Virus record (IMG/VR): IMGVR_UViG_3300022935_000005 | Span: 62,001 to 126,000 of that record | Length of the DNA stretch: 64,000 nt | Strand: one strand, 5' to 3' | Shown: positions 1-64,000 of the stretch, in pieces | Layout of the letters: each line of letters opens with the position of its first letter | How positions within the stretch are numbered: position 1 is the stretch's first letter | The notes under the pieces: generated by a model | Told to the model about the DNA's origin: nothing | What the model saw: the letters and a program-made list of their open reading frames with translations, nothing else | Databases searched by the model: none | Program-made: the position numbers and the translations under genes

Positions 1-1
1 G

Positions 2-2752
2 ATATTGTCTGGAAGTGTTGTTGTCGCAACCTCGGATAGGGTATCTTTTGATTCAATTAGTACTGCGGGAAATTCGTTACTGATCGGATCAGGCTCAACT
101 TTAGCAATCAGTAGCTTTACGCCAACTCAAACGTTTTCAGGGTCAATCAATAACTTTAGAGTATACCATAAGACAAGAACATCATCTGAAATTGACCGCT
201 ATATAAAAAGGACTCTTTTTGCCGACAGTAACAGCATGAACGTCTTAAACTTAAGGTTTAATGAGGCAACGGGAAGCTATCAAAACAATTCAGTTGTTTT
301 AGATTCTTCTGGTGAGAGTTTACACTCCAGGATTGTCAACTACGACGCCGGAATACGCTCTGAAAAGCCTTACGACAGTTTATGCTTATTTGAAAGTTCT
401 GTATATCATCCTACGCTGTTTCCAAGTCATCCTGACGTCATTTCTTTAAACGAGCAGTTGTTGGTTAGCGCTTCTAACTATGATGCCAATAACCCTAACT
501 TGATAACAAAGCTTATTCCTGATCATTACTTTGAAGTTGCAAAAGCCTCAACTGGACAAAGCGATTATGGCACAACCTTGAACGGTATAGAACAATCACC
601 TGACGCATATTCTGTTCCTGGCGCAGCCAAGATGGGACAACCACAGATCATATCAGCTCTGTTGTTTATGTGGGCCAGAATGTTCGACGAATTAAAGCAA
701 ATGATCGATCATGCATCTGAACTAGTTCATATAGACTATGAATCAGAGGAATCGATAGCGAACCAGCTTTTACCAATGTTATCTGAGTATTACGGTTTTG
801 AGCTTTCTAGCATGTTTAGGAACGCAAGTTATGACCAATTCTTTGACGGTGAATCTATAGTTGCTGGGAAAGTACCGGGCCTTCTGGCACTACAGAACGA
901 AATATGGCGTAGAATATTAATTAATCTACCTGAGATTGTACGATCGAAAGGGACACTGCATAGTATAAAATCCCTATTTAGATCCGCCGGTATCGATCCG
1001 GATAGGATGTTTCGATTCGTTGAGTACGGGAGTGAAAACCAACTTCGGCTCGGCCGGTCAAGAAAAAAGATAACAGAAATATCGACGTTACTAGATTTTT
1101 CGGGAAGTATCTCCTACACTCCCTCTGCTACAACAGACGTACAGGGATACAACAGCAACAAGCCAAACCTAATATCTTCTTTCTTGACTGGGTCTAGGAT
1201 AGAAGTCGGTTATCCTGACATTTCTGGAGTAATGATACAACAGGAAGAGTATTCTCCACACGGCATATCCAACTCTGAAAATGACGGCTTGTTCACATCC
1301 GGAAGCTGGTCGATAGAAAGTAGATTTAAGTTTCCTACAACTAGAAATTTTTATGATCCACAAAGTCTTTTACGACTACACACAACTGGATCGTCTGTAT
1401 CGCACAACGTGATTGTGAACTTGGTAGCAGACCCCAATATTGACGAAGATGCCGAGAATGGAATAGTGACGCTGTATTGCCGACCCGGCTTTGAAACCTC
1501 AGATGATCTATTAACTCTCTCTATTAATGATGTCAACATCTTCGACGGAAATAAATGGTACGTATCCGCGGGAAGAAAGAGAAATGATGAGATAGACAGC
1601 TATGTGTCATCAAGCTACTTTCTGACTCTTGCCAGACAAGAGAATGGCGAGATACTGGAATATTACACAACATCGTCTTTGTTCTTGGACTCAAATGTCG
1701 TTGGAGAAAATGCGTTCCAAAAGAAAGATTATCTTGGCACGACGCTGAACGCATCAGGCTCTTTCATAGTGGTTGGAAGCCAGACACTAGACGACTCTAT
1801 TTCTCGCCACTTAAATGATAGCACAATAGTTGAAAAAGCTAGAACAACAAACTTTTCTGGGCTAATGGGTCACACAAGGTTTTGGTCGAAAGCCTTGACA
1901 CAAGAAGAAATGAAAGAACACACGAGGAACTTTACTTCTTTGGGTGTAGAAGACCCTCTAAAGAACTTCGGTTTTTCTCATGAGATCACTGGTTCATTCG
2001 AGAAACTGAGACTAGATATCTCGACAGACCAACCTGTTACCACAACAGATGTCAGCGGTGTAATAGACCCCTTGATAGATTTTTCGCAACAGTTTGCGTC
2101 TAGCTCTAACCCAGGAGGGTTCAGCACTCTTAGGGGCTTTGAGGCATCGACTCAAGTCATAAAGCCTGAAAGATTCGACTATAGCGCGATATCATATCTT
2201 TTTGACGAGCCATCGACATCTAATAAGGTGAGGATATTGGGTATGACAGAAGGCGAGAACATTGCAGAGTATGACACGCTACCAGCTCCGATATATGAGA
2301 TTCCAAGAGCCACTGAGCCTGTAGACGATGTAAGATTCTCAATAGAGTTCTCAGTATCTCAAGCTCTTAACGAAGACATTATGAAAATCTTTGCCACACT
2401 AAACGCCCTTGACACCGCTCTTGGTTCACCAAACACTATGTTTTCAGAAGAGTATTTCGACCTCCGTCAGATGAGAGAGATATACTTCAACCGCTTGGTC
2501 GGGGAAGTTAACTACACTAGCTTTTTTGAGTTTTTTAGATGGATAGACCAGTCCTTCGATTCGATGGTAACTAACCTAATACCCAAGAAGACTAACTACA
2601 AGGGATTCAACATGATTGTTGAAGGTCACGCCCTAGAAAGAAGTAGGGTTCCATACAACACCGGTGACATATACCTCGGCGAGAATGATAGAAGAAATCT
2701 CAAGGGAACCATACTATTAAGACAGCTGGTCGGTAACATAAGGAAGATTTGA
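2..2752 (+). CDS. Baseplate wedge-like structural protein (P2 gpI/T4 gp7-like core plus LamG-like domains); 5'-truncated
   Basis: Frame is open from the window start. Motif LPMLSEYYGF...IWRRILINLPEIVRSKGTLHSIKSLF resembles the gpI/gp7 core. FSGSINNFRVY, WSIESRFK, FDGNKWYVS and FSGLMGHTRFWSKAL are LamG-like strands. Confidence 0.6.
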   Translation: MLSGSVVVATSDRVSFDSISTAGNSLLIGSGSTLAISSFTPTQTFSGSINNFRVYHKTRTSSEIDRYIKRTLFADSNSMNVLNLRFNEATGSYQNNSVVLDSSGESLHSRIVNYDAGIRSEKPYDSLCLFESSVYHPTLFPSHPDVISLNEQLLVSASNYDANNPNLITKLIPDHYFEVAKASTGQSDYGTTLNGIEQSPDAYSVPGAAKMGQPQIISALLFMWARMFDELKQMIDHASELVHIDYESEESIANQLLPMLSEYYGFELSSMFRNASYDQFFDGESIVAGKVPGLLALQNEIWRRILINLPEIVRSKGTLHSIKSLFRSAGIDPDRMFRFVEYGSENQLRLGRSRKKITEISTLLDFSGSISYTPSATTDVQGYNSNKPNLISSFLTGSRIEVGYPDISGVMIQQEEYSPHGISNSENDGLFTSGSWSIESRFKFPTTRNFYDPQSLLRLHTTGSSVSHNVIVNLVADPNIDEDAENGIVTLYCRPGFETSDDLLTLSINDVNIFDGNKWYVSAGRKRNDEIDSYVSSSYFLTLARQENGEILEYYTTSSLFLDSNVVGENAFQKKDYLGTTLNASGSFIVVGSQTLDDSISRHLNDSTIVEKARTTNFSGLMGHTRFWSKALTQEEMKEHTRNFTSLGVEDPLKNFGFSHEITGSFEKLRLDISTDQPVTTTDVSGVIDPLIDFSQQFASSSNPGGFSTLRGFEASTQVIKPERFDYSAISYLFDEPSTSNKVRILGMTEGENIAEYDTLPAPIYEIPRATEPVDDVRFSIEFSVSQALNEDIMKIFATLNALDTALGSPNTMFSEEYFDLRQMREIYFNRLVGEVNYTSFFEFFRWIDQSFDSMVTNLIPKKTNYKGFNMIVEGHALERSRVPYNTGDIYLGENDRRNLKGTILLRQLVGNIRKI

Positions 2753-3681
2753 TGACATCACAAAGAGTTTTAAGTGGCAGCAAATCAAAAGGTTCTACTG
2801 CTACGCTAACAGGATCAGTGCAATATTTCTATCAAGGAACTAGCGTAAGAACGTTCTCTTCTTTTGTGGGTAGTCTACTCCCAAGGATGGGTTCAGGTGA
2901 CCGTATCGAAATGTACAAGGACGGCTCCCCGATTGATACATTTGATGGGTTTGATGACTCTATAATCATAAATAACAACTCTGCTGATATGGGCGGAGAA
3001 AATGATGGAAAAAGAATAGAAGAAAGAGTCAGTCATGACTACGAGAACCGTGGGTTTGGTCAACCCACACTTACACTGAAGGGCGAGCCTTACGCTGATA
3101 CTATTAAGTTTGATCCTGTCATCTATATAAAAGACTCTCAAGAAGTCATGTGGCCAGTTAACATGTGGAATGCTGGGTCATTGGACGATCACGAGTTCGA
3201 TGGTGTTATTGAGCCTTTAGATATCCGACGAGAAGTGTTTGGAGAGATAATCACAAAGTATGAGGGTCGTTCTATAAGGGGTGCACTGGTCGGAGCAGCA
3301 TCGGAACAACCCTGGGGTAGCAAGCAGATAGAAAGCGCTTGGTACATAAGTGACAACAGCTGCCGTCCATTTCTAGATGCGCCAACAGTCTTTTCTCTTG
3401 ATGATAGTGAGACGCCGATAGCAAGTCAGGCATACCAAGACATAGAACAATCAGCAGATTCTGCCTTTTTAGAGAAAGATACTTATCATGACAGAGTTTA
3501 TTTTTCTTTGCTAACTCACAATAATAGTGATATGAGAACAGCCTTACGTCAATTAAACAGTTCTTCTTGTGATAGTTTGACTGACCCTTTTGAGAAAAGG
3601 GCTAATAGAGGTCTTACTGAAGGTCAGAATGTCGGTTCATTGGCGTTTAGTAATCTGCTTGTAGTTGGGGAGCAGTCGTGA
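2752..3681 (+). CDS. Hypothetical virion-associated protein
   Basis: ~310-aa ORF. ATG overlaps the upstream TGA and the ORF overlaps the next gene. Confidence 0.55.
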   Translation: MTSQRVLSGSKSKGSTATLTGSVQYFYQGTSVRTFSSFVGSLLPRMGSGDRIEMYKDGSPIDTFDGFDDSIIINNNSADMGGENDGKRIEERVSHDYENRGFGQPTLTLKGEPYADTIKFDPVIYIKDSQEVMWPVNMWNAGSLDDHEFDGVIEPLDIRREVFGEIITKYEGRSIRGALVGAASEQPWGSKQIESAWYISDNSCRPFLDAPTVFSLDDSETPIASQAYQDIEQSADSAFLEKDTYHDRVYFSLLTHNNSDMRTALRQLNSSSCDSLTDPFEKRANRGLTEGQNVGSLAFSNLLVVGEQS

Positions 3682-6600
3682 AAGATACAAAGAACTCACC
3701 ATTTATACACGATATATCTAAATCTCTTGTCATTACAGGGTCTGCCGTTCCGGCGGCTGTCTCGTATGTGCGGTTTAATCACTTCCAAGATTCCGATACT
3801 GAGACCGGGACGTACATAACTGATTACGGAAACCCTACACAGCCATATAAGGTAGTGCAAGGAGACCGCGGTAATAACACGGGGAATTTTTGGGCGACGA
3901 CAGGATCACTAGACCAGCTAGACATATACGGAGAGAAGGTATACACGGATGAGGTTGTCCAGCCAGGTCTTAAAGTAAGAACTCTAATGAGCCAAAGGGG
4001 ACTGTCTCTACCGTTAAGCTCAGATCCTGTGTTTATATCAAAAGATATGAAAGACCTGTATTCGGATACAGATTGCGCATTGACTTTTATGGTCAAGCTG
4101 AAGTTGACCAGTGAATTAGAGTCGGATAAAGCTGTCATTATACTTGCTGACCATCCGCCCCCGGGTCCAGTCGTCGCAGCAACAGACGTTTTCTCTATTG
4201 CTCTGGATCATACGGAAGTAAAATGTGATTTCCAAAGTGTGTTCACGGGTGTACCACCGTTCCAGCTAAGTCTTTCAACAACTGGTCTCGCAACTTCTAC
4301 GTTCATAACAGTGTTTGGATCTTTTTCTGTTTCGTCTAGTGGGCTCATGACGGCTGAAAGATTCGCTGTCTACAGCACAGAGACGGGAGAAGAGCTGCAC
4401 TATGCATCAACTCTCCCCGCCGTCCTTAACAACGCTCCAACCCTTAATAATCCCGTGCTTTACGTTGGTTATGGAACAAAGAGCGTTAGCGGAGGGGTAA
4501 ATAACGAATTTCTTGAAGCAGATTTTGTAGAAGTAGATTTAGCTGAGATCGCAATATTCGATTCTGTCCTAACTCAAGAGCAGATGCAGACAATAGCTCG
4601 GTCGCATCTAGCAGAAAATCAATACAAGTCTGGATTCAACAACCGCTCACCAAGAAGAACGCAGCAGCTTTTAGATGCCAGAACTGTCTATCCGGCTTCT
4701 TCTAACCCAAGCTCTCCCGTAACTTCTGCTCCTGTCTTTAATGATCAGTTCACCAAGGTGTATGGAATCCAGCCCCAGTCAGGATCGGTTTCAGGAATTA
4801 TGTATCCCGAGATGTTACCAGCTTATATGTTTTCTGGAAGTGATGATTCTCGAGGTGCGGAAGGAAACGTAAAGCCGTTCTACAGAGACTTACATCAGAC
4901 TGAGTATGACAAAAGGTTGGTCGGCCCTGGTGTAATGAGACAGGGTCTGTCGCATAAAGAAACAGAGATACTTAATGTAGGTACTAGAAATTCTCCAATT
5001 GTGATCGGTGAGGACTCTGACGCTCTTGGCGGTACTATAGAGCCGTTTAATGATAACCATCCATTAGCTGATAAAAATGAGCAAGTCGCAGTAAGTGAAG
5101 ATGTGATACCGGGCTTGAATCAGCGCCTTGGTGATCATGTCGCTATCATAATTGACCTGAATCCAGTTGATGATACTACAATCGGTGTCGAAAGAACAGG
5201 CGGTGCGAAGTCTTGGCTTGGAGAGACCACAGGTCGTGTAACTTCGATGGCTTACTTTAACTTCGCCACTAGAAAGTGGGAAACAGCAGGCAAGAATAAC
5301 GACTTCGTGATACCGGGTGCTATCACGGTAAGCACTGGATCTGCTGTTGGTACAGGCACGATAGCTGATAAACTCGTCGATATATACACAAATGGATTTC
5401 AAGAGCTTGTCAACAGCTCTTCTATCGGGTTTGCTGGTACATCTGGATTCACGATTTACGAAGATAAAGGAAGTAGCGCATTTGCACCTCTAGCCTCTAG
5501 AGGCGCTCCAGTCACTTCTTATGGTTTTCCGTTACACCAGAAATACGAAGCAAAAGACGAACAGCTCATAGACATGTCTGATTATATCGACGCTCCGTTC
5601 GTTGTTGAAAGAGTTGCGTTTGAGGTTGGCGTAGCAGTAGAGGACTCTGGACCCCATTCGCTGGGCTACAAGTTAGAGACAAATCAAGACAATTCCAACC
5701 CGGGCGATAATTCGCAAATGCCGAACTTAAAATTCACGGCTGATGTCGATACTCCGATGGCAGCATTTCATGAGCATAATGAGTACGCGAAGCTTGTAGA
5801 CCATATGAGGGTGGAGGTTTCGAGAGGAAGCTTTATTAATGGCTCGTGGTGCATTGACGTCAATGACTTTAGCGCAGGAAGAGGGACTACGGTTGCAAGG
5901 TGGAACCGCCCGAGAGATTACCCTTACATGGCGTATTGGGACGCTAACACACTAAAAAATCGTTGTATAGCTTCAATATTTCTAGGTTATCAAAACCATC
6001 CACGCCAAGAGATACCAAACGCAGATTATAATCAACCCTACAGAGGCCTTAGTTTTCCTGTCCTTCCTGATAGACAAGCAAACCCGGGTTTTAGGTTTGT
6101 GATGGGAGCAGGCAGTCTATGGTCATACGCTGATTATTTCGGTCTTAATCCCGGCAACTACCCGGCAAGGATGATGCTACCAGTCGTTCCCGGCCCAAGG
6201 ACGGCTTCTGACCCCGGACACTCTCCCTCTTTACAAGGGTGGAATGATGGTGCCGCGTTACCTCCATCCAGAGACGAAAATGAGCCCGTTGCTGACTGGG
6301 CATTCGCTGATGTTAACGTTTCTTACATACCTCTGCTAGCAGCAGGTGTGAATGGACTAGTCACTGGATCAAACGACCCAACTGGTATCCGGAGACCTAC
6401 CCAGCATCCCATATCGTTCGTTGAGAAGCGTACTTATAAAACTCAGAACTGGGAGGACGTTAGCGCAGCTAGTATTAATGACTGGGGTCTTTTTGAAGAG
6501 CCTGGTGTTCCTTTCTGGAGAGCTGACACGTTCTTTTTGCTGAGACAGACAAAGTCAGATGAGAAACTAAAAGTGCAGTTTTCATTTGAGTTTACGTCGG

Positions 6601-9600
6601 ATAGCTCTAAGGTGTTTTTCCCGTTGTGCCCGTGGGCAACCGGGCAGCAGCCTCAGAAGATTTACGGTATGCGGTTCGACTCCGGTGGCATAAAATTTAG
6701 AAGAACAACCAACCGAGAAATGGAGCAAATGCATGGTTACAGGTGTGTAACATCTCGCGCGTGGTATGGCGACTTCTCTGGTTATCCTCCTGTTGACCCG
6801 ACAAACGGTGTCTTGCTCGCCAACGGAGCTGAACTTAAGACATTATATTCTATAGGGAAGAGTGACCTTAAGGTCGGGTGGGAAACTGAGACAGACACGA
6901 TCAGAGAGCTAGTCACATTCGGCCAGGTCACACATTACGGGTACTGCGCTGCTCAAGACGGCTATGTCGACAAGATAGTAAACACCGCCAACATAGACCG
7001 TGGACTCGGATTAACATCAGGATCATGGGATGGCGACTTTCGGACAGCTGTCGTCGACACACGTCAAGCGCTATTTGGACAAGCTATGAAGCTCAGCAGG
7101 ATGCAGACCGCTGGGAACTCTGTAATACCTGCCGACCCTTTCACTGTTAATGCCACGTACGCAACACAATATTCTCAATTTTCTGACGCACCAAATTCTT
7201 TCCAGGGTTCGTGGTCTTTTTCTCCCGGGGAATCCCATCTTGATGGCTTTAGAAACTGGTTACCGTCTTTTACATGGGCTGATAGCGAGACCAACCCCGC
7301 CTCCCCCAATTCCTCCACACCTACTACGGGTATCAATATAAGCGGCCAGGGTCGTTATAAAACTATGACGTTCGACGGTGCTTCATACAGTGAACAACTT
7401 CTTTCGTTCCCTCGGTGGACCGGTACTTCGTATCATGCGGGTGGCGCCGATGTTTCTCATACTCTGGATAATTGGCAACCGTTGTTACTTGTGCAGAAGT
7501 CGCAGGTCCGAACCTTGTCTGGATCTTGTCTTTGGGATTTATGGGACGCCGTTGATAACCAGATGCAAGAATATGCCGGTACCGGCACCTCTGAAAGAGA
7601 GATTGAACCATTAATCCCGGGCGGTTCTGGATTTTCAATAATATCTACTCCGGCGTGGCCAATTGGGTCGACAGATGCAGTTGATCGTGAAATTAATAGT
7701 GAAGGTGTTATCAGATATACATCAGCAGGTGATCAACCGTACTTATTTGGCCGTATCACCGCAGGTATTGAAGCGGATGGTTTTCCCGGTACGAACGTAG
7801 GTAATCCACCCGTCTACCAAAGATATGCCGATTTTAAGTGGTGGGGTGGTTTCGACACTCCCCCACTTTCAAGACCATCTCAAATAACGGATTTTCTTGG
7901 CGAGCGCCCGTTAACTGGCTGGTTACAGGCTGGGCTAGGCAAGGAAAAGAATATCTACATTGGTCAAGGCGCAAAGCACGGAGGTACCAATATAGATTAT
8001 GATGACAACTGGTCTGGCTTTACGTTAATGACGGCATCCACAGTGTATCGTCCTTGGGGGATCCCTGGAAGCGAAAATGCCACTCTTCCACTGCACGCTA
8101 ATGTGTATAAGAGACAGTGGTTAAACTATGAAGAAAACTTAACATTTGAAGTGCCAATAAAAACCGTGACGCCGACAACAGCTCATGATTCTGGATACTG
8201 GGTTGTGACAGCAGAAGATGTGTGGGGCCCACAGCTGAGTGATGTCGAAGGAACGCCGGGTGTAATATTTGTGCCATTTTCACCCACAGGCGCGGCCAGC
8301 AAGCAGGCTATACCTTGGATAAACAGAACTGCCTCTAACTTCGCTATGCATGCGAAGAGGTACCACAGAAGGTACACGATGTCACCATCTCGAGGCGGAT
8401 ATAACGTTGGTCCTCTGGCTGATGGATTTAACTCTGGCCGTGTTTTCTTTAGAAACGTCGCTGCTGCGACCCAGTCTGGTGCGCAGTTTCAGAGAAAATT
8501 CACACCAAGCATCTTACATGGCAACGGCCGGATAGAGAATGAAGGTACCATCGACCCAACCCTCGAAGCCCAACAAATATATTACGAGGATAGGTATAAC
8601 TCTCAAGATCAGGCTTTAGTGACAGGAAGCATCGCGACAGAGCAGGCGCAGCAGTCTCTCTATGTGTTAAAGCCGTCTGATAAGCTTATTTTAGGTGTGC
8701 AACCTTCTTTACCCGGGTGGAATGCCGGCTCTGGACTACCGAACAACAGGTGGTCAAATAAATGGGGTACGTGGGATTATAAAGAATCAAATGCTACAGA
8801 GCGTGTAAGAAGCCTAGACGCCGATGTTGACGGAACGCACAAAGACTGCTTGATGAACCTAGAAGATCCCTATGAGCCTTGTCACGGCCTGACGATGCTC
8901 AAAGGTCCCAGCCGGATTGTTCTGTACGGTTCATTCTTACGTGATAACAAACATTACTCTCCAAGCTCTAAGCAACAGCTTCGCTCTGCTGCTGTGCACG
9001 AAGCACTTCACTATGACAACCCTGTACTTGATCAGTTCTTAACTGATAACGCATATGAGTACACAGGTAATACCCTGGCTCAACACATCACTGGTAGCAT
9101 GTTGGATGGTGATAGAGGCGTTGCGGGTACACTGGCAGCGGGTAACTTAACATTCAGTGGAAGCTTCCAAAGGTTCACCAGAGCGACTGAAGATAGTCAA
9201 GTGTTTTATGACACGCTTTTGCATGATCCTTTTGATATATGCGAAATAGACGGGGTCGTTCGAAAAGGAATACAAGCAGGAGGCTACGCTGTCATTAACA
9301 TGTTTATGCCTAATGACTGGTTAATTCCGACGACTGCAGAGTATATTGACACCGCCACCATCAACCTCGTCACAGACTACGCTTTTTCTAGTGCATGGCC
9401 GCATTCTTTTCCTTTTGAAGAAAAGTATTCTAACGTAAAAAGATTGGTTTCACGAGATCTATCGTTCGTCCCTAGAAGATTAGGTTTTGGCTCTCTCCTC
9501 GAACCAAATTCCCTCTACTTTGGGCTGTCAAGCGCCATGTATCAGTATCCCCTAGGGTCATCTCCCCTGCAACTTAATAACGAAGACGCAAGTGACCCAT

Positions 9601-10307
9601 CACTCGTTAGGTTTCTCACTGGATCATCTGGCGACATAATACCTTATGATCACTGGAAGTGGGTCGAAGAAAATTACCCCACTTCGCCTAGCGACCCGGC
9701 TTGGAGCGTGGGTCAACATGTCTCCGCGGTAACTAATATGGCGAATACTACGGTACCAGATTTCGATAATGCATCAAGTCTCTCCGACTTCTACGGGCCC
9801 ATGTACAGTACACGAACGATAACGGCATACAGGAAGGTAACTGCCGCGATGTTGGGTTATGGTCGACAGAACAGGAAGCAATTAGACTTTAATCCCTTCT
9901 CGTTCTATTTCAATTTTGTCGAAGAGGATATAAATGGTGTGGTGGCTGGTAACTCCGGAAATGCAACGAGATTTCATCCCGCAGGCTTCAAGTATGGCTA
10001 CATGAACTGTGATCACTTATATCCGTCTACAGTCCATAGAGCAGATCATTATGGTCAATTCCGAGATATGCTAGAACAGCGTCTGTACGGCAAAGTGTAC
10101 AGCTTCGGAGATGAATACAACAAGCGCGGGGAAAGCGAAGCTGCTGTGACATGTATCTTTGTAGACGCTGATGGAGCGCCTATTGACGATGCAACAAAGA
10201 CGCAGTGCTTGAATCTCTCTACTTCTGCAGCGTCAACAAAACCATTTATTGAGGGTGAGGTCCTTCGCGAGATAATAATTAATTCTGAGTCTGTAACTAT
10301 TGAATGA
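3678..10307 (+). CDS. Very large virion structural (baseplate/fibre-associated) protein with N-terminal LamG-like domain
   Basis: 2209-aa ORF. LYVG...DLAEIAIFDSVLTQEQM resembles a LamG C-terminus. Structural gene context. Confidence 0.55.
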   Translation: MKDTKNSPFIHDISKSLVITGSAVPAAVSYVRFNHFQDSDTETGTYITDYGNPTQPYKVVQGDRGNNTGNFWATTGSLDQLDIYGEKVYTDEVVQPGLKVRTLMSQRGLSLPLSSDPVFISKDMKDLYSDTDCALTFMVKLKLTSELESDKAVIILADHPPPGPVVAATDVFSIALDHTEVKCDFQSVFTGVPPFQLSLSTTGLATSTFITVFGSFSVSSSGLMTAERFAVYSTETGEELHYASTLPAVLNNAPTLNNPVLYVGYGTKSVSGGVNNEFLEADFVEVDLAEIAIFDSVLTQEQMQTIARSHLAENQYKSGFNNRSPRRTQQLLDARTVYPASSNPSSPVTSAPVFNDQFTKVYGIQPQSGSVSGIMYPEMLPAYMFSGSDDSRGAEGNVKPFYRDLHQTEYDKRLVGPGVMRQGLSHKETEILNVGTRNSPIVIGEDSDALGGTIEPFNDNHPLADKNEQVAVSEDVIPGLNQRLGDHVAIIIDLNPVDDTTIGVERTGGAKSWLGETTGRVTSMAYFNFATRKWETAGKNNDFVIPGAITVSTGSAVGTGTIADKLVDIYTNGFQELVNSSSIGFAGTSGFTIYEDKGSSAFAPLASRGAPVTSYGFPLHQKYEAKDEQLIDMSDYIDAPFVVERVAFEVGVAVEDSGPHSLGYKLETNQDNSNPGDNSQMPNLKFTADVDTPMAAFHEHNEYAKLVDHMRVEVSRGSFINGSWCIDVNDFSAGRGTTVARWNRPRDYPYMAYWDANTLKNRCIASIFLGYQNHPRQEIPNADYNQPYRGLSFPVLPDRQANPGFRFVMGAGSLWSYADYFGLNPGNYPARMMLPVVPGPRTASDPGHSPSLQGWNDGAALPPSRDENEPVADWAFADVNVSYIPLLAAGVNGLVTGSNDPTGIRRPTQHPISFVEKRTYKTQNWEDVSAASINDWGLFEEPGVPFWRADTFFLLRQTKSDEKLKVQFSFEFTSDSSKVFFPLCPWATGQQPQKIYGMRFDSGGIKFRRTTNREMEQMHGYRCVTSRAWYGDFSGYPPVDPTNGVLLANGAELKTLYSIGKSDLKVGWETETDTIRELVTFGQVTHYGYCAAQDGYVDKIVNTANIDRGLGLTSGSWDGDFRTAVVDTRQALFGQAMKLSRMQTAGNSVIPADPFTVNATYATQYSQFSDAPNSFQGSWSFSPGESHLDGFRNWLPSFTWADSETNPASPNSSTPTTGINISGQGRYKTMTFDGASYSEQLLSFPRWTGTSYHAGGADVSHTLDNWQPLLLVQKSQVRTLSGSCLWDLWDAVDNQMQEYAGTGTSEREIEPLIPGGSGFSIISTPAWPIGSTDAVDREINSEGVIRYTSAGDQPYLFGRITAGIEADGFPGTNVGNPPVYQRYADFKWWGGFDTPPLSRPSQITDFLGERPLTGWLQAGLGKEKNIYIGQGAKHGGTNIDYDDNWSGFTLMTASTVYRPWGIPGSENATLPLHANVYKRQWLNYEENLTFEVPIKTVTPTTAHDSGYWVVTAEDVWGPQLSDVEGTPGVIFVPFSPTGAASKQAIPWINRTASNFAMHAKRYHRRYTMSPSRGGYNVGPLADGFNSGRVFFRNVAAATQSGAQFQRKFTPSILHGNGRIENEGTIDPTLEAQQIYYEDRYNSQDQALVTGSIATEQAQQSLYVLKPSDKLILGVQPSLPGWNAGSGLPNNRWSNKWGTWDYKESNATERVRSLDADVDGTHKDCLMNLEDPYEPCHGLTMLKGPSRIVLYGSFLRDNKHYSPSSKQQLRSAAVHEALHYDNPVLDQFLTDNAYEYTGNTLAQHITGSMLDGDRGVAGTLAAGNLTFSGSFQRFTRATEDSQVFYDTLLHDPFDICEIDGVVRKGIQAGGYAVINMFMPNDWLIPTTAEYIDTATINLVTDYAFSSAWPHSFPFEEKYSNVKRLVSRDLSFVPRRLGFGSLLEPNSLYFGLSSAMYQYPLGSSPLQLNNEDASDPSLVRFLTGSSGDIIPYDHWKWVEENYPTSPSDPAWSVGQHVSAVTNMANTTVPDFDNASSLSDFYGPMYSTRTITAYRKVTAAMLGYGRQNRKQLDFNPFSFYFNFVEEDINGVVAGNSGNATRFHPAGFKYGYMNCDHLYPSTVHRADHYGQFRDMLEQRLYGKVYSFGDEYNKRGESEAAVTCIFVDADGAPIDDATKTQCLNLSTSAASTKPFIEGEVLREIIINSESVTIE

Positions 10308-10331
10308 TCCAGACTTAAACGGATCGGTTGA

Positions 10332-13300
10332 ATGAGTCAGAAAAACAGGACAGAACTGAGGAAAAAAGACTTTCTGGTCGTCAGACAGACGAAAAACCAG
10401 AACATCGCAAAAGTCATAACCCCTCAGACATTCCAGGTCGGCCTTGATGATGCAGAGTTCAAGAATACTCTCATTGTAAAGGGTAACGCTCAAGTTGAGG
10501 GTCGCTTAACTGACTCTGCTGGAAACGCGTTCATAAAAGGCTCTGGAAACGTCACTGTCACGGAAGACAGTTCTGGCGGCGTCACCATCACCGCAGCACT
10601 TTCAGCAGGTGGCGCGCTCACCGGTGGCACATCTGGCGGAATCACTAATTTTTCGTATGACGGTTCAGGAACTGCGACTGTTGCCCTTGATCTTTTTACG
10701 AACACAGGACTTGAGATCCATCCTTCTTATGGACTGGCTATCAACCCAACACAAGCTACAGAATTATCAGCTATTCCCGCCTCAAATGACTATCTGTTAA
10801 TTCATGATACTAGCGACACCACTAATATAAGAGACGTTAAAAAAATATCTGTCGCAAATCTGCTTGCTGCCGCCCCCGCACATTCGGCATTAACTTTTTC
10901 TGTTTCTCCACGAGACGGATTGAGCGGCGCTTCATTCGACAATCAAGCCGATGCCAACTTTGATGTTAATGCTGGAACAGGTCTTGCGATAGTCGGAGGT
11001 ACCAGCTCTGGCGGTGCGGTGTTTGTAGATCCAAGTAATGCATCATCCGCCGCAATAGCAGCCGGCGACTCCGTGTTATTTTACGATGCCACTGCTTCTG
11101 GAACAAGAAAGACGACTATACAAGATATAGCGAATTTTGCTTCTAGTTATAGCGTGTCTGTTGGCACGGGTCTGACCGGTACTGCTTATGACGGCTCTGG
11201 AAATTCAACGTTTGCGATAGACACCGGTGTTATACCCACACTCGCGTCCTCGAACACTTTTTCTGGAACGAATACGTTTTCTAGCACGATTAATGCAAAC
11301 GCCGGAATACAAATCGCACCCGGCACGCCGCTTTTAGTTGCAGGAACCAACGTTTCACTGTCAACAGCACCAAGCGGGCAGGTCACGATATCTTCTACTT
11401 TCGCTCCTGGTGGTAGTCTAACTGCTGGCGACGGTATTAAGTCGTTTACGTATGATGGTAGCTCAAACACGACAGTCGCGGTAACAGCAGATGGTCTGTC
11501 TTCTGTCGGTACACCTGATCGTCTAGATTACGTTATCATAGCTGACAGTGCTAACCCAGACTCTTTGACTCGCTCCACGGTCGGTTCGATAGCCGATAGT
11601 GTGAACCGAACGTCTATTGTTAACGCAGGTCAAGCCATAAACATCAATTATGCAAACCCGATATCTGATCCTGCAACTTTTTCTGTTAAGTTTGACAACT
11701 CTACAATTACGCTAAACAGCGCCGGACAACTACAAGCGTCTGGGGTCACGACAGGACCTGTTGGAGACCCGCAAGCTACTTACTTGGTTTTGTCTACTAC
11801 GTCTTCTCTAGACAATGAGAGAGTATTGACTGCGGGCACGGGATTACAGTCTACGGACGCCGGTGCCAATGCTGCATTCACGATGGCAATTGATGACTCC
11901 GTTGTCGCGACTCTTACAGGTTCTCAGTTTTCTGGAAACGTAGGTATAACGGGTTCATTAGGCGTCGAAGGAAACGCTCTGTTCGCAACAGGACTTTCTG
12001 GATCTCTACAGACGCTCGCTGACGGTTCGTCATACCTCCGTGAAGGTAATAACATCACGATCGTAACAGGTTCTGACGGCTCTATTACGATATCGTCAAC
12101 CGCATCTGGTGGCGGTGGCGGCGATAGTGCTGCCGAGTATCTTGTTTTATCTACTACCTCATCACTAGACAATGAGAGAGTACTAACGGCAGGTACAGGT
12201 ATCCAGACTTTGGACGCCGGCGCCGGCTCAACCTTTACAATAGGTATTGACAATTCGGTTGTAGCAACCTTGACAGGCTCGGTTTTTAGCGGCGATGTCG
12301 TGTTCCAGTCAGGACTAAGTGGGTCACTGCAGACTCTGACGGATGGCACAGCTTATCTAACAGGTGCAGGCGGGATAGAGGTCACCACTGCATCTAATGG
12401 CCAGATAACAATCAGCGGTAGCGAAGGAAGAATCTATACAGCTGGTACAGGACTTGACTTAACGGCTAACGAGTTCTCTGTAGACAATTCGGTTGTCGCA
12501 ACCTTAACGGGATCTGTTTTTAGTGGAGATGCCGTATTTGAGGCCGGTCTATCTGGATCTCTGCAAACTTTAACAGACGGTACTGCATACATTACCACGA
12601 TCGGTGGAATATCTATAACAACTGCCTCATCGGGGCAATTGATCCTGTCGTCCGCGATTGGTGATATCACCAGCGTTACAGCTGGTAACGGGTTACTAGG
12701 AGGTGGGACGGATTCTGATGTCACACTTGAAGTAGATAATTCCGTCATCGCTACCTTAACTGGCTCCGTGTTCACGGGTGATGTTATCTTTCAGTCTGGA
12801 TTATCTGGTTCACTACAAACTCTAGCGGATGGTACAGCTTACCTAACTGGAGCTGGCGGAATAGAGATTTCTACTTCTTCTAACGGTCAAATTACGATCA
12901 GCGGCAGTGAGGGAAGGATCTATACAGCTGGTACAGGGCTTGATTTAACAGCTAACGAGTTTTCAGTCGACAATTCTGTCGTGGCTACTCTGACAGGTTC
13001 AGTATTTACTGGAGATGCCGTCTTTCAGTCCGGTCTCTCTGGTTCGCTACAAACATTGTCTGACGGAACGACTGCTTACATTACAACAATCGGTGGCATT
13101 TCCATAACAACCGCGTCGTCAGGACAGCTCATCCTTTCGTCGGCTATCGGCGATATCACCAGCGTAAACGCAGGTAATGGGTTGTTGGGTGGCGGCACAG
13201 ACTCCGACGTTACTCTACAGATCGATGATTCGATAGTCGCTGCCCTGACCGGTGCTGTATTCTCCGGAGATGTCATCTTTCAGTCTGGATTGTCTGGCTC

Positions 13301-16300
13301 ACTACAAACTTTATCAGACGGGACAGCCTACCTGACTGGAGCGGGTGGGATAGAAATTACCACCGCCTCCAATGGCCAAATAACAATTAGTGGCAGCGAA
13401 GGTCGTATTTACACTGCTGGTACAGGACTCGACTTAACAGTTAATGAATTTTCAATCGATAATTCGATAGTGGCCACGCTAACTGGGTCAGTGTTTAGTG
13501 GAGATGTTGTTTTCCAGTCGGGCCTTTCTGGATCTTTACAGACTTTAGCAGACGGAACGACAGCTTACCTAACTGGAGCAGGAGGCATAGAAATAACAAC
13601 TGCCTCTAATGGTCAAATCACGATCAGCGGTAGTGAAGGCAGAGTATACACTGCTGGTACGGGTCTGTTGTTATCTGGTGAAGAGTTCTCTATTGACAAC
13701 TCTGTTGTCGCTACCCTAACCGGGTCTGTATTCACCGGTGATGCTATCTTTCAGGCAGGATTATCCGGATCTTTGCAGACGCTTAGCGATGGTATAACTC
13801 CCTATATCGTCGGGACCGGAAGTATCAGCGTAACGACCTCATCATCGGGCCAGCTCGTTATATCATCTTCTGCTTCTGGTGGAGGTGGTTCAGGTGTAGA
13901 TACTGTTTCACAAGCAGGCGGAATTACTGTAAACAATGTGACGACGATGGTGTTTACCAGTAGTTGTTTAACTGACAATGGTGGCGGTCAAGTTACAGTT
14001 CAGCCTGTTATTGGTGCAGCAGAAGACGGCACATACACAGACGGTCTGTTCACAGACCTTGAGTACTGCACTCCGATCGGTACAGCAGTTGATAGATTTA
14101 ATGAGATATTACTGCAATTAGCACCATCACCAGCTCCAACTCTTACAACCGTAGATTGTAATGATAACGGCACAACGGCTTACCTATCATTTGGAGCTAG
14201 CTCTTCAACATCAGGATTTACGAACGTGGGTTCCTCTGCGGGTCTTGGCACCGCCGCGGACGTTAATGATCAGTACGGTGTGACAACTTCATCTGGCAAT
14301 TTTAGAAAAGGTATTTTTACAGCCGGAAGAACTTTCGATGGCACCCTCAATTATCACGTCACAGCCGCCGATTACGGGAATGGCAACGTAAATTATCCGG
14401 CTTACTCTTTTGGAGATGCTAACAAAGGTGAAATAGCTTTAGAAGTCAATGGTGTAATCATTCACACGGCTTCATTAACAGACACAACCGTGGGTTCAGG
14501 TGATCCAGGCTCAGGAACTTATACCACTGTTAACTCGAATGGGTCGGGTTTTACACAACTGTCGCAGACTGGTTCAGCCAAATTTAGTGACGGCTCGACG
14601 TTTACGTACTTTCAACACAGGACCGGAGAGTGGACGGTTGTTGACGGCGACCAGAGAGATGGGTGGAATTACGCTCGCGTCGTACAGATTGTCAATAACA
14701 TAACATCTTCTTTGACAAATTACGTCGAGTGGGTGAGAGACTCTAACACTGATCCTTTAACAGCCACGAATAATCAGATAACAGCCGTAGATGTCGGCGG
14801 ATTGAAAGAGTTATCAGGTGTTAAATACTTCAAATCTGGCAGTGTGGAATACAGGGTAGATGTAGAGAACGCGTATAGAACTGTGTATGACTTGAATGCG
14901 ATAACATTTAACACTACCAACCTGTCCATCAGCAGTCAAGCAAAGCCGACGATAGACACCTTATCAGGGGAGGACTCTTCAAAAGTACTCTCCATAACAG
15001 GAAGCTCAGTAATAACTGATCAGACTTTATTGAACGGCTCTGTCGCCGCCTCAATCAACGTTACTCATCCGTTAAAGTCAAATCTGTCTGCTGGCGGCGC
15101 AACAACAGCGTCTGGCTTCTTGTTGTATAATGTTACTGATAACTCCACAGCGACATCTGAGACCTTCCGAGGGGAGAGCTATAGGGTTCAATCGGCATCG
15201 TATGATCTACAATCAGATGTGACTGGTGGCTCTTTCGATTGGGATTCTTCCCTACATATGTCAGGCACTAACGCTGGTCATACTGACGGATTATTGTTCT
15301 ATGACGATGAGCTTGTGGCTCCAACAAACTCTTTGTTGAGCGGTGATTTTAGAAATAGTGTCGACCTGGGCTCCCTTGATTTTGCGCCGTCTGGAAATCC
15401 GGACTATACGGGCATAACTACTGGTACACGAACATTCTACAGAAAATATCAGAATACATCAGGTGGCACCGCCAATTCGTATGCACTAACTTTCTATGGA
15501 TCAGGTACGTCCATAGTCGGTGATTCAGGGACTTTAAACTCTTCTAACGTGAAAGTCTATGTTAAGCTTCCCGACAACAGTTCTGGTAATACAACTGGGT
15601 GGCTGGACCTGGCAACACTTTTCACATCTGGTACTTACACTGACGGGTCAGGTGCTCGGGTCTACAACTCTCCCGGGTCATTCACGACGACTGTGAGAGG
15701 TACGTTTGGCACACATGACATCGCGAACAACGATTTTATCGTCGCCAAAGTCTTAGCCGATGCTTCCTGGACAGGTAATATAAGCCAATTAGACATCTCG
15801 TTTGCGAACTCTAACGCAACACCAGCTTCCAATCTGGTTGACATATCTTCAGCAGATGACGGGATAGACGCGAAGTTAAGCTTTGGAACAACGAAGCCCG
15901 TAACAGATTTTACCAATGTAGGATCCTCCGCCGGCGTTGGCAGCGCGGCAAACACTAACGACGACTACCTAGACGGGACGCCGAATGCGAGGAGGCTTGG
16001 TATATTTGATCTTACTTCTGATATTGATGGTCCCATAAACACAGACTCTTCATCAGGAGGGTTCGCAGATGGTCACACAGGCATTCTTAAGTTAGAAGTT
16101 AATGGTTCGGAAATACCAGCTGCTCAAATAGATCTAGCTGCCTTTGCGGGCTCTGGATACCCTGGTTCTGGAGCGTCATCATCTGTTAATGGTAATGGTA
16201 CCGGGTTCACTAACGTCTCAACAGCACAACCACGTACAGGGTCAAACAATTATCCAGATTTTGACGAATGGTTTAGGACGGCCCGGTTTAATGTTGACGC

Positions 16301-17585
16301 AGCCGATCAAAGAAATGGCTGGAACTATGTCAGAGCAATTCACTCTGTAGGCGGCTCAGACAGAACGACGACATACGTTGAATGGGTGAACGACTTCTAT
16401 ACAACTAATATGTCATTCACCAATATCGGGTTTGATGACTTCGGTGGAGACACGGTCTTTTATCTATCTGGCGTTAAGTACTTCGATAATATAGCAGGGG
16501 ACGTCTCAGGTAGCTTGAAGGCTGAAGTTAGTGGGTCTCACTCCAATATCTACTCTAGAGCATCTAACGCTTTCTCAAGTTTAAGCTTAACGAACCTTAC
16601 AATAAACAGCATAGAGTTCGGCGGAATAGGGTATGTAAACACAACAGTGTCTAGCGATTCTACTGTGGCTCTTCCCGCTTTGGACACCGCGATATCAGAT
16701 GCACAATCACGTGATATGCATGTCACTGCTTCTTACAACTGTACGCTGACTAACTCTCTACCTGAAGATGCTGATTCTGTATCAACATTCTTTAGAGTAC
16801 TTCATCCTCAAAAGTCTACTTTAAATTCTCCTGTGCAAAGCAAGAGCACTTTCTTGATCTTCTCTGCTAGCGACTCCTCGACTGTAGATGACACAGAGAA
16901 CTTTTCTGGAGAGTACTACCGGCTGATATCTGGTTCATATGACCTGAAGGCAGACATTACAGATGTAGCAAACGTATGGGATTCGACAGCTAACATGAAC
17001 TCCGTCGCAGGACATGACAACGGTCTTTTAATATATGACGGAAAACTATATTCTCCGAAGGCTAAAGGAAATTCTGGTGATTTTGCCAATGTTGCAGAGG
17101 GCGGTTTGTATCAGGGTCCAGATGATAATGTTGACTATTCGACACTTTCTAACGGAAGAAGAGCATATTATAGAGCATTCAGAAATGATACTGCTTCGGA
17201 TCTGCCAGAGATGTTTGTGGAGATGACTGGAGATGCAGAGGTAATTCCAAGAAGCGGAGCCTTCGCCACAGGTTCGCTGGGTGCCAACAAGTATATCCAC
17301 GTCGATGTAAAGATACCCGGACAAACAGAGTGGCTTGACCTCGCAAAACCAGGTGATACGTCAAATGATGAAGACGGTGATGGTTGTCTCAAGGGAACGC
17401 TAGACCAAGTTATAGATTCCGGCGGAAATAGAAATAATTGTTCGTTCCAAGGAGCAACAGCTAATGGTACCGAAGGAAGTACACCTCCGGTGTCGAGACA
17501 GGATTACGTGATAATTAGAATTGTCGCGGATGAAGACTGGACAGGAAACATAGACTCTCTTAGTATAGACTGGAGCACTGCATAA
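10332..17585 (+). CDS. Giant repetitive tail fibre / receptor-binding-like protein
   Basis: 2417 aa, G/S/T-rich, with AGTGL-type fibre repeats, eight GLSGSLQTL modules and a duplicated ~550-aa C-terminal unit. Confidence 0.7.
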   Translation: MSQKNRTELRKKDFLVVRQTKNQNIAKVITPQTFQVGLDDAEFKNTLIVKGNAQVEGRLTDSAGNAFIKGSGNVTVTEDSSGGVTITAALSAGGALTGGTSGGITNFSYDGSGTATVALDLFTNTGLEIHPSYGLAINPTQATELSAIPASNDYLLIHDTSDTTNIRDVKKISVANLLAAAPAHSALTFSVSPRDGLSGASFDNQADANFDVNAGTGLAIVGGTSSGGAVFVDPSNASSAAIAAGDSVLFYDATASGTRKTTIQDIANFASSYSVSVGTGLTGTAYDGSGNSTFAIDTGVIPTLASSNTFSGTNTFSSTINANAGIQIAPGTPLLVAGTNVSLSTAPSGQVTISSTFAPGGSLTAGDGIKSFTYDGSSNTTVAVTADGLSSVGTPDRLDYVIIADSANPDSLTRSTVGSIADSVNRTSIVNAGQAININYANPISDPATFSVKFDNSTITLNSAGQLQASGVTTGPVGDPQATYLVLSTTSSLDNERVLTAGTGLQSTDAGANAAFTMAIDDSVVATLTGSQFSGNVGITGSLGVEGNALFATGLSGSLQTLADGSSYLREGNNITIVTGSDGSITISSTASGGGGGDSAAEYLVLSTTSSLDNERVLTAGTGIQTLDAGAGSTFTIGIDNSVVATLTGSVFSGDVVFQSGLSGSLQTLTDGTAYLTGAGGIEVTTASNGQITISGSEGRIYTAGTGLDLTANEFSVDNSVVATLTGSVFSGDAVFEAGLSGSLQTLTDGTAYITTIGGISITTASSGQLILSSAIGDITSVTAGNGLLGGGTDSDVTLEVDNSVIATLTGSVFTGDVIFQSGLSGSLQTLADGTAYLTGAGGIEISTSSNGQITISGSEGRIYTAGTGLDLTANEFSVDNSVVATLTGSVFTGDAVFQSGLSGSLQTLSDGTTAYITTIGGISITTASSGQLILSSAIGDITSVNAGNGLLGGGTDSDVTLQIDDSIVAALTGAVFSGDVIFQSGLSGSLQTLSDGTAYLTGAGGIEITTASNGQITISGSEGRIYTAGTGLDLTVNEFSIDNSIVATLTGSVFSGDVVFQSGLSGSLQTLADGTTAYLTGAGGIEITTASNGQITISGSEGRVYTAGTGLLLSGEEFSIDNSVVATLTGSVFTGDAIFQAGLSGSLQTLSDGITPYIVGTGSISVTTSSSGQLVISSSASGGGGSGVDTVSQAGGITVNNVTTMVFTSSCLTDNGGGQVTVQPVIGAAEDGTYTDGLFTDLEYCTPIGTAVDRFNEILLQLAPSPAPTLTTVDCNDNGTTAYLSFGASSSTSGFTNVGSSAGLGTAADVNDQYGVTTSSGNFRKGIFTAGRTFDGTLNYHVTAADYGNGNVNYPAYSFGDANKGEIALEVNGVIIHTASLTDTTVGSGDPGSGTYTTVNSNGSGFTQLSQTGSAKFSDGSTFTYFQHRTGEWTVVDGDQRDGWNYARVVQIVNNITSSLTNYVEWVRDSNTDPLTATNNQITAVDVGGLKELSGVKYFKSGSVEYRVDVENAYRTVYDLNAITFNTTNLSISSQAKPTIDTLSGEDSSKVLSITGSSVITDQTLLNGSVAASINVTHPLKSNLSAGGATTASGFLLYNVTDNSTATSETFRGESYRVQSASYDLQSDVTGGSFDWDSSLHMSGTNAGHTDGLLFYDDELVAPTNSLLSGDFRNSVDLGSLDFAPSGNPDYTGITTGTRTFYRKYQNTSGGTANSYALTFYGSGTSIVGDSGTLNSSNVKVYVKLPDNSSGNTTGWLDLATLFTSGTYTDGSGARVYNSPGSFTTTVRGTFGTHDIANNDFIVAKVLADASWTGNISQLDISFANSNATPASNLVDISSADDGIDAKLSFGTTKPVTDFTNVGSSAGVGSAANTNDDYLDGTPNARRLGIFDLTSDIDGPINTDSSSGGFADGHTGILKLEVNGSEIPAAQIDLAAFAGSGYPGSGASSSVNGNGTGFTNVSTAQPRTGSNNYPDFDEWFRTARFNVDAADQRNGWNYVRAIHSVGGSDRTTTYVEWVNDFYTTNMSFTNIGFDDFGGDTVFYLSGVKYFDNIAGDVSGSLKAEVSGSHSNIYSRASNAFSSLSLTNLTINSIEFGGIGYVNTTVSSDSTVALPALDTAISDAQSRDMHVTASYNCTLTNSLPEDADSVSTFFRVLHPQKSTLNSPVQSKSTFLIFSASDSSTVDDTENFSGEYYRLISGSYDLKADITDVANVWDSTANMNSVAGHDNGLLIYDGKLYSPKAKGNSGDFANVAEGGLYQGPDDNVDYSTLSNGRRAYYRAFRNDTASDLPEMFVEMTGDAEVIPRSGAFATGSLGANKYIHVDVKIPGQTEWLDLAKPGDTSNDEDGDGCLKGTLDQVIDSGGNRNNCSFQGATANGTEGSTPPVSRQDYVIIRIVADEDWTGNIDSLSIDWSTA
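11760..13870 (+). repeat. Intragenic tandem ~80-aa repeats (8 copies of D[ND]SVVATLTGSVF.GD..F..GLSGSLQTL.DG)
   Basis: Read directly from the translation. Two alternating linker types; DNA copies differ at synonymous sites. Confidence 0.9.
14130..17582 (+). repeat. Tandem duplication of a ~550-aa module (approx. 14130-15810 and 15820-17582)
   Basis: Collinear motifs in both copies: LSFG, FTNVGSSAG, LEVNG, DQR.GWNY, YVEWV, LSGVKYF, GH..GLL.YD, WLDLA, AD..WTGNI..L.I. Confidence 0.85.
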
Positions 17586-19201
17586 TGGCGGGAAAGAGTA
17601 ATACTACTGCTACGCTGTTTGCTCAGAAGAAACTTCTGAACAAAGCGCATACTAGTATTCTTAAGTCGGATGCTCAAGAGACGATCACGACCAATATTCA
17701 ACCTGCCGCCCAAACCACGTTTGGTCAGGAGATTCCGTCAGAGCCCGAAAAGACGCTGTATTTGATACAGAGTGCTAGCGCGGGCTTGCCCGGAACAATC
17801 GAATATGTCCAATTTGATATAACCAGTATAAGCGGTACATCTTATGATGCTGACTCTATAGACTCTGGTGCTGGACCTTCGCCGTCTAATAACGGCCCTC
17901 ACGGTTATGCTTTATCCCTACCTTCAAATTACGAGGCTCTTAGTTCTAATCCGAAGAAGGGATTAGGGGTTTTTGATAATGGTGCGGTCTTGACTGGATC
18001 TCTGGGTCGGGTACAAATTGTACCACCAGTATTCTCTGTTGATCGTCCTAATCCGTATGCAGTAACCCTATACAAAGGTACGCCTGGTCCTAATCCAGCT
18101 ACTGATCCAAACATCATCCCTCTTGAAGCAGAGATTGATTATCAGCTAGACACATTCAACGGCGTCCTATTTGTACAGGATTACGATGCTTCTACTGTTC
18201 CTCTATATGCTCGGGCCTTCATCTATGTCGGCGACATGATAACCGAGGTGATAGAAGATATTAACGTATCTGGAGGAGGATCAGGTGACGCTAATGCAGA
18301 GTACATGGTCACTAGCCTAACAGGCTCGTTACCCAATGCTAAGTTGATAGAAGCTGGACCCGGTATTTCTATTACAACCGGTTCCAATTCAATAACGATA
18401 TCTTCAACAACAGCGGCTGGCGGAATTGATGGTCGTAGTAAGAGGCGATATCTCCTCACTTCATCGCACCCTGCAAAAACAGAATTTATAACAGACTTAA
18501 CGGACTTCTCAGAGGTCTCGTATAATCCTGACTTGATTGATGTTTTTCTTAATGGCACGCTGATGCATTCAGGTACTCAAGCTGAGGTCACAGCAGAGAC
18601 TATTGACTATACTATCATGACTTCTGGGTCTATAAGTTTTGCGTTTGCGCTTTTCCAAGATGATTATGTTGACACTATTATATCTAGGGTCTCATCTGGG
18701 TCATCGGGATCAGGAGGTGGAGATTCCAATGCTGAATATCTAGTTCTTTCGACCACTGGCTCACTGACAAGTGAACGTGCATTCGTAGCTGGGACCGGTC
18801 TCAACTCTACCGACGCTGGAGCTGGAGGAAACTTTACTATTGATATTGACGACTCTGTTGTCGCGACCCTTACCGGCTCAGTGTTTACGGGCCCCGTAGA
18901 GTTCCAGGGAGCAGTAACTGGATCCTTTCCAGTAGACAGAAGCAAAGGCATCTATTTTTTGTCCTCTAGTATACCAGCTGGAACGAGCTTTTCTACCCCG
19001 TCCACCGACTTCTCAGAAGCGCAATACGATCAAGATAAAATCGACGTTTTTGTGAATGGGATGTTATTACACAGTGGGTCGCAGACACAAATAAATGCCT
19101 CCGAGCGTGATTACTACATAGATAGTGCTAGCAGTCTTAAGTTTTCTTTTGATATGAAAGTTGACGATGTTGTCGATATCGTTGTCTTCAAAGTCACTTA
19201 G
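17585..19201 (+). CDS. Fibre-associated structural protein with two DVF.NG..DY modules
   Basis: 538 aa, TAATG-coupled to the fibre gene. Shares the GGD..AEYLVLSTT.SL..ER...AGTGL and DDSVVATLTGSVF modules with it. Confidence 0.65.
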   Translation: MAGKSNTTATLFAQKKLLNKAHTSILKSDAQETITTNIQPAAQTTFGQEIPSEPEKTLYLIQSASAGLPGTIEYVQFDITSISGTSYDADSIDSGAGPSPSNNGPHGYALSLPSNYEALSSNPKKGLGVFDNGAVLTGSLGRVQIVPPVFSVDRPNPYAVTLYKGTPGPNPATDPNIIPLEAEIDYQLDTFNGVLFVQDYDASTVPLYARAFIYVGDMITEVIEDINVSGGGSGDANAEYMVTSLTGSLPNAKLIEAGPGISITTGSNSITISSTTAAGGIDGRSKRRYLLTSSHPAKTEFITDLTDFSEVSYNPDLIDVFLNGTLMHSGTQAEVTAETIDYTIMTSGSISFAFALFQDDYVDTIISRVSSGSSGSGGGDSNAEYLVLSTTGSLTSERAFVAGTGLNSTDAGAGGNFTIDIDDSVVATLTGSVFTGPVEFQGAVTGSFPVDRSKGIYFLSSSIPAGTSFSTPSTDFSEAQYDQDKIDVFVNGMLLHSGSQTQINASERDYYIDSASSLKFSFDMKVDDVVDIVVFKVT

Positions 19202-19268
19202 ATAATAGTTAATAAAGAATCCACAAGCGTCAAGATTCTGGTAATCGGAAAGTTTTTAGGAGAGCGTA

Positions 19269-19493
19269 ATGCAGGAAAAAGAATCCAATATTTTTGAGAC
19301 AGCAGACTTAGGCCTTGCTGCTTTTCTTTTAGTCAAGGGGTGTCCTCTTTTAGTCGCTGGTCGCGAAAAAAGTAGATTTTCTTTTGTTTTCGAGGGTAAG
19401 TCTGAATGCGAGTCTCTATCAATAAAGTATGTGAATAGCGATTTTGCAAAATTTGATGCATCTCTAAAAAATTTAAAAAATCTTGTTAAATAG
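19269..19493 (+). CDS. Small hypothetical protein (DUF5659-like)
   Basis: 74 aa with AGGAG SD. FETADLGLAAFLLVKG...FSFVFE resembles DUF5659 as recalled; unverified. Confidence 0.5.
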   Translation: MQEKESNIFETADLGLAAFLLVKGCPLLVAGREKSRFSFVFEGKSECESLSIKYVNSDFAKFDASLKNLKNLVK

Positions 19494-19504
19494 ATTTCTT
19501 CTGT

Positions 19505-19511
19505 ATATTTA
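19505..19511 (+). promoter_or_regulatory. Putative phage late promoter ATA[GCT]TTA
   Basis: ATATTTA in an intergenic region; the same heptamer precedes many structural genes (also 19205, 21123). Confidence 0.55.
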
Positions 19512-19623
19512 AAATCGTGAGGTCTCCTCACGTCGTTAGTTTGTATAGTTTCGTTCCTTAGTTAGTTAGTTAGTGAGTTTGTCTAAACATAACTAAGCGC
19601 TTTAAGCGCTCAAAGGAAAAACT

Positions 19624-21030
19624 ATGTCTAGTACACAAATTAGATTACAACAACTTACCGGTTCACTTGCTTCTATTAAGTCCGGAGTGACCGGTGTTTC
19701 TACACAGGGTGCAGCAGCAGCATTCAATGCTGATGACCTTGAGGGTATCCTGAAGTACTACGCTCAGGCTCTTACCAACCTTCACGGTGCCGCTGAGTTC
19801 GGTAACCAGACAATCGGTAAGATTGCTCACGCTACCAACGACATCGTTCTTGAGTCACAAGGTAGCAGCCAGAAGATCTACCTTGACTCAAACTACCAAG
19901 TTCACCTTGCTGCTGCAGGTAGTGCTTCTGATTCGATGAAGATTGATTCTGAGCAGGGTGGTGTTGATATTGACGCCCTCTTGGGTGTTAACATTACTGC
20001 TGATTCTGTAGACTCCGACGCTATCCGTCTCAACGCCACTGCTGGTGGTATTGATATAGATTCTGCTGGAACCTTCTCACTCGTTTCTGCTAACACAACT
20101 GGTGGTAGCTCATCCGTCATCGACGGTGGTGCTTGGCTTGACCTTGAAGCTGATTACTCTGGTGGTGGTCGCATTAACATTGCTGCTAAGCAGTCGGGTG
20201 CTAGTGTTCACCTTAGCGTTAACTCACAAACCCACGCTCAATTCGACGAGAGCTTCTCGACCTTCGCTGTGGTTCCTGTAAAGGTCACAGACTCCTCAGC
20301 TGCTGCTGAATCCGATCAGGGTGCTCTTAGAGTTTCTGGCGGTGCTGGTATCGCCGGTGACCTCCACGTTGGATCAAGCCTCGTTGTTACCGGTTCAGCT
20401 ATGGAGATGGTCAACAGCGCTGCACAACTTCAGTTCGCTGAGGACATCGCGAGAGTCAAGATTGACGGTACCACAATGATTGTAGAGTCTGATGCGGCTC
20501 TCTTCTTGACTGGTACTGGTGGTGCTTCTGTTGTATCTGACCACGCTTCTATGGGTGTTGAGCTCAAGGCTACGCAGGCTGGCTTGTACCTCACCGGTGC
20601 ATCTGGTCTTCATGTCGAGACTGACAGCGGTGCTCACGGTGGTTACAACGGTGCTCTTGCGTTTGCAGCAGGAACCGACGGTGCTACTTTCGAGAGCAAC
20701 TTCCCTGGCTCGTCGCTCCTCGGCGCTATCAACGCTCTTAACGTTAGCTTGACAGGCACTCAGCCTACTCTCATGGAGAACAAGCTCAGTGCTGACGTTT
20801 CTGAGAGCGCTGGTTCTTGGCCAGTTGTCGTTGCTTACGTTGAGGGTGATAACACCACTCTTAGCGGTTGGAACTCGCTCAAGAAGAACGAGCTTGACGT
20901 TTACGTCAACGGTCAACTTCTGCGTTCTGGTTCTAGCGACGACTATGTTCTTAACACAACTACTGGTCAGATTGACTTCAAGTTCGCGATTCTCGCGGAC
21001 GACTTGGTTGTTGCAATCGAGCGTAAGTAA
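19624..21030 (+). CDS. Probably abundant virion structural protein (fibre/decoration-like)
   Basis: 468 aa with AAAGGA SD, its own promoter motif and terminator. Codon usage resembles the major capsid gene (GGT/GCT/CTT/AAC/TTC). C-terminal LDVYVNGQLL...DDY module. Confidence 0.65.
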   Translation: MSSTQIRLQQLTGSLASIKSGVTGVSTQGAAAAFNADDLEGILKYYAQALTNLHGAAEFGNQTIGKIAHATNDIVLESQGSSQKIYLDSNYQVHLAAAGSASDSMKIDSEQGGVDIDALLGVNITADSVDSDAIRLNATAGGIDIDSAGTFSLVSANTTGGSSSVIDGGAWLDLEADYSGGGRINIAAKQSGASVHLSVNSQTHAQFDESFSTFAVVPVKVTDSSAAAESDQGALRVSGGAGIAGDLHVGSSLVVTGSAMEMVNSAAQLQFAEDIARVKIDGTTMIVESDAALFLTGTGGASVVSDHASMGVELKATQAGLYLTGASGLHVETDSGAHGGYNGALAFAAGTDGATFESNFPGSSLLGAINALNVSLTGTQPTLMENKLSADVSESAGSWPVVVAYVEGDNTTLSGWNSLKKNELDVYVNGQLLRSGSSDDYVLNTTTGQIDFKFAILADDLVVAIERK

Positions 21031-21066
21031 TAGCTTACAGCTAGTTAGTTAAAAACTTCGGTTTTT

Positions 21067-21100
21067 CGGGTGGGAGCTTGTCTCCCACCCGTTTTTTTTT
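21067..21100 (+). terminator. Intrinsic terminator
   Basis: CGGGTGGGAG-CTTGT-CTCCCACCCG followed by T9. Confidence 0.92.
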
Positions 21101-21153
21101 GCTTTTTATACTGTTCTAAAAGATAGTTATAATTCAACGTGTAATCTATCTAG

Positions 21154-21684
21154 ATGGAGTTATGTATGGATTTTACAGATGTGATTGATGAAAAGTTGGC
21201 GACTTTAAGAGCTAGTCGGGAGACACTGGAAAAAAATGCTTCTGATTTTATGTTCCACGTACACCGAGTTAACGAGCAACTGTTAGGCGCTATAGAACAG
21301 ATTAATGACCTTGAAGACGATCCAGCGCTGATTAAAGCTGAGTTTGCGTCAGTGATGAAGCAGGTTGCTCCCGTCCTTGTGAGTTCTTGGAACACTGCTC
21401 ACGGTGATCTCGGCGCTCTTGATCAAGAAATAAAACGTTTCGAAGAAATGAGGTCTATGTATGTAGATTGGTCGTTACAAACAGCAGAGCCTGAACAAGA
21501 GAGCGACCTTCTTCCGCAATCTGATATCGTGCAATATGAACCTGATATCGTACAAGGTGTTCTTGACGGAACAATTCCTGAGCCAAGTAAAAACTCCGCG
21601 ATCCGGAGAAAGCCAGGAACACGTCCACCCCTAACCCTCAAGCAATATAGGCAAATACAGGGTGGTGAAGATTCTAGTGAGTAA
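21154..21684 (+). CDS. Hypothetical coiled-coil protein
   Basis: 176-aa ORF, helical N-terminus. ATAGTTA motif upstream at 21123; the start may be a downstream ATG after GGAG. Confidence 0.6.
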   Translation: MELCMDFTDVIDEKLATLRASRETLEKNASDFMFHVHRVNEQLLGAIEQINDLEDDPALIKAEFASVMKQVAPVLVSSWNTAHGDLGALDQEIKRFEEMRSMYVDWSLQTAEPEQESDLLPQSDIVQYEPDIVQGVLDGTIPEPSKNSAIRRKPGTRPPLTLKQYRQIQGGEDSSE

Positions 21685-21690
21685 TACTTA
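21684..21690 (+). promoter_or_regulatory. Putative late promoter ATACTTA
   Basis: Ends 5 nt before ATG 21696. Confidence 0.5.
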
Positions 21691-21695
21691 AGGGT

Positions 21696-22634
21696 ATGGC
21701 TGGAATACTAGACAAAAAGACAAGGTTTGTTGATACGTTCTTAACTGATCGTGGCAGGCAAGAGCTAGCGAAAGGTGAGCTTCGTTTTTCGTTTGCTACT
21801 TTCTCTGACTATGGCACGTTTTATGATACAGACATATCCAACCCCAGGGTTGCTAGCGAGGTAACTTCTAGAATTCAATTTGAAGCAGCAAACCGCCACC
21901 AAGACTTGGTGATACCTGAGTATGATGCGGACGGAGGAATGTTATATCCGACTGACGGATTTGACTTGGTCAATGGTCAATTATCTATATTAACTGGATC
22001 TGATACGCTTCTAAAGGGATCATCGCTAGTCGCTTCTGCGTCTGTTGCTATATCTGATTCGATGCAATCTTTTAGTGACATTCGCCCATTACGCTCTGAA
22101 GAAGCTATACAGAGAACAACTGGATTTGAGCTAAGTCTTGAATCTAACGTCTTTGAGGTAAATTCTACGTTTCCCTTGTCTCAAGCTGCACCAAAAGAAA
22201 TCTTGCTTGAGAACGCTGAAAGTCTGTGGCAGGATAAGAAACTGACTCATGTTAGAAACTTTCAATTCTTGCCACCTGTGAATAAAGTGTCTGGGAAGGT
22301 ACTTAAAGACTTTCCGAGACTACAGCAGCCAGCTCCGCTTTCTTATGAAGATCTTAGAATAGAGCTTGAAGGGCTTAGTAGCAATGAGTGGTCAGGTGTT
22401 GGTCCCCCTGCTGAAGTTGTTTTTGAAAACACAAGCCCTCAAAATAATTTAGTTTGCCAAGTATGGGAAATAACGAGTTCTAGCGTGGAAAAGCTTCGAA
22501 TGATAGATTTTGGTGAATTTGCCGATGCCGACCCATTCTCTCCTGGAAAACATGTTTTCTTCGTCGGCAAGCTGATGGATGATTCCACTGGCGATAAGAC
22601 TTTCTTAAACCTATTTACGGTGGTGTTTGATTAA
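21696..22634 (+). CDS. Virion structural protein (paralog of 30591..31298)
   Basis: N-terminus GILDKKTRFVDTFLTDRGRQELAKG...F.D is similar to GFLDNSTNNIIVDAVLTDYGRELLAR...FGDD. Confidence 0.6.
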   Translation: MAGILDKKTRFVDTFLTDRGRQELAKGELRFSFATFSDYGTFYDTDISNPRVASEVTSRIQFEAANRHQDLVIPEYDADGGMLYPTDGFDLVNGQLSILTGSDTLLKGSSLVASASVAISDSMQSFSDIRPLRSEEAIQRTTGFELSLESNVFEVNSTFPLSQAAPKEILLENAESLWQDKKLTHVRNFQFLPPVNKVSGKVLKDFPRLQQPAPLSYEDLRIELEGLSSNEWSGVGPPAEVVFENTSPQNNLVCQVWEITSSSVEKLRMIDFGEFADADPFSPGKHVFFVGKLMDDSTGDKTFLNLFTVVFD

Positions 22635-25171
22635 TGTTACTAAGAGCCCCAGTTCTAGAAGAGGATATTATCACTCTGCCTTCTCATCCTGCTGAGATCA
22701 GAAATATCATATTTCGTGAAGATTCTGATATCATTTTTTATCGTGTGACTGTAATGCTTGACGTAGACGCCGTCATACAGAATGATTCTTATAACCTTAA
22801 TGCATTTGTGTATAAGAAAAAGCCTGATGAGAATCTTGCTGAAAGAAAAGTTACTTCTCCACGCCGCTGGAAAAGAAAGACTAAAAGGTTAGAGAAAAAA
22901 GTTCGCCGCAATGCAAAAAAACGCCGTGAGCAAATCATAGCCAGAACCCGTGTTGATGTGTCAAAATACATCAGCAATGACCTCGCAAACGCAAAACTAG
23001 CAAGCTTGACCAGGCAACAGCTAAATAGCATTTCTGCTTTATCAACTGTGGTGAAACCACTAGATCCATTTACGCAAAACGTCAAGGCTTCTATCGTCAC
23101 ATCGACTCCTGGCATTAACCCATTTAAGAAGAAGGCTTCTAAGAGTGCTAAAAAAAGTAATTTAAGCACAACAGTGAATCAAACACCAAACGCTAAAGTA
23201 CCAAGCTCCCCCAAATTTTCAAAAAGCATTTTAAAGTCAAAAAAAGATCCTGCGTCTATAAATTCGTCGTCTTTAGTTTCTCTTAAGACTCTGTCTAAGC
23301 CGTTACAATCGCTAGCTTCAAGTTTTGTCTTTACACCACCAACAGCTCTTCAAGCTCTTCCTATTGTTCGTGTTTCTCCACGACAGAAAAAAGTAGATTT
23401 TGTTTTAAGGATCTCGAGAAATAGACTTGTAGATGCTTCATCATTCTTCTTGAAGCTTGAACTTGAGAATAAAAAAGGAATCAAAGTAGATGAAGCGTCA
23501 TGTGTTATTCCCCATGCAAGGATACTGAATACGTTTATTACTCCCAATGCTGCTCCTAAGCTTGAGGCCGAATATATCAAACCTGGCGCAATTTCTGTGA
23601 GAATCACCCCGCCCCGTGATAGGATGGCCAAAACCCTGAAAGTATTTCGACGACTTACTGCGCCTGTAGAGGGAGGTACTGATTCTGGATCTGCGTGGAG
23701 TATTGTTTATAATTCTTCTATAGAGGGTAGCGCTGAGGTAGCTTTTAAGGATGAGATAAGTACCTCCAGGCCAGTGCTCTATAGAGCTGTAGCATACGGA
23801 GAAAATTCTAAGCCTTCCGAGAAGTTCGCCTCTACAGTCGTTTTGCCTTTAAAACAGTTTGCAGTAAAGCAGACGGGAGCTTTGACAGCTGTTCCACGAA
23901 TGACGACCAGCGGCTCAAACACATTCGTCAAAGTCATGGTAAAAGATATACCAGATGACGTTGTTACAGTGATGTTGAGAAGGTACGATTTGACGACCGC
24001 ATCTGACGCTAAGAGAAAGGCATCAACCGGCTCCGGATTTGTATACGTCGGAAGTACACCAGATCTACAAACACTTGGTGTTGAACAGCTCGGTCCAAAT
24101 TCGTCTGTGTCTTTCACAGATTTGGCAACCAAAACAGGAAGAACCTACAGCTTCGTACCTGTAGGTGTAACCAAGGCAGGTCGTGAAATCGTGGGTTCTT
24201 CTGCAATTCTTGAGATCCCTATCTCTCCCTCAAGAGAAAAAGTCAGAATGTCTGTCACTGCTCCAAAGATAGTGTCCGCCGAACCGGCTTCTGCCGAGCT
24301 GTCATTCGAGCTGTCTGCCACATTCACTGAATTCGGCTTCTCTGAAGTCAGAAATACGCTGGAGTCAGGAGGTCAGAAATCGTTATTCGATAATAATTTG
24401 ATCCAAGATCGTGATAAGTTCGAGTCGTTAATAAGTTTCTTAGTCGAACGCCGAAATTCTAAGACAGGAGAGGAAGAGAGCTTTGGCGTAGTCCAAGCTG
24501 GTGAGTTTTTCGATAATCCTGAAAAAAGAGAAGAAAAAAATGTGAAGCCACCAGAGCCTGGAACAGAATACACGTACATTTTTACGGCTCTTATTGCCTC
24601 TGCCGAGTCTTTGTTTCCGACTCTGACAAGAAGTGATGTTGATATAAGGACGCTACAATCCTTTTCAAGGAAGGTTTCAAAGTTCCAGAACCCGCTATCG
24701 TTAAGTAGAGCTACACTACAGTCCACACAGCGGCAGCAGGACAAGACACGGCCTTCTCGTCTTGAACCGTCCGACCCAGTGGTCGCTGGTCGTACAGATG
24801 TCCAAGTGGTTCATGAAATAAGATTTCCGCTGTCTTCTAGAGACGACAATACACTTAGGATAGAAAACTACAAGAGCTTTAATCGTTTAGTCTGGAAAAC
24901 GTCTCAAGCAAACACGATCGACCATTTCAAGATATACGTTATCTCTTCCGGTGGTAGAGTATTAATAGATACTGTACATTGTGATGATTCAACTTCTGAG
25001 TTTTATTATAGACATTACAGCAAAGATTATGCCGTGAACTATAAATACGTAATACAACCAATAAACTTGGCCTATGAAGAGCTCTCTCCTATCTATAGTC
25101 GATCAATCAAAGCTTTTAGCGCCTTGAAGACCTTGTCATTGTCGAGCTTCACTAAGATTAAGAGGCTGTAA
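22634..25171 (+). CDS. Hypothetical structural protein with FN3/Ig-like beta domains
   Basis: 845 aa. FN3-like motifs (VFRR...F.D...LYRAVAY; F.D...GRTYSF; GTEYTYIF). Translationally coupled. Confidence 0.5.
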   Translation: MLLRAPVLEEDIITLPSHPAEIRNIIFREDSDIIFYRVTVMLDVDAVIQNDSYNLNAFVYKKKPDENLAERKVTSPRRWKRKTKRLEKKVRRNAKKRREQIIARTRVDVSKYISNDLANAKLASLTRQQLNSISALSTVVKPLDPFTQNVKASIVTSTPGINPFKKKASKSAKKSNLSTTVNQTPNAKVPSSPKFSKSILKSKKDPASINSSSLVSLKTLSKPLQSLASSFVFTPPTALQALPIVRVSPRQKKVDFVLRISRNRLVDASSFFLKLELENKKGIKVDEASCVIPHARILNTFITPNAAPKLEAEYIKPGAISVRITPPRDRMAKTLKVFRRLTAPVEGGTDSGSAWSIVYNSSIEGSAEVAFKDEISTSRPVLYRAVAYGENSKPSEKFASTVVLPLKQFAVKQTGALTAVPRMTTSGSNTFVKVMVKDIPDDVVTVMLRRYDLTTASDAKRKASTGSGFVYVGSTPDLQTLGVEQLGPNSSVSFTDLATKTGRTYSFVPVGVTKAGREIVGSSAILEIPISPSREKVRMSVTAPKIVSAEPASAELSFELSATFTEFGFSEVRNTLESGGQKSLFDNNLIQDRDKFESLISFLVERRNSKTGEEESFGVVQAGEFFDNPEKREEKNVKPPEPGTEYTYIFTALIASAESLFPTLTRSDVDIRTLQSFSRKVSKFQNPLSLSRATLQSTQRQQDKTRPSRLEPSDPVVAGRTDVQVVHEIRFPLSSRDDNTLRIENYKSFNRLVWKTSQANTIDHFKIYVISSGGRVLIDTVHCDDSTSEFYYRHYSKDYAVNYKYVIQPINLAYEELSPIYSRSIKAFSALKTLSLSSFTKIKRL

Positions 25172-28100
25172 TGTCTGATTTATTAAAAGATCTAAAAACT
25201 AAAGACAATCCTGCGAAAGGCTCTACTGCTCCTGTGACCTTAGAAGAGCTGTTGCTGAATGAAAATCAGGTCATTCAAGACGTAGCAGAAGTGTCGACAG
25301 AACAAGACCAAGAAGAGACTGTCGCTAAGTCACGCCGTGAACGCCGAAAGAAGCTTAAGACAAATCGGGTTGTTGATAGAGCAAAGTCCAGTCAAAGTTC
25401 TAGAGTACAAGATAGAGCTAACTTAAGAAGACAAGAGAAGAATGTCTCTAATCTTCTAGACAGACAGAAGGCTTCATCACCAAAGAAAGAGGTTCAAAAG
25501 CTAGAGTTCGTGGGTTCACCGAGAGGACAAATGAAGAAAGCTTTTAACACCACAAACAAAAGTGATGTTAAGATAGTACGACCCGTACTTCTTGGTGCTT
25601 TTGATTTTGAGCCTATCCGCGATGGCTCTGGATGGACTCCTGCTGGTAATCTTCTACGCCTTAAGAGGGCAGTCAGACAACTAAAGGTAGACAAACAGGT
25701 AAGCATCTCTATTAACGATACTAGTTTTTCTGAAGTCCCGTTAGTCGCCGCGCTAGAAGAATATTCCAAGTCAAGCGAGTTGTTTAGATCAAACTTAAAT
25801 CCGTCAAATATCTCTCTATATGAAGAAGCGCTAACTGCCTTTGGACTGACAGTAGAAGACGGTGCAAGCTATACCGAAATCTTGTACACACTGATGATAG
25901 AGTATAATAGGGCTTTAAAGGCAGGATCGGCTCGTCTAGATGAAAGTTCAGACCGTGCTATAGAGCAAGGAACATCGCTTGTTTCTTCTAAGGATGAAAA
26001 AATAGAATCGTATGTTGCCGCGCTTAAGGGTTCTGACAGTCAGTGTTATGATTTATTCGTGGATGCCGATGATGATGATATAGAAATATCTCTTAAGTGC
26101 ATGCTTTCTTTGTTATCGAAAGAGGCACTTCTTTCATATAACACTCTGAAATACAACAGTGACGATGCTACAACAAACAATATAGAAGTCACGAGCTTGT
26201 GGGCGAGAAATCTTCTAATGACAAAAGAAGATAAAAACGCTATCAAGAAACCTTCTCGTGTTACAGCGAACGGAAACTTTACACGAAAGACTGCACACGG
26301 AATATGCTTTTCTGGTAAAGACCCGGAAACGAATAGAAAGACGTACAATTATCCTTTTGAACCGTCTCAAATAATAACAGCAGATGGTACGAAAACACTC
26401 ACGAGTTTTGATTTCGCTGAAAGAGCCTCCAATACTTCTGGAGTGGTTTATTATGGTGTTAATGAGAACGGCGAAATAGCAGAATATGAAACCCCATATG
26501 AAGCCACGTCTGATGGCTTGAGCCGTGTGAGTTCACAAATCACTTCGCTGTTCGACACTTCCAGTATAGGAACCGGCGATTCTTATGCCGTTAGTTTCTT
26601 GACTGGTATCCTTGGTTGGATGAGTCTGTCTGCGGCCGTTGCTCCTAATTTTACGAAGTTCATGGTAGGTCTCCAAGCAATGGTTGAAGCAGCCGAAAGT
26701 AAAGACATACTTGATGAATTCATGATGTACTTGGCGTTTCGTCAGGAGAAAATTCAAGACTACGACGGTGTAGGTGATCCGTTACCGGGTCCAGCAACAG
26801 TGTTGCGTCGTTCAAAAAGGCTAAGAAAAAAGCTTGCAAGCGCCGGTTCCGGAAGGAAAAAAACTACATTAACGTCAAACCCAAGAAAAGTGTCTGTTTC
26901 CCCTCCACCTGGAGAGTCTTCCGGTACCAAGACGTTTGTATCACCAGAAAAAAGATCACAGATAACAACCCAAGACAGAGTTTCTAGCTCCGACTCCGGT
27001 ACCCTAGAGTCAATCTACGATCTGACGTTTGAGGAAGTAGCAGCTAGACTTGCTAAAAAACTTTCAAGAAGATTTTCCTATAACAGTGTAAGGTTTTCTG
27101 TTGATCCATCGAAGACGTTATCCATAGACGAAGATATTGTAAAGTCTGCTCTGACAGATTTGACGAATGCTATATTTGAGTCAATGATGAACTATAGCCA
27201 GATTGTAACGCAGGGTATGTCTAAGATAGATGACGAAGACCCGAAAGTCTTTGTGGAGTCTAAATCAATACTCAATAGGTACAACGAAAGCGCCTTTAGC
27301 GTCTTTTTCATCTCGATATGTTGTAAGCTTGCTAAGCTGATTGTTGGTCCTCGTGCCTCAATCACCACCGGGTCTTCGATGTATGCAAGAATCAAAGCTC
27401 CCGGGGTGAGTAAGTCCTCGACTTCTTCTGGTGAAAGAACTAAAGTGAAAGTATCATCTTCTTACTCTACCGACTTGAGAGAATTAAGCGAGTTTTTGAG
27501 CTCTGACGAGCGTGATACATCTGACATAATAGACACATATCCGACGTTGGCTTCGATTATATCATCGCTAGCCGAAGAAGAAGAGTTTTTGCGTACGTTT
27601 GCATCATCTTTAGCTACATTCTTTTCAAATGTAAATAATAGTTTTGGTTCATTGAGAGATGCTCTTAGCGCAGAGATAGACGGAAAGAAGTTATCAGAAT
27701 ATCTCGGTTCAGTGACTCCTTCTTCTGACCTCACCAAGCTTATGAAAACGTATCCCTATTTTCTGAACGCTAGTGACATGATGTATAATAACGTCAAAGT
27801 GAAAAATAAGACCACAAGTAAAGATGGTTTTCGCTCTTTATTATCTATAGAGCAAAAGAAACAAAGAGTCTTATGTATTGGTATACCTGCGGGTCTGATA
27901 GAAAAGACCAGATACGAGCCAGCTGAAATAGAAGATGTTTCATCATCTGCTGCTCAAAATGTAGATGACAGTGTCTTCTCTATTCTGATAGAGAAAGTCG
28001 ACCTGACAGATCCTGATATTAAATACAAGGATAAGGAGTTTGAGTTTTCAAGAAACTTATTCTGTATAGGAGCTGATCCTTACCTGGCGTTCCTGAATGT

Positions 28101-28734
28101 AGATAACAATTTCTCGTGCGCGAAAATTTGGAGATATCATGCACAAAGAATGTACGGTGATGATATCGTGAAAAATCATTTAACTGACTTTGCTCTTAAA
28201 CAGTACGCAGAACTACAACTTGACGCTAATTTTTTTGAGAGTTCTTTTACAGCTGGAGAGAGAAGTCAGAGTAATAAAATAGACGTGCCAGCGCTGAGAT
28301 ATGTTGATACCACAACAGTCGAGTTTTTGTCTGCTTCAAATCTTGCTTTCGATCCACTTTCAAGAAGTGTGTCAGATATGGCCTTTTATTCCGAAGGCTC
28401 AATAGACATTGATAAGGTGAGAATGGAAGACCATTATGAATACTCTGCTTTCGAGTTTTTGAATTCTTACGGTGTAAGATTTATTCCAGAGTTCGAGCAA
28501 ACCAGACTTAACAAGGGTGTACTGTTTGAGAAAGTTATCTGCGTTCCTATTGATGACTCTACCTTCGAACTAGACTTAGACGACGATGTCGATGATGAGC
28601 AATCATCTCAAGAATCCGCTGCAATACAAGCAAGGCTGACATCACAAGATGAGGTTGGGATAGGTCTAGAGACGTCTCAAGGCGTTGATATGTATACTTA
28701 CAGAGTGTCACTAAAAGTAGGAAGAGAGGTGTAG
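25171..28734 (+). CDS. Large hypothetical (probably virion) protein
   Basis: 1187-aa ORF, TAATG-coupled, within the structural operon. Confidence 0.55.
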   Translation: MSDLLKDLKTKDNPAKGSTAPVTLEELLLNENQVIQDVAEVSTEQDQEETVAKSRRERRKKLKTNRVVDRAKSSQSSRVQDRANLRRQEKNVSNLLDRQKASSPKKEVQKLEFVGSPRGQMKKAFNTTNKSDVKIVRPVLLGAFDFEPIRDGSGWTPAGNLLRLKRAVRQLKVDKQVSISINDTSFSEVPLVAALEEYSKSSELFRSNLNPSNISLYEEALTAFGLTVEDGASYTEILYTLMIEYNRALKAGSARLDESSDRAIEQGTSLVSSKDEKIESYVAALKGSDSQCYDLFVDADDDDIEISLKCMLSLLSKEALLSYNTLKYNSDDATTNNIEVTSLWARNLLMTKEDKNAIKKPSRVTANGNFTRKTAHGICFSGKDPETNRKTYNYPFEPSQIITADGTKTLTSFDFAERASNTSGVVYYGVNENGEIAEYETPYEATSDGLSRVSSQITSLFDTSSIGTGDSYAVSFLTGILGWMSLSAAVAPNFTKFMVGLQAMVEAAESKDILDEFMMYLAFRQEKIQDYDGVGDPLPGPATVLRRSKRLRKKLASAGSGRKKTTLTSNPRKVSVSPPPGESSGTKTFVSPEKRSQITTQDRVSSSDSGTLESIYDLTFEEVAARLAKKLSRRFSYNSVRFSVDPSKTLSIDEDIVKSALTDLTNAIFESMMNYSQIVTQGMSKIDDEDPKVFVESKSILNRYNESAFSVFFISICCKLAKLIVGPRASITTGSSMYARIKAPGVSKSSTSSGERTKVKVSSSYSTDLRELSEFLSSDERDTSDIIDTYPTLASIISSLAEEEEFLRTFASSLATFFSNVNNSFGSLRDALSAEIDGKKLSEYLGSVTPSSDLTKLMKTYPYFLNASDMMYNNVKVKNKTTSKDGFRSLLSIEQKKQRVLCIGIPAGLIEKTRYEPAEIEDVSSSAAQNVDDSVFSILIEKVDLTDPDIKYKDKEFEFSRNLFCIGADPYLAFLNVDNNFSCAKIWRYHAQRMYGDDIVKNHLTDFALKQYAELQLDANFFESSFTAGERSQSNKIDVPALRYVDTTTVEFLSASNLAFDPLSRSVSDMAFYSEGSIDIDKVRMEDHYEYSAFEFLNSYGVRFIPEFEQTRLNKGVLFEKVICVPIDDSTFELDLDDDVDDEQSSQESAAIQARLTSQDEVGIGLETSQGVDMYTYRVSLKVGREV

Positions 28735-28735
28735 T

Positions 28736-30538
28736 TTGAGTTTCGAATCAATACCAAGTAAGCCGCTTAACCTTTTTGATGTGCCAGAAGTTAATTCGTT
28801 ATCTATAACTTTTTCTTACAATTTTTTTACGCCTGACGAGAAAGTCGATGAGTCTGGTAACGAGGCTATAAATGGAAATCTTTCTGAGAGGTTCCTACGA
28901 AAAGGAACCGCCGACAAGACAAACTTGAACGCTCGTGTCCCGCGTTATGTTGAACTAAAATTTTCGGTATCTGATAGTAAGAAAAAAATGATGGGCCGCC
29001 AGAGTCGATCTTCTTCCCTTAAGTCAACCAGAGAGGAAGTGCTAGAAGCTCTTAATAATGGTCTTATTATTACAGAGGAAGATGTGTCCGCTCAACGTCT
29101 TAAGTCTTCTGTCATCGGCAACCAGTCGCTAGACTCCGCGCTCGAAAGTTTCATGAGACTAGCTTTAAATAGATATTCAGCAGCTGTTGAAGAGTCGAGT
29201 GTGCAGGATGCTGTAAGGCTTCTTGCTGCAAAGACTAAAGTCAACTCAAGCTATCTATCTTCGAACATGGTTCCTCCTTCTCTGAACGAAAGACCTGATA
29301 ACAAACAGTTTGTCAAATTTGTCACTAAGGAAAAGAAGGTCAAGTCCGCATTAGCTCTAAACACAGGGTATGCTACGATGGCTATTAAGCCGGCTTTAGA
29401 ACAAGGAGCGTCACTATACAACGACGCGCTGATAAGTAGATATTCCGAGTATTCACAATCTATGACCCACCCTACCGACTTTTTTGTAACAGAAGATGAG
29501 GGAGTATTTGATGTCCCATCTGCTGATATAACAAAAAGTGACGAAGAGTCATTCGTACCTGAAGCTTCTGTCATAGGCGTCATGTTTGAAAAATATAGAG
29601 TGTACAAGGGAAAACGGTATCCAATGCCTGTGGTGCTAGCAATGGGAAACAGTCCATCCGCTGCTTATGATTCCCAAGTTGCATATGGGCAGACATACGA
29701 GTATATAGCGACAACTTTGGCAAAAGTAAAAATACCGGTGACTTCTGATGATGGTCGTACGTACATACAAACTATGTTCATTGCCTCAAAGCCTTCATCT
29801 CCCGTACGAGCAAAAATCACAGAGGCCCGCGCCCCAGAGCCGCCGCAAGACATCAACTATCACTTCGACTACAGCTCTGAAGATCTTTATGTTACTTGGG
29901 CGCCTCCAGTAAACCCACAGCGCGATGTGAAATATATTCAAATATATCGAAGAAGCAGCGTTGATGAAGCATTCGAGCTAATAGCAAACCTCGATTTTGA
30001 TGATTCGATCATAAGGAACAAGCCGATAGAGAGTATTGATGAAAGTTTAACTTCTGCATATTCGTCAATGCCTACATATTTTATAGATACCGAGTTTGGA
30101 AGAGAGAGCTCTTACATTTACGCGTTAGTCGCAGTGGACGCCAGATTAATCAGCTCGCCGTACTCTACACAAGTTAAAGTGACATTTGATAGTCAAAAGA
30201 ATAAAGTCAAGAAAGAGTTAGTCAGTTATGCCGGCGCGCCAAAGCAGTACCCAAACTGGATGATTAAAGAAAACTTTTTCGTTGACTCTATGAAGGACTC
30301 TTCTCATGAGAAAGTTAATATTTACTTTAACCCTGAAGCATATACCGTTGTAAAGGGAAATGGAGAATCTTTCCCGGCGTTTTATTCGACGACCATTGAT
30401 CCTCTTTCAAAGTATGTGTTTCAATTTATGAATACAGATAGACTTTTAGAAAAGAAACTGGAAGTAACAATAAACGATGAAGTGTACCAATCAGTCGTGG
30501 CTGCGTCGGAAGTAGCTGGAGAAGATGATGACGAATAG
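28736..30538 (+). CDS. Structural protein with fibronectin type III-like domains
   Basis: PEPPQDI...LYVTWAPP...IQIYRR...FIDT...YIYALVAVD is an FN3-like pattern. TTG start. Confidence 0.6.
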   Translation: MSFESIPSKPLNLFDVPEVNSLSITFSYNFFTPDEKVDESGNEAINGNLSERFLRKGTADKTNLNARVPRYVELKFSVSDSKKKMMGRQSRSSSLKSTREEVLEALNNGLIITEEDVSAQRLKSSVIGNQSLDSALESFMRLALNRYSAAVEESSVQDAVRLLAAKTKVNSSYLSSNMVPPSLNERPDNKQFVKFVTKEKKVKSALALNTGYATMAIKPALEQGASLYNDALISRYSEYSQSMTHPTDFFVTEDEGVFDVPSADITKSDEESFVPEASVIGVMFEKYRVYKGKRYPMPVVLAMGNSPSAAYDSQVAYGQTYEYIATTLAKVKIPVTSDDGRTYIQTMFIASKPSSPVRAKITEARAPEPPQDINYHFDYSSEDLYVTWAPPVNPQRDVKYIQIYRRSSVDEAFELIANLDFDDSIIRNKPIESIDESLTSAYSSMPTYFIDTEFGRESSYIYALVAVDARLISSPYSTQVKVTFDSQKNKVKKELVSYAGAPKQYPNWMIKENFFVDSMKDSSHEKVNIYFNPEAYTVVKGNGESFPAFYSTTIDPLSKYVFQFMNTDRLLEKKLEVTINDEVYQSVVAASEVAGEDDDE

Positions 30539-30560
30539 TTTATGTTGTTTTCCGGGCGAT

Positions 30561-30567
30561 ATATTTA
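30561..30567 (+). promoter_or_regulatory. Putative late promoter ATATTTA
   Basis: Intergenic, upstream of the SD of 30591. Confidence 0.55.
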
Positions 30568-30590
30568 ACAATGGTTCAGGAGGAAATTAG

Positions 30591-31298
30591 ATGGGTTTTT
30601 TGGATAACAGTACTAACAACATAATCGTTGATGCAGTGCTAACAGACTATGGAAGAGAGCTCTTAGCCAGAAATGACGGCAGCTTTTCGATTGTGAAGTT
30701 CGCTTTTGGTGATGATGAAGTTGATTATACACTCATAGAAAAGTTTGGTCGGACTGTCGGTAAACAAAAGATAGAATTAAACACACCAGTGTTTGAGGCA
30801 CAGACGAACCAAAACTTTGCGCTTAAGCACAAACTTATAAGTTTGTCTAATCCAACTCTTTACAAGCTACCGACCGTTACCTACACTTCTTCTGGATTGA
30901 CCGGGACGAATCTTGCGTTTAAGAGATCTGGAGCTAATGCTACTCAAACGATTGTGTTCACCCAAGCTCTCGCTGATGAGAATACCATTGAACCAGAATT
31001 GAGAGATCAAACATTCCTCGTTAAGCTGCCCTATCGATTTCTGGAGCTCGGCGGGGGTGAGACACCTGACTCTATCGATTCAGAAGAAATTGCAACGTAT
31101 ATCGTTACCCGTGACTCGGCGACAACAGCCGCCGGCGGCTCTACATTGACATTAGAAATTAAGACGCGCTCTATATCAGATAGTGTGTTTACCTATTATG
31201 GTGATGCTGATAACAAAAATCAAATTTCCACTACATTTTCAGCAACAGGTGTACAGTCTGGCGTCGTAGTCCAATTGACGGCTACAATAGAGAAGTGA
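30591..31298 (+). CDS. Virion structural protein (tail collar/baseplate-like)
   Basis: AGGAGG SD. LTDYGRELLA...FAFGDDEVDY motif is reminiscent of fibre/collar N-termini. Confidence 0.6.
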   Translation: MGFLDNSTNNIIVDAVLTDYGRELLARNDGSFSIVKFAFGDDEVDYTLIEKFGRTVGKQKIELNTPVFEAQTNQNFALKHKLISLSNPTLYKLPTVTYTSSGLTGTNLAFKRSGANATQTIVFTQALADENTIEPELRDQTFLVKLPYRFLELGGGETPDSIDSEEIATYIVTRDSATTAAGGSTLTLEIKTRSISDSVFTYYGDADNKNQISTTFSATGVQSGVVVQLTATIEK

Positions 31299-31305
31299 GG
31301 AAAAA

Positions 31306-32586
31306 GTGGCAACGTTTAAAGAAATATCAGCAGCGGACGTAAAGACATCACGTTCTGTCCTGAACCAACTGGTCGATGTTATTCAAGAAGATATATCAGG
31401 TTCTGCGACAAGGAAGTCATACCAACAGTTCGTGACAGGTGGCGTTGGTCCTGGTGTAACATCATCTTTGTACCAAACAGTATATGATCAAGATTTTACC
31501 TTACAGACAGCAAATCCGCTTTTTGACATGACGGTTGGTGTCTACGAATCTGGGGCTACAGTTCTCAGTTCTTCAACAGGTACTGACTCAAATGGTAAAC
31601 TTCTTTTCCCGTCTCAGTCTTTGATGATGAGAGAAAAGGTTGATGTATATCGACAGTATGCCGCCAATCTGCTAGGCGATTCTTCTCTATCATTCTCTAC
31701 GCCTTACGGATCCACGAACACCGATGACCAGGTAGACAACGCCGCGTTTATATCTTTCAAACGCCTGTTTACAAGAGACAAGATCAAGCGAGAAACGTTC
31801 GCAATGAAGATGTATCAATTCGCGAATGGAGCTGATGAAACGAACAGGAGTTATGCAGTCACCGGTGAGCAAAATCTATTTCAAACAGCGACCGGGTCTG
31901 CCAGTATCTTTACAGATTTCGGATCATCGACTAACAGACGCCGAACTTTCGGCGGGGAGGTTGGTAACCTTGTCGATTCCACCGACTCATCTAAGCACGT
32001 AGGGCTTGTTTTTTACGATGCCGGAACAGTCGTTCTCAACCTTGGTGGTCGAGGAAGCGCTGCCTCACAATTAAGAGCAGTTGCAGGAGACCAGTATCTC
32101 TCAGGCGCGATCTCTGCCATGGTTGCAGCTTCTAGCGCGGACAATCTAGATGTGCCGTATGGCAAGGAAATAATGGGACTATCTTCGTTCAGCGCCGGCG
32201 TTGGCGCGACCAAGTTGGTTCCTGACTTAATGACATCTGCTAGCATTGATGATATTGTTGATCACCTTAGTATGACTAGATTTTCGTCAGGTTCATTGAC
32301 AGCTGCGACGTTCCAAAACAATACAAACATCAATTCTACTCTTATCTTCTGCAGAGCGACAGCAGACGAATTCAACTATTCTTCTAACCCAACATACACC
32401 GATTCTGATAACAGGATCAGAGTGATTGAAGAAGGACAAGAAGACGTGCAACGCTCATTCACGTACATTACGACTGTTGGTCTATACGATGTGAATGACA
32501 ATCTACTAGCCGTCGCAAAGCTTTCTCGCCCTATTGAGAAGAATGATGAGAAGGATTTGACTGTTCGAGTGCGACTCGATTTCTAG
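31306..32586 (+). CDS. Virion structural protein (baseplate-associated)
   Basis: C-terminal EFNYSSNPT...YITTVGLYDVNDNLLAVAKLSRPIEK...VRLDF motif. GTG start with GAGG SD. Confidence 0.65.
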   Translation: MATFKEISAADVKTSRSVLNQLVDVIQEDISGSATRKSYQQFVTGGVGPGVTSSLYQTVYDQDFTLQTANPLFDMTVGVYESGATVLSSSTGTDSNGKLLFPSQSLMMREKVDVYRQYAANLLGDSSLSFSTPYGSTNTDDQVDNAAFISFKRLFTRDKIKRETFAMKMYQFANGADETNRSYAVTGEQNLFQTATGSASIFTDFGSSTNRRRTFGGEVGNLVDSTDSSKHVGLVFYDAGTVVLNLGGRGSAASQLRAVAGDQYLSGAISAMVAASSADNLDVPYGKEIMGLSSFSAGVGATKLVPDLMTSASIDDIVDHLSMTRFSSGSLTAATFQNNTNINSTLIFCRATADEFNYSSNPTYTDSDNRIRVIEEGQEDVQRSFTYITTVGLYDVNDNLLAVAKLSRPIEKNDEKDLTVRVRLDF

Positions 32587-32598
32587 TAGGGGGTCCGA

Positions 32599-35034
32599 GT
32601 GTCCCTTTTCAAGCTGGACAAAAGCTATTTCGATTCTTTCAAGGTCTTAGCGAAACCTAAGAGAACCTTTTCATCATCCAGTAGTGGTGTCACGGGATCG
32701 ATACCTGTGTATCCCGGCGCATCCGTGCAGATGAAAGAGGTGGTTCTTTCTTTTTCTGATGACCTTGTAGATGATGAAACAGCTGAGTCGTTACGACAAG
32801 ATATAATAAAGACGGGAGTTAACAAGAATTCTTTAGAAGAATACTTGACTGCCGTGAATGCAGAGACAGCCAACGCTCGACTCAACAAGAAGGTCGAAGT
32901 CTTTCGATTCGAACCTTCATTCCGCTTTACTAGCGATACGATAAGAAAGTGCGTCATCAAGGACGTCTTGTATCCGTTCTATAGAATTAGATATGGTAAG
33001 GCTTGTAACTGGGCATTCACGAACTATAACACCCTAAACTTTTTCTCAACACAAGATGATACGGTACCTGAAGACGCGGTATTGATATATCCCGCAACAG
33101 GGTCATACAAATATAGACCTACTGGATCATTCTCGTTTGAGTTTTATATCAACCCCCGGTATCATGAATTCACACGTCATGGAGAGTTTCCAGCCGGCAC
33201 TCTGTTGCATCTTTCTAGTTCGTATGCTGTTTCCCTTGTCTCTGGAAGCTCAAGGGATTCTAATGGCTTTGTGGATGGCTTCAGACTGATGTTACAGTTG
33301 AGTCATTCTGCAGAGATACCGCCATCAGAGTGTAGTTTAACTCTAAACGACTCAACTCGTACTGAACCTTATGACTTCATATTTTCGTCGTCAGATAATT
33401 CACTTACTAGAAATCGCTGGCACCACTGTTGCATTCGGTGGGACAATAATACTCAGAACTCCACAGGTTCCTTCATCATCGACGGTGAGACTAAGGGAAC
33501 TTTTGATATTCCCACTTCCGCATTGAGTGGTAGTTATCTACAGCGTGAGCTACCGAGTACTGTAGATAGAGGGCTACCTTCTCTGTCTGGCTTAGGCCCA
33601 CCAGACGCTTTATTTGTTGGTAACTTTTATGTCGGTCCTAATTCAGATGGAGGCACAACTGAAGACTACACTTCACAGTTCTTTAATCCGGATGTTGCTT
33701 ACTCTGACGGAATAATGAATTACTACGGTCCGACTATCACACATGAAACTAATCCTGCTGACAAGCCCGGTGAACCAGATATCTTTTCTTTCACTCACCC
33801 CTTGAACGCAGAAGTTCATGAGGTAAAGATCTATAACAAGTATCGTACAGACTTTGAGATTGATGAAGCTCGCCAGAACGGATTTACGAGCTTGGAGAGT
33901 GAAAAGTCATCAGGGCTTCTCTTCTATCTTCCTCCCTTCTTCGTAAAAGACACAGCAGAGCGTGATGTTTTGCAAACGCCATTCCAGACTGCTAGGGGAT
34001 CTACTGACGACCCGTTTAACGTTCCCCTATCATTCGGCGTCGGCGGACACTATCTAAACTTAGAAAACTTTACCAAAGAATTCGTAGAAGGTGTGTGGCC
34101 TCGATTATTCGCGTTGTCTGGATCAACAATAGACGATTCGACTGGGTGGTCAACTGCAAATAATTTCTTGTTCACAACAGGTAGCGTTAGAAAGAGAAAC
34201 CTGACGATTCTTCCAAACGACAACGGTTTATTTATACCAAACTTTGGGCTTCTTGAGGAGGGTATAACGGATCCCGGACTGACGGGTTCACTGTCTTTGT
34301 ATAAGGATGATTCTGGCTCTAAAAATCTAATGCTTGTCAACTTGTCTGAATTGCTGCCAACGGCATCGGTTGGTAGAGGATTGTTAGGTACAGAGACAGA
34401 AGGTAGTATATCTGAAAGCCTACAAGGAGCCACTCCTGATGACCCAAGTGTTCCAGCTGGCTCAATATTGACGATCTATAATAGAACTCGAGACCCTTCA
34501 TCAAATGAAATCACAATTTTTGATGCTAGTAATCTGTTCTACGGAAATAAGATTGATCCTGGTACGTATGTGTTGACAGATTCGTCTATAACAGGCTCCG
34601 GCGGTAGAGTTGCCATAACACTTAACGATCACAGCGGGAGCCTATACAGGGCCGACTGTGATACTCCAAGAGCAAAGTGGAATCCTGTCGGCGCCCTTTT
34701 ATATGAAGAAGGTATTGCAACAGTACAGACACCCCTCATTCCACGTTTCGGCGCTGATCAGTTTGAGGTATCTTTTGATGGTCAACAAAACATTCACGTT
34801 TTGCGTATAGATGTACCTGCAGATCGTGGTGATCTAGATCTTTCTACGAATCCTTCGTTCCTGCAATTAGACCCCACGGATCAGCCTGCTGATGAGGGCA
34901 CAAAGTTTTGCTATATCACTAACGTTAACTTACATGACGAAAATCTTAATATTATAAGTAAGACAAATTTCTCTCAAGCTTTAGTCAAGAGAGAGAATGA
35001 TAAGTTTGTGATTAGGATAAAGCTGGACTTTTAA
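32599..35034 (+). CDS. Virion structural protein with LamG-like domain; C-terminus paralogous to 31306..32586
   Basis: FSFEFYINP, RWHHCCIRWD and EVHEVKIYN are LamG-like. C-terminal STNPS...YITNVNLHDENLNIISK...IKLDF. Confidence 0.6.
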   Translation: MSLFKLDKSYFDSFKVLAKPKRTFSSSSSGVTGSIPVYPGASVQMKEVVLSFSDDLVDDETAESLRQDIIKTGVNKNSLEEYLTAVNAETANARLNKKVEVFRFEPSFRFTSDTIRKCVIKDVLYPFYRIRYGKACNWAFTNYNTLNFFSTQDDTVPEDAVLIYPATGSYKYRPTGSFSFEFYINPRYHEFTRHGEFPAGTLLHLSSSYAVSLVSGSSRDSNGFVDGFRLMLQLSHSAEIPPSECSLTLNDSTRTEPYDFIFSSSDNSLTRNRWHHCCIRWDNNTQNSTGSFIIDGETKGTFDIPTSALSGSYLQRELPSTVDRGLPSLSGLGPPDALFVGNFYVGPNSDGGTTEDYTSQFFNPDVAYSDGIMNYYGPTITHETNPADKPGEPDIFSFTHPLNAEVHEVKIYNKYRTDFEIDEARQNGFTSLESEKSSGLLFYLPPFFVKDTAERDVLQTPFQTARGSTDDPFNVPLSFGVGGHYLNLENFTKEFVEGVWPRLFALSGSTIDDSTGWSTANNFLFTTGSVRKRNLTILPNDNGLFIPNFGLLEEGITDPGLTGSLSLYKDDSGSKNLMLVNLSELLPTASVGRGLLGTETEGSISESLQGATPDDPSVPAGSILTIYNRTRDPSSNEITIFDASNLFYGNKIDPGTYVLTDSSITGSGGRVAITLNDHSGSLYRADCDTPRAKWNPVGALLYEEGIATVQTPLIPRFGADQFEVSFDGQQNIHVLRIDVPADRGDLDLSTNPSFLQLDPTDQPADEGTKFCYITNVNLHDENLNIISKTNFSQALVKRENDKFVIRIKLDF

Positions 35035-35567
35035 TGAGGCTTGGACTAGACGTATCTACATCAAATGTCGGGTGGTGTTTGCTAAATGAAGCAGGTAGCA
35101 TAGTCACTGCCGGGGCTGTTGAGCTTTCAAAAAAGAAAGACATCTTCGACAAAGCACTAGCCGTCCGCGAAGCACTACGTGATATAAGCAGAGATCATGA
35201 AGTAACAGATGTCGCGATAGAAGAGAATCTACAAGCGTTCCGTCCTGGATTCTCTAGCGCAAAGACAATCGTTACGCTGGCAAGATTCAACGGTATTGTC
35301 ACTCTTATCGCATTCGAAGAGCTAAATGTCCAGCCAGAGTTTGTGAACGTCAATTCTGCTAGAAAACTCGCTGGCTTGAAAATAATCAAGAAGTCTGATG
35401 TAACCACGAAAGACCAAGTCTTAAATTTTGTGAAAGAGAAGGAACCAACTTTCGAGTGGCCGACTCGAACCCTCAAGTCAGGCGCAAGAAAAGGTCATGT
35501 AATACCAGCCGATTGCTGTTATGATATAGCAGATGCATATATTGTAGCAGCAGCCGGTTGTGTTTAA
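35034..35567 (+). CDS. ruvC: RuvC-like Holliday junction resolvase
   Basis: LGLDVSTSNVGW (catalytic D), VAIEE (E) and DIADAYIVA (DxxD); RNase H-like fold pattern. Confidence 0.8.
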   Translation: MRLGLDVSTSNVGWCLLNEAGSIVTAGAVELSKKKDIFDKALAVREALRDISRDHEVTDVAIEENLQAFRPGFSSAKTIVTLARFNGIVTLIAFEELNVQPEFVNVNSARKLAGLKIIKKSDVTTKDQVLNFVKEKEPTFEWPTRTLKSGARKGHVIPADCCYDIADAYIVAAAGCV

Positions 35568-36535
35568 TGAGTGAAGATCTTCTCATAAGAAAAAGAATAA
35601 AGCTGATTCGAGATGCTTTTGGTGACGTTCTTCTAGATAGAGACGGAGTTAATGCTGCGATCTGCTGTATTAATCCGAAGTGTTCGACATACGGAAAAAA
35701 GCATAAGAAGAAGCTGTGTCTTAGGGTTGATAATGAGTTTTATCACTGCTGGGTGTGTGGTACAAGAGGTAAGGGCCTCGCTCGTTTCTTCAAGATTCAC
35801 GCTCCTCGATATTACAACATCGCTGAAGACATCTTTCACAAACAGGTAAAAGAAAAAGAAGCCCAACAAGAGAGAATTACGCTTCCTGAAAACTTTAGGC
35901 TACTAGCAGCCATCGGTAGAAATGCCGATCCGGATCTTAAGGCTGTAAAAAAGTATGTTCTTCAGCGTGGGGTTACCGAGAAGCAAATGTGGTATTTTAA
36001 AATGGGAGCCGTTCCCTCCGGTCGTCTACGCAGAAGAGTTATAATTCCGTCTTTCGATTCAGAGGGCTTCTTAAATTACTACACTGCTCGCTCAATCGAT
36101 GAAGATAACAGGAAGTATGTAAACCCAAAAGTAAAGAGGTCTGAAATTATCTTTAACCAGATTAATATAGACTGGTCTAAGCGACTGATTTTGGTAGAAG
36201 GACCATTTGACTTAATAAAGAGTGTTCAAAACTCTACTTGCCTGCTCGGGTCTTCTTTAAGCGAGAACCACCTGTTATTCCAAGAAATTGTTAAGAATAA
36301 TACACCCGTGACTCTAGTACTTGATCCGGACGCTAAACTAAAATCACAGAAAATTGCGTCATTACTGCACTCATATGACGTTGATGTAAAAACTTTAGAC
36401 ATAGAGCCCCATACAGATGTCGGAGAAATGCCTCTCGGTAAACTGTCTAAAATGCTTGAGCGAGCAGTACCGTGGTCCTCGAACGATAGATTGAGATCTC
36501 TAATAAGTACAATTCGCTCCGGCTCCTTAATATAG
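35567..36535 (+). CDS. dnaG: DNA primase (zinc-binding domain plus TOPRIM; T4 gp61/DnaG-like)
   Basis: Cys motifs CINPKC and HCWVC; RVIIPSF...YYTARSI...KYVNP; LVEGPFD; LDPDA; DVGE. Start placed at the TAATG overlap. Confidence 0.85.
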   Translation: MSEDLLIRKRIKLIRDAFGDVLLDRDGVNAAICCINPKCSTYGKKHKKKLCLRVDNEFYHCWVCGTRGKGLARFFKIHAPRYYNIAEDIFHKQVKEKEAQQERITLPENFRLLAAIGRNADPDLKAVKKYVLQRGVTEKQMWYFKMGAVPSGRLRRRVIIPSFDSEGFLNYYTARSIDEDNRKYVNPKVKRSEIIFNQINIDWSKRLILVEGPFDLIKSVQNSTCLLGSSLSENHLLFQEIVKNNTPVTLVLDPDAKLKSQKIASLLHSYDVDVKTLDIEPHTDVGEMPLGKLSKMLERAVPWSSNDRLRSLISTIRSGSLI

Positions 36536-36553
36536 ATATTGGAGTATTAATTA

Positions 36554-39500
36554 ATGACTTTAAAGTGCGCGCATTTTGCAGATATTCACTTTCGAGGCCT
36601 TTCCCGCCACGACGAATATAGAAAAGTGTTTTCTCAATCATTCGAGAAACTAAAAGAATTGCAACCTGATATCATCTTCTTGGGTGGGGACATTGTACAT
36701 TCTAAAACCCAAGGAATCTCACCAGAGCTAATCGATATCCTACGCTGGTGGTTCACCAGCCTTGCTGACATTGCTCCAGTGCATATAATACTTGGCAATC
36801 ATGACGGTCTAATGACAAACGAAGATCGTTTAGATGCAGTTACGCCGATTGTAAGAGCGATTGGTGACCCTAGAATCAAACTCATGAAGGGTACAGGAGT
36901 GTATCCGACGGGAATTCCCGGGTACAACTGGTGTGTATTTTGTTGTTTTGACCCTAAGGGCTGGCCTGACTTAAAGCCTCCGGAAGATGGAATCAACATT
37001 GCGTTATATCACGGTCCTGTGAATGGTTCACTAACTGACCAAGACTGGGAAATTAATGGCGATAGCGTTAAAGTTGACTTTTTTAAAGGCTTCGACTACA
37101 CTATGCTGGGAGATATCCACAAGAGACAGTTTCTGACTGAAAAAGTAGCATACCCTGGTTCTACGATACAACAGAACTATGGCGAGGACGTTGAGAAAGG
37201 TTTCTTGTTTTGGGAAATTCGAGATAAAGACGACTTTGATGTTAAATTTATAGAACTGAAGAATGACCATGCTTTTCGTTCAATAAAGTGGCAAGGAGAT
37301 GTTTCTTCGACACTGGATGAAGTCCAAGATGACTGGACAGGTTCAAGGTTTAGAGTGATCCATAAAGGGATGACTCAAACTGAATTTAAGCAGCTTCAGA
37401 ATTCCTTAAGGGAAAAGTACGATGCGTATGAGGTCGTCTCCAAGAATGAGCAGGAAAGCTTCAAGGGGGCTGATACTGAGATCGCGACAAGCATCGGGAA
37501 AATATCAAGGAATGACCTTAGAAGCTTCAAACAACAAGACGCCTTGATGTCTGAATACGTCAAGCGTATGGAGCTTTCTGATGAAGACAGACAGTCACTA
37601 CGAGAACTGCATAAAGACGTATTCGGAAGGTGTGTTCAAGAGGCCTCCGCCAAGTCACACCAGTGGAGACTTCGGCGCCTAAATTTTGATAACACGTTTG
37701 GGTATGGAGAAGGCAACATAATAGATTTCGATACCTTGAACGGTATAACGGGAATATTCGGTAAGAACAGGGTCGGCAAATCTTCAATTCCTGGCACGAT
37801 ATCTTATTCTCTATTTAATGCCTCTGATCGTGGCACTCTTAAGAACATCCATATCGTAAACAATCGAAAGAATTATTGCAAAGCCGCCGCCGACTTTTCA
37901 GTAGCTGGAGAGATGTGGAGAGCAGAAAGACAGACAGTAAAGAGAACCAACAGAAACGGTGTCGTATCTGCTCCAACGAATTTGAATCTATTCAGAATAG
38001 ATGAATCGGGTAACCCAATAGAAGACGCAACCGGTGAACAGCGCAGAGAAACAGAAAAGACTCTGCGCGAATTAGTCGGTACTGTAGACGACTTTATGAT
38101 GACGTCATTCGCTTCTCAAGGTGGAATGGATGCCTTCATCAAAGAGGGCTCAACACAACGTAAGAATATACTGACCCGCTTTTTGGACTTACAGATCTTT
38201 GATGACATGTTAAAGATAGCTAAGGGAGAGATGTCTGAGCTTCGAGGGGAGATGAGATCTGCTCCTGATCGTAATTGGCAAGAATTGATTGATGAACAGT
38301 CATCCCTTGGAGAGAAGCTAAATTTGGAGATATCTGAAGTAGAGGAAGAGCTAGTATCTCTTAAGAAAGATAGGGATGACCTAAAGATAAAGTTAGCTGC
38401 TCTACCAGATTCAGAGCTTTATACGAAAGAGCAAATACAGGAGCAGGTACAAAAGCTTTCTGATATGAACACCAAGCGCGAAACTCTTTCAAAAAAGATA
38501 ATTGAGCTGTCTAACAGCATTGACACAGCTTCAAAAAAGATAGAAAAGATTGGCCTTATAAAAGAGCAGTTCCCCATTGAAGAACTGAGGAAAGAATTTG
38601 ATACTCAAAAAGCTCTACAGTCGCAGCAAGAACTAATAGAGTCAAAGTTAGAGTTAGAACTACAACGCCTTGACAGCAAGAAAAAGTCCGCTAAAAAACT
38701 TGAGAGAGTGCCTTGTGGTGACCAATTCCCAAAATGTCCGTACATCAAAGATGCCCACAAGAGCGCTTCTGAGTTAGATGATCAAAAACTTGTTATAACT
38801 GGTGTGAGAAAAGAGTTAAGAGCCCTCAAGTCGAATATACAAGCGCTGATGGAAAAGGGCTTGTCTGAAAGACTGCTTAAATACGAGGACCTCTTGAAGA
38901 AAGAGAGCTCTTTGAGAATTAGCCATTCAGACTTTCGTTTAGAAATGAAAGAGATTGAAAGTGATCATCAGGATGCTATCAACTTCATAAAGGAAGGAAA
39001 GACTCAACTTCGAGAGATGCGCCTTCGCTCCATCGACGAAGAAAAAGATACGGCTGTAATCGCAATGAGAGATCAGCTAAAGAAAGTTGAGGATAGAATA
39101 AGCAATCTTGATGCAGAGAGATTATACCTCACTGAACAGATAAGTGTGGCAAAGCAGAAGAAGATTACTTTGATCGAAGAGAATCGGAGGTTCGGCGCTG
39201 TTAAGTCAAGGTGGGAGACATATAACGTGTTTATGCAAGCTGTTGACAAGAAGGGTATCCCACTCACAATCTTGTCTTTACAGCTACCACAAATCAACAA
39301 TGAGCTAACAAAGATCCTACAAGGAGTTGTAAACTTTGACCTTTCCCTTGAAGCCGATTTAGAGTCTAACAATATGGAGATCTTTATAGATTACGGAGAT
39401 TCAAGGAGAATAATTGAGTGTGGTTCCGGAATGGAAAAAATGATTTCTTCGCTAGCCCTTCGAGTCGCACTAATCAACGTATGTAATGCGCCAAGGAGCG

Positions 39501-39697
39501 ACGTACTCATAATAGATGAAGGGTTTGGAGCTTTAGATGATAAGAACATTGAGGCATGCTCCAGACTGCTTGAATCTCTTAAGAAGTATTTTGCAAACAT
39601 ACTTATCATATCTCACGTTGATGCTATGAAAGACGTGGTTGATAACGTCTTGGACATCCAAAAGAACGGAAAGGACTCATATGTCAGATGCACATGA
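36554..39697 (+). CDS. Fused Mre11/SbcD nuclease - Rad50/SbcC ATPase (T4 gp47-gp46-like)
   Basis: Phosphoesterase motifs ADIH, GGDIVH, GNHD, H and LGDIH. Walker A GKNRVGKS, Q-loop SQG, coiled coil, signature SGMEK, Walker B/D-loop IIDEGFGALD, and ISH. Confidence 0.92.
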   Translation: MTLKCAHFADIHFRGLSRHDEYRKVFSQSFEKLKELQPDIIFLGGDIVHSKTQGISPELIDILRWWFTSLADIAPVHIILGNHDGLMTNEDRLDAVTPIVRAIGDPRIKLMKGTGVYPTGIPGYNWCVFCCFDPKGWPDLKPPEDGINIALYHGPVNGSLTDQDWEINGDSVKVDFFKGFDYTMLGDIHKRQFLTEKVAYPGSTIQQNYGEDVEKGFLFWEIRDKDDFDVKFIELKNDHAFRSIKWQGDVSSTLDEVQDDWTGSRFRVIHKGMTQTEFKQLQNSLREKYDAYEVVSKNEQESFKGADTEIATSIGKISRNDLRSFKQQDALMSEYVKRMELSDEDRQSLRELHKDVFGRCVQEASAKSHQWRLRRLNFDNTFGYGEGNIIDFDTLNGITGIFGKNRVGKSSIPGTISYSLFNASDRGTLKNIHIVNNRKNYCKAAADFSVAGEMWRAERQTVKRTNRNGVVSAPTNLNLFRIDESGNPIEDATGEQRRETEKTLRELVGTVDDFMMTSFASQGGMDAFIKEGSTQRKNILTRFLDLQIFDDMLKIAKGEMSELRGEMRSAPDRNWQELIDEQSSLGEKLNLEISEVEEELVSLKKDRDDLKIKLAALPDSELYTKEQIQEQVQKLSDMNTKRETLSKKIIELSNSIDTASKKIEKIGLIKEQFPIEELRKEFDTQKALQSQQELIESKLELELQRLDSKKKSAKKLERVPCGDQFPKCPYIKDAHKSASELDDQKLVITGVRKELRALKSNIQALMEKGLSERLLKYEDLLKKESSLRISHSDFRLEMKEIESDHQDAINFIKEGKTQLREMRLRSIDEEKDTAVIAMRDQLKKVEDRISNLDAERLYLTEQISVAKQKKITLIEENRRFGAVKSRWETYNVFMQAVDKKGIPLTILSLQLPQINNELTKILQGVVNFDLSLEADLESNNMEIFIDYGDSRRIIECGSGMEKMISSLALRVALINVCNAPRSDVLIIDEGFGALDDKNIEACSRLLESLKKYFANILIISHVDAMKDVVDNVLDIQKNGKDSYVRCT

Positions 39698-39926
39698 TGT
39701 TTCATACGTTCCTATAGATTGCCCAATTTGTAATTTAATGATCAGGGATACGAATGACGTAACAAGATATCATAGCTCTAAGTGTTGCGTTGATTGCTGG
39801 ATAGGATTTTTAGAACCGTTACGAAAACTAAACCGCGACGAAGGATATTTACCTACAGGCAGTGAGATTGAATCTTACCGAAATAGAGTAGCCGCTCTTA
39901 CAAAACTTGGAGAAGGAACGTGTTAA
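39681..39926 (+). CDS. Small zinc-finger-like protein
   Basis: CPIC...CCVDC. ATG at 39681 follows AAGGA and is in frame with the 39639 ORF. Confidence 0.6.
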   Translation: MSDAHDVSYVPIDCPICNLMIRDTNDVTRYHSSKCCVDCWIGFLEPLRKLNRDEGYLPTGSEIESYRNRVAALTKLGEGTC

Positions 39927-40288
39927 ACCTAAAAGAAATTAGAGCTCTGGCTCAAGCAACAGAGACTTCATGGGGATATTCATCAAAAGACAGGAAGGTC
40001 ACCAGCAGACTAGATGGAGAAGTTCTAGAGCTTCAGATGATGTCCATTGTTCAGTTTGCAAGCGAGAAAGCGCTTAGTCAGCAGCTGCAGGCTCAACGTG
40101 AATATGCAAATGACGTTTTTACAGAGCAGCTTAAGAGAATTAAGCAAGAATTTAAAGAAGCCACCGATCGAGCACTGGTGACTAAAGAGATCGAAAGAGA
40201 TGATGATGTAGAGCTTGTGTCTGCGACTTCAAATTCTCCACGAAAGATCGCGTATTTTCGTGCAAACATAAAGCTTCAAGTTAGTTAG
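39920..40288 (+). CDS. Hypothetical protein upstream of terminase
   Basis: 122 aa, GTG start with GGAG/AAGGA SD. Confidence 0.6.
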   Translation: MLNLKEIRALAQATETSWGYSSKDRKVTSRLDGEVLELQMMSIVQFASEKALSQQLQAQREYANDVFTEQLKRIKQEFKEATDRALVTKEIERDDDVELVSATSNSPRKIAYFRANIKLQVS

Positions 40289-40293
40289 AAGAT

Positions 40294-41892
40294 ATGCCGC
40301 CGCTAAGTAAGCAAAAGCAAATAAGCGAGATTGTAAAGTGTGGAAAAGATCCAGCTTACTTTATAAATCGTTACGTGCAGATTCAGCATCCTATGAAGGG
40401 AAGAATTTCATTTCACACCTTTCCATTCCAGGATGATTGCTTACAGCAGTTTAACGATCATAGATTTAACGTAGTAGTAAAGTCACGACAGTTGGGTCTT
40501 TCAACCCTAACTGCAGCCTATGCTGTCTGGCTGGCTATGTTCAGAAAAGATAAAAGCATTCTGGTAATCGCCACGAAGTTAGCGGTTGCTCAAAACTTTA
40601 TTAAGAAAGTCAAGGTGGCACTGTCTGGAATACCACAATGGATGTGGATAACTGAAATTACTGCAAAGAATACACAAGCGATAGAGTTTAGTAATGGTTC
40701 TCAAATAAAAGCCGTACCAACGTCCGATGATGCTGGTCGTTCTGAAGCCTTGTCACTGCTAATTGTGGATGAGGCTGCTTTTATTAGAAACTTTGATGAG
40801 CTCTGGAAGGGTCTGTATCCCACTCTTTCAACTGGTGGTCGAGCTATATTAGTTTCAACCCCGAATGGGACTGGCGGCCAATACTACGACATCTACCATG
40901 GCGCCGAGCAGAAATCTAACGAGTTTAACGCTATAAAGCTTCCTTGGGATGTCCACCCCGAGAGAGATGATGCATGGTTTCAAAAAGAGGCTCGAAATCT
41001 TAACAAGCAACAGATTGCACAAGAGTTGCTTTGCGATTTCCAAGCGTCTGGTGACACATTTCTGTCAACAGAAGACATAGAGCGGCTGCAAATGAATATT
41101 CGGTCTCCGATAGAGAAATGGGGACCAGAGAATGCTGTCTGGGTATGGAAGTACTTTATACAAGGTCATAACTACGTAATATCTTCTGATGTTGCTAGAG
41201 GTGATGGGAGTGATTACTCTACTTTCCATGTGATAGATACCACAGAATCAGAGGTAGTGGCGGAGTTTAGAGGCAAAGTTCCGCCAGACCAACTTGCTGT
41301 ACTGTTATCAGAAGCAGGACGTCGATATGGGGATGCTGTAGTTTGTCCAGAAAGCAACACATACGGTTATGCTGTGTTGATGAAACTCCGCGAAATGAAT
41401 TACAAAAACATCTATTTTGCGAAAGAAAAAGACAAGTTTAATGCCATATATGGTGATGGAGCTATTGGCAAAGCTGGTTTCTCTACCCAGGGAGCTAGTC
41501 GTGCTCAGATACTGACAAAGCTTGAGGAGATGATAAGAAATAACCGCGTTGACATATATTCATCTCGACTCGTGTCAGAGTTTAAGACCTTTGTGTGGAG
41601 CGGATCGAAAGCTCAAGCCCAGCGCGGTAAAAATGATGATCTAGTCATGTCGTTAGCAATTGGTCTGTGGTTGTATGAGTACTCGTCAAAGAAATCGTCC
41701 AAGTCAGTTGATATAAATTCTGCTATGTTAGCCGCATTTGGAGTCAATAAACAACAGTCACGTGACTCGAAGCCTAGAAGCCCCTATTCGTACGAGATGG
41801 CTTATCTTGCGAGAAAAGGGATGCCAGTAGAAATGGATGAAAGTCATCCTGCTGTTTCTGGGTCTGTAGATTTTAAGTGGCTGCTATCGTGA
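40294..41892 (+). CDS. terL: Terminase large subunit (T4 gp17-like)
   Basis: Walker A KSRQLGLST, Walker B LLIVDEAAF, STPNG, nuclease SDVARG and DDLVMSLA. Confidence 0.95.
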   Translation: MPPLSKQKQISEIVKCGKDPAYFINRYVQIQHPMKGRISFHTFPFQDDCLQQFNDHRFNVVVKSRQLGLSTLTAAYAVWLAMFRKDKSILVIATKLAVAQNFIKKVKVALSGIPQWMWITEITAKNTQAIEFSNGSQIKAVPTSDDAGRSEALSLLIVDEAAFIRNFDELWKGLYPTLSTGGRAILVSTPNGTGGQYYDIYHGAEQKSNEFNAIKLPWDVHPERDDAWFQKEARNLNKQQIAQELLCDFQASGDTFLSTEDIERLQMNIRSPIEKWGPENAVWVWKYFIQGHNYVISSDVARGDGSDYSTFHVIDTTESEVVAEFRGKVPPDQLAVLLSEAGRRYGDAVVCPESNTYGYAVLMKLREMNYKNIYFAKEKDKFNAIYGDGAIGKAGFSTQGASRAQILTKLEEMIRNNRVDIYSSRLVSEFKTFVWSGSKAQAQRGKNDDLVMSLAIGLWLYEYSSKKSSKSVDINSAMLAAFGVNKQQSRDSKPRSPYSYEMAYLARKGMPVEMDESHPAVSGSVDFKWLLS

Positions 41893-41897
41893 CTATA

Positions 41898-41904
41898 ATA
41901 GTTA
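41898..41904 (+). promoter_or_regulatory. Putative late promoter ATAGTTA (portal)
   Basis: Intergenic between terL and portal. Confidence 0.55.
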
Positions 41905-41924
41905 AGTTGTAAGTAAGGATTGAT

Positions 41925-43874
41925 ATGGCTGAAAAGGGAAATATATTTCAGAGACTGACAAGCCTCTTTCGAAGCGGTCCCACTGTAAAGCGGAGGGTAA
42001 GATCATCCGTTACTTCGAATATGAAGTCATCTGCTGTTGAGACTTTCCGTCGCGCTCATAATGACGTTTATTCTAACACACTGAGTGCCTATGGTTCCTT
42101 CGATAGAATGTCAAGGTACAGTGACTTTAGCGAGATGGAGGCGACTCCTGAGATTGCTTCTGCTCTAGATATCTACTCTGAAGAGACAGTGTCTCCTGAC
42201 GAGCATGGCCGAGTTTTACACATTTACTGTGAGGATGATCTAAAGAAAGAGATACTTGAGTCTCTCTTCTATGACACTCTCAACGTAGAATTTAATCTCG
42301 TCATGTGGGTAAGAAATCTTTGTAAGTACGGAGATTTTTTCCTTTTTAATGATATCGATCCGAATTATGGTGTTGTCAATGCCTACCCGATTCCGATATC
42401 TGAAATGGAAAGAGAAGAAGGGTTTGACCCCGAGAACCCATCAGCAGTAAGATTTCGTTGGCTTACTCAAGGAAATCAATCTTTAGAGAACTGGCAAATA
42501 TCTCACTTTCGTCTGCTCGGAAATGACGCCTTCCTCCCATATGGGTCTAGCGTCCTCGAGTCAGCCCGCCGAATTTGGCGCCAGTTGATACTTATCGAAG
42601 ATGCGATGTTGGTCTACAGGGTGATCAGAGCTCCTGAGAGAAGGGTTTTCTACGTAGACGTAGGTAACGTTGCTCCTGAAGATGTTCCTAACTACATGGA
42701 GCAAGCAACGTCAGTTCTTAAAAAAGCACCAGTGATAGACAAATCCTCTGGTAAGGTCGATCTAAGATACAACCCACTTAGTGTTGATGAAGATTATTTC
42801 ATTCCTGTTCGTGGCGGCGATAGTGGCACACGAATTGACTCTTTAGCTGGTGGCCAAAACACAGCTGCGATCGAAGATGTTGAATACATTCAAAAGAAAC
42901 TGTTTGCCGCCCTTAAGATTCCTAAAGCGTATCTTGGGTATGATGAAGATATCGGTGCTAAAGCAACCTTAGCTCAAGAAGACATAAGGTTCAGTCGTAC
43001 TATCCAGAGAATTCAAAAAACTGTTATTTCCGAGCTGAACAAACTTGCTATGATCCATCTTTATGTGCACGGCTTTGACGGCGAAGACCTTCTTGATTTT
43101 GAGCTGAAGCTTTCTAACCCGTCCTCAGTTGCACAATTACAAAAGCTTGAGCTAATCTCTCAAAGGTTTGATATAGCTGGTAAGGTTCCTGAAGGTATGC
43201 TCGACCGCCGGTGGGTACAGAAGAATGTTCTTGGGTTAACTGATAAGCAGATACAAGAAGTTCAAGAAGGTCGGATACAAGACAAGGTTGATGACGCTGG
43301 AGTTGAAGGCGCCGGCGCTGAAGGTGAAGGTGGAGGTGCAGAAGGTGGAGGCGATGAGGGTGGCGGCCTATTCTCTGCCGACGTTCCGTCGAACGGTCAA
43401 CTTCTAACTGCTGAGCCCTCGACGGGTTCAAAGATTGTAGACGACGAAGAAGAAGATGATGACTACATTGATATCGCGTCTTTGTCAATTGACGATGAAT
43501 CGTCTCCAATCAAAGCGCAAGCAGCGTATAGAAAGCAACCTAATTCTAAGAGCACTCGGGGTCCAGGTACTACACACATGCCAGACTTCAAAGGGATGGT
43601 GACAAACAAGAGATCACAAGATTCGATGCGTCGTCCTTTCGGTGATGATTATCTTCGGCCTGCTTTTGAGGGAACGGAACCCTACGATGATGATAGTTAT
43701 TCACATAAGCCAAAACTTCGTTCTCCGATGACTCCGGAAATGAAGAGTGTTTATAGTTCTTTAGTTAATATTTTGAGTCCACAAGGCGGAGTGCTTTTAT
43801 CGGAAGCAAACAACAATGAAGGGGAAAGAAATCCTCTTGAAGAATACGATGCCGGAGAAATAGATGAAAGTTAA
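41925..43874 (+). CDS. gp20: Portal protein (T4 gp20-like)
   Basis: QLILIEDAMLVYRVIRAPERRVFYVDVGN, EDYFIPVRG and DVEYIQKKLFAALKIPK. Follows the terminase. Confidence 0.95.
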   Translation: MAEKGNIFQRLTSLFRSGPTVKRRVRSSVTSNMKSSAVETFRRAHNDVYSNTLSAYGSFDRMSRYSDFSEMEATPEIASALDIYSEETVSPDEHGRVLHIYCEDDLKKEILESLFYDTLNVEFNLVMWVRNLCKYGDFFLFNDIDPNYGVVNAYPIPISEMEREEGFDPENPSAVRFRWLTQGNQSLENWQISHFRLLGNDAFLPYGSSVLESARRIWRQLILIEDAMLVYRVIRAPERRVFYVDVGNVAPEDVPNYMEQATSVLKKAPVIDKSSGKVDLRYNPLSVDEDYFIPVRGGDSGTRIDSLAGGQNTAAIEDVEYIQKKLFAALKIPKAYLGYDEDIGAKATLAQEDIRFSRTIQRIQKTVISELNKLAMIHLYVHGFDGEDLLDFELKLSNPSSVAQLQKLELISQRFDIAGKVPEGMLDRRWVQKNVLGLTDKQIQEVQEGRIQDKVDDAGVEGAGAEGEGGGAEGGGDEGGGLFSADVPSNGQLLTAEPSTGSKIVDDEEEDDDYIDIASLSIDDESSPIKAQAAYRKQPNSKSTRGPGTTHMPDFKGMVTNKRSQDSMRRPFGDDYLRPAFEGTEPYDDDSYSHKPKLRSPMTPEMKSVYSSLVNILSPQGGVLLSEANNNEGERNPLEEYDAGEIDES

Positions 43875-44706
43875 GCATAATAAAAAAAGAAATGTTGGGT
43901 TGCTGTTTGCACAGCTTTCTCAAGCTGTTTCTGAGTCCATGGTAGAAGGAGATGTCAAGAGGGCGAACAGGGTTCTTTCTCTAATAAAGCGACATTTCGC
44001 TCCTGGTACAGAATTATTCAAAGAGTTTAGACTTTTTAGAGCGATCATGGTAACGTCTGTTCCTTCCGATTCTCTTGCGACGTCTATAATCGGAGAGGCA
44101 AAAACAGCTTCAAAGAATATCAACACCAGATTGTTGACACAGCAAAAATCAGCACTCATCAAAGATATAAATTATAACTTGAGTGAGTCAAACTTTTATT
44201 CCAGAAGAGTTCCTGATTACAAGACATATGCGACAGTCCAGACTCTTTTAGCAGAATGGAGAGCGTCAGATCCAGATGTGTCTGTTGTCGCAAAGTTCGA
44301 GTCAGAACTACATTCACATCTTCTAAAAGAGAAAAAGCTGGCCGATATTGAAGAGATGAAATCCCCTGACGCGAACAGCTTGGTCGTTGATATTATGCGT
44401 AAGAAGCTTGAGGAAAAGTTTGGGTCTCATCTAAACGATAAGCAGATGTCTCTCTTGAGAGAATATGTCTTTTTTGATGATGACAAGACATCTTTCTTGA
44501 CTAAATTAAGCTCGATTAAGTCTGAAGCACTTGAGGCTATCGATGCTTTCGAGAGCACGTGCCAAAACAAGATAATTTTAAAGCAGGTTCCTGATGTAAG
44601 AGACGCCATCTTAAGCCTTTCTGAATCCACTGCGGATGATGAGACTCTCTCAAGATATTTGACGCTTATGAATATAACTGAAGAGTTACTATCAGGAGGT
44701 GAGTGA
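43864..44706 (+). CDS. Hypothetical head-morphogenesis protein
   Basis: 280 aa between portal and protease. KHNKKRNVGLLF N-terminus; helical. Confidence 0.6.
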   Translation: MKVKHNKKRNVGLLFAQLSQAVSESMVEGDVKRANRVLSLIKRHFAPGTELFKEFRLFRAIMVTSVPSDSLATSIIGEAKTASKNINTRLLTQQKSALIKDINYNLSESNFYSRRVPDYKTYATVQTLLAEWRASDPDVSVVAKFESELHSHLLKEKKLADIEEMKSPDANSLVVDIMRKKLEEKFGSHLNDKQMSLLREYVFFDDDKTSFLTKLSSIKSEALEAIDAFESTCQNKIILKQVPDVRDAILSLSESTADDETLSRYLTLMNITEELLSGGE

Positions 44707-45323
44707 TGAGTGACAACCTTAAGCTTTTGACAGAATGGAGCCCTTGGCAATACTCTAAAGAGATGATCGAGGAGTCCAAGCAAAACAACGACGGCAAGAT
44801 TGTGATGAAGGGTGTTCTCCAGAAGTCTGACACCCTCAATCAAAACGGCCGAATTTATCCCAAGGTTATTCTTGAGAGAGAAGTAAGGAACTATCAGAAG
44901 TTCATTGCTGAAAACAGGGCCCTCGGTGAATGTGACCACCCTGATAGCTCAGTCGTCGAACTTAAGAACGCATCTCACATTGTAAGAGAAGCATACATGG
45001 ACGGTGACGTTTGTTATGGTGTTGTAGAACTTCTAAACACTCCTTCTGGGAAGATCCTACAAAGTTTGGTGGAGTCTGGGGTGACGCTTGGTATTTCCAG
45101 CCGCGGCGTCGGCTCAACTCGCCGTAATGGAGATGTAGACGTTGTCCAAGATGATTTTCAACTGATCTGTTGGGACTTTGTTTCAGAGCCTTCAACTCCG
45201 GGGGCATTTATGATGAAAGAAGGTATTGAAGTTCGACGTAACGATCTCAATAAAGTATTCAACAAATCTGATAGAGTACACCGTGCTTTTAATGATGTGA
45301 TAGCATGGAGGGATGACAAATGA
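44703..45323 (+). CDS. gp21: Prohead core protease (T4 gp21-like)
   Basis: NQNGRIYP, ALGECDHP (His), LGISSRGVGS (Ser) and DFVSEPS. AGGAGG SD; start at 44703 or 44706. Confidence 0.93.
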   Translation: MMSDNLKLLTEWSPWQYSKEMIEESKQNNDGKIVMKGVLQKSDTLNQNGRIYPKVILEREVRNYQKFIAENRALGECDHPDSSVVELKNASHIVREAYMDGDVCYGVVELLNTPSGKILQSLVESGVTLGISSRGVGSTRRNGDVDVVQDDFQLICWDFVSEPSTPGAFMMKEGIEVRRNDLNKVFNKSDRVHRAFNDVIAWRDDK

Positions 45324-45679
45324 GTTCAAGTTGGCCAAAACCGGGATTAAATAGTGTCGGTGAGTATCAATTAGCTGGTGTCCCGTTCGTTGTAGAAGAC
45401 GCCTCCTCCGCCCGCACAGTTACTCTACAGAGAGTATCACGAGCGATTACTTTTATATCTGATGCAGCCGGAGCGAGTGTTCACTTTTTCGATGTTGATG
45501 CAAGCGGTGTCGCCGTCAATACTGAGGTTGCTTTACCTGCCGGTGCCGTCAGGTTTGAAGTTAGATGTAGCAAGTTTTATATCACCGCCGGTGCAACAGT
45601 CGGAGCAGTCGTAGAACTTACAGGAATCGAACCGCAACAGATGCCTTTACCATTACGAACATTAGGGACTGTGGCATAG
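45320..45679 (+). CDS. Hypothetical protein (beta-rich, possible head accessory)
   Basis: 119 aa, GGAGG SD, overlaps the protease stop. Confidence 0.6.
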   Translation: MSSSWPKPGLNSVGEYQLAGVPFVVEDASSARTVTLQRVSRAITFISDAAGASVHFFDVDASGVAVNTEVALPAGAVRFEVRCSKFYITAGATVGAVVELTGIEPQQMPLPLRTLGTVA

Positions 45680-45689
45680 GAGATTTAGA

Positions 45690-46106
45690 ATGGCAAAGAT
45701 GACAAGAAATGATTTAAAATCTCTAGTTAAAGAATGCTTGTTCGAGATTTTGTTAGAAGCAACAGATGCTGAAAGTGGTCAGCAGCTACAAGAAGTAAGA
45801 CTTCCTAAAAAGAAAACTCGCCCTGTCACTTCTCGGCGTCCCGCTCTAGACAACATCTCGATAGGAAAGAGCCAACCCGCTCGAGAGCAACCTCAATTTG
45901 ATGTATCACAGATAACGTCAGATCCAGTGATGGCCGCGATATTTCAAGACACTGCAAAGACGACTCTGCTTGAGCAATCCAGAGCAGAAAGGTTAGGCCC
46001 ACAGTCTGGTGGTGATGCTGCAACAGCAGCTATGGCTCAAGCTGACCCACAAGAAGTTTTTGGTGAAGCATCGAGGAATTGGGCAGCCCTCGCGTTTAAC
46101 GATTAA
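45690..46106 (+). CDS. Putative prohead core/internal protein
   Basis: AGGAG SD. LKSLVKE, LLE and LQE motifs resemble gp21 cleavage sites. Confidence 0.55.
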   Translation: MAKMTRNDLKSLVKECLFEILLEATDAESGQQLQEVRLPKKKTRPVTSRRPALDNISIGKSQPAREQPQFDVSQITSDPVMAAIFQDTAKTTLLEQSRAERLGPQSGGDAATAAMAQADPQEVFGEASRNWAALAFND

Positions 46107-46139
46107 ATCTCGGCAGCAAGAAAAAAACAAGTCTGCTGA

Positions 46140-46146
46140 ATACTTA
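46140..46146 (+). promoter_or_regulatory. Putative late promoter ATACTTA
   Basis: Intergenic, upstream of 46187. Confidence 0.55.
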
Positions 46147-46186
46147 CAAGATAGACGACAGTCATTCGATCAGGAGGAATACCAAG

Positions 46187-46462
46187 ATGGCTAAAAACTT
46201 AAAGTTGACCCCGGCTCTACTAAAGAAGCTGGTTATGGAAGAGAAAGCAAAACTGATGGAAACCCTTGAGCAGGGCAAAGAAGACTCTGAGAAGGTAAAA
46301 GCTGATGAAGTAGAGGCTGATGAGCTAGCTGACGCTTTAGAACAAGACATCGATTTTATGGCTGCACTTAAGATTCAAGAAAGCGTTCTCAAGAAGAAAT
46401 ACGCCAAGGTTCAAGCAGCTAAGAAGAGGCTCATGAAAAAAATCAATGAGCGTAAGAACTAA
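46187..46462 (+). CDS. Putative prohead core/internal protein
   Basis: AGGAGG SD. LKKLVMEE, LME, IQE and INE motifs; charged and helical. Confidence 0.6.
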   Translation: MAKNLKLTPALLKKLVMEEKAKLMETLEQGKEDSEKVKADEVEADELADALEQDIDFMAALKIQESVLKKKYAKVQAAKKRLMKKINERKN

Positions 46463-46500
46463 TAGTTCTACTTTAACCCAAAAAACTGAGGAGAATCCAA

Positions 46501-46983
46501 ATGCCAACCCATAAGCAACAAACTGTAGCCCCGCTAACGACTGTAAGAGATAAAGGCTCCTCCGACTCAGCGAGTCTCAAGTCTGCATTTCCGGCTTCTC
46601 CAATTCATCAAGGAGAGATGACAGCTGAAAGCATTCGACAGCAGTTCCAAGATGAAGTAATTGACGGGACTGTCAATGACGGCGGCCACACCTTCGGTAC
46701 TTTTAGCAGAGATTACTCTGGCGCTCCTGATATGGCAGAGGTCAAGACTGGCGGTGGCGGACTTCCCGCGTCTCCCTATGTTCCCAACCCAACATCTCCC
46801 GGTCCTGGTAGTGTTAATGCTGCCGACCAGGCAGAGGCTCCTGATGGTTTTGGTGAATCACCGTCCAACGTTCCCGGCTCTGGTGTTGGTTCACAGTTAC
46901 AGCCAAAGACATCATCAGAGTCTCAATCAAGAGGTAAGTTGGGTGACTTCATTATGGGCAAGGCTTGGGGCAGTACCTCTTAA
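46501..46983 (+). CDS. Hypothetical Pro/Gly/Ser-rich protein
   Basis: 160 aa, GAGGAG SD. Confidence 0.6.
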   Translation: MPTHKQQTVAPLTTVRDKGSSDSASLKSAFPASPIHQGEMTAESIRQQFQDEVIDGTVNDGGHTFGTFSRDYSGAPDMAEVKTGGGGLPASPYVPNPTSPGPGSVNAADQAEAPDGFGESPSNVPGSGVGSQLQPKTSSESQSRGKLGDFIMGKAWGSTS

Positions 46984-47567
46984 TGTCAAAGAAGCCTACA
47001 GCAGACTCACCGGGAAGCCTGGGTTATCGGCCCGGGCTTTCTCATGATGGTCGAACAGACTTAGGCTATGCGACGACAAAACAAAAATTTCATGCGCCAC
47101 GACAAAAGGGTTCATCATTCCCTTATGAAGAAGAGCCAGAGTCTCTCGACGACCTTGAAGAGCCGGTCTTAGATTACGAGACATCGAAAAAAATAGATAA
47201 CAAAATCTCTACTCCTTACAATTCCCATGATAGCTTAATAGGTCGCGCTGCTGACTCTTTTTATCTAATTGGCGGAAATTCACGAGTTGCCATCGGGGAA
47301 GCTGTCGCAAAAGGAATGGTACCGTTTCCTGGAATGTATAAAAAAAGACTGCAGGTCGGCGGAGGTGTAAATTCCCCTAAATTAGTCGCCCCGGGTCAAT
47401 ATAATCGTACTGGAACGTACAGAGGTTGGAGCCACTCTCCAATTCCTGCTGATGAGATAATTCATAAAAGTGAAGATGGCTATGCTGAAAGTACAGATGA
47501 AGACAATGTTGAGAGGGTAAGAAGCATTGTTAGATCAATACTTAAAAACAACGCGAGAGAAGCATAG
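46983..47567 (+). CDS. Hypothetical protein
   Basis: Start reassigned to the TAATG overlap at 46983, in frame with the 46965 ORF. Confidence 0.55.
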   Translation: MSKKPTADSPGSLGYRPGLSHDGRTDLGYATTKQKFHAPRQKGSSFPYEEEPESLDDLEEPVLDYETSKKIDNKISTPYNSHDSLIGRAADSFYLIGGNSRVAIGEAVAKGMVPFPGMYKKRLQVGGGVNSPKLVAPGQYNRTGTYRGWSHSPIPADEIIHKSEDGYAESTDEDNVERVRSIVRSILKNNAREA

Positions 47568-47602
47568 TTATCAATGTTTTAGGTTAACTTCAATTTATAT
47601 TG

Positions 47603-47609
47603 ATATTTA
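47603..47609 (+). promoter_or_regulatory. Putative late promoter ATATTTA (scaffold-capsid operon)
   Basis: Intergenic; a second copy, ATAGTTA, is at 47564. Confidence 0.55.
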
Positions 47610-47644
47610 AGGATATGTGTACACACTGTCTGTGAGGTTTTGGA

Positions 47645-49162
47645 ATGTCAACAACGTTGTATAAAGAAGCGATTGCAGAAGCTCAACAGCTAAAAGAGTT
47701 AGCTGAGCAAAATGCAAAGAATAAAATCATAGAGGCTCTGACTCCTCGGATCCAAGCAATGGTAGAATCGCAACTACTGTCTGAACAAGATGATATAGAT
47801 ATTATAGATTCAGATGATGACGATGACGGTCTAATGCCTATGCCCACCCCTGAAATGCTCGTTGTACCTGACGAGGATGACGACGCGGAAATTGAGGCAG
47901 AGGTTGAGGCTAGCGTGGTTATTAACGCTCAGGGTGATGTTAATGTCGCCGTGACCGAGACCGTCAAAAAGAATCTCAAAGACATTAAAGAAGCAATCAA
48001 TAATTCTAACTCTGCGTCTTCCAATAGTAATAAGCTGGCTAACAGAATTGCTAAGCTTCAAGGGAAGGTTAGGAGAATGGATGCATTGTTGGAGAGTATA
48101 GATGCAAGTGCTCTTACTAACCAGCAACGCGCTGTAATCAAAAAGTCATACGAAAAATTGTTGGGGGAAGCCGTAACTTTACGCTCAGAGGCAATAGTTA
48201 TTTCTGAGAGTGAGGGGCAAGGCGTCCGACTTCAGCTGTTCGAAACATTAAAGGAGATGAATAACATGACTAAATCCCGCAGCCGCGCCATCTTCAACCA
48301 ACTATTTGAAGCTGGTTACGGCGAATTAGACGAAATGGAACTAGTTCTCAGTGATGAGGATCTAGAGGCACTTGGTGTTGAAGACGCTGAGGAAGCCGAT
48401 ATCGACGCCCTTGATATTGATATCGCGATGGAGGGTGGAGAAGAAGCCGAAGAAGAAGCCGAAGGTGAAGAAGAAGGCGAAGAAGAAGCAGAAGAAGGAG
48501 GCGAAGAAGAAGTTGAGCTTGACCTTGGAGAAGCTGATCACAAGGACGAACTTGATGAAGTCTTCGAAATCGACCCCGCGATGCTTCGTAACGAAATCCG
48601 TCGACTTCGCTCAATTAGAGAGCAAGCCGAAGAGGAAGCAGATCAATTCGGAGGCGGTGAGGTAGAGCTCGAGGTAATGGAGGTTGATGAGGAAGACCTT
48701 ATTAATGCTCTTGCAGATGAGCTTGGTTCCGTCGCTGATGTAGAGTCCGCTCCAGAGGCAACAGCTGGTCCAGTTGCAGAGCGCCGCCGTAGAACGGCAC
48801 GTCGCCGCACCGGTGCAAATAACGCTGTAGTCCGCGAAAACCGTGAGTTGAAGAAGCAACTCGATGAAATGAATCTTTTTAACGCAAAACTGCTTTATGT
48901 GAATAAGCTGATCCAGAATCGTAATGTGAGTTCTAAGCAGCAGCGTGCCATAGTCGAGGCTCTTGATAATGCCAAGACGGTGAGAGAGGCTAAGTTGGTC
49001 TATGAAGGACTGACCAAGTCACTTAACAAGAAGTCCCTTAGTGAGGGCACGAGAAGAGTTCTTGGATCTTCTAGCAAGCCAACTCGTAGCGGTGGTGCTA
49101 CGTTGAATGAGTCGGCACAGACTGATCGATGGGCTAGACTCGCTGGTATTAAAAGCAAGTAA
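47645..49162 (+). CDS. Prohead scaffolding/core protein (T4 gp22-like)
   Basis: Highly acidic coiled-coil protein immediately before the major capsid gene. Many [LIV]xE sites; C-terminal RWARLAGI. Confidence 0.8.
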   Translation: MSTTLYKEAIAEAQQLKELAEQNAKNKIIEALTPRIQAMVESQLLSEQDDIDIIDSDDDDDGLMPMPTPEMLVVPDEDDDAEIEAEVEASVVINAQGDVNVAVTETVKKNLKDIKEAINNSNSASSNSNKLANRIAKLQGKVRRMDALLESIDASALTNQQRAVIKKSYEKLLGEAVTLRSEAIVISESEGQGVRLQLFETLKEMNNMTKSRSRAIFNQLFEAGYGELDEMELVLSDEDLEALGVEDAEEADIDALDIDIAMEGGEEAEEEAEGEEEGEEEAEEGGEEEVELDLGEADHKDELDEVFEIDPAMLRNEIRRLRSIREQAEEEADQFGGGEVELEVMEVDEEDLINALADELGSVADVESAPEATAGPVAERRRRTARRRTGANNAVVRENRELKKQLDEMNLFNAKLLYVNKLIQNRNVSSKQQRAIVEALDNAKTVREAKLVYEGLTKSLNKKSLSEGTRRVLGSSSKPTRSGGATLNESAQTDRWARLAGIKSK

Positions 49163-49192
49163 TAGACGCTAACATTCAAAGGAGATAATGAA

Positions 49193-51106
49193 ATGTCTAA
49201 GAAATTCACTTTAGAGACGCTTACCGAAGGAATTCGCCAGCGTCATCAGGGCGAGGCAAATGCTCGTCTTACTGAGAAGTGGTCTCGGACGGGTCTTCTG
49301 CGTGGTCTAGACGGCGTCCATCGTGAAAACATGGCAACGCTACTCGAGAACCAAGCAGGACAGGTCCTTCGTGAGTCCTCAACACTTGGCGGCGGTGGTC
49401 TCAACCCTGCTGCTGGCAGCGGAGACATCCGCGGCTTTACCAACATCGCTTTCCCAATCGTCCGTCGTGTATTCGGTGGTTTGGTTGCTAACGAGTTGGT
49501 TTCAATCCAGCCAATGAGCCTTCCTTCTGGTCTGCTCTTCTACCTTGACTACACTTACGGCACAAACGTCGGTGGTGAGGGTGACGGCATTGGTAGTTCG
49601 ACAAAGAACACCTACAGTAACAACCAGTCGATTTACAACAACCCGGCTGGTAAGGGTATCCGTTCTGGATCACTCGGCGTAGGTGGTCAGTACGACCTTG
49701 CTGGTAGCGGCTACAGCCGCGTTCACACCGGCTCGAACGTTACTACCCTCGCTGACGGGGTCACTACAAGCGTTTTCTGTCTTGGTGGTAGTGCTTCTCA
49801 AACCCGTGCTGTTATTACAGGCGGTGGTCTTGCCTCTTCCGGTTCTGACGGTCGCTTCCTGCAGTTTGATCCCCAGATCAGCCAGTTGATTGATGAAGAG
49901 AGCGGCGAGTTCTTCTTCATGACCGTCGACTTGGGCGCGCTTGGTGCTGACTTCGATGTAACAGCAGTCAAGGAAGCAGCGCTTGTTCTTTCTGGTACAA
50001 CTGGTCTTACTGCCGCTCTTAATGACATGCAGCCAATTCCGGAGACAGTCCAGGGTGGTGCTGGTGTCTACAACATTCGTCGTCTGAACCAGCTTGTTAG
50101 TTCAAGCTCATTCAAGGGCGAGATCTCACCTGCACCGATGGCATCAGCTCAACAAGCTGGCGCTGCTCTATTGCTGGTCTGTTCAGGCTCTGTCATGAAT
50201 GACACCGCTTCATTCATGTTAACGTACCCGAAGACAGCGACTCTCAACGCTGATGACGGTTCAACTCTCGTTGTTCCAACATTCGAGTCTGATTTCGGTT
50301 CCGGTACTCCTGGTTCACCTGTTCCAGAGATTCCCGAGATCGATATCAAGATCGAGAGTGTTTCGGTTGTTGCTCAGACTCGTAAGCTCCGCGCCCGCTG
50401 GTCACCAGAGCTCGCTCAGGACTTGAACGCTTACCACAGCCTTGACGCTGAGGTTGAGCTTACTCAGATCCTCTCCGAGCAGATTGCCCTTGAGATTGAC
50501 CGTGAGATCCTCAACGATCTTCTCATGCAGGCTGATACCAACTACTACTGGGACCGTCGTCCTGGTCGTTTCGTCAACAAGAAGACTGGTGCCGATCAGA
50601 CAAGCGCTGGCTCGCTCACTTCACCTGCCTTCACTGGTACGGTCCGTGAGTGGTACGAGACTCTTGTTGAGACCATCATCGACGTTGCTAACGAGATTCA
50701 CCGTAAGACCCTTCGTGGCTCGGCGAACTTCATCGTTGTTAGCCCTGATGTTGCCACGGTTCTTGAGGCAAGCGTTCTTTACCGTCCAAGCCTTAGCATT
50801 GACGGTGACGGACAGGTCGGTGCCATGTCACTTGGCGCTGAAGCAGTTGGTAGCTTGAGCAACCGTTTCACGGTCTACAAGGACCCCTACTTCCCACGCA
50901 ACAAGATTCTTGTTGGTTACAAGGGTGGTAGCTACCTTGAGACTGGTTACGTATACGCTCCTTACGTACCTCTCATCGTTACTCCGACGATCTTCGCACC
51001 TGAGGACTTCACCCCGCGTAAGGGTGTCATGACTCGCTACGGTAAGAAGATGGTCCGTAACGACTTCTACGGTACCGTTACCTGCCTCGGCATGGACGTT
51101 ATCTAA
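49193..51106 (+). CDS. gp23: Major capsid protein (T4 gp23-like)
   Basis: KWSRTGLL, PIVRRVF, VSIQPMSLPSGLLFYL, TRKLRARWSPELAQDLNAYH, EIDREI, YAPYVPL and GVMTRYG. Strong codon bias. Confidence 0.96.
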   Translation: MSKKFTLETLTEGIRQRHQGEANARLTEKWSRTGLLRGLDGVHRENMATLLENQAGQVLRESSTLGGGGLNPAAGSGDIRGFTNIAFPIVRRVFGGLVANELVSIQPMSLPSGLLFYLDYTYGTNVGGEGDGIGSSTKNTYSNNQSIYNNPAGKGIRSGSLGVGGQYDLAGSGYSRVHTGSNVTTLADGVTTSVFCLGGSASQTRAVITGGGLASSGSDGRFLQFDPQISQLIDEESGEFFFMTVDLGALGADFDVTAVKEAALVLSGTTGLTAALNDMQPIPETVQGGAGVYNIRRLNQLVSSSSFKGEISPAPMASAQQAGAALLLVCSGSVMNDTASFMLTYPKTATLNADDGSTLVVPTFESDFGSGTPGSPVPEIPEIDIKIESVSVVAQTRKLRARWSPELAQDLNAYHSLDAEVELTQILSEQIALEIDREILNDLLMQADTNYYWDRRPGRFVNKKTGADQTSAGSLTSPAFTGTVREWYETLVETIIDVANEIHRKTLRGSANFIVVSPDVATVLEASVLYRPSLSIDGDGQVGAMSLGAEAVGSLSNRFTVYKDPYFPRNKILVGYKGGSYLETGYVYAPYVPLIVTPTIFAPEDFTPRKGVMTRYGKKMVRNDFYGTVTCLGMDVI

Positions 51107-51132
51107 GTCCTTTAATCTTCGGATTAACTTTA

Positions 51133-51160
51133 GCGGGGTCCCTTCGGGGGCCCCGTTTTT
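51133..51160 (+). terminator. Intrinsic terminator after major capsid gene
   Basis: GCGGGGTCCC-TTCG-GGGGCCCCGT followed by a T tract. Confidence 0.92.
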
Positions 51161-51221
51161 GTTTTAACCTATTTTTGATTCGATTATTATTGATAAAATT
51201 TGCTTTGCAAAGGAGAAACTT

Positions 51222-51542
51222 ATGGCTACTGCAAAAACCTCTTCAACTAGAAAAACGACAAGTTCTTCTAAAACTACTGCGGATTCTACTGTGACCTCTA
51301 CAACTGCTGCTTCAACAGCTTCTACAAGTGACGCAGCTGTTAATGAACTGAAAGCAAGAATTTCGCAACTTGAAGCTCAAATTGAAAACCTTGAGTCGAA
51401 AGTTGCCACAGCTACGGCTCTCGCCAGCTCTGTAAATAATGCCACAGTAACTGACAAAAATGTTGTCGATAAAGCTCTTCTTAGAAGGGCGTTGGAAAGA
51501 ATGGGCATTAGACAGCACGTAATTTCAGGGCTGGGTATATAA
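51222..51542 (+). CDS. Hypothetical protein (T/S/K-rich N-terminus plus coiled coil)
   Basis: 106 aa, AAGGAG SD. Confidence 0.65.
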   Translation: MATAKTSSTRKTTSSSKTTADSTVTSTTAASTASTSDAAVNELKARISQLEAQIENLESKVATATALASSVNNATVTDKNVVDKALLRRALERMGIRQHVISGLGI

Positions 51543-51575
51543 GAGCACCCCGCCGTTTCGATTCATAACTTTCAT

Positions 51576-51606
51576 AAAGACATTTCACCGCCTCGGTGAA
51601 TACTTA
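51576..51606 (+). promoter_or_regulatory. Extended promoter AAAGACATTTC-N11-GAATACTTA (neck operon)
   Basis: Same bipartite layout and spacing as 54784-54814. Confidence 0.6.
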
Positions 51607-51621
51607 AAAAGAGGTGGTGTT

Positions 51622-52788
51622 ATGTCTTCATTTACGTTTACTAGAAATCCTACGCCGTTTGGTTTTTTTGATACAGATGCAGACTTTCAGTCTGAAGCAG
51701 ACTCTGTTGTCACCTTTGTAAAAAGAAAACTAGGCGATGATATTCTTAGTGTCGAGCTGACAAAAAAGCAGATTTGGGCGTGTCTAGAAGAAAGTTTTCT
51801 AGAATACTCTAGAATCATTAACGAAGCCGATGCTAAGTCTCAACTAAATAATCACTTGGGCTATCCCACTGGGAGCGACGTCCAAGGGTTATTCCCTAAG
51901 CAGAACCTTGAATATCTCTTAAGGATGGCCGAACCCTACTCTATGGAGTCGGGAATCGGTGGTTCTTATAACGATGTCAGTGGCTCAATCCAACTGGTGG
52001 AAAACCAGCAAGACTACGATATATACGAGAGCTTGGTGGATGATGCAGGTAACCTGATTGTTTCCAGCAGCGCGAATACTCCAAGGAATAAGATGAGAAT
52101 CAGAGAGGTATTCCACTTTGATCCTCAAGCTGCTTATCGTTTTTTTGATACCACGTCTGCTGTCAATTATCTAAATAACGAGTTTAGCTTTGAGTCATTC
52201 ACACCTGAAACGGTGTTTTATGTACTTCCTGTGTTCGAAGACGTCTTGCGCGCCGGTCAGATGGACATATCAAATAGAGTAAGAAAATCAAACTACTCTT
52301 ATAGGGTCGTCGGAAGTAAGATCAGGATATTCCCACAACCAACAGGGGATATGACTAACAAGAAGCTCTGGATTAGAGTTGCTTTTAATCCCGATCCATA
52401 TAATCCTGACGTCACTGATGAAACAATCTATGGCACGTCGAACCTCTCGAATATCCCATTCGGCTTGTACGAATATAGTAAGGTTAACTCGATGGGCCGC
52501 CAATGGGTCCGACAATACTGCTTAGCGCTCTGTACAGAGTTGTTAGGGCAAGTTCGATCAAAGTTTTCATCTATTCCAATCCCGAACTCTGATTTAACGC
52601 TAAACGGAAGTGATCTGTTAAGCCAGGGACGTGAGGATCAAGCACGTTTACGAGACCAGATGGTAGAGCTCTTAGATAGTTTAACCTACTCTAAACTGCT
52701 AGAAGGACAAGCAACAGACGCAGAAAATATTCTAAGAGCGCTAAAGACTATGCCAATGCCGTTAGGCAAAGCAATACTAATCAAGTAG
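51622..52788 (+). CDS. Neck/head-tail adaptor protein (T4 gp13-like)
   Basis: KRKLG...VELTKKQI and WVRQYCLAL..ELLGQVRSKF...LNG motifs; position after the capsid gene. Confidence 0.8.
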   Translation: MSSFTFTRNPTPFGFFDTDADFQSEADSVVTFVKRKLGDDILSVELTKKQIWACLEESFLEYSRIINEADAKSQLNNHLGYPTGSDVQGLFPKQNLEYLLRMAEPYSMESGIGGSYNDVSGSIQLVENQQDYDIYESLVDDAGNLIVSSSANTPRNKMRIREVFHFDPQAAYRFFDTTSAVNYLNNEFSFESFTPETVFYVLPVFEDVLRAGQMDISNRVRKSNYSYRVVGSKIRIFPQPTGDMTNKKLWIRVAFNPDPYNPDVTDETIYGTSNLSNIPFGLYEYSKVNSMGRQWVRQYCLALCTELLGQVRSKFSSIPIPNSDLTLNGSDLLSQGREDQARLRDQMVELLDSLTYSKLLEGQATDAENILRALKTMPMPLGKAILIK

Positions 52789-52797
52789 CGAGGAGCC

Positions 52798-53460
52798 ATG
52801 GCACGTTTATTCATAACGCCGAGAGAACAAGCTCTGATATCAGACTTGACGAAAGAGATTGTTAAAGATGTCATAGGTCAAAAAATATACTACTACAGAG
52901 TAATGACCGAAGTTACCTCTGTCCATGATGTATATGAAGAAGCGATAGATAAACACTTCGATACCCCGGTAGAGCTCGACGCGACAGTAGAGTGGAACCC
53001 GTCAGAGACGGCAACCAACAGATTTGGTAGTGAGAAGGTAGCTACGATGAATGTGTACATTCACTACCGCGATTTGATTGATAAAGACATACAAGTGAAA
53101 GAAGGCGACTTCTTTTCTTATGGAGACACATTCTTTGAGATAGTAACGACGTCGTTCACTTCAGAAATATATGGCGAGGTAGAGTATAAGACAGGAATAC
53201 AGCTCGTAGGTAAGCAGGCTAGAAAGGGTCTCATTGACAAAGATCCAATCGGGCCTACTGACGAAGGTATTGGCGACAACGATGCAGTACAAGAGACGTT
53301 TGTTCAGCAAAGAGGTCAGGCCGAAAACAAGCTTGGCGAAACTGGTGACGTCCGCACGCTACAAGAACAGGGTAAGCTTGATGCCCCCGAGGATGGCCCG
53401 AGAGAGGTTTCACCCCGCGGTGATGACGATGACATTAGCTCCTCATTTTACGGTGATTAG
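52798..53460 (+). CDS. Neck/head closure protein (T4 gp14-like)
   Basis: GQKIYYY...VYEE...KEGDFF; synteny. Confidence 0.65.
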   Translation: MARLFITPREQALISDLTKEIVKDVIGQKIYYYRVMTEVTSVHDVYEEAIDKHFDTPVELDATVEWNPSETATNRFGSEKVATMNVYIHYRDLIDKDIQVKEGDFFSYGDTFFEIVTTSFTSEIYGEVEYKTGIQLVGKQARKGLIDKDPIGPTDEGIGDNDAVQETFVQQRGQAENKLGETGDVRTLQEQGKLDAPEDGPREVSPRGDDDDISSSFYGD

Positions 53461-53462
53461 AG

Positions 53463-54773
53463 ATGACTACTCGATACACAAATAATAAGAAAGGCTTTTC
53501 AGAGAAAGTCAATTCTGGGTATACAAATGATGTCGCTGATGATTTTTCTATGCCGTCATGTACCATAGAGGATGTCGATAGAGCTGTCTTTGAGCTGTTT
53601 GATAAAGAGCTACCCTTTTATTTCTCTAGAAAAGATGCGAAGAAAAAAATCCCTGTTATCTTTGCCACCGGTGAACGCTTCGCACTACTTGCAAGAAACA
53701 AACCACTTAGGGACAAGAGTGACGCCTTAATTTTACCGCTGATATCAGTTGTCAGAACCGGTATAGACCAAGATAGCGCCAAGGGCACTGGATTATTCCA
53801 GGGCGCACCTGTTCTTGTAAAAGTACAGCTCTCTGATGAGGACCCAATATACCAAAGATTGCAAAATAAGAATGGGTTCAAGAATGCTAGTGATATTGCT
53901 ATATCGGCTGATGACAACACTCCCGCTGGTTTGGGGGGCGGAACTACGCCCGACCAGCTTGCAACCAGGAGAGTTGCTCCTGCAATATCAGTATCAGCAA
54001 GAAACGGTACTATTCTAAGCAACAGCGTTAACAAGAATATTTTTGAATTTATAGAGATTCCGCCGATAAAACAGTACACTGCAAATTATGAAGTTACATT
54101 TTGGGCGCAGTATACACAAGAGATGAATTCTATGTTGACAGTCATGATGAACGGATACATAGAGAATCGCCGTCGCACTTACGTCGTGACGACAAAAGAA
54201 GGTTATCAATTCACGGCTTACGTTGACGCGGCACTAAGTCCACAAAACAACTTCGATGATTTTACCGATTCAGAGCGCCTTGTGAAGTATAGTTTCGCGA
54301 TGTCCGTAAGCGCTTACTTAGTAGCGGCTCAAGAGCCAGGGATGCCTGTTCCTTTTCGCAAAACGGTATCTGCACCAGAAATATCGTTTGATACTTCTAC
54401 TGCTGCGAGAGGCGGTCCTCAAACAGCCCCAGTGGCAGCAGTTGCTTCTGGAGACCCTAAAAGTTATGTGCTTGATGATATCGCGACCGAAGAAGATGGG
54501 TATCCAGCAGCCGCGATGGGAGCCGACCCTACGAAGTTGATATCAGGTTTTCCCGGTAATCCCGCTGCTTCAATTGGTGGCAAGCAATCTGATTTAGGTA
54601 ATTCAGGTCCAACCGCCATATTTACAGATATAGACCCCTTTACAGGTAAAAGGGAGAAAAGGATTATATTGATGTCCGCATCTACTCCTAATAAGGGAGA
54701 GACTGTTTTTAGGTTCGGACTTAAAGCACCCGAGGGTATTGCTATTGACTTGGGAAAATTACTTAAAGATTGA
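53463..54773 (+). CDS. Tail terminator/sheath stabiliser (T4 gp15-like)
   Basis: IPVIFATGER, LPLISVVRT and YEVTFWAQYTQEMN; lies between neck and sheath genes. Confidence 0.65.
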   Translation: MTTRYTNNKKGFSEKVNSGYTNDVADDFSMPSCTIEDVDRAVFELFDKELPFYFSRKDAKKKIPVIFATGERFALLARNKPLRDKSDALILPLISVVRTGIDQDSAKGTGLFQGAPVLVKVQLSDEDPIYQRLQNKNGFKNASDIAISADDNTPAGLGGGTTPDQLATRRVAPAISVSARNGTILSNSVNKNIFEFIEIPPIKQYTANYEVTFWAQYTQEMNSMLTVMMNGYIENRRRTYVVTTKEGYQFTAYVDAALSPQNNFDDFTDSERLVKYSFAMSVSAYLVAAQEPGMPVPFRKTVSAPEISFDTSTAARGGPQTAPVAAVASGDPKSYVLDDIATEEDGYPAAAMGADPTKLISGFPGNPAASIGGKQSDLGNSGPTAIFTDIDPFTGKREKRIILMSASTPNKGETVFRFGLKAPEGIAIDLGKLLKD

Positions 54774-54783
54774 TTTCGTAATA

Positions 54784-54814
54784 AAAGACATTTCGCTATC
54801 TCACAGAATAGTTA
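54784..54814 (+). promoter_or_regulatory. Extended promoter AAAGACATTTC-N11-GAATAGTTA (sheath 1)
   Basis: Same bipartite layout and spacing as 51576-51606. Confidence 0.6.
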
Positions 54815-54848
54815 TTTGTGATAGCTTAAGATCCAGGAGACCTGACTA

Positions 54849-57800
54849 ATGGCCGAACAAACATTTAGATCACCCGGTTTTTTCGAGAGAGAGATTGATG
54901 CATCTCAAAGACAGACAGAAATTGTGGGTGTTCCCGCAGGAGTAGTAGGTACCGCCGAGAAGGGTCCCGCTTTCGTTCCTGTTACAGTAGGAAGCACAGC
55001 AGATTTTGTTAACAAGTTTGGAACAGTAGATCCAGAAAGATTTGGACCGTACGCTGTAGATGCATTTCTTTCGAACAGAACTGCTTTGACATACGTTAGA
55101 GTACTGGGTGCTGGCGCGAATGAGACCGCCGCTGATATAACAAATACACAGAACACAGGGACCGTCTTAAACGCCGGGTTTAAAATTGAACCTATTATTT
55201 CTGATTCACCAATGAGTGCATCGGACAGTTCAGTCCAGTTCATCGTTGCGCGTCACGATGTATCCGCGTCAGCAGATTATTCGTTCCCGCAGTTTACAGA
55301 CAACCCTTCATTTGATCCAGGGAACACTGGCGACAAGGTTGACCTTGTTCGTGCTGTTGTTTTAACGGCATCAGGCTCACGCTTACAGGTTCTCGACATC
55401 GGAGAGACTTGGGGCAATGAGCTCGATCAAAACGCTGATCTAAAGAACGATTCAAGCCACGCTGCGAACCTTTGTTTTGCTCTGGCAATTTCGTCTTCGG
55501 CTGGTGCTGCTTTTACTAACGAATACCTTGATCAGGCTGGTGCGGGTGTTAAGATTGTTACTGCTTCGTTGAATCCGACACATCAATCATACATTACCAA
55601 TGTTCTGAATACTGACCCTCTGAAGTTCGCTGAAGAGAAGCACTTGCTATATCTCGACTTCGCGGTTGAAGATGAGTTGGCTTCTGTAGATGTTAACGCA
55701 GCACCAGCTGTAAGTGTCCTGTCAGGATCTAACAACGTGGTTACAACTGCTCTAACTGGCAATGCTGCCAAAGCTTTGAATGCGTTTGGTCGATTCGACA
55801 CAAGGTTTAGAACACCGAAATCACCTGCGATTATTTCACAGCCCTATGGAAAGAAAGAGCACGATTTGTTCCACTTCGAGACGCTTTCAGATGGTGAGTG
55901 GGGTAATGACAAAGTCAAGATCACCATAGCTAATATTAAGGCGTCGACAAACGACAACTACCCTTACCCAAGCTTCGAGGTTCAAGTACGTCGCTTTGAT
56001 GATTCCGATCTTGATCAGCAAGTCTTAGAGGCATTCCCAGGATGTGTCCTTGATCCAGACTCAGATAACTTTATCGGTAAGAAAGTCGGTGACTACAAGG
56101 CACGTTACAACTTCGACGCCACGAACGCGGCTGAAAAGAGAATCATCGTTACCGGTCGTTATCCAAACGTCTCAAATTTCGTGAGAGTTGTTCTTAACGA
56201 TGCAGTCTATAACAAGACCCTTCCAAGAGACGCATGTCCTTTCGGGTTCCGCGGCGTTCCGGTAATCAAGACTTCTGACGCGATGACAGATCGCCTCCAT
56301 ACAGGTCTCGAGCTCGACGGTATAACTTATGGTCAGGCAGGAGCGTCTCTTCAAAGGTTGTGGGGTGCTGATAAGTTAACCACTAGATACGCACTAACCG
56401 GTTCAATCGTTCCTCCGCTACCTCTTCGTTACAAGGTAACGCGTGGTGATGCAAAGGATGGCTGGTTCTCAGGTTTCCCTGGAGAGAAAGAGCTTGTTGA
56501 TAAGCGTCTCAACTGGGGTGTTAAGTACGAGCGTTGTCCAGAAACCGGAAGTATTGCAAACGCGAATCAGAACGTTAACGCTTCTAGCGTTCTCAACCCT
56601 CTAGTCCGTGCGTACTCTAAGTTCCAAGGGCTAGCAGAGATTGGCACTATTCTTACTGGCTCTGGCGCTGATGCCTTTAACGCTAACAAGTTTACTCTTG
56701 CTAGAGTGGTTCTTGCAGGTACTGGCTCTACCGCCTCGACGCTGCTAGACAACCTAACCGGATCCGCTCCAGAACATATGCTTGAAGCTGCGTACATCAG
56801 AAACGGTGTACCGGACTCCAAAGACTACACGATCATGGATCCGGATCTTTCTGATTACGGCAGAATTACTCTAGCGACTCTAATCCAGAGTTCATCAGTG
56901 AAGTTTAACCGCTTCACACCGTACACTGCTTTCAACATTCCAGTATTCGGTGGGTTTGACGGTGTTAATATCTTAGACAAAGATATGAGATACATGAACG
57001 ATAGAGCGGCATCGACAGATGATACCTCGAGCGTTGATGGTCAGATCGGAAAGGCCGCGTCTGGTTTCAGCGCTGGTACAATCGGTCTGAGGTCGAACCC
57101 AGGCGGTACTGGACGAAAGAACAACAGCATTGCTTCTTACAGAGAAGCCGCGACGATTATTACTGATCCCATGTCTACAAGGATTAACATCCTAGCAATT
57201 CCTGGAATCAGGGACTCATATGTCACGGATTGGGCCGCAGAGAGAACGAAGGACTACTCTATGGCTATATACCTCATGGATATTCCTGCGTGGTCTGAAG
57301 CCCAAGCACGTCTATTCCTCACTGAGGACCGCGAAGCTATCGCGTCTGCATCGATTGCGTGGCCTGATGTTAGAGAAACAGCTGAGCAGTTTGAGTCCAG
57401 AGTGTTTGATAATAACTACTCTGCGACGTACTTCCCAGATGTGTACATCACCGACAAGACCACTGGAAGCAGAGTAAGAGTTCCCGCTTCTGTGGCTGCT
57501 ATTGGAGCTTTGGCTTACAACGATTCAGTCGCATACCCGTGGTTCGCTCCGGCAGGTTTCAACAGAGGTGGCCTTGACCAAGTCAAGAACACAGACATTA
57601 GGTTGACGGCTGGTGATAGAGACACGCTATACGACGCAAGGATCAACCCGATTGCAAACTTTGCTGATGGTAGCTTCGTAATCTTCGGTCAAAAGACTTG
57701 CCAGCTCGCTCAAAGCGCGCTTGATAGAGTTAACGTCCGTCGAATGATGCTAGAGTTGAAGCGACAAGTTGTATCCGTTGCCGATAAGATTCTATTTGAG

Positions 57801-58037
57801 CCTAACACTCCTGCGACCAGAGCTCGTTTCGTTAATTCTGTTACACCGCTCCTGGCTACCATACAGTCTCAGCAGGGTATTGAGTCTTTTAGAGTCGTGA
57901 TGGATGATACCAACAATACTCAGGAAGACGTTGAGAACAACAGACTGAACGGTCGCATTGTTGTGGTGCCAACAAGGGCTATCGAATTTATTGCTATAGA
58001 TTTTGTCATTACAAACAGTGGCGTAGACTTCCAGTAG
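54849..58037 (+). CDS. gp18: Tail sheath protein 1 (gp18-like)
   Basis: FRSPGFFEREID, GTAEKGPAFVP, PWFAPAGFNRG, LYDARINPI, FGQKT, ALDRVNVRRM, FEPN and EFIAIDF. Confidence 0.93.
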   Translation: MAEQTFRSPGFFEREIDASQRQTEIVGVPAGVVGTAEKGPAFVPVTVGSTADFVNKFGTVDPERFGPYAVDAFLSNRTALTYVRVLGAGANETAADITNTQNTGTVLNAGFKIEPIISDSPMSASDSSVQFIVARHDVSASADYSFPQFTDNPSFDPGNTGDKVDLVRAVVLTASGSRLQVLDIGETWGNELDQNADLKNDSSHAANLCFALAISSSAGAAFTNEYLDQAGAGVKIVTASLNPTHQSYITNVLNTDPLKFAEEKHLLYLDFAVEDELASVDVNAAPAVSVLSGSNNVVTTALTGNAAKALNAFGRFDTRFRTPKSPAIISQPYGKKEHDLFHFETLSDGEWGNDKVKITIANIKASTNDNYPYPSFEVQVRRFDDSDLDQQVLEAFPGCVLDPDSDNFIGKKVGDYKARYNFDATNAAEKRIIVTGRYPNVSNFVRVVLNDAVYNKTLPRDACPFGFRGVPVIKTSDAMTDRLHTGLELDGITYGQAGASLQRLWGADKLTTRYALTGSIVPPLPLRYKVTRGDAKDGWFSGFPGEKELVDKRLNWGVKYERCPETGSIANANQNVNASSVLNPLVRAYSKFQGLAEIGTILTGSGADAFNANKFTLARVVLAGTGSTASTLLDNLTGSAPEHMLEAAYIRNGVPDSKDYTIMDPDLSDYGRITLATLIQSSSVKFNRFTPYTAFNIPVFGGFDGVNILDKDMRYMNDRAASTDDTSSVDGQIGKAASGFSAGTIGLRSNPGGTGRKNNSIASYREAATIITDPMSTRINILAIPGIRDSYVTDWAAERTKDYSMAIYLMDIPAWSEAQARLFLTEDREAIASASIAWPDVRETAEQFESRVFDNNYSATYFPDVYITDKTTGSRVRVPASVAAIGALAYNDSVAYPWFAPAGFNRGGLDQVKNTDIRLTAGDRDTLYDARINPIANFADGSFVIFGQKTCQLAQSALDRVNVRRMMLELKRQVVSVADKILFEPNTPATRARFVNSVTPLLATIQSQQGIESFRVVMDDTNNTQEDVENNRLNGRIVVVPTRAIEFIAIDFVITNSGVDFQ

Positions 58038-58038
58038 T

Positions 58039-58045
58039 ATAGTTA
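58039..58045 (+). promoter_or_regulatory. Putative late promoter ATAGTTA (sheath 2)
   Basis: Lies in a 34-nt intergenic gap. Confidence 0.55.
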
Positions 58046-58071
58046 AGAAATGAAACAGGAGATTATCAGAA

Positions 58072-61000
58072 ATGGCTGAACTTACCTTTAAAAGTCCGGG
58101 AGTGTCCACTAGAGAGATTGATCTTTCTGGCCCAACCCAAACGGGACCGAGTGGAATTCCTGCTGGTGTAATCGGAACCGCCAAGCAAGGTAGAGCATTT
58201 GTTCCGATCACTGTCGCAACATTTGCCGACTTCATCGCGGAGTTCGGAGATGTAGAGACAACGCTCTTCGCTCCGATGGCAATGAGACAGTGGTTAAGTT
58301 ATGCAAATGCTGGAACTTTCGTTCGAACCCTTGGTGCTGGTGACGGAAAGAAGAGAACCGCAACCGGCGCAGTAACAAACGCTGGGTTCGTTGTTGGGTC
58401 GCAAACTATCCAAACAAACGGTGCTATCGGAAAGAACGGTTATGCTGGATCGACTACAATAAACCCCGGAGCTCTTGGTAGGGCGCACTTCCTGGGTGTC
58501 ATTATGTCTCAATCAAATGGCTCCGATGTGTTCACAGATGCTGGACTTCAAGCTGTACAACCGATTCTCAGAGGTGTTCTCCTGGCACCCTCTGGTGTCA
58601 ACCTTGCGTTGAGCTCTTCAAGATACGAGACCACCAATAACCTTCCGCTGGGTGCACCCACTGCGAACAACTACGCTGCAAATTTCGCGTTCGGCACCGG
58701 CGCGGCCCAAGATGCTGGTTCAACGCTTGGTGCTGTTAACATCGGAGGTGGTCGCCAAGAGTTCGTGATTTTACAGAATGGTCACACTCACACTGACAGC
58801 TATCCAACTGTCATTACAGCGTCTTTTGATGTTGATGCTCCAAATTACTTTGGTAACATTCTAAACACTGATCCTACGAAGACAGAGCTAGCAGGTCACT
58901 GTCTGTATGCTCAATTCAACGTTCCTCCCGCGTTTGCGGTATGCTCAGGCTCATTGCGGATGGTCTCGACCTACAGTGCGTCTTTCGACGGTGTTAAAGA
59001 GGGTGTCACAATAAAGAACGAAGAGATTGCATTCCTCCTGACCGGTTCAGCAGGCAGAAACACAGGGACTACAACGAAGCCGAACTTTGAAGCCTTTACA
59101 GACAGGTTCCGGACTGCAAAGTTCCCGACTATAATTTCACAGGAATTCGGTGGTCAAAACAAAGACTTATTTACCGTTCACTGTCTTGATGATGGAGCGA
59201 TTGGTAACCACCGAGTTAAGATCTCTGTTGAGAACATTGTCAAGTCAACGAACGTAAACAATAAGTACGGCACGTTCGATCTGCTCGTTAGAGATTTCTA
59301 CGATACCGATGCTGAGCCGAAAGTTTTGGAGCGGTTTGTTAAGTTAAGCCTTGATCCTAATAACGAACGGTACATTGCTAGAGTGATTGGTGACTACAAT
59401 ATCTTCTACGATTTTGACAAGCGTGCTGGTGGCCAGAAGCTTGTTGTAGAAGGAAGTTATCCGAATGCTTCGAATTACGTCAGAGTATCTCCGTCAGTAG
59501 ACATGGAGCGTGGCACACTTCCTGCAACTGCTTTACCGGTAGGTTTCCGAGGAGTACCTCACTTGGTGACGTCTGGATCATCTATATTCGCAGATCCAAC
59601 TGCTTATGATGTCACAAGCGTTCTTGATGATGCTGAAGTCGCCGCGCAGCTGGTCCAGCCCCCGGTTCCGATGAGAAGAACTGTCGCTCAAGGTCTTGCG
59701 CCAAGAAAGAGAGTTAACTCATCCCTATACTGGGGTATCCAGCACGAGAAGCTGCAGAGTGTGGCACAGCCCAACTCTTCGACCACACTGGACGCCTCAA
59801 TCGATTCATACGGATTGTACTTCCCGACTTGGGACGTTGTGAACCAAGCAGCAATGGTTGGAGCTAATCCTGGCGTTGCTGATAATGATGGAACAATCTA
59901 CGATTGTGATAGATTCAATAACAACAAGTTCTCACTTGAGAAAATTCAGGTCATCACCAATTCTAGTGACGAAGCCGATGCTCAACAGTGGGCCGCTGCT
60001 ACCTACAGAAGGAAGGGTCTCGCTGAGGCGACAATGAATGACATTGATGGTAGTTCGTCGTCATCTACACGACTGCTTAGCGTAGAGAAAGACTTTGGTC
60101 TCTCGACTGCTCGTCCGTTCCTTAAGTTCACCATGATCGCTCAAGGTGGCTTCGACGGTCTAGACGTCTTCAATGAAGAAAGGGTCAAGATGACCTCTCC
60201 AGCCGTCAGAAGAGAAATGACATATGAGAACCAAGGTCTCATTGCTGGACCTACTGTGGCGGCTTACAGGAAGGCTCTAGATGTTATGGCTGAGAGATCA
60301 GACGTAGACATCCAGTTGTTGGCGATTCCAGGCATTCGTCACAGCGGAGTTACTGATTACGCGATCACAACCGTCGAGAATAGATTTGATGCAATGTACA
60401 TCATGGATATCGAGGTTGAAGACGTTCTTGGTAATATCGTCTCCGGGTCCGATCAAGATGTCAGTGTTACAAACACTGCAGCAACTTTCGCGGCAAGAAA
60501 TCTAGATTCAAGCTTCGCGGCTGCATACTTCCCCGATGTTGTAATGACAGATCAAACATCAGGTGCTGCTTCTTCTGCTCCACCAAGTGTAGCGGTTCTT
60601 GGGGCTTTCGGTCTAAATGACCAAGTTGCCTTCCCATGGTACGCCCCCGCCGGCTTCACCCGCGGCGCTCTGAAGAACGTAGTAGAGACACAGGTCAAGT
60701 TGAACAGAACAAATCTTGATACTCTCTACGAAGTAGACATCAACCCGATTACGTCGTTCCCACAATCACCAGAGGTTGTCGTGTTCGGACAAAAGACTCT
60801 TCTAGCCGCCCAAAGTGCTCTAGACAGAGTTAACGTACGACGACTCTTGATTGATATCCGTCGGCAAGTTAGAAAGATTGGCGATACATTCTTGTTCGAG
60901 CCAAACAGGGAGTCCACGCTGGCAAGGTTCTCAGCAGCGGTTACTCCGGTCTTAACTAGAATTCAACAGCAACAAGGCCTTGAGCGGTTCAAGGTTCAGA

Positions 61001-61134
61001 TCGATACCACAACGACTACTCAAGCTGATATCGAAAACAACACTGTAAGAGGTAAGATCTTCTTGCAGCCAGTACGTTCTGTCGAGTTTATCTCACTCGA
61101 CTTTGTTGTAACGAACGCTGGTTTGGACATATAA
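58072..61134 (+). CDS. gp18: Tail sheath protein 2 (gp18-like paralog)
   Basis: FKSPGVSTREID, PWYAPAGFTRG, INPI, FGQKT, ALDRVNVRRL, FEPN and EFISLDF. Confidence 0.93.
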   Translation: MAELTFKSPGVSTREIDLSGPTQTGPSGIPAGVIGTAKQGRAFVPITVATFADFIAEFGDVETTLFAPMAMRQWLSYANAGTFVRTLGAGDGKKRTATGAVTNAGFVVGSQTIQTNGAIGKNGYAGSTTINPGALGRAHFLGVIMSQSNGSDVFTDAGLQAVQPILRGVLLAPSGVNLALSSSRYETTNNLPLGAPTANNYAANFAFGTGAAQDAGSTLGAVNIGGGRQEFVILQNGHTHTDSYPTVITASFDVDAPNYFGNILNTDPTKTELAGHCLYAQFNVPPAFAVCSGSLRMVSTYSASFDGVKEGVTIKNEEIAFLLTGSAGRNTGTTTKPNFEAFTDRFRTAKFPTIISQEFGGQNKDLFTVHCLDDGAIGNHRVKISVENIVKSTNVNNKYGTFDLLVRDFYDTDAEPKVLERFVKLSLDPNNERYIARVIGDYNIFYDFDKRAGGQKLVVEGSYPNASNYVRVSPSVDMERGTLPATALPVGFRGVPHLVTSGSSIFADPTAYDVTSVLDDAEVAAQLVQPPVPMRRTVAQGLAPRKRVNSSLYWGIQHEKLQSVAQPNSSTTLDASIDSYGLYFPTWDVVNQAAMVGANPGVADNDGTIYDCDRFNNNKFSLEKIQVITNSSDEADAQQWAAATYRRKGLAEATMNDIDGSSSSSTRLLSVEKDFGLSTARPFLKFTMIAQGGFDGLDVFNEERVKMTSPAVRREMTYENQGLIAGPTVAAYRKALDVMAERSDVDIQLLAIPGIRHSGVTDYAITTVENRFDAMYIMDIEVEDVLGNIVSGSDQDVSVTNTAATFAARNLDSSFAAAYFPDVVMTDQTSGAASSAPPSVAVLGAFGLNDQVAFPWYAPAGFTRGALKNVVETQVKLNRTNLDTLYEVDINPITSFPQSPEVVVFGQKTLLAAQSALDRVNVRRLLIDIRRQVRKIGDTFLFEPNRESTLARFSAAVTPVLTRIQQQQGLERFKVQIDTTTTTQADIENNTVRGKIFLQPVRSVEFISLDFVVTNAGLDI

Positions 61135-61146
61135 TCTGAGAACGAT

Positions 61147-61153
61147 ATAGTTA
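61147..61153 (+). promoter_or_regulatory. Putative late promoter ATAGTTA (tail tube)
   Basis: Lies in a 41-nt intergenic gap. Confidence 0.55.
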
Positions 61154-61175
61154 GTAATAACAAGGAGTAACAAAG

Positions 61176-61664
61176 ATGCCAGAGACACTATCAGTTACCG
61201 ACATGCTGCCGAACAAGTTTGAGCCGAAAAGAAAGTTTCGGTGGGTGTTCGCTATTGAGGGTATTGACGCATTTCTTATTAAGACGGCTGCCCGTCCTAC
61301 CATGAACACTGCCGAGATCGAAATTCCATATATGAACGGTCAAAGGTATATCGCTGGTAAGACGAAGTTTGACGCAGTTTCAGTGACCCTTCACGATCCA
61401 ATCGCTCCGTCAGGTGCGCAACAAGTTATGGAATGGGTCCGTACTCATTACGAATCTGTTTCTGGACGTGGTGGTTACGCGGATTTCTACAAGAGAGATT
61501 GTCAGCTTAAGCTTCTTGACCCTGTCGGGACAGTCGTAGAGCTTTGGGACATGAAGGGTTGTTTCCTAACGTCTGCCGGTTTTGGTGACTTGGATTACGG
61601 CTCAGAAGATCCTGCAGAAATCGCTCTTACGATCCGTTTCGATAACTGCGTCCTTCAGTACTAA
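61176..61664 (+). CDS. gp19: Tail tube protein (gp19-like)
   Basis: FEPKRKFRW, AARP, YIAGK, VMEW, YKRD...LLDP.G.VVE.W...G.F and LDY; follows the sheath genes. Confidence 0.9.
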   Translation: MPETLSVTDMLPNKFEPKRKFRWVFAIEGIDAFLIKTAARPTMNTAEIEIPYMNGQRYIAGKTKFDAVSVTLHDPIAPSGAQQVMEWVRTHYESVSGRGGYADFYKRDCQLKLLDPVGTVVELWDMKGCFLTSAGFGDLDYGSEDPAEIALTIRFDNCVLQY

Positions 61665-61706
61665 TAAACATCTAGTCTCAGATTGTTTGCTAAGCTTCGG
61701 CTTACG

Positions 61707-61740
61707 AAAAGCCCTCCTTTACGGTGGGCTTTTTTGTTTT
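61707..61740 (+). terminator. Intrinsic terminator after tail tube gene
   Basis: AAAAGCCC-TCC-TTTAC-GG-T-GGGCTTTTTT. Confidence 0.8.
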
Positions 61741-61757
61741 ATTTTTATAGGTGAACG

Positions 61758-61786
61758 TTTACACACACTTCGTACTTCTTTAAGAT
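61758..61786 (+). promoter_or_regulatory. Sigma70-like promoter upstream of tail assembly chaperone
   Basis: TTTACA (61758-63), 17-nt spacer, TAAGAT (61781-86). Confidence 0.55.
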
Positions 61787-61829
61787 GTTAATACGTAGTA
61801 TGTACGAATACGAATAACCGGAGCATTAA

Positions 61830-62669
61830 ATGTCAAACGAAAATGAAAGAAGCGAAATCTTTGGTTCCATGAAGGAACATATGCCTACCCATAACGTCAT
61901 GAGAGACGATTTTGGGTTTGAAGTCCCCGTTGAGACCGTTCCGCTCCCGTCTGGCGGTAAGTGCTATGACCAAGATCATCCGCTTCACGGAAAAGAGACG
62001 GTTGAGATTAGAGCAATGACTGCTAGAGAAGAGGATATTCTCACCTCAAAGGCGCTGATTAAGAAAGGTACTGTGATTAGCCATCTGATTAAGTCATGTA
62101 TGATCGACAAAAGAGTTGATCCTGACACACTTTTGGCAGGTGACAGAAACGCTTTGATGGTTGCGCTTAGAGTGACGGGCTACGGCGCAGAGTATAAGGT
62201 GGAAGTTGATTGCCCTGCGTGCAGCGAGAGATCAAAACATTCCTTCAATTTAGGTGAGCTGCCTATTAAGACTCTTGATCTAGATCCTATTGCTGAAGGT
62301 CAAAATGTTTTCGAGACTACGCTACCAGTTACTAAGGCTAAGATTAGGTTCAAGCTTCTAACAGGTCACGATGAGCAGGAGATTATGACGATCTCCGAAC
62401 GTCGTAAGAAACAAGGTCAAAGAGCAGAGAATCTTGTTACACAACGTTTAAAGTACGCCATTGTTTCAGCAAACGGTATTAATGATAAGACAAAGCTCGA
62501 TATGATGGTTAATAACCTCCCAGCTCGTGATTCGTTATTCTTGCGGAAGTTTATCGACAACAACGAGCCTGGCATTGAGATGAAGTCCTGGATGGATTGT
62601 CCTTCATGCCTTGAACATTCGGAGGTGAGGCTGCCTTTAGGCGCCGCGTTTTTTTGGCCTGACGAGTGA
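61830..62669 (+). CDS. Baseplate hub/tail assembly chaperone (T4 gp26-like)
   Basis: VPLPSGGKCY, IRAMTAREEDIL, GDRNALMVALR, CPAC...CPSC, ending FFWP. Lies between tube and tape measure genes. Confidence 0.8.
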   Translation: MSNENERSEIFGSMKEHMPTHNVMRDDFGFEVPVETVPLPSGGKCYDQDHPLHGKETVEIRAMTAREEDILTSKALIKKGTVISHLIKSCMIDKRVDPDTLLAGDRNALMVALRVTGYGAEYKVEVDCPACSERSKHSFNLGELPIKTLDLDPIAEGQNVFETTLPVTKAKIRFKLLTGHDEQEIMTISERRKKQGQRAENLVTQRLKYAIVSANGINDKTKLDMMVNNLPARDSLFLRKFIDNNEPGIEMKSWMDCPSCLEHSEVRLPLGAAFFWPDE

Positions 62670-62910
62670 GAATAAAGAAGTCTATCTAGAGCAGATCTTT
62701 AATCTTATGTATTATATGGGCTTCACGTATGTTGAAGCCTATAACATTCCTATTTGGGTTCGAATATGGATGATAACGAGGCTGAACAAAGAACTTAAGC
62801 GAGCGGGTGATGCTGGTTCTCGAGCCGCTCACCAGAATGATCCTGAGACTCGCGCTCTAATGAGTCGTCACAGGTCACAAGTACCGTCAAAATTGCGTAG
62901 ATTTACATAG
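62650..62910 (+). CDS. gp51-like / GT-type chaperone extension, probably expressed by frameshift from the upstream gene
   Basis: Frame is open from 62641 (after TAG at 62638): FFGLTSENKEVYLEQIFNLMYYMGFTYVEAYNIPIWVRIW. The ATG at 62707 has no SD. Confidence 0.65.
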   Translation, partial: FFGLTSENKEVYLEQIFNLMYYMGFTYVEAYNIPIWVRIWMITRLNKELKRAGDAGSRAAHQNDPETRALMSRHRSQVPSKLRRFT

Positions 62911-62922
62911 TTATAGAATGAG

Positions 62923-63177
62923 GTGAATGATATGCAAAGTGTTAACGATACATTTCTCAGAGATTGTGCTCTTTACGTCAAGGGTGAGATATCAGAAATC
63001 AAGCTAAAGGGTAACAAAGATGCTGTGAACCTTTTTGCGAAAGTTCTATCAGAGTCCCGGCGCTTTTATGTAGCCCTACAGTCTGGTGAGATGAAGGATG
63101 TCATACCACTTCTAGAGAGGAAGAGGGCCGCCTCTAGGGCCCTACGTAAAAAGACAGGTTATGTTTGGCCCCTATGA
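62923..63177 (+). CDS. Hypothetical protein
   Basis: ~82 aa. GAGGTG SD suggests the ATG at 62932 as start. Confidence 0.6.
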   Translation: MNDMQSVNDTFLRDCALYVKGEISEIKLKGNKDAVNLFAKVLSESRRFYVALQSGEMKDVIPLLERKRAASRALRKKTGYVWPL

Positions 63178-63207
63178 TCAAATAAAGGGCGCAGATTCTC
63201 GTTCGTT

Positions 63208-63214
63208 ATATTTA
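63208..63214 (+). promoter_or_regulatory. Putative late promoter ATATTTA (tape measure)
   Basis: Intergenic; another copy, ATAGTTA, is at 62907 before the 62923 gene. Confidence 0.5.
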
Positions 63215-63253
63215 ATGGTAAGGTAGCGTTAACGAGAAGTGTAAGAGCATAGC

Positions 63254-64000
63254 ATGGCTGATTCAAAAGAATTACAAACTCAACTACAGATTAATCAGCA
63301 GATCAACAAAGTTCTGGCTGACCGTGCTAAGCAGATGGACGCTCTATCTAAGCAGATAGGCGGCCAGGCGCAGCTTGCTAAAGAGCTGTGCAAAGCGATG
63401 GAGTGTCAAGATCTCGACGGTCTAGAAGACAGAATAGCTGGTCTATCTTCAACACTTAGCTCTGCTGCTGAGGAAGCTTCAAAGGCTGGTGGTGCCCTAG
63501 ACAAGATGGGCCAAGACGGCCAGAAGTCTACCGGCGGTCTCGGGGACACTCTCGGTAATATACTAAGTAAGTTTACACCGATGAAAGCCGCAGCTGTTGG
63601 TGCTGCATCTGGAATGATGAAGACATTCAGCCGTCTGCCAGGGATGTTCAGTATGATCTCTGGCGGGATCGGTAGCGTTGTTGGTGGCCTATTCAACGTC
63701 GGTAAGTCTATAGTCGGTATTCCGTTTCAGGTCTTGGGCGAGTTCACGAAAGCTGCTGCATCTACAACCGGCGGAGTCAATGAGCTTCGCCAAGCCATGG
63801 AAGAGCTTAAAGGCGAGATGGGCGACTTGTCGAAAGGCGAAGGCGCCGCCGTTATGGAAGGGTTTGACAACTTACGCTCTTCGTCATCGGCTTTAGCGCA
63901 ATCTGGTCTAAGCGTAAGCCAAGTTTTTGGATATGGCTCTGGTGGTGCCGCTGCCATGCTAAAGGCGGTTGGTGAGATAGCAAAAGCCGCAGGCCCTCAA
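63254..64000 (+). CDS. Tape measure protein, N-terminal part (3'-truncated; absent from ORF track)
   Basis: ATG at 63254, open to the window end: MADSKELQTQLQINQQINKVLADRAKQM... A/G/S-rich amphipathic helices; canonical position after the chaperone. Confidence 0.8.
   Translation, partial: MADSKELQTQLQINQQINKVLADRAKQMDALSKQIGGQAQLAKELCKAMECQDLDGLEDRIAGLSSTLSSAAEEASKAGGALDKMGQDGQKSTGGLGDTLGNILSKFTPMKAAAVGAASGMMKTFSRLPGMFSMISGGIGSVVGGLFNVGKSIVGIPFQVLGEFTKAAASTTGGVNELRQAMEELKGEMGDLSKGEGAAVMEGFDNLRSSSSALAQSGLSVSQVFGYGSGGAAAMLKAVGEIAKAAGPQ

Follow-up and report, generated by a model that had tools for sequence, protein, structure and literature searches.

An ordered Ser/Thr-Gly-Ser tripeptide is enriched in outward-facing virion proteins of a Far-T4 phage lineage and co-occurs with a pair of GT4 glycosyltransferase genes

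The outward-facing tail, fibre and sheath proteins of a 281-kb T4-like phage (IMG/VR record IMGVR_UViG_3300022935_000005) and its relatives carry about four times more Ser/Thr-Gly-Ser ([ST]GS) tripeptides than expected by chance. The excess is a trait of one Far-T4 lineage, in which an adjacent pair of GT4 glycosyltransferase genes is found in every enriched genome that is complete or nearly so. This suggests, but does not prove, that the phage particle is sugar-coated at this motif.

Over-representation of [ST]GS in virion proteins

To determine if the [ST]GS motif is over-represented, we counted its occurrences in a 64,000-nucleotide stretch of the genome (positions 62,001 to 126,000; hereafter the window) and compared these to composition-preserving shuffles of each protein, as had been proposed when the motif was first noted. 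The 19 structural ORFs of the window contain 105 [ST]GS sites against 25.7 expected (z 15.8), and the maximum observed in 500 shuffles was 42. The other ORFs contain 6 sites against 3.6 expected. In an unbiased scan of all 8000 tripeptides over the 356 ORFs of the phage, TGS and SGS rank first and second. The observation made in the first-pass annotation is therefore real, and is stronger than was proposed there; its manual counts for the first ORF, sheath 1, the capsid, the fibres and the Mre11-Rad50 fusion are exact. The positions and site counts of each feature are shown in Table 1.

Table 1. Features of the window and of the upstream region, with [ST]GS sites observed and expected from shuffles. 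Coordinates are window positions unless marked as genome positions.
Position	Strand	Feature	Sites	Expected	Remarks
2..2752	+	C-terminal 916 aa of a 1169-aa ConA-like/LamG_3 (Laminin_G_3) virion protein	10		ORF starts upstream of the window; full ORF at genome 61243-64752 has 13 sites against 1.73 expected
2749..3681	+	310-aa protein	2	0.55
3678..10307	+	2209-aa fibre or baseplate giant	12	2.69	p 2.5e-5; no Pfam hit
10332..17585	+	2417-aa fibre	30		About 20 sites inside ~8 tandem ~80-aa repeats (SVVATLTGSVF.., GLSGSLQTL.., ITISGSEGR..)
17585..19201	+	538-aa fibre	10	1.41	Shares the repeat unit with the 2417-aa fibre
19624..21030	+	468-aa fibre-like protein	3	1.22
22634-30538		Three Gly-poor proteins			No excess
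31306..32586	+	426-aa clade-core virion protein	3		Homologues in other enriched phages have 4-6
32599..35034	+	811-aa LamG_3-containing protein	12		All 18 homologues keep 6-12 sites against about 1.2 expected; some sites conserved, some lineage-specific gains
36554..39697	+	Mre11-Rad50 fusion (negative control)	1	0.51
49193..51106	+	Gp23-type major capsid protein	4	1.07	Residues 158, 179, 216 and 331, in the N-terminal/insertion part; homologues have 0-3
51622..52788	+	388-aa head-tail adaptor-like protein	2		Homologues have 2-5 against about 0.3
54849..58037	+	Tail sheath paralogue 1 (1062 aa)	8	0.83	Residues 175, 292, 517, 566, 603, 625, 637 and 872
58072..61134	+	Tail sheath paralogue 2 (1020 aa)	4		One position shared with sheath 1
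63254..64000	+	Start of a 1472-aa tape-measure-like protein	0		Internal virion protein
Genome 36.7-50 kb		Variable GT2/GT10/GT11/sulfotransferase island
Genome 51284-52549		First GT4 of the pair (GT4#1)			Pair lies about 8-11 kb upstream of the window
Genome 52552-53727		Second GT4 of the pair (GT4#2)

Four points of the first-pass annotation required correction. SSS, listed there as a variant of the motif, is not enriched, and [ST]AS is only a weak variant at about 2x in virion proteins. About 20 of the 30 sites in the largest fibre sit in internal repeats and are not independent. The excess in the capsid is marginal. Finally, the description of the motif as virion-wide overstates the case, as the tape-measure-like giant, two further giants, the portal, the tube and three Gly-poor proteins show no excess; the annotated tape measure of Flavobacterium phage immuto likewise has 0 sites against 1.1 expected. 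The pattern fits outward-facing proteins rather than all virion proteins.

Specificity for residue order and for virion modules

To confirm that the excess was not due to local richness in Ser, Thr and Gly, we compared each tripeptide to its anagrams. In the virion modules TGS occurs 53 times against 9-20 for its five anagrams and SGS occurs 50 times against 15 and 25, while in the remaining 67,000 aa TGS occurs 25 times against 20-26 and SGS 33 times against 30 and 35. The regional z-scores of the virion modules are 16.6 and 7.3, with no significant excess elsewhere. In seven enriched proteins, with the repeat fibre left out, [ST]GS occurs 73 times against 11.3 in shuffles (z 17.7), while SGT, TGT, GS[ST], GTS, [ST]SG, STG, [ST]G[DN] and [DN]G[ST] all stay at 0.8-1.7x. 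XGS is enriched only where X is S or T, [ST]GX only where X is S, and [ST]XS only where X is G.

The motif is encoded by more than 40 different 9-mers, and this diversity of codons indicates selection at the protein level. The virion proteins are rich in S, T and G and the fibre repeats carry many sites; however, an artefact of composition, internal repeats or a DNA-level signal is refuted by the shuffles and anagram controls run with the repeat fibre removed, and the excess is reproduced in homologues from 18 other contigs and in cultured phages. BLAST detects no paralogy among most of the enriched proteins. Lineage-specific gains arise from unrelated tripeptides, such as NNR/NGR to TGS in a sheath hairpin and ATN, LTK or YDE to TGS in the family of the 811-aa protein, supporting independent accumulation of one short motif in unrelated virion proteins.

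Structural context of the sites

The eight sites of sheath 1, the one protein that could be modelled well, were mapped onto an AF2 model. All lie in turns, loops or helix N-caps, with two in hairpins, two at helix N-caps and four in loops, and seven of the eight lie in the inserted outer domains. An unmodified structural element, such as a small-polar/Gly turn or cap (type II'-like G-S turn, ST-turn or helix N-cap) favoured by the beta-rich outer virion proteins of this lineage for folding, assembly or stability, is thus a serious rival to a modification signal; in that case the glycosyltransferase genes would serve another purpose, such as modifying the host envelope. Many sites are conserved in position over 45-57% identity and between the sheath paralogues, next to equally conserved flanks, as would also be expected of an unmodified element. 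Hydrophobic residues flank both sides in 39% of virion sites, which fits a strand-turn-strand element, and in the sheath family the number of distinct TGS columns is no higher than for its anagrams, with only retention being raised.

We nonetheless consider this rival the less likely reading. The sheath sites do not share a single backbone context, and structurally equivalent residues are not enriched ([ST]G[DN] 1.0x, [ST]GT 1.3-1.5x, [DN]G[ST] 0.9x). Generic turn statistics would also favour N, D or T after the Gly and would apply to all proteins, neither of which is seen: the enzymes of the same phage show no excess, nor do the sheath or fibres of T4, PTm1, P-HM1 or LR756508, and the orthologous sheaths of T4 and LR756508 have 0 sites. 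Orthologous turns carry unrelated sequences elsewhere. A preference that is specific to both clade and compartment needs a clade-specific reader.

Distribution of the excess among phages

The excess is found in this phage, two IMG/VR relatives (G001 and G002), immuto, Rhodothermus phage RM378 and Microcystis phage Mel-JY01. The Gp23, portal and TerL proteins group with RM378-type sequences, apart from T4 and the cyano-T4 phages, placing the phage in the Far-T4 group (PMC4360716), although RM378 itself sits on a long, poorly placed branch. T4, PTm1, P-HM1, XacN1 and LR756511 show no excess of TGS or SGS over anagrams, so that no generic structural bias explains it. The excess does not follow the host phylum, as the unrelated Bacteroidota phages phi38:1, FCL-2, B40-8 and PTm1 lack it while the Microcystis phage has it.

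A glycan island and a predicted GT4 complex upstream of the window

A search of the rest of the genome for glycosyltransferases was positive. A 17-kb glycan island lies just upstream of the window (genome 36.7-53.7 kb), between fibre genes and the structural module, and encodes at least 8 glycosyltransferases (4 GT2, GT10, GT11 and 2 GT4), a GDP-mannose dehydratase (GMD), an epimerase, 2 DegT aminotransferases and 2 sulfotransferases. None of the 22 island ORFs has a predicted membrane segment and the genome has no polytopic Wzx/Wzy/OTase-like ORF, although host enzymes could supply lipid-linked, membrane-bound steps. The DNA of immuto consists of three canonical nucleosides plus fdPreQ1 (PMC10516641), so its glycosyltransferases are unlikely to be DNA glycosyltransferases. 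No glycosyltransferase of the phage matches a curated protein-glycosyltransferase family, and sugar islands in aquatic phages are usually read as host-envelope modifiers.

The two GT4 genes are adjacent in this phage, G002, immuto, Mel-JY01 and RM378 (as a divergent copy), which are all of the enriched genomes that are complete or nearly so; G001, only 39% complete, shows no pair in the part available. These phages infect three different phyla. In Mel-JY01, GT4#1 is annotated as two ORFs, yet this phage is enriched. Complex prediction supports binding between the two GT4 proteins, with a score of 0.87 against 0.00 for the best of 3 controls, a mark that was reached by 51 of 78 solved complexes and 2 of 108 mismatched pairs. 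The runs agree in at least 96% of contacts and the pLDDT of the partner is at least 91.

LR756508 is nested within the enriched clade as sister to immuto and Mel-JY01 (TerL support 96/94, portal 99/99). It keeps GT4#1, a GT10, GMD and an epimerase but has no GT4#2 and no GT2, and it also has no motif excess. Enzyme and motif therefore co-vary among these relatives, but the link rests on this single nested loss.

Possible function of the motif

The first-pass annotation interpreted the motif as a convergently gained recognition signal, for example an O-glycosylation site for a phage- or host-encoded enzyme that coats the particle, and this interpretation is partly supported. On present evidence we tentatively favour, at somewhat less than even likelihood, a role for [ST]GS, often flanked by hydrophobic residues, as an acceptor sequon for cytoplasmic O-glycosylation, kept under selection on the fibres, baseplate periphery, sheath outer domains and, weakly, the capsid insertion of one Far-T4 lineage. 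In this view the GT4 pair would place the first sugar on a serine of the motif, with the invariant third-position Ser the likelier acceptor, and the variable island would then extend the glycan so that the released particle carries a glycan coat. Our analysis shows the motif excess, its order specificity, its restriction to virion modules, its distribution across the clade, the glycosyltransferase island, the predicted GT4-GT4 interface and the joint loss in LR756508. That the glycosyltransferases act on virion proteins, that any glycan is covalently attached to them, which enzyme starts the glycan, which residue accepts it and what the glycan is are inferred, as there is no biochemical evidence of any modification.

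A more far-reaching form of this hypothesis, which we consider doubtful though not excluded, is that a heterodimeric phage GT4 reads a strict [ST]GS sequon and directs a fucosylated and possibly sulfated glycan coat onto every outward-facing tail, fibre and sheath protein of Far-T4 phages. The coat would then be a phage-intrinsic trait kept across hosts of three phyla that decays when the enzyme is lost.

It is also possible, but unlikely, that the motif is recognized by a different phage-encoded reader, either for another modification of Ser (phosphorylation, acylation or nucleotidylation) or as a docking site for a shared assembly or decoration factor. The same specificity, compartment and clade arguments apply to this reading, and much of the genome has no assigned function, with a PHROGs search returning no hit for 18 of the 20 window proteins queried. 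However, no Pkinase-family gene was found, and no gene other than the GT4 pair and the structural and replication core tracks the enriched genomes at BLAST level. One docking factor for fibres, sheath and baseplate alike is also hard to picture.

Glycosylated phage particles are so far known from a few mycobacteriophages; no short, predictive O-sequon is known for any phage and few are known for bacteria. If [ST]GS marks glycosylation sites, virion glycan coats could be predicted from sequence in a widespread aquatic phage lineage (marine, freshwater and thermophilic), the function of a conserved glycan island usually dismissed as host-modifying would be explained, and the motif and enzyme pair would provide a compact cytoplasmic O-glycosylation tag for glycoengineering. 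If the motif is unmodified, clade- and compartment-specific selection on one ordered tripeptide still needs an explanation. Three of the enriched phages, immuto, RM378 and Mel-JY01, are in culture, which makes the question directly testable.

Comparison to known glycosylation systems

In the mycobacteriophages Che8 and Rita, phage-encoded glycosyltransferases and cytoplasmic modification of structural proteins give a glycan coat on the particle (Freeman et al. 2023, as summarized in PMC11256854). The targets there are reportedly capsid and tail-tube subunits, for which no defined tripeptide sequon is known to us, while here a strict [ST]GS motif is spread over fibres, baseplate and sheath, the island is much larger, with fucosyl- and sulfotransferases, and the modification remains hypothetical. 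Chlorovirus PBCV-1 also carries its own soluble glycosylation machinery and uses non-canonical sequons, but makes N-linked glycans on one major capsid protein of a eukaryotic virus. A chlorovirus GT4, B736L (PDB 3oy2), is among the nearest solved relatives of GT4#1, but this similarity is only generic to GT4.

The two-subunit GT4 O-GlcNAc transferase GtfA-GtfB of serine-rich-repeat adhesins is likewise encoded by two adjacent GT-B genes, and the phage pair, predicted to form a complex, would similarly add sugar to Ser in the cytoplasm at many sites per substrate. There is no family-level sequence match, as NCBIfam and PDB searches give only generic GT4 hits (BshA, MshA, TreT). Both phage subunits keep an EX7E-like motif, and the presumed substrates carry dispersed tripeptides in folded proteins rather than disordered Ser-rich repeats. 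The autotransporter heptosyltransferases TibC/AAH are cytoplasmic enzymes that modify many Ser residues in beta-rich surface proteins, the beta-helical adhesins, but the enzyme fold and sugar differ, the substrate motif sits in regular 19-aa repeats, and there is no homology here.

The general O-glycosylation system of Bacteroidota uses a three-residue O-sequon, D-[ST]-[AILVMT], with a hydrophobic residue after the acceptor, and some hosts of the clade are Bacteroidota. That system is periplasmic and needs Asp before the acceptor, where [ST]GS has Gly before the third-position Ser by definition. Asp precedes the first position in only 2 of 103 virion sites, and [ST]DS is not enriched.

Genomic context

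The window covers bases 62001-126000 of an IMG/VR phage contig that is 280,913 bp in length and about 92% complete, with nearly all genes lying on the + strand, and no alternative genetic code is needed to read it. Searches against Pfam identified a T4-type core comprising the Gp23 capsid, the portal, the large terminase, the two tandem sheath paralogues and the Mre11-Rad50 fusion listed in the table below, together with a gp19-like tube and a T4 baseplate protein. The nearest capsids belong to the uncultured huge phage LR756508, Flavobacterium phage immuto, Microcystis phage Mel-JY01 and Rhodothermus phage RM378, which is the "Far-T4" group (PMC4360716). PHROGs returned no hit for 18 of the 20 window proteins queried.

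Coordinates of features in and around the window
Feature	Window	Genome or other record	Remarks
Repeat fibre, 2417 aa	10332-17585		About eight tandem ~80-aa repeats
Fibre, 538 aa	17585-19201		Shares the repeat unit at up to 67% identity
RuvC-like gene	35034-35567		Just upstream of the Mre11-Rad50 fusion
Mre11-Rad50 fusion, 1047 aa	36554-39697		Mre11 (metallophosphatase) and Rad50 (SMC/SbcC) in one ORF
Large terminase	40294-41892		
Portal	41925-43874		
Gp23 capsid	49193-51106		
Sheath paralogue 1	54849-58037		About 1000 aa; tandem with paralogue 2 and 34% identical to it
Sheath paralogue 2	58072-61134		About 1000 aa; some relatives carry three sheaths in a row
Three giant ORFs of 1472, 1136 and 1023 aa	63254-64000 onward	125254-137000	Follow the tube and baseplate genes
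Fibre, 894 aa		33889-36573	Ends in a Peptidase_S74 intramolecular-chaperone domain, typical of self-cleaving tailspikes
Glycan island, 17 kb		36,771-53,727	Upstream of the window
DNA polymerase III alpha subunit		158322-161936	Bacterial type, with PHP, NTPase, finger and HhH domains
First GT4 (GT4#1) homologue of Mel-JY01		PP395634, 83441-84932	Annotated as two ORFs of 190 and 302 aa

Excess of an ordered tripeptide in virion modules

The first-pass annotation had proposed that [ST]GS recurs in the structural proteins of this phage and not in its enzymes, and this observation holds, with the site counts it gave being exact. Over all 356 ORFs, 191 [ST]GS were found against 80 expected from per-protein composition, and a scan of every tripeptide placed TGS first (92 against 33.5, z 10.1) and SGS second (99 against 46.7, z 7.6). 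Within the window, 19 structural ORFs hold 105 sites against 25.7 in composition-preserving shuffles (z 15.8), where the maximum of 500 shuffles was 42, while the remaining ORFs hold 6 against 3.6. By genome region, 100 sites against 24.6 expected were found in the fibre and baseplate block (55-97 kb), 18 against 4.2 in the capsid-sheath-tube block and 15 against 5.4 in the upstream fibres, while the 235 ORFs of 137-281 kb held 38 against 29.8, which is not significant.

To determine if the excess merely reflects local richness in S, T and G, we compared the motif to related tripeptides in seven enriched proteins, with the repeat fibre left out. In this set [ST]GS occurs 73 times against 11.3 in shuffles, while SGT, TGT, GS[ST], GTS, [ST]SG, STG, [ST]G[DN] and [DN]G[ST] all stay between 0.8 and 1.7x. 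The first-pass annotation had also listed SAS and SSS as variants; [ST]AS is a weak variant at 2x and SSS is not enriched, so that their standing as co-equal variants is not supported. The cleanest control uses anagrams of the motif, as shown in the table below, and together with the permutation controls it rules out S/T/G richness as the source of the signal. More than 40 different 9-mers encode the motif, indicating that selection acts on the protein and excluding a DNA- or codon-level signal. Hydrophobic residues flank both sides in 39% of virion sites, against 15% expected and 12% for anagram sites.

Counts of TGS and SGS compared with their anagrams
Set	TGS	Five anagrams of TGS	SGS	SSG / GSS
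Virion modules, 18,122 aa	53	9-20	50	15 / 25
All other ORFs, 67,000 aa	25	20-26	33	30 / 35

Independence and conservation of sites

Domain duplication or paralogy was rejected as an explanation for most of the enriched proteins. About 20 of the 30 sites in the 2417-aa fibre lie in its ~80-aa repeats, which the 538-aa fibre shares, and the two sheaths are paralogues but share only one motif position. BLAST finds no other relationship among the enriched proteins, except a weak similarity between the two upstream fibres that aligns no shared motif.

In sheath homologues of 45-57% identity several sites are conserved in position, and one is shared by both paralogues and by distant 633-aa sheaths. 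Other sites are recent: the hairpin at sheath-1 residue 872 reads NNR, NGR, NKR, TLT or NDV in relatives and TGS only here. In the family of the 811-aa protein, all 18 homologues keep 6-12 sites against about 1.2 expected, with some sites invariant and others gained from ATN, LTK, YDE or QQA. At conserved sites position 1 alternates between S and T, whereas position 3 is Ser and almost never Thr.

Predicted structural context

An AF2 model of sheath 1 (pLDDT 82, pTM 0.86) resembles T4 gp18 and other sheaths. In this model all eight sites are at turns, loops or helix N-caps, with two in beta-hairpins (175, 872), two at helix N-caps (603, 637) and four in loops. Seven sites lie in the inserted region between the conserved N- and C-terminal core, which by analogy with gp18 is inferred to form the outer surface. 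This mapping rests on the sheath alone, as the AF2 model of the 811-aa protein reached a pLDDT of only 38 and was unusable.

Proteins expected to be internal lack the motif. The 1472-aa tape-measure-like ORF has 13 hydrophobic segments and tape-measure-like language-model features, and it has no sites. The annotated tape measure of immuto likewise has 0 sites against 1.1 expected. The other two giant ORFs, of 1136 and 1023 aa, also have no [ST]GS at all and have no assignable function.

Distribution among phages

SGS and TGS rank 1-8 of all tripeptides in this phage, in the IMG/VR relative G002, in immuto and in RM378, and SGS ranks 2 in G001, a second IMG/VR relative, and 5 in Mel-JY01. The enriched proteins are annotated tailspikes, sheath and baseplate-region proteins. 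T4 shows the opposite for TGS (0.38x), and Tenacibaculum PTm1, Cellulophaga phi38:1, FCL-2, B40-8, cyanophage P-HM1, XacN1 and LR756511 show no comparable signal. The trait therefore follows a phage lineage and not the host phylum, since four unrelated Bacteroidota phages lack the excess and a cyanophage relative has it, and it is not a general property of myovirus structural proteins. Other phage lineages have their own dominant short motifs: the structural genes of XacN1 (AP018399) carry extreme TPT/PTP repeats (TPT 269 against 31.6 expected), and Mel-JY01 has SGT/TSG/GTS repeats.

A glycosyltransferase island upstream of the window

The 17-kb island sits immediately upstream of the window, between two motif-rich fibre genes and the structural block. 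It encodes four GT2, a GT10 and a GT11 (fucosyltransferase families), two sulfotransferases, GDP-mannose 4,6-dehydratase, an epimerase, two DegT-type aminotransferases, a PD-(D/E)XK nuclease and two adjacent GT4 enzymes, GT4#1 and GT4#2. Sulfotransferases are unusual in a phage. None of the 22 ORFs of the island has a predicted membrane segment. The 649-aa GT2 has no relative among solved structures, and NCBIfam gave no protein-glycosyltransferase equivalog. The nuclease-GT4-GT4 core is syntenic in G002, immuto and Mel-JY01, and RM378 has GT4#1 followed by a divergent GT4#2-like ORF, while the rest of the island varies between relatives. The split annotation of GT4#1 in Mel-JY01 could be a frameshift, a sequencing error or a real split, and this phage is still motif-enriched.

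Complex prediction supports binding of the two GT4 proteins, with a score of 0.87 against 0.00 for the best of 3 controls; that mark was reached by 51 of 78 solved complexes and 2 of 108 mismatched pairs. The runs agree in at least 96% of contacts, and the partner's pLDDT is at least 91. Both proteins keep an EX7E-like motif. The DNA of immuto consists of three canonical nucleosides plus fdPreQ1 (PMC10516641), and thus these enzymes are unlikely to glycosylate DNA in that phage.

LR756508 provides the informative contrast. In TerL, portal and capsid trees it lies inside the enriched clade, as sister to immuto and Mel-JY01 (TerL support 96/94, portal 99/99). It keeps GT4#1 but has no GT4#2, as none was found by a profile search with all filters off over 480 of its 484 kb or by a single-sequence search of the whole record, and it has no GT2 either. 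It also has no motif excess: its sheath has 0 sites, and its structural regions show TGS and SGS at anagram level. Enzyme and motif therefore appear to have been lost together, although this is one contrast only and LR756508 keeps other sugar genes. Neither GT4#1 alone nor GT2 presence alone is a perfect correlate of the trait, since LR756508 has GT4#1 without the excess and LR756511 has GT2s without a strong excess.

Interpretation

A generic structural preference cannot explain an ordered tripeptide that is enriched only in the outward-facing virion proteins, occurs only in one lineage and is absent from orthologues elsewhere. Something encoded by the lineage probably reads the motif. The conserved GT4 pair and its island are the only candidate that tracks the trait, and a search for a Ser/Thr kinase found none. 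We therefore tentatively favor a cytoplasmic O-glycosylation sequon. An unmodified turn or cap motif is ranked second and remains a serious rival, favored by the positional conservation and the hydrophobic flanks, and another kind of reader or modification is less likely still. The suggestion in the first-pass annotation that the motif is a recognition signal, for example for a phage- or host-encoded O-glycosyltransferase that coats the particle, is thus partly supported. The excess, its dependence on residue order, its distribution among phages and its absence along with GT4#2 from LR756508 are demonstrated by the sequence analyses, while the outer placement of the sheath sites, the action of the glycosyltransferases on virion proteins and the presence of any glycan at the motif are inferred. 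Nothing in these data shows a modification.

The closest working analogues are mycobacteriophage virion glycosylation (PMC11256854), chlorovirus capsid glycosylation, and the two-subunit or hyperglycosylating cytoplasmic O-glycosyltransferases of bacterial adhesins. The system is not a member of the Bacteroidota D-[ST]-[AILVMT] system, because the Asp and host-phylum criteria fail, and by sequence it is not a member of the GtfA/GtfB families. Literature searches found no report of this motif; if the favored reading is right, it would represent a previously unreported form of virus-encoded virion glycosylation. Apart from the motif, the genome encodes a bacterial-type DNA polymerase III alpha subunit in a T4-like phage.

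What the first reader, a model, noticed from the sequence alone, without database searches (positions are those of the whole stretch)
19205..63214. Recurring ATA[GCT]TTA heptamer marks most intergenic gaps: a candidate non-T4 late promoter
Seen at 19205, 19505, 21123, 21684, 30561, 41898, 46140, 47564, 47603, 51600, 54808, 58039, 61147, 62907 and 63208. All are on the + strand, usually 5-115 nt before a start codon, and present even in 30-40 nt gaps. Established knowledge: T4 late promoters are a single -10-like element, TATAAATA, read by gp55. This motif is analogous but different, implying a phage sigma factor with distinct specificity.
Basis: partly seen in the sequence, partly recalled or inferred. 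Interest (0 to 1): 0.65.

Follow-up and report, generated by a model that had tools for sequence, protein, structure and literature searches.

The report
Variant T4-type late promoter, ATAnTTA
A seven-base signal, ATAnTTA, sits just upstream of most virion-gene units of an uncultured 281-kb salt-marsh jumbo phage and its many relatives; it is most likely a promoter with only a -10-like element, read by the host RNA polymerase carrying a phage sigma factor related to T4 gp55.

Summary
All 15 heptamers are at the stated coordinates. The count over the whole window is not above chance (28 vs 24.6). The window's 1.7 kb of intergenic DNA, however, holds 16 + strand copies against 1.3±1.1 in dinucleotide shuffles. 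Genome-wide the figures are 45 vs 9.2±3.0.

The core is ATAnTTA. No one-mismatch neighbour is enriched. Intergenic copies are about six times more frequent on the + strand than on the - strand. Inside genes the motif is depleted about two-fold on both strands. There is no -35 partner, and the start codon lies mostly 20-35 nt downstream.

In 80 related contigs (sheath protein 50-100% identical) it is the top non-ribosome-binding-site intergenic word: 290 intergenic + vs 16 intergenic -. It stays in place upstream of orthologues while the flanks drift.

The genome has no detectable RNA polymerase. It encodes a gp55-like sigma (PHROG 234; fold match to T4 gp55, Z 10.5) and a separate sigma-70-family factor. 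Two other promoter classes with TATAAT-type -10 boxes lie outside the virion block.

Best reading: a gp55-type late promoter with altered middle positions (T4: ATAAATA). Start sites and timing are unproven. This is a new variant of a known kind.

The parts
19205..19211 (+). ATAGTTA, 3 nt after the stop of the 538-aa ORF and 57 nt before ATG 19269 (74-aa ORF)
19505..19511 (+). ATATTTA, 112 nt before ATG 19624 (468-aa ORF). A hairpin and a TAGT-rich repeat lie between the motif and the gene.
21123..21129 (+). ATAGTTA, directly behind a strong terminator-like hairpin with a T-run (about 21068-21100) and 24 nt before ATG 21154. This is a restart site after termination.
21684..21690 (+). ATACTTA overlapping the stop codon, only 5 nt before ATG 21696. 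Doubtful as a promoter for that gene.
30561..30567 (+). ATATTTA, 23 nt before ATG 30591. It heads a gap-free run of genes to 41892 that includes RuvC-like, primase, SbcC-like and large terminase genes.
41898..41904 (+). ATAGTTA in a 32-nt gap, 20 nt before the portal gene (ATG 41925)
46140..46146 (+). ATACTTA, 40 nt before ATG 46187. RNA contigs of two runs begin at 46167 and 46179.
47564..47570 (+). ATAGTTA overlapping the end of ORF 46965-47567, 74 nt before ATG 47645. It is the upstream copy of a pair.
47603..47609 (+). ATATTTA, 35 nt before ATG 47645 (505-aa ORF followed by the major head protein, 49193-51106). RNA contig cover resumes at 47552-47649 after a hole at 47244-47442.
51600..51606 (+). 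ATACTTA, 15 nt before ATG 51622 (head-tail adaptor-like). RNA contigs of two runs begin at 51626.
54808..54814 (+). ATAGTTA, 34 nt before tail sheath gene 1 (ATG 54849)
58039..58045 (+). ATAGTTA in a 34-nt gap, 26 nt before tail sheath gene 2 (ATG 58072). It is invariant in all relatives with 60% or more sheath identity, while the flanking bases vary.
61147..61153 (+). ATAGTTA in a 41-nt gap, 22 nt before the tail tube gene (ATG 61176)
62907..62913 (+). ATAGTTA overlapping the end of ORF 62707-62910, 9 nt before GTG 62923 (18 nt before ATG 62932). Weak candidate.
63208..63214 (+). ATATTTA, 39 nt before ATG 63254 (1472-aa ORF running out of the window)
61791..61797 (+). ATACGTA, an ATAnnTA variant, 32 nt before the baseplate hub gene (ATG 61830), behind a terminator-like hairpin. 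Possible weak variant site, inferred only from the variants seen in relatives.
51132..51157 (+). Intrinsic-terminator-like hairpin with a T-run after the major head protein gene. RNA contig cover drops to zero in two runs at 51025-51223. It marks the end of the unit started at 47603.

Best explanation
ATAnTTA is the promoter of the virion-gene (late) transcription class of this jumbo myovirus. It has a single -10-like element and no -35 box, and it lies about 20-35 nt before the start codon. That would place a start site a few bases downstream and leave a short leader carrying the ribosome-binding site.

The host RNA polymerase core reads it when it carries a phage sigma factor related to T4 gp55 (244 aa, genome 54037-54771, just upstream of the window). 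The element is the T4 late-promoter type (core ATAAATA) with the fifth position changed to T and the fourth position free.

Shown:
- the motif's specificity, strand bias, position and conservation;
- its avoidance inside genes;
- the sigma gene;
- the lack of any detectable phage polymerase.

Inferred:
- that it is a promoter;
- that this sigma, rather than the phage's sigma-70-family factor, reads it;
- that it acts late.

A likely cascade, also inferred: early promoters (aaTCGTGCAaa-N14-TGtGGTATAAT) express the sigma-70-family factor. TGTA[AC]A-N14-18-TATAAT promoters serve the block that holds the gp55-like gene. ATAnTTA then drives the virion genes.
For: 1. Enrichment. Intergenic + strand copies number 16 vs 1.3±1.1 in the window and 45 vs 9.2±3.0 genome-wide, against shuffles of the same intergenic DNA. 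45 of 75 + strand copies lie in the 8% of the genome that is non-coding.
2. Specificity. The T4 word ATAAATA has 4.
3. Orientation. There are 45 intergenic + copies vs 8 intergenic - copies, and 374 of 383 genes are on the + strand.
4. Avoidance in genes on both strands. Observed/expected is 0.52 on the sense strand and 0.47 on the antisense strand under synonymous-codon shuffles. Neighbours average 0.86±0.17. This fits a DNA-level signal.
5. Conservation. In 80 related loci (1.04 Mb) there are 290 intergenic + copies vs 16 intergenic - and 203 coding + copies, with only 38 kb of intergenic DNA. ATAGTTA is the top enriched intergenic 7-mer in the 60-81% identity group (71 intergenic vs 11 coding). 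It stays in register upstream of sheath-2 orthologues.
6. Anatomy. 211 unique sites carry no flanking or -35 information. Distance to the start codon peaks at 20-35 nt.
7. Restart sites. The motif follows terminator-like hairpins in the window (21123) and in relatives.
8. No alternative promoter type in the block. Sigma-70-type sites are not enriched in window 45-64 kb (20 vs 22.8). No promoter of either TATAAT class was found between genome 50 and 138 kb.
9. Sigma gene. The only PHROG hit is the gp55 family, phrog_234, at E 2.5e-6. The AlphaFold model (pLDDT 78) aligns to T4 gp55 in 7d7d_F at Z 10.5, rmsd 5.4 Å, over 124 of 137 residues. The gene is conserved in 4 of 5 large related contigs.
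10. No phage polymerase. There is no RNA polymerase beta or T7-type match and no DFDGD-type catalytic motif.
11. RNA. Salt-marsh metatranscriptome contigs begin 20-45 nt after the motifs at 46140 and 51600 and near 47564/47603. Cover is lost after the head-protein terminator.
Against: - No start sites and no time course exist. The RNA data are contigs, which cannot fix 5' ends, and two contigs start 10-25 nt upstream of the expected start near 47564.
- The gp55 assignment rests on one profile hit and a fold tie with ordinary sigma region 2 (S. aureus SigB, Z 10.8, rmsd 2.6 Å, 91 residues). BLASTP, hhalign and a profile search of PDB sequences against T4 gp55 were not significant. phrog_234 also rings weakly in 8 of 14 control genomes.
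- Unlike T4 gp55, the protein carries a region-4-like C-terminal domain, yet no -35 element is seen.
- The genome has two further sigma-related genes.
- No gp45 clamp was found, and gp33 was not searched for in the genome; only the sigma's own C-terminal part was compared with T4 gp33, without result.
- The motif also precedes genes outside the virion block, including some in the region rich in early promoters. Most of these genes have no assignable function.
- 5 of the 17 larger window gaps lack the exact motif.
Confidence: 0.65

Rival explanations
1. ATAnTTA is a promoter, but it is read by the phage's sigma-70-family factor (252 aa, genome 184883-185641; regions 1.2, 2, 3 and 4) rather than by the gp55-like protein.
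For: It is a clear sigma factor: Sigma70_r2 scores 72 bits, with r1.2, r3 and r4 also matched. It is conserved in 4 of 5 large related contigs. It is expressed from an early-type promoter directly upstream, so it could switch on a later class.
Against: It has region 4, and factors of this kind normally need a -35 box. ATAnTTA sites have none. The genome has two promoter classes with distinct -35-region words and TATAAT-type -10 boxes. These fit a host sigma plus this factor better. ATAnTTA resembles the gp55 element ATAAATA, not TATAAT.
Confidence: 0.15
2. The heptamer acts in the RNA, as a processing site, a stability element or a translation element in the leader, and not as a promoter.
For: It is strand-specific and lies at a short, fairly regular distance upstream of start codons. 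Several sites lie inside apparently continuous operons with gaps of only 30-40 nt.
Against: The motif is avoided inside genes on the antisense strand as much as on the sense strand. It recurs right after terminator-like hairpins, where a new transcript must start. Without it, the 80-kb virion block would have no recognisable promoter of any type. Spacing to the ribosome-binding site is not fixed.
Confidence: 0.08
3. The motif is a chance by-product of AT-rich intergenic composition or of stop-codon contexts.
For: The whole-window count is not above chance. Some copies overlap stop codons (21684, 47564, 62907).
Against: Shuffles of the intergenic DNA itself give 1.3 vs 16 observed in the window and 9.2 vs 45 genome-wide. 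Neighbouring words are not enriched. There is 18-fold strand asymmetry and positional conservation in relatives with only about 50% protein identity.
Confidence: 0.02

Closest known systems
Bacteriophage T4 late promoters (TATAAATA) read by gp55 with gp33 and the gp45 sliding clamp
   Same: Both are a single A/T-rich -10-like element without a -35 box, lying in front of virion genes of a myovirus with T4-type portal, head protein, protease, sheath, tube and baseplate genes. Six of the seven core positions are identical (ATAAATA vs ATAnTTA). A gp55-family sigma is encoded. The host polymerase is used.
   Different: The fifth base is T instead of A, and the fourth base is free. The T4 word itself is not enriched here (4 intergenic copies). 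The sigma is 244 aa, not 185 aa, and carries a region-4-like C-terminal domain. No gp45-type clamp was found. gp33 was not searched for in the genome; the sigma's C-terminal part shows no significant likeness to T4 gp33.
Rak2-like jumbo phages CBB and GAP32: predicted late motif ATAAATA with a gp55-like sigma and no gp33/gp45 (PMC5259590)
   Same: These are jumbo myoviruses in which a short T4-like element precedes structural genes. A gp55-like factor is present, and T4's co-activator and clamp are not detected.
   Different: Those phages keep the T4 word ATAAATA. This clade uses ATAnTTA. The head protein is only about 32% identical.
T4-like cyanophage late promoters (a T4-like consensus, as cited in PMC3184105)
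   Same: They are a variant of the T4 late consensus in distant T4-like phages that have gp55.
   Different: The cyanophage variant differs at the first base only and keeps the AAATA part. Here the change lies inside the core.
Phage sigma cascades such as Bacillus phage SPO1 (host sigma A, then gp28, then gp33/34)
   Same: Several promoter classes and more than one phage sigma gene lie in one genome, with a sigma gene directly behind an early promoter.
   Different: SPO1 late promoters have -35 and -10 parts. The cascade here is inferred from gene and promoter positions only.

Membership tests
T4-type (gp55-dependent) late promoter | A single -10-like element with no -35 element | tested here: met
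   211 unique sites from the phage family carry no information outside the heptamer. The same holds for the 45 sites in this genome.
T4-type (gp55-dependent) late promoter | Consensus TATAAATA | tested here: not met
   ATAAATA has 4 intergenic + copies vs 12 coding copies. ATAnTTA has 50 intergenic copies. There is one fixed mismatch and one free position. ATAAATA-type words appear only at some orthologous sites in the most distant relatives.
T4-type (gp55-dependent) late promoter | A gp55-family sigma factor encoded by the phage | tested here: met
   phrog_234 at E 2.5e-6 is the only PHROG hit. The fold matches T4 gp55 (7d7d_F) at Z 10.5, rmsd 5.4 Å, 124 of 137 residues, tied with cellular sigma region 2. 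Pairwise and hhalign comparisons were not significant.
T4-type (gp55-dependent) late promoter | gp45 sliding clamp and gp33 co-activator | tested here: inconclusive
   There is no match to phrog_223, PF02916 or PF02768. hhalign of the sigma family against T4 gp33 was not significant, and gp33 itself was not searched for in the genome. The sigma has a conserved C-terminal D[LI]F tail. Folded against the E. coli beta clamp it gave weak support only. Divergent proteins could have been missed.
T4-type (gp55-dependent) late promoter | Transcription starts a few bases downstream of the element | not testable with these tools
   Only assembled metatranscriptome contigs were available. Their ends are compatible but imprecise.
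T4-type (gp55-dependent) late promoter | Late timing and dependence on DNA replication | not testable with these tools
   There is no cultured host and no time course. Late timing is inferred from the virion genes downstream.
Sigma-70-type promoter (host housekeeping sigma) | TTGACA-N17-TATAAT-like pair of hexamers | tested here: not met
   Such sites are not enriched in window 45-64 kb: 20 vs 22.8±4.2. The genome's TATAAT-type classes lie elsewhere.
Promoters of phage-encoded RNA polymerases (phiKZ/AR9 multisubunit type, T7/N4 single-subunit type) | A phage-encoded RNA polymerase | tested here: not met
   PF00562 gave no match, with controls positive. PF00940 gave no match, with controls silent. 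No DFDGD-type motif occurs in any predicted protein. The 2209-aa and 2417-aa ORFs have no family match, so a cryptic enzyme is not strictly excluded.

The most novel reading that the evidence does not exclude
This large family of uncultured jumbo phages runs a three-step sigma cascade. Its last step uses a fused sigma: a gp55-like region 2 joined to a region-4-like domain that takes over the flap-binding role of T4 gp33. This sigma reads a -10-only ATAnTTA promoter. Through its conserved C-terminal (V/I)D(L/I)F tail it is tethered to the host beta sliding clamp. That would be T4-style coupling of late transcription to replication without any phage clamp or co-activator.
Probability: 0.15. Interest if true: 0.7.

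Novelty: new variant of a known kind. Interest (0 to 1): 0.55.

Why it matters
It gives a usable promoter rule, ATAnTTA on the coding strand 20-35 nt before a start codon. With it, transcription units can be annotated in a widespread family of jumbo phages that has no cultured member (361 related contigs, 2453 homologues of the sigma). The rule marks the virion genes among mostly unknown ORFs.

It also shows that the gp55-type late-promoter system reaches far beyond the classical T4-like phages. Its recognition word has drifted at defined positions (the family-wide pattern is ATAnnTA). That offers natural sigma/promoter pairs for working out how gp55-type factors read DNA.

The unusual build of the sigma and the apparent lack of gp45 raise a testable question: how is late transcription activated in these phages?

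Tried and rejected
- Megablast of window 40-64 kb against phage records found no match.
- Most window proteins have no PHROG or Pfam family.
- phmmer with T4 gp44, gp45, gp46, gp47, gp55, gp62 and RpbA against all predicted proteins gave no hit at E ≤ 10, so it was too insensitive to be informative.
- BLASTP and hhalign of the sigma family against T4 gp55 were not significant. hhalign against T4 gp33 was not significant either.
- A profile search of PDB sequences found nothing.
- Foldseek against PDB gave only weak rows (best E 0.02), though all were sigma factors.
- Searches for a phage clamp (phrog_223, PF02916, PF02768) and for a second gp55-type PHROG (phrog_12791) were negative.
- Literature searches for ATATTTA or ATAGTTA as phage promoters found nothing relevant.
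- A conserved -35 or extended flank was looked for and rejected.
- I considered that the strand bias merely reflects codon usage. This is rejected because coding-strand copies are depleted, not enriched.
- Annotating genes behind motif copies outside the window gave mostly unknowns, so late status could not be extended there.
Full report
**What the window is.** The window is bases 62001-126000 of a 280,913-bp linear virus record with 45% G+C. 374 of its 383 predicted genes are on the + strand. It encodes a T4-type virion module:
- large terminase (40294), portal (41925), prohead protease (44703) and major head protein (49193);
- two tandem giant sheath genes (54849 and 58072) and a tail tube gene (61176);
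- a baseplate hub gene (61830).

No close relative exists among deposited phages. The nearest head proteins are 36-51% identical: Microcystis phage Mel-JY01, uncultured megaphages, Flavobacterium phage immuto and Rhodothermus phage RM378. The DNA comes from salt-marsh metagenomes.

**The observation.**
- Over the whole window the word is not over-represented: 28 vs 24.6±5.3.
- 26 of the 28 copies are on the + strand, and the listed ones fall in the gaps between genes.
- Shuffling only the intergenic DNA (dinucleotide-preserving) gives 1.3±1.1 copies against 16 observed in the window. Genome-wide it gives 9.2±3.0 against 45.
- 45 of the 75 + strand copies lie in the 8% of the genome that is non-coding. 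Only 8 copies lie on the opposite strand of the same gaps.
- 12 of the window's 17 gaps of 30 nt or more carry the motif.

**Specificity.** The fourth base is free: ATAATTA is also enriched, at 5 intergenic vs 3 coding copies. Each of the six fixed bases matters. None of the single-mismatch neighbours tested exceeds 6 intergenic copies, against 23 for ATATTTA and 11 each for ATAGTTA and ATACTTA. The T4 word ATAAATA has 4.

Inside genes the motif is depleted about two-fold on both strands relative to synonymous-codon shuffles (0.52 sense, 0.47 antisense). This is the lowest combined sense-plus-antisense depletion among its neighbours, which average 0.86±0.17 (one neighbour, CTANTTA, is as low on the sense strand alone). 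Avoidance on the antisense strand points to a DNA-level signal rather than an RNA-level one.

**Conservation.** A sheath-2 query found 361 related virus contigs, of which 80 were fetched.
- In these 1.04 Mb, ATAnTTA occurs 290 times on the coding strand of the 38 kb of intergenic DNA. It occurs 16 times on the other strand of that DNA and 203 times in the roughly 1 Mb of coding sequence.
- ATAGTTA is the most enriched intergenic heptamer in relatives with 60-81% sheath identity (71 intergenic vs 11 coding).
- The four ATAnTTA words are the most enriched non-Shine-Dalgarno words in the group with about 50% identity.
- Upstream of sheath-2 orthologues the heptamer is invariant and in register in all closer relatives, while neighbouring bases change. 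The most distant relatives show ATAnnTA forms there, including ATAAATA, ATAAGTA and ATACGTA. Elsewhere they still mostly use ATAnTTA.
- Across 211 unique sites there is no information outside the heptamer, and so no -35 box. The distance from the motif end to the start codon peaks at 20-35 nt.

**Other promoter classes.** K-mer enrichment revealed two further classes, both outside the virion block.
- The first is aaTCGTGCAaa-N14-TGtGGTATAAT, with an extended -10 box, followed by an ATGTTGGT hairpin. It lies at genome 0.8-6.3 kb, at 185 kb and at 222-274 kb.
- The second is TGTA[AC]A-N14-18-TAnn[AT]T, with 25 intergenic + copies, 6 coding + copies and 2 intergenic - copies.
- No site of either class was found between genome 50 and 138 kb, a span that holds 18 ATAnTTA sites.
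- Generic sigma-70-type sites are not enriched in window 45-64 kb: 20 vs 22.8.

Without ATAnTTA, the virion block would have no recognisable promoter.

**What could read it.**
- *No phage polymerase.* The genome has no match to RNA polymerase beta (controls positive) or to T7-type polymerase (controls silent). No predicted protein has a DFDGD-type catalytic motif. The two giant ORFs (2209 and 2417 aa) match no family. They lie in a unit headed by a baseplate wedge gene.
- *A gp55-like sigma.* A 244-aa ORF at genome 54037-54771 hits only the gp55 PHROG, phrog_234, at E 2.5e-6. It scores a mere 12.9 bits on Pfam Sigma70_r2.
- *Its fold.* The AlphaFold model (mean pLDDT 78) aligns to T4 gp55 in the gp45-dependent activation complex (7d7d_F) at Z 10.5, rmsd 5.4 Å, over 124 of 137 residues. 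This ties with region 2 of S. aureus SigB (Z 10.8, rmsd 2.6 Å, 91 residues). Residues 155-240 resemble sigma region 4 (Z 5-6).
- *Its spread.* The family has 2453 homologues and is present in 4 of 5 large related contigs.
- *Its tail.* The family ends in a conserved D[LI]F tail. T4 gp55 and gp33 end in clamp-binding LDFL motifs. No gp45 or DnaN-type clamp was found in the phage.
- *Clamp test.* Residues 196-244 were folded against the E. coli beta clamp dimer. The verdict was weak support: score 0.38, best control 0.00. The mark was reached by 51 of 78 solved complexes and 2 of 108 mismatched pairs. At scores of 0.60 or under, only 5 of those 78 solved complexes reached it, as did all 4 mismatches that passed. 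The runs agree in at least 86% of contacts, and the partner's pLDDT is at least 57. I treat clamp tethering as a hypothesis only.

**Other sigma-related genes.**
- A typical sigma-70-family factor (252 aa; regions 1.2, 2, 3 and 4) sits at genome 184883-185641, directly behind an early-type promoter. It is conserved in relatives.
- A 329-aa protein with a region-4 helix-turn-helix sits at 175172-176161, behind an ATAnTTA site.
- The gp55-like gene lies in a block served by TGTAAA-type promoters, immediately before the ATAnTTA-driven virion block begins at 57305.

The simplest assignment gives one reader to each class. The host sigma and the phage sigma-70-family factor read the two TATAAT classes, which differ in their -35 regions. 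The gp55-like factor reads ATAnTTA. This assignment is inference.

**RNA evidence.** Eleven salt-marsh metatranscriptome runs hold the region. Contigs of four of them were laid on window 46050-52000.
- Cover has holes at 47244-47442 and at 51025-51223. The second hole lies behind the head-protein terminator at 51132-51157.
- Contigs begin at 46167 and 46179 (motif at 46140).
- Contigs begin at 47552, 47566 and 47649 (motifs at 47564 and 47603).
- In two runs contigs begin at 51626 (motif at 51600).

Contigs cannot fix transcript ends, so this is compatible with the promoter reading but not proof of it.

**Comparison with known systems.** T4 late promoters are a lone TATAAATA read by gp55, with gp33 and the gp45 clamp (established knowledge; see also PMC3184105). 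Rak2-like jumbo phages CBB and GAP32 have ATAAATA before structural genes, a gp55-like factor, and no detectable gp33 or gp45 (PMC5259590). The present element shares the architecture and six of the seven core bases, but it has a different fixed fifth base and a free fourth base. Its sigma is longer and has two domains. No paper in the searched library describes ATAnTTA as a phage promoter.

**Verdict.**
- That ATAnTTA is a real, conserved, oriented upstream signal: about 0.95.
- That it is a promoter: about 0.8.
- That the gp55-like factor reads it, and that it acts late: about 0.6-0.7.

It is a new variant of the T4/gp55 late-promoter kind, in a large uncultured jumbo-phage family.

Noticed in passing
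outside the window: genome 813-6336, 184797, 222802-273799 (window coordinates would be negative or above 64000): A strong early-type promoter class, aaTCGTGCAaa-N14-TGtGGTATAAT. It is often followed by a conserved ATGTTGGT...ACCAAC hairpin in the leader. It is clustered in the regions of small ORFs at both ends of the record.
   Followed up: partly
outside the window: genome 4296, 45816-50293, 138408-278324: A third promoter class, TGTA[AC]A-N14-18-TAtAAT, with 25 intergenic + copies, 6 coding + copies and 2 intergenic - copies. It also serves the block that holds the gp55-like gene and the tRNA region at about 210-216 kb.
   Followed up: partly
outside the window: genome 184883-185641 (L083:1387-2145) and 175172-176161 (L092): Two more sigma-related genes. 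One is a sigma-70-family factor with regions 1.2, 2, 3 and 4, directly behind an early promoter and next to a Cpn60-like gene. The other is a 329-aa protein with a region-4 helix-turn-helix, behind an ATAnTTA site.
   Followed up: partly
window 3678-17585: Two adjacent giant ORFs (2209 and 2417 aa) with no PHROG match. They lie in a unit that starts at a baseplate wedge gene upstream of the window and are probably virion proteins.
   Followed up: partly
window 54849-61134: Two tandem paralogous tail sheath genes of unusual size (1062 and 1020 aa), each with its own ATAGTTA site. Only the C-terminal 100-290 residues match known sheath domains.
   Followed up: no
window 49193-51106: The major head protein is 637 aa. 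The T4 gp23-type PHROG matches best over residues 377-620, so there is a long extra N-terminal part. This gene has the deepest cover in the salt-marsh RNA contigs.
   Followed up: no
outside the window: genome 190090-191265 (L093): A 391-aa protein behind an ATAnTTA site has a weak Tubulin/FtsZ GTPase-domain match (E 7e-5, below the Pfam cut-off). It is a possible phage tubulin in a phage that is not phiKZ-like.
   Followed up: no
window 19494-19623: This 130-nt gap has a hairpin (GTGAGGTCTCCTCAC) right after the motif, a TAGT-rich repeat run (TTAGTTAGTTAGTTAGTGAGTT) and a GCGCTTTAAGCGC palindrome. Its function is unknown.
   Followed up: no
window 51107-51221: The gene at 51222 follows the strong head-protein terminator with no exact motif. 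Only ATTATTA at 51183 is present. Yet RNA contigs of two runs begin at 51224, so another start signal may exist here.
   Followed up: no
L002:1429-2163 (genome 54037-54771), residues 196-204 and 238-244: The gp55-like family has an invariant internal LDFLNKRA stretch, which recalls the LDFL clamp-binding ends of T4 gp55 and gp33. It also has a conserved C-terminal D[LI]F tail.
   Followed up: partly

What the first reader, a model, noticed from the sequence alone, without database searches (positions are those of the whole stretch)
21051..61740. AU-rich cUUCGg hairpin placed directly before each of three intrinsic terminators
AAAAAC-TTCG-GTTTTT (21051-66), TTAATC-TTCG-GATTAA (51112-27) and TAAGC-TTCG-GCTTA (61691-704) each lie 0-5 nt upstream of a separate GC-rich terminator. 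They follow the three genes expected to be most highly expressed. Stem sequences differ but pairing and loop are kept, indicating selection on structure. Established knowledge: cUUCGg loops are extra-stable and common in T4 intergenic RNA. The consistent tandem layout suggests a dedicated 3' stabilising, protein-binding or termination-tuning element.
Basis: partly seen in the sequence, partly recalled or inferred. Interest (0 to 1): 0.6.

Follow-up and report, generated by a model that had tools for sequence, protein, structure and literature searches.

The report
UUCG mini-hairpins before phage late terminators
In a 281-kb T4-like phage, each of the three terminators that close the late structural operons is preceded by a tiny AU-rich hairpin capped by the very stable UUCG loop; the pattern is real and not chance, but it is a lineage-specific variant of the known two-hairpin terminator layout and its function is untested.

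Summary
Three perfect c(UUCG)g hairpins with 5-6 bp AU-rich stems sit 0-5 nt before three canonical intrinsic terminators. These follow a 468-aa ORF of unknown function, the major capsid gene and the tail-tube gene. They are the only sense-strand, non-coding hairpins of this kind in the whole 280,913-bp genome, and they mark all three canonical terminators of the structural-gene block. Chance is excluded.

The hairpins are weak (-1.6 to -3.5 kcal/mol) and coexist with the terminators rather than competing with them. Relatives keep orthologous terminators, but the closest ones (73-96% protein identity) lack the hairpin. More distant relatives carry analogous pre-terminator hairpins with GNRA, UUCG or other loops, one clade with covariation. 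Spacer hairpins are about twice as frequent as in shuffled sequence.

T4's own CUUCGG hairpins are single and GC-rich, so this is not the T4 pattern.

Best reading: a fast-folding structured spacer that forms part of a composite 3'-end module. It most likely makes termination robust and leaves little single-stranded AU-rich RNA. A real exonuclease block or a protein-binding site is unlikely. This is a modest new variant of known tandem-hairpin terminators.

The parts
19624..21030 (+). 468-aa ORF of unknown function; last gene of the operon that holds the 2209-aa and 2417-aa giant ORFs
   Evidence: ORF list. No PHROG, Pfam or Atlas assignment.
21031..21043 (+). Extra small hairpin TAGCT[TAC]AGCTA directly after the stop codon (site 1)
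   Evidence: Present in the MFE and centroid fold of 21028-21100 and in the hairpin list.
21051..21066 (+). Pre-terminator hairpin 1: AAAAAC[TTCG]GTTTTT, 6 bp of which 5 are A-U
   Evidence: -1.6 kcal/mol alone. Stem pair probability 0.89-0.94 at 37 C in context.
21067..21100 (+). Intrinsic terminator 1: 10-bp GC-rich stem (21067-21091) plus T9
   Evidence: Terminator scan. -19.2 kcal/mol.
21105..21133 (+). Sigma-70-like promoter candidate for the next operon (TTTATA-17-TATAAT)
   Evidence: Promoter scan, 10 of 12 matches. Consensus match only.
49193..51106 (+). Major capsid protein gene (T4 gp23-like), 637 aa
   Evidence: phrog_138, E 3e-73. tblastn hits to capsid genes of myoviruses.
51112..51127 (+). 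Pre-terminator hairpin 2: TTAATC[TTCG]GATTAA, starting 5 nt after the capsid stop codon
   Evidence: -2.5 kcal/mol alone. In the short stop-to-tail context a competing AGUCC/GGAUU pairing is the MFE. Stem probability 0.63-0.87 at 37 C and at least 0.91 at 20 C.
51132..51166 (+). Intrinsic terminator 2: 11-bp stem with its own c(UUCG)g loop, followed by T5GT4
   Evidence: -21.2 kcal/mol. An identical terminator is present in relative L017 at 73% capsid identity, without hairpin 2.
58072..61134 (+). Tail sheath gene, same operon as the tube gene
   Evidence: phrog_23, E 5e-57.
61176..61664 (+). Tail tube gene, 162 aa
   Evidence: phrog_4542, E 4e-30.
61665..61689 (+). Extra imperfect hairpin filling the spacer directly after the tube stop codon (site 3)
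   Evidence: MFE fold of 61662-61745.
61691..61704 (+). Pre-terminator hairpin 3: TAAGC[TTCG]GCTTA, 5 bp
   Evidence: -3.5 kcal/mol alone. Stem probability 0.82-0.89 at 37 C in context.
61706..61740 (+). Intrinsic terminator 3: GC core 61711-61729, A-tract/U-tract extension 61706-61734, then T6GT4
   Evidence: (-14.7 kcal/mol). Orthologous terminators with compensatory stem changes occur in tube-gene relatives.
61758..61786 (+). Promoter-like TTTACA-N17-TAAGAT ahead of the baseplate-hub gene
   Evidence: Pattern search. The same two boxes recur downstream of the tube terminator in many relatives.

Best explanation
The three hairpins are cis-acting RNA structures. Together with the canonical terminator that follows each one, they form a composite 3'-end module for the phage's late structural operons.

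Shown:
- Each hairpin is a self-contained 14-16 nt fold capped by the fast-folding c(UUCG)g tetraloop.
- Each lies on the mRNA strand in the spacer between stop codon and terminator, and abuts the terminator stem by 0-5 nt.
- Each coexists with the terminator rather than competing with it.
- Together with further small hairpins at sites 1 and 3, they leave little of the 3'UTR single-stranded: 1-nt linkers at site 3, but a 7-nt linker remains at site 1, and site 2 keeps 5 nt before and 4-5 nt after its hairpin.

Inferred:
- A spacer of roughly 15-45 nt is needed so that terminating ribosomes do not reach the terminator stem.
- In this lineage, selection has folded that AU-rich spacer on itself.
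- The hairpin snaps shut as soon as it leaves RNA polymerase. The spacer therefore cannot mispair with the terminator arms or the U-tract, and may stack on the terminator stem. This would make termination after the most heavily transcribed late genes efficient and independent of context.
- A secondary benefit is the removal of single-stranded AU-rich RNA, the preferred entry site for RNase E-type endonucleases, just upstream of the protective 3' hairpin.
For: - Position and uniqueness: these are all three sense-strand, non-coding c(UUCG)g hairpins of the 281-kb genome. They sit at all three canonical terminators of the 64-kb structural block. Strong terminators after the SSB gene, the Hsp20 gene and small genes lack them.
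- Coupling to the terminator: the gap to the terminator is tight (0, 4-5 and 1-6 nt). The distance to the stop codon varies (20, 5 and 26 nt).
- Compatibility: hairpin and terminator appear together in the MFE and centroid at sites 1 and 3. All three show high pair probability in 150-nt context.
- General tendency in the phage group: spacers carry hairpins of 5 bp or more about twice as often as dinucleotide shuffles. Capsid relatives: 29 observed vs 14.5 expected, 0 of 500 shuffles (p<0.002). Tube relatives: 20 vs 13.1, p=0.008. Two related 255-kb genomes: 6 vs 2.3 and 3 vs 1.0.
- Another example in this genome: the ATPase gene (G000 4949-6034) has a GC-rich pre-terminator hairpin. A gene of matching size and position in G001 (362 aa, presumed ortholog, homology not tested) has one with a different sequence.
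- Covariation: a distant capsid clade has a covarying hairpin between stop codon and terminator. 85.5% of cells are paired versus 17-44% in slid controls, and 4 pairs show double changes. It is capped by GAAA, GTAA or UUCG.
- Same design elsewhere: L045 has a c(UUCG)g hairpin plus terminator.
- Module behaviour: in L027 the hairpin and terminator are duplicated together after two consecutive genes.
- Experimental precedent: short UUCG/GAAA/GAGA hairpins placed upstream of terminators were the best insulators of termination efficiency from upstream context for T7 RNAP in vitro. The authors describe this as similar to reports for E. coli RNAP (PMC8783025).
- Tandem hairpins downstream of mycobacterial gyrA are reported to terminate better than single ones, and two-hairpin units are reported to be common in bacteria (PMC8355165).
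Against: - No RNA data could be obtained, so neither 3' ends nor read-through are known.
- Equilibrium folding shows that the terminators form with probability 0.89-0.99 whether the hairpin is native, disrupted or removed. Any effect must therefore be kinetic or steric, which these tools cannot test.
- The nearest relatives terminate the same genes with orthologous terminators and no such hairpin. The element is dispensable in principle.
- In the cited synthetic study, 6-bp hairpins insulated worse than 3-bp ones.
- The hairpins are weak, and hairpin 2 has a competing fold in short context.
Confidence: 0.4

Rival explanations
1. The hairpins are primarily mRNA-decay determinants. They protect the very abundant late structural mRNAs in one of two ways: as a second 3' roadblock behind the terminator hairpin, or by hiding the AU-rich spacer from endonucleases that would otherwise cut off the terminator hairpin. 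They have no effect on termination itself.
For: - They are restricted to the late structural operons, whose mRNAs need to be abundant and long-lived.
- At site 3 nearly the whole 3'UTR from stop codon to U-tract is base-paired; sites 1 and 2 keep 4-7-nt single-stranded stretches.
- The stems are made of exactly the AU-rich sequence that would otherwise be single-stranded.
- Established knowledge, not tested here: RNase E prefers single-stranded AU-rich RNA, and cleavage just upstream of a terminator hairpin (E. coli rpsO) triggers decay.
- CUUCGG hairpins have been linked to T4 mRNA stability, at the 5' end of gene 32 (PMC8948821).
Against: - At -1.6 to -3.5 kcal/mol the hairpins are far too weak to stop 3' exonucleases that have already passed a terminator of -15 to -21 kcal/mol.
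- A weak helix that breathes gives only partial shielding from endonucleases.
- This model predicts no need for the tight adjacency to the terminator.
- The closest relatives do without the hairpin.
Confidence: 0.27
2. There is no selected function. The hairpins are by-products of rapid turnover of an unconstrained AT-rich spacer, or of a lineage-specific mutational process that creates short palindromes. They are tolerated because they do no harm.
For: - The spacer is the least conserved part of the 3'UTR. It does not align between relatives, whereas the terminators do.
- The hairpins are absent from the nearest relatives.
- Small hairpins occur in many shuffled spacers too: about 25% carry a hairpin of 5 bp or more.
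- Equilibrium modelling shows no dependence of the terminator on them.
Against: - Three independent perfect c(UUCG)g hairpins with different stems, all on the sense strand and all abutting terminators, is far beyond chance. The shuffle expectation is 0.00.
- No other such non-coding hairpin exists in 281 kb.
- Different stems exclude copying of one element.
- No known mutational process generates specifically C-UUCG-G-capped palindromes.
Confidence: 0.13
3. The small hairpin, the terminator hairpin and the poly-U tail together form a binding module for a host or phage RNA-binding protein (Hfq- or ProQ-like). This could stabilise the mRNA 3' end, or could yield abundant 3'UTR-derived small RNAs.
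For: [quoted passage not shown] 2012, as cited in PMC4509938).
- All three sites have two hairpins and a U-rich stretch just 5' of the first (UUAGUU, CCUUU, UUGUUUG).
- Site 1 has nine consecutive T.
Against: - Sites 2 and 3 have only 5-6 consecutive U, below the 7 or more typical of Hfq-dependent sRNAs.
- The cUUCGg loop is described as binding no protein and making no RNA contacts.
- The host, and therefore its chaperones, is unknown.
- There is no Rfam match.
- There is no evidence of a processing site or an internal promoter.
Confidence: 0.08
4. The hairpin and the terminator are alternative structures of an attenuator-like switch that tunes read-through into the next operon.
For: While only the 5' arm of the terminator has been transcribed, the predicted probability of hairpins 1 and 3 drops transiently. 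At site 3, GGCUU of the hairpin can pair with AAGCC of the terminator's 5' arm.
Against: - In the complete transcript both helices form together.
- The two elements share no extended complementarity at sites 1 and 2.
- Terminator probability is unaffected by disrupting or removing the hairpin.
- No ligand- or protein-sensing domain is present, and there is no Rfam hit.
Confidence: 0.03

Closest known systems
Intercistronic C(UUCG)G hairpins of phage T4 (Tuerk et al. 1988, PNAS 85:1364, cited via PMC8948821 and PMC4371310)
   Same: Both have a UUCG tetraloop closed by C-G, lie in non-coding RNA between genes of a T4-like myovirus, and sit on the sense strand. The suggested roles are folding nucleation and mRNA stability.
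   Different: In T4 the 31 cUUCGg hairpins have GC-rich stems, for example AAGGGGC/GCCCCTT. They stand alone or are themselves the terminator, as after gene 23. None is an AU-rich mini-hairpin abutting a separate terminator.
Tandem or 'cluster' hairpin intrinsic terminators of bacteria (Gupta and Pal 2021, PMC8355165; 'U-shaped' tandem terminators of Unniraman et al. 2002, the latter recalled from memory)
   Same: Two or more adjacent hairpins lie within about 50 nt downstream of a stop codon and are treated as one termination unit. Tandem hairpins are reported to terminate better than single ones.
   Different: Here the second hairpin is already a complete canonical terminator and the first is very weak. 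The first hairpin has a fixed hyperstable tetraloop, and the design recurs only at the three late-operon ends of one genome.
Synthetic insulating hairpins upstream of terminators (Tarnowski and Gorochowski 2022, PMC8783025)
   Same: Short stems capped with UUCG or GNRA loops, placed directly upstream of a terminator, buffer termination efficiency against upstream sequence context.
   Different: Those hairpins were engineered and tested with T7 RNAP in vitro. The best insulators had 3-bp stems, while 6-bp stems increased context sensitivity. The natural hairpins here have 5-6 bp AU-rich stems and are untested.
[quoted passage not shown] 2012, via PMC4509938)
   Same: A double hairpin is preceded by a U-rich stretch and ends in a terminator poly-U.
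   Different: The long run of 7 or more U is met only at site 1. These are mRNA 3'UTRs of a phage with an unknown host, and no binding has been tested.
3' 'positive retroregulator' stem-loops such as the Bacillus thuringiensis cry terminator (Wong and Chang 1986; recalled from memory, not checked here)
   Same: 3'-terminal structure downstream of a very highly expressed gene that raises mRNA level.
   Different: In that case the stabiliser is the strong terminator stem-loop itself, not a separate weak hairpin in front of it.

Membership tests
Canonical intrinsic (Rho-independent) terminator (applies to the downstream hairpins) | GC-rich stem-loop immediately followed by a U-tract, downstream of and co-oriented with a gene | tested here: met
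   Stems of -19.2, -21.2 and -14.7 kcal/mol, followed by T9, T5GT4 and T6GT4. The terminators are orthologous and carry compensatory changes in relatives.
Canonical intrinsic terminator (applies to the upstream mini-hairpins) | The hairpin itself is GC-rich and followed by a free U-tract | tested here: not met
   The stems have 1-2 G-C pairs. At site 1 the U-run is the 3' arm of the stem itself. Sites 2 and 3 are followed by CTTTA and CGAAAA.
c(UUCG)g extra-stable tetraloop hairpin | Four-base loop UUCG closed by a C-G pair on the transcribed (sense) strand | tested here: met
   All three sites meet this. All genes of the window lie on the + strand.
T4-type intercistronic CUUCGG hairpin | GC-rich stem of about 6-10 bp, standing alone or acting as the terminator itself | tested here: not met
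   The T4 genome scan found 31 hairpins, typically GC-rich, with none in tandem before a separate terminator. The stems here are AU-rich and 5-6 bp long.
Tandem / cluster-hairpin termination unit | Two or more adjacent hairpins within about 50 nt downstream of the stop codon | tested here: met
   There are two to three helices between the stop codon and the U-tract at each site. The definition is taken from PMC8355165.
Tandem / cluster-hairpin termination unit | The hairpins jointly raise termination efficiency | not testable with these tools
   This needs in vitro transcription or Term-seq.
Attenuator / riboswitch-type terminator switch | Mutually exclusive pairing between the upstream element and the terminator | tested here: not met
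   Both helices are present in the MFE and centroid. There is no Rfam family at gathering threshold.
Hfq-binding module of sRNAs | [quoted passage not shown] | tested here: inconclusive
   The double hairpin and the preceding U-rich stretch are present at all three sites. A run of 7 or more U occurs only at site 1, which has T9. Binding is not testable here.
Conserved structured RNA element (Rfam-type family) | Homologous occurrence with covariation across relatives at the same locus | tested here: not met
   The nearest relatives with alignable terminators lack the hairpins. Covariation is seen only for a different, longer hairpin in a distant capsid clade.

The most novel reading that the evidence does not exclude
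The hairpin-terminator-polyU units are not just transcript ends. After processing they would be released as very abundant small 3'UTR RNAs from the capsid, tube and fibre-like operons. Alternatively they would act in cis as high-copy binding sites. Either way they would titrate a host RNA chaperone or ribonuclease (Hfq-, ProQ- or RNase E-like) late in infection. That would make them a phage-encoded RNA sponge built into the most expressed messages.
Probability: 0.06. Interest if true: 0.7.

Novelty: new variant of a known kind. Interest (0 to 1): 0.3.

Why it matters
If the mini-hairpins do improve termination or 3'-end survival, they would be a natural counterpart of the 'insulator hairpins' that synthetic biologists place in front of terminators. 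They would also show that phages tune the ends of their highest-output operons with a minimal, portable 14-16 nt part.

The case also shows that such parts are gained and lost quickly. Orthologous terminators in close relatives lack them, while distant relatives evolved analogous ones with other stable loops. That is useful when annotating phage 3'UTRs and when designing compact terminators.

It does not open a new class of mechanism. The gain is a clean, testable natural example.

Tried and rejected
No 3'-end or expression data were obtained.
- Near-identical phage records: megablast against the phage collection found nothing.
- Rfam: no family at gathering threshold anywhere in the window.
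- T4-pattern hypothesis: rejected after scanning the whole T4 genome.
- Attenuator or alternative-pairing model: rejected by the folds.
- Equilibrium 'insulation' test: in silico, I disrupted or removed each hairpin and recomputed terminator pair probability. There was no consistent effect. An apparent drop at site 3 came from my terminator coordinates being off by one, and it disappeared with correct coordinates.
- Decayed-terminator idea: I considered that the AU-rich UUCG hairpins are T4-type terminators that lost their GC core. I rejected this because it needs symmetric loss in both arms three separate times.
- DNA-level palindrome or mobile mini-element: rejected. The stems differ, all loops are sense-oriented, and the only other copy of one hairpin sequence is antisense inside an ORF.
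- Identity of the 468-aa protein: PHROGs, Pfam and the Atlas feature search gave nothing usable. The claim that it is highly expressed stays open.
- A genome-wide promoter motif after the terminators: TTTACA-N17-TAAGAT occurs only once in the genome.
- Resources not used: the large protein searches, structure prediction and complex prediction, because the question concerns RNA.


Full report
WHAT THE WINDOW IS. The window is bases 62,001-126,000 of a 280,913-bp IMG/VR virus record with an estimated completeness of 92% and 45% G+C. All large ORFs lie on the + strand. The block encodes a T4 gp23-like major capsid protein, tail sheath, tail tube, a head-tail adaptor and a baseplate hub. The nearest named capsids belong to Microcystis, Flavobacterium and cyanophage myoviruses at below 60% identity. 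No near-identical phage record exists in the phage collection.

THE OBSERVATION.
- Site 1: AAAAAC[TTCG]GTTTTT at 21051-21066, followed after 0 nt by a 10-bp GC stem and T9.
- Site 2: TTAATC[TTCG]GATTAA at 51112-51127, followed after 4-5 nt by an 11-bp stem and T5GT4. That stem carries its own UUCG loop.
- Site 3: TAAGC[TTCG]GCTTA at 61691-61704, followed after 1 nt by an A-tract-extended terminator, whose GC core starts after 6 nt.
The three downstream elements are the strongest terminator candidates in the window. Their energies are -19.2, -21.2 and -14.7 kcal/mol.

IS IT CHANCE? No.
- The hexamer CTTCGG is not enriched: 27 found versus 27.0 expected in the window, and no excess in the genome relative to the reversed control.
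- The whole genome, both strands, contains only four perfect c(UUCG)g hairpins with stems of 5 bp or more. Three are these. The fourth (G000 161735-161748, the same 14-mer as site 3) lies antisense inside a 964-aa ORF, so the mRNA there reads a CGAA loop.
- Dinucleotide shuffles of the stop-to-terminator spacers give an expectation of 0.00 spacers with a UNCG/GNRA-capped hairpin of 5 bp or more.
- In 1.28 Mb of related phage DNA there are 143 UNCG-capped hairpins. Only four lie within 12 nt of a terminator, and three of those four are copies of this phage's own sites.

WHERE THE HAIRPINS ARE AND ARE NOT. A gene-centred scan of the genome, read together with the terminator lists, gives about a dozen convincing terminators.
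- The three in the structural block all have the UUCG mini-hairpin.
- Terminators after the gp32-like SSB gene, an Hsp20 gene and several small ORFs have none.
- The terminator after an ATPase gene (G000 4949-6034) is preceded by a GC-rich GGGAG[TTTG]CTCCC hairpin. A gene of matching size and position in the related genome G001 (362 aa; I presume it is the ortholog but did not test homology) has GGGGA[ATGACG]TCCCC at the same place.
- The three terminators divide the late region into long operons ending with the 468-aa ORF, the capsid gene and the sheath-tube pair.
It is unverifiable for the 468-aa protein, which matches no family.

PHYSICAL PROPERTIES.
- On their own the hairpins are weak: -1.6, -2.5 and -3.5 kcal/mol at 37 C.
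- In the full 3'UTRs, hairpins 1 and 3 appear in the MFE and centroid together with the terminator. Further small helices directly after the stop codon (21031-21043 and 61665-61689) reduce the single-stranded remainder. At site 3 the three helices are separated by single nucleotides. At site 1 a 7-nt linker (21044-21050) remains, and site 2 keeps 5 nt before and 4-5 nt after its hairpin.
- Hairpin 2 competes with an alternative AGUCC/GGAUU pairing in short context. With 150 nt of upstream sequence its stem probability is 0.87 at 37 C and 0.98 at 20 C.
- The hairpin and terminator are therefore compatible, not alternative, structures.
- Disrupting or deleting each hairpin in silico leaves the equilibrium probability of the terminator stem at 0.89-0.99. 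A low value for site 3 was caused by an off-by-one terminator coordinate and was corrected. Any influence on termination would have to be kinetic or steric.

RELATIVES: CAPSID GENE. I fetched 80 capsid-gene relatives at 62-100% identity and read the sequence after each stop codon.
- Copies of the same phage from other samples are identical.
- The next relatives have strong, alignable terminators. L017, at 73% capsid identity, has the very same terminator sequence. Their spacers do not align and contain no UUCG hairpin.
- Across the unique capsid spacers, the mean folding z-score versus shuffles is -1.0 over 57 spacers including this phage's own. 29 of 56 relatives' spacers carry a hairpin of 5 bp or more, against 14.5 expected.

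RELATIVES: TUBE GENE. I fetched 80 tail-tube relatives at 78-100% identity and treated them the same way.
- Relatives at 94-96% identity keep an orthologous terminator with a conserved TTTAC loop and compensatory stem changes, but they lack hairpin 3.
- For the tube spacers the tendency towards structure is weaker: 20 hairpins versus 13.1 expected, and median z = 0.

RELATIVES: OTHER FINDINGS.
- The 468-aa gene has only identical copies in the viral collection.
- Two related 255-kb genomes show the same excess at their own terminators: 6 versus 2.3 and 3 versus 1.0.
- These counts are not phylogenetically independent and should be read as a tendency only.
- A distant capsid clade (L020, L027, L041, L052, L060, L062 and others) has a longer hairpin beginning at the stop codon. 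It is capped by GAAA, GTAA or UUCG, and its pairing is supported by covariation. 85.5% of cells are paired versus 17-44% when the partner is slid. Four pairs show changes on both sides, and 1 of 500 shuffles reached the covariation score.
- L045 has a c(UUCG)g hairpin before a UUCG-looped terminator.
- L027 carries the hairpin-plus-terminator unit twice, after two consecutive genes.
- Overall, a small stable hairpin in front of the terminator is a recurrent, repeatedly gained feature in this phage group. The AU-rich UUCG version at three sites is peculiar to this lineage.

COMPARISON WITH T4. I loaded the whole T4 genome and listed every cUUCGg hairpin.
- There are 31, typically with GC-rich stems.
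- Several are followed directly by a T-run and so are the terminator itself, for example after gene 23.
- None is an AU-rich mini-hairpin placed before a separate terminator.

LITERATURE.
- The cUUCGg hairpin is described as an autonomous, fast-folding nucleation element that binds no protein and makes no RNA contacts (PMC4371310).
- CUUCGG hairpins are common in phage intergenic regions and have varied proposed roles (PMC8948821).
- Short UUCG/GAAA/GAGA hairpins engineered upstream of terminators insulated termination efficiency from sequence context with T7 RNAP. There, 3-bp stems worked better than 6-bp stems (PMC8783025).
- Two-hairpin 'cluster' termination units are reported as common in bacteria, and a mycobacterial tandem pair is reported to terminate better than either hairpin alone (PMC8355165).

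INTERPRETATION. The hairpins are RNA-level, cis-acting parts of a composite 3'-end module.
- I favour a structured-spacer role. The hairpin folds the obligatory AU-rich spacer on itself immediately after transcription. This keeps the spacer from interfering with terminator folding and may let it stack on the terminator stem. It also reduces the single-stranded AU-rich RNA upstream of the protective 3' hairpin. Confidence is 0.4.
- A pure decay-protection role is the main rival (0.27). As an exonuclease block it is energetically implausible, and only endonuclease shielding remains credible.
- Neutral origin (0.13) fits the lack of conservation but not the triple coincidence.
- A protein-binding or sRNA-type module (0.08) and an attenuator (0.03) have little support.
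- None of these can be settled without RNA 3'-end data or transcription assays.

VERDICT. This is a neat, lineage-specific variant of known tandem-hairpin terminators and of known uses of the UUCG tetraloop. It is of modest interest (0.3), with a small chance of something more unusual: an RNA sponge or 3'UTR-derived small RNAs.

Noticed in passing
window 61758-61786: A sigma-70-like promoter, TTTACA-N17-TAAGAT, follows the tube terminator ahead of the baseplate-hub gene. The same two boxes (GTTTACA ... TTTAAGAT) recur at this position in many tail-tube relatives. The motif occurs only once in this genome.
   Followed up: partly
L027:3983-4045 and L027:4913-4975: In a capsid relative, the whole unit is present twice about 930 nt apart, after two consecutive genes whose last codons are also similar. 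The unit is a hairpin with a GAAA loop plus a GC-rich terminator. This looks like duplication of a 3'-end cassette.
   Followed up: no
G000 4949-6088 (outside the window) and G001 8701-9840: An ATPase gene (phrog_1297) is followed by a GC-rich pre-terminator hairpin plus a strong terminator. A 362-aa gene at the matching place in G001 (presumed ortholog, homology not tested) has the same layout, but the hairpin sequences differ: GGGAG[TTTG]CTCCC versus GGGGA[ATGACG]TCCCC.
   Followed up: partly
window 3678-17585: Two adjacent giant ORFs of 2209 and 2417 aa, followed by ORFs of 538 and 468 aa. None has a PHROG match, and the 538- and 468-aa ORFs also lack a Pfam match. They are presumably fibre or other virion proteins.
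   Followed up: no
L083 (contig IMGVR_UViG_3300019282_000347): This 7-kb contig of the same phage ends 7 nt after hairpin 3, at the start of the terminator's 5' arm. This could be an assembly break at the hairpins, or a transcript end if the sample is a metatranscriptome. The sample type could not be checked.
   Followed up: no
G000 161735-161748 (outside the window): A second exact copy of the 14-mer of hairpin 3 lies antisense inside a 964-aa ORF. It is not followed by a terminator and is most likely a coincidence.
   Followed up: yes
window 51133-51156 versus L017:4975-5000: The capsid-gene terminator, including its own UUCG loop, is identical in a relative whose capsid protein is only 73% identical. 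The spacer in front of it shares no similarity. The terminator therefore evolves far more slowly than the spacer.
   Followed up: partly
G000 27728-27752 and 150375-150408 (outside the window): Two A-tract/stem/T-tract palindromic terminators score as terminators on both strands, so they look bidirectional. Neither has a pre-terminator hairpin.
   Followed up: no

What the first reader, a model, noticed from the sequence alone, without database searches (positions are those of the whole stretch)
54849..61134. Two full-length, divergent ~1000-aa tail sheath paralogs in tandem with a single tube gene
Both genes are intact, carry all conserved sheath motifs, have their own promoter motif and SD, and contain large divergent central insertions; T4 gp18 is ~660 aa and single. 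Multiple sheath proteins are known from extracellular contractile injection systems (Afp/PVC) but are unusual in phages. Inference: a heteropolymeric sheath with alternating or position-specific rings, or alternative tails.
Basis: partly seen in the sequence, partly recalled or inferred. Interest (0 to 1): 0.65.

Follow-up and report, generated by a model that had tools for sequence, protein, structure and literature searches.

The report
Two-paralog tail sheath in marine jumbo phages
A 281-kb uncultured phage carries two intact, anciently duplicated ~1000-residue tail-sheath genes in tandem before its single tube gene, and the same arrangement (sometimes with three sheath genes) is kept across a whole lineage of environmental jumbo phages, so the tail sheath is most likely built from more than one protein, as already known for Pseudomonas phage PaBG and for PVC/Afp injection systems.

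Summary
ORFs 54849-58037 (A, 1062 aa) and 58072-61134 (B, 1020 aa) are intact. Both are sheath proteins by PHROG, Pfam and predicted fold (Z 23-32 to T4-type sheaths). They are colinear and 34% identical, and the genome's only tube gene follows at 61176-61664.

It is neither an assembly artefact nor a recent copy.
- Identical copies occur in at least five independent assemblies.
- All 34 informative related IMG/VR contigs keep A followed by a B-type gene.
- A and B form two 100/100-supported clades that are sisters (100/98) to the exclusion of single-sheath relatives.
- dN/dS is about 0.07-0.10 for both.
- One sub-lineage has a third paralog (A-B'-B-tube).

Each gene has a strong AGGAG ribosome-binding site and an ATAnTTA motif, which is enriched in intergenic DNA (P about 4e-14).

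PaBG has a published two-component sheath, and my tree shows that duplication arose independently. A 484-kb uncultured phage also carries two sheath genes.

The most likely mechanism is one heteropolymeric sheath around one tube, with paralog-specific outer domains. Virion presence, stoichiometry and lattice order remain untested. I rate it an independent, lineage-wide variant of a known kind, of moderate interest.

The parts
54808..54814 (+). ATAGTTA, a late-promoter-like motif 41 nt upstream of sheath A
   Evidence: The motif class ATAnTTA is concentrated in intergenic spacers (14 of 28 hits in 3.3% of the DNA, P 4e-14). An equivalent motif sits in the same spacer of relatives. Promoter function is inferred.
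54835..54839 (+). AGGAG Shine-Dalgarno of sheath A
   Evidence: Read directly from the sequence. Conserved in relatives.
54849..58037 (+). Sheath paralog A (P0001, 1062 aa)
   Evidence: phrog_23 E 2e-67 and PF17482 at 38.5 bits. AF2 model pLDDT 86.1. Fold match to the T4-like KP1 sheath, Z 23.3, and to T4 gp18M, Z 18.7 at rmsd 3.1. Member of the A clade, support 100/100.
58038..58045 (+). TATAGTTA late-promoter-like motif in the 34-nt A-B spacer
   Evidence: ATAGTTA, ATACTTA or a related form is present in the A-B spacer of most of the two-gene relatives examined.
58057..58061 (+). AGGAG Shine-Dalgarno of sheath B
   Evidence: Conserved in relatives.
58072..61134 (+). Sheath paralog B (P0002, 1020 aa)
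   Evidence: phrog_23 E 5e-57 and PF17482 at 38.1 bits. AF2 model pLDDT 80.1. Fold match to the KP1 sheath, Z 32.2 at rmsd 3.4 over 434 residues, and to T4 gp18, Z 28. Member of the B clade, support 100/100.
61146..61153 (+). TATAGTTA late-promoter-like motif upstream of the tube gene
61163..61167 (+). AGGAG Shine-Dalgarno of the tube gene
61176..61664 (+). Tail tube protein (P0003, 162 aa), the only tube gene found in the genome
   Evidence: phrog_4542 E 4e-30. Pfam T4 gp19 at 22.5 bits, below its 28.2 cut-off. One match only in the 281-kb record.
61830..62669 (+). Baseplate-hub-like protein (context)
   Evidence: phrog_150 E 8e-21.
49193..51106 (+). T4 gp23-type major capsid protein (context: shows this is a phage virion module, not an eCIS)
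   Evidence: phrog_138 E 3e-73. Nearest isolates are Microcystis phage Mel-JY01 and Flavobacterium phage immuto.

Best explanation
A and B are products of one ancient tandem duplication of a T4-type sheath gene at the base of a widespread lineage of uncultured jumbo phages found in environmental metagenomes.

Both are made late in infection, together with the single tube protein. Each gene has its own ATAnTTA promoter-like motif and a strong AGGAG site, and no terminator separates them.

Both polymerise around the same tube into one contractile sheath made of two kinds of subunit. The core that builds the lattice is kept similar enough for both to enter one mesh: the N-terminal arm with the SPG motif, the C-terminal domain and the C-terminal strand. 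The roughly 590 extra residues that lie outside the T4-like core have diverged, so the sheath surface carries two different sets of outer domains.

Residues fixed differently in A and B cluster in the last 45 residues. This suggests that the two subunits occupy defined, non-equivalent lattice positions, for example alternating hexameric layers as with Pvc2 and Pvc3 in PlPVC1. There the paralog with an extra knob docks the folded fibres.

Shown: gene integrity, sheath fold, one old duplication, purifying selection on both copies, conserved linkage and signals, and a single tube gene. Inferred: presence of both proteins in the virion, co-polymerisation, and the ordered arrangement.
For: Sheath identity and fold of both proteins.

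One duplication older than the lineage: A clade 100/100, B clade 100/100, and A+B 100/98 apart from the single-sheath phages.

Linkage: 34 of 34 informative related contigs keep A directly followed by a B-type gene. A tube gene lies downstream wherever the contig reaches far enough.

Purifying selection on both: dN/dS is 0.070 (A), 0.099 (B) and 0.079 (tube) for the L014/L015 pair. For window/L012, pN is 0.15 and 0.13 against pS of about 0.8.

Only one tube gene in the genome.

A and B share the same length and are colinear. Identity is highest in the N arm (62% over residues 1-39) and the C-terminal 225 residues (41-55%).

Of 17 sites fixed differently in A and B, F11V lies in the N arm and five lie in the last 45 residues.

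Codon usage relative to capsid plus tube is similar: 0.515 and 0.499, ranks 32 and 30 of 36.

Each gene has its own promoter-like motif and AGGAG site. No terminator-like signal exceeds chance.

In three-gene relatives the A stop overlaps the B' start (TAATG), which implies coupled translation.

Precedents: both PaBG sheath proteins are listed among the bands of its structural proteome (PMC7412058, Table 1). PlPVC1 has alternating Pvc2 and Pvc3 layers (PMC12546770).
Against: There are no proteomic, transcript or imaging data for this phage.

The conserved arms are conserved in all sheath proteins, so their similarity does not prove cross-compatibility.

Codon usage and Shine-Dalgarno strength are weak proxies for protein abundance.

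The models are monomers, and I could not obtain coordinates to map the paralog-specific sites onto interfaces.
Confidence: 0.55

Rival explanations
1. One paralog forms the bulk of the sheath. The other is a position-specific ring, either a baseplate-proximal initiator or a neck-proximal terminal layer, like Pvc4 or Afp4 in eCIS. It would be present at about 6-12 copies.
For: In PlPVC1 a dedicated sheath paralog, Pvc4, initiates the sheath (PMC12546770). Fixed paralog-specific residues in the C-terminal region would also fit a specialised interface with the baseplate or neck.
Against: A and B have the same length, the same full set of outer domains, equally strong AGGAG sites, their own promoter-like motifs and similar codon usage. 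Coupled translation of A and B' in relatives points to comparable amounts. A 6-copy adaptor would not be expected to keep about 590 residues of surface domains under dN/dS of about 0.1.
Confidence: 0.2
2. One paralog has left the sheath lattice and taken on another role. Examples would be an outer decoration layer, hairs along the tail, or a non-virion polymer.
For: PaBG-group phages, the known two-sheath phages, belong to a lineage described as 'hairy' myoviruses (PMC7909554). The outer domains are strongly diverged. A relative (L042) has a further 1125-aa ORF with only weak similarity to the sheath centre.
Against: Both paralogs keep the N-terminal SPG arm and the complete C-terminal domain, with 41-62% identity. 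Both models match solved sheath subunits over the whole core (Z 23-32).
Confidence: 0.1
3. Alternative tails: each paralog forms a homopolymeric sheath on a different sub-population of particles, for example for different hosts or conditions.
For: Each gene has its own promoter-like motif. The outer domains differ.
Against: Only one tube gene was found in the genome. The two genes are never found apart in 34 of 34 relatives. They are 34 nt apart with no terminator and no sign of a switch. In some relatives a pair of sheath genes is translationally coupled.
Confidence: 0.08
4. Assembly artefact, or one copy is a decaying pseudogene.
For: None found. One contig with otherwise identical sequence (L007) has B ending early, at 913 aa.
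Against: The arrangement is identical in at least five independent assemblies (L006, L007, L009, L011, L038) and is conserved at 40-81% identity in many others. Both frames are open. dN/dS is about 0.07-0.10.
Confidence: 0.01

Closest known systems
Two-component tail sheath of Pseudomonas jumbo phage PaBG and its group (gp76 + gp213; Kurochkina et al. 2018, Virology 515:46; PMC7412058)
   Same: It is a jumbo myovirus with two full-length paralogous sheath proteins of about equal size, 38-42% identical, that arose by gene duplication. Both are listed among the bands of the structural proteome (PMC7412058, Table 1).
   Different: The duplication is independent: the PaBG pair forms its own 100/100 clade outside the A+B clade. 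The PaBG genes are about 120 kb apart on opposite strands, whereas here they are tandem. The PaBG proteins are 528 and 547 aa, against about 1000 aa here. The virion module here is T4 gp23/gp19-like.
eCIS sheaths with three paralogs (Pvc2/Pvc3/Pvc4 of PlPVC1; Afp2/Afp3/Afp4)
   Same: These have several tandem sheath paralogs around one tube. Pvc2 and Pvc3 alternate layer by layer, and the paralog with an extra outer knob docks the fibres (PMC12546770). This is the best-documented model for how a mixed sheath lattice works. The three-gene relatives (A-B'-B) mirror the three-paralog layout.
   Different: Those are tailocin-like particles of bacteria without a capsid, and their subunits are 350-450 aa. 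Here the genes sit in a phage virion module next to the major capsid gene. Profile similarity is limited to the common C-terminal domain (E 1e-7 to 1e-9).
T4 gp18 and the T4-like Klebsiella phage KP1 sheath
   Same: These are the closest solved structures. The profile E-value to gp18 residues 459-651 is 4.6e-42. Fold matches reach Z 23-32 over about 420-434 residues. The tube gene lies directly downstream.
   Different: These phages have a single sheath gene of about 655 aa. Here there are two genes, each with about 590 extra residues.
Uncultured huge phage LR756508.1 (484 kb)
   Same: It has two 824-aa sheath ORFs about 1 kb apart that are 29% identical. Its capsid is T4-like and related to the window's.
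   Different: Its two copies fall outside the A+B clade and do not group as orthologs of A and B. It is therefore probably a further separate duplication. One copy sits on a very long branch, so its placement is unsure.
Microcystis phage Mel-JY01 (PP395634), the nearest cultured relative
   Same: The gene order of capsid, sheath and tube is the same. Its sheath and capsid are the best isolate hits.
   Different: It has one sheath gene of 812 aa.

Membership tests
Contractile-tail sheath protein (T4 gp18-like; Pfam PF17482 / PF04984, PHROG 23) | C-terminal sheath domain (PF17482) above the curated cut-off | tested here: met
   A scores 38.5 bits and B 38.1 bits against a cut-off of 26.9. The profile against T4 gp18 residues 459-651 gives E 4.6e-42.
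Contractile-tail sheath protein (T4 gp18-like; Pfam PF17482 / PF04984, PHROG 23) | Subtilisin-like sheath domain (PF04984) above the curated cut-off | tested here: inconclusive
   A scores 30.0 and B 26.1 bits against a cut-off of 31.4. Precomputed Pfam calls list PF04984 for the database entry identical to A (P0004) and for many A orthologs. VIA hits to subtilisin folds over residues 26-947 reach Z of about 8.
Contractile-tail sheath protein (T4 gp18-like; Pfam PF17482 / PF04984, PHROG 23) | Whole-core fold match to solved sheath subunits | tested here: met
   A: 9ev2_S1, Z 23.3 over 419 residues, and 3foa, Z 18.7 at rmsd 3.1. B: 9f4a_SA, Z 32.2 at rmsd 3.4 over 434 residues, and 3j2m, Z 28.
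Contractile-tail sheath protein (T4 gp18-like; Pfam PF17482 / PF04984, PHROG 23) | N-terminal and C-terminal extension arms used for the inter-subunit handshake | tested here: met
   Both proteins start with MAE.TF.SPG. Their first 23-27 residues are disordered in the monomer models, and both end in the conserved EFI..DF strand. That these arms actually exchange strands is inferred from solved sheaths.
Contractile-tail sheath protein (T4 gp18-like; Pfam PF17482 / PF04984, PHROG 23) | Tube gene adjacent, within a virion module | tested here: met
   The tube gene is at 61176-61664, a baseplate-hub-like gene at 61830, and the capsid gene at 49193.
Contractile-tail sheath protein (T4 gp18-like; Pfam PF17482 / PF04984, PHROG 23) | Polymerises on the tube and contracts | not testable with these tools
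   This needs virions or recombinant polysheaths.
Phage two-component (multi-paralog) tail sheath, PaBG type | Two full-length paralogous sheath genes in one phage genome | tested here: met
Phage two-component (multi-paralog) tail sheath, PaBG type | Both proteins present in the virion sheath | not testable with these tools
Phage two-component (multi-paralog) tail sheath, PaBG type | Descent from the same duplication as PaBG gp76/gp213 | tested here: not met
   The PaBG pair forms a separate 100/100 clade, and A+B forms its own clade at 100/98. The trait is the same kind but of independent origin.
Extracellular contractile injection system (Afp/PVC) | Sheath paralogs within a capsid-less bacterial eCIS locus | tested here: not met
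   The genes lie 3.7 kb downstream of a T4-type major capsid gene, in a 281-kb virus record estimated 92% complete.

The most novel reading that the evidence does not exclude
A cosmopolitan lineage of uncultured 240-300-kb phages in environmental metagenomes builds its contractile tail from an ordered heteropolymer of two (in one sub-lineage three) ~1000-residue sheath paralogs. For example, hexameric layers could alternate, which would double the axial repeat and give two distinct surface arrays for docking fibres or tail decorations. Such a design would have evolved independently at least three times in jumbo phages: in this lineage, in the PaBG group and in LR756508.
Probability: 0.35. Interest if true: 0.6.

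Novelty: new variant of a known kind. Interest (0 to 1): 0.5.

Why it matters
Nearly all structural work on phage sheaths assumes one subunit type. A mixed lattice changes the helical repeat, how contraction spreads along the tail, and what the tail surface can bind.

This is not a one-off. The trait is conserved by purifying selection across a large lineage with no cultured member in the phage collection searched. At least 1782 database proteins reach E of 1e-10 or better, on contigs up to 302 kb. The lineage also shows a further expansion to three paralogs.

Because the duplication is independent of PaBG's, the two lineages give a natural comparison for asking why jumbo phages repeatedly split their sheath gene. 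The finding also gives annotation pipelines a reason not to collapse or discard a 'second' sheath gene.

Tried and rejected
- Near-identity DNA search of the phage collection found nothing. No cultured member of the lineage is in that collection.
No reads were laid, so there is no expression or coverage evidence.
- Complex prediction was not used. Only one job is allowed. A pass for A with B would not separate a hetero-lattice from a homo-lattice, because the paralog cores are about 50% identical and the tool's controls are unrelated proteins.
- The search of protein representatives was not used. The word search and family scans had already settled the family.
- Sigma-70 promoter and intrinsic terminator scans gave counts at chance level.
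- The exact motif TATAGTTA, and ATAGYTA, are not over-represented by count alone. Only their position in intergenic spacers is significant.
- Model coordinates are not exposed to scripts. I could not cut out the outer domains, superpose A on B, or map paralog-specific residues.
- dS is saturated for the window/L012 pair, so dN/dS is quoted from the L014/L015 pair instead.
- PHROG and Pfam scans of the large upstream ORFs returned nothing.
Full report
WHAT IS THERE

The window is bases 62001-126000 of a 280,913-bp IMG/VR virus record that CheckV estimates to be 92% complete. At the stated coordinates there are two open frames on the + strand: A at 54849-58037 (1062 aa, P0001) and B at 58072-61134 (1020 aa, P0002). 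A 162-aa frame follows at 61176-61664 (P0003).

Both large proteins hit PHROG 23 'tail sheath' (E 2e-67 and 5e-57). Both hit Pfam Phage_sheath_1C above its cut-off. Pfam Phage_sheath_1 falls just under its cut-off in both. The small protein is a T4 gp19-type tube (phrog_4542, E 4e-30).

A and B align from first to last residue at 34% identity (E 7e-169). The genome contains these two sheath genes and no others, and it contains one tube gene.

The neighbourhood is a virion module. A T4 gp23-type capsid gene lies at 49193-51106, an adaptor-like gene at 51622, and a baseplate-hub-like gene at 61830.

STRUCTURE

AlphaFold models built on ortholog alignments are confident: A has pLDDT 86.1 and pTM 0.81, and B has pLDDT 80.1 and pTM 0.83. 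Only the N-terminal 23-27 residues and a few loops are disordered. That is expected for the arm which inserts into a neighbouring subunit.

- A matches the T4-like Klebsiella phage KP1 sheath at Z 23.3 over 419 residues, and T4 gp18M at Z 18.7 with rmsd 3.1.
- B matches the KP1 sheath at Z 32.2 with rmsd 3.4 over 434 residues, and T4 gp18 at Z 28.
- A profile of A orthologs finds T4 gp18 residues 459-651 at E 4.6e-42.

About 430 residues of each protein therefore form a T4-type sheath subunit, and about 590 are extra.

The two paralogs are colinear. Identity is 45-62% in residues 1-80, 38-45% in 300-499 and 41-55% in 838-1062. It drops to 5-26% in A residues 120-240, 500-757 and 798-837.

NOT AN ARTEFACT, NOT RECENT

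A scan of IMG/VR returned 46 related loci. Copies identical to the window occur in at least five independent assemblies.

In every locus that extends past the end of an A gene, or upstream of a B gene, the partner is present: 34 of 34. A orthologs are 45-77% identical to the window's A, and B orthologs 40-81% identical to the window's B. A tube gene lies downstream wherever the contig reaches far enough.

More distant contigs (L043-L049) and the nearest isolate, Microcystis phage Mel-JY01, have one sheath gene (633-812 aa) followed directly by the tube.

A maximum-likelihood tree was built from 44 proteins and 957 columns under LG+G4, with ultrafast bootstrap and SH-aLRT support.
- The A clade has 100/100 support.
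- The B clade has 100/100 support.
- A+B together have 100/98 support, to the exclusion of all single-copy relatives.

So one duplication predates the radiation of the lineage.

A sub-lineage (L034, L022, L019, L017) has three genes, A-B'-B-tube. B' is nested inside B as sister to L034_B (100/99), so this is a second duplication.

Both copies are under purifying selection. dN/dS is 0.070 (A), 0.099 (B) and 0.079 (tube) for the L014/L015 pair. For window against L012, pN is 0.15 and 0.13 against saturated pS of about 0.8.

A word search of 5.8 billion proteins found at least 1782 relatives at E of 1e-10 or better. Nearly all are unnamed. Sources include Tara Oceans marine samples, and contigs reach 302 kb.

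EXPRESSION SIGNALS

ATAGTTA lies 41, 33 and 29 nt before the start codons of A, B and the tube gene. AGGAG lies 8-10 nt before each start.

By count alone the motif is not enriched. By position it is: 14 of 28 plus-strand ATAnTTA hits fall in the 3.3% of the window that is intergenic (binomial P 4e-14). Thirteen genes have one within 60 nt upstream.

The same class of motif (ATAGTTA, ATACTTA, ATAATTA, ATATTTA), together with AGGAG, is present in the corresponding spacers of most of the divergent relatives examined. It resembles the T4 late promoter TATAAATA; that comparison rests on my own knowledge, and promoter function is inferred.

No terminator-like site above chance separates A, B and the tube gene.

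In the three-gene relatives the A stop overlaps the B' start (TAATG), which implies coupled translation.

Codon usage scored against capsid plus tube is similar for A (0.515) and B (0.499). Both rank among the highest in the window.

PRECEDENTS

- Pseudomonas phage PaBG has a published 'unique two-component tail sheath' (Kurochkina 2018, cited in PMC7412058). Its gp76 and gp213 are 38% identical, both are listed among the bands of the structural proteome, and they are attributed to a duplication in the PaBG/Lu11 group.
- I located both PaBG genes about 120 kb apart on opposite strands. In my tree they form their own clade, so that duplication is independent of this one.
- The uncultured 484-kb phage LR756508.1 also has two 824-aa sheath ORFs, 29% identical. 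These fall outside the A+B clade.
- In the PlPVC1 injection system the sheath begins with Pvc4 and continues as alternating Pvc2 and Pvc3 layers. Pvc3's extra knob is thought to dock the folded fibres (PMC12546770).

MECHANISM

The best-supported reading is one sheath made of both proteins around the single tube. Five observations support it:
1. Linkage is strict over long evolutionary time.
2. The two proteins have equal size and architecture.
3. Their expression signals and codon usage are comparable.
4. Translation is coupled in the three-gene relatives.
5. Similarity is highest exactly in the parts that build the lattice.

Seventeen positions are fixed differently in the A and B clades. 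One is F11V in the N-terminal arm. Five lie in the last 45 residues: M1018I, N1022T, N1023T, N1034R and V1040Q. This fits subunits that occupy non-equivalent lattice positions, such as alternating layers, with diverged outer domains giving two surface arrays.

All of this beyond gene-level facts is inference.

Rivals, with my estimated confidence:
- A low-copy ring at the baseplate or neck (0.2).
- A paralog that has left the lattice (0.1).
- Alternative tails (0.08).
- Artefact or pseudogene (0.01).

LIMITS

- No read, transcript or proteome evidence could be obtained.
- The complex predictor was not used, because a single job cannot compare homo- with hetero-assemblies.

VERDICT

This is an independent, lineage-wide and expandable variant of a known kind, the multi-paralog sheath, and is of moderate interest.

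Noticed in passing
window 19624-21030 (+): This 468-aa ORF has the highest codon-usage similarity to the capsid and tube genes in the window (0.727, equal to the capsid gene itself). It has no PHROG or Pfam hit and no similarity to the capsid protein. It is probably a very abundant, unrecognised virion protein.
   Followed up: partly
window 3678-10307 and 10332-17585 (+): Two giant ORFs of 2209 and 2417 aa lie upstream of the virion module. Neither has any PHROG or Pfam match.
   Followed up: partly
window-wide, e.g. 21123, 30561, 41898, 47603, 51600, 54808, 58039, 61147, 62907, 63208: ATAnTTA lies 12-57 nt upstream of 13 gene starts, and half of all plus-strand hits are in the 3.3% of the DNA that is intergenic. 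It is a candidate late-promoter element for this lineage and is conserved in relatives.
   Followed up: partly
L034 776-10809; also L017, L019, L022, and L028 (third ORF 11594-13405): Relatives with three sheath paralogs in a row (A-B'-B-tube). A and B' overlap by TAATG. In L028, B is 1413 aa long and is followed by a third, weakly sheath-like ORF.
   Followed up: partly
L042 5023-8400: A 1125-aa ORF lies between the tube gene and a 281-aa ORF at 8456-9301 that I take, by its position only, to be the counterpart of the window's hub-like gene. It has only weak BLAST similarity to the central part of the sheath proteins and no PHROG hit. It may be a much-diverged sheath-derived protein.
   Followed up: partly
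L030 14117-16837 (same in L037): A 2.7-kb insert separates sheath B from the tube gene and carries an HNH-endonuclease-like ORF on the opposite strand (phrog_559, E 7.5e-7). It is probably a mobile element.
   Followed up: partly
L007 3420-6161: In a contig whose sheath A, tube and the aligned part of B are identical to the window's, sheath B ends early at 913 aa. This is either a frameshift or nonsense variant, or an assembly error.
   Followed up: no
L002 (LR756508.1) 7536-10010, 11025-13499, 13611-15380: This 484-kb uncultured phage has its own pair of 824-aa sheath paralogs (29% identical), about 1 kb apart. A homing-endonuclease ORF follows them (phrog_3339, E 8e-102).
   Followed up: partly
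protein P0075 (homolog of A, 55% identity): NCBI labels this protein as coming from a 'Halobacteriovorax sp.' metagenome-assembled genome. It is either a mis-binned phage contig or a hint about the host.
   Followed up: no
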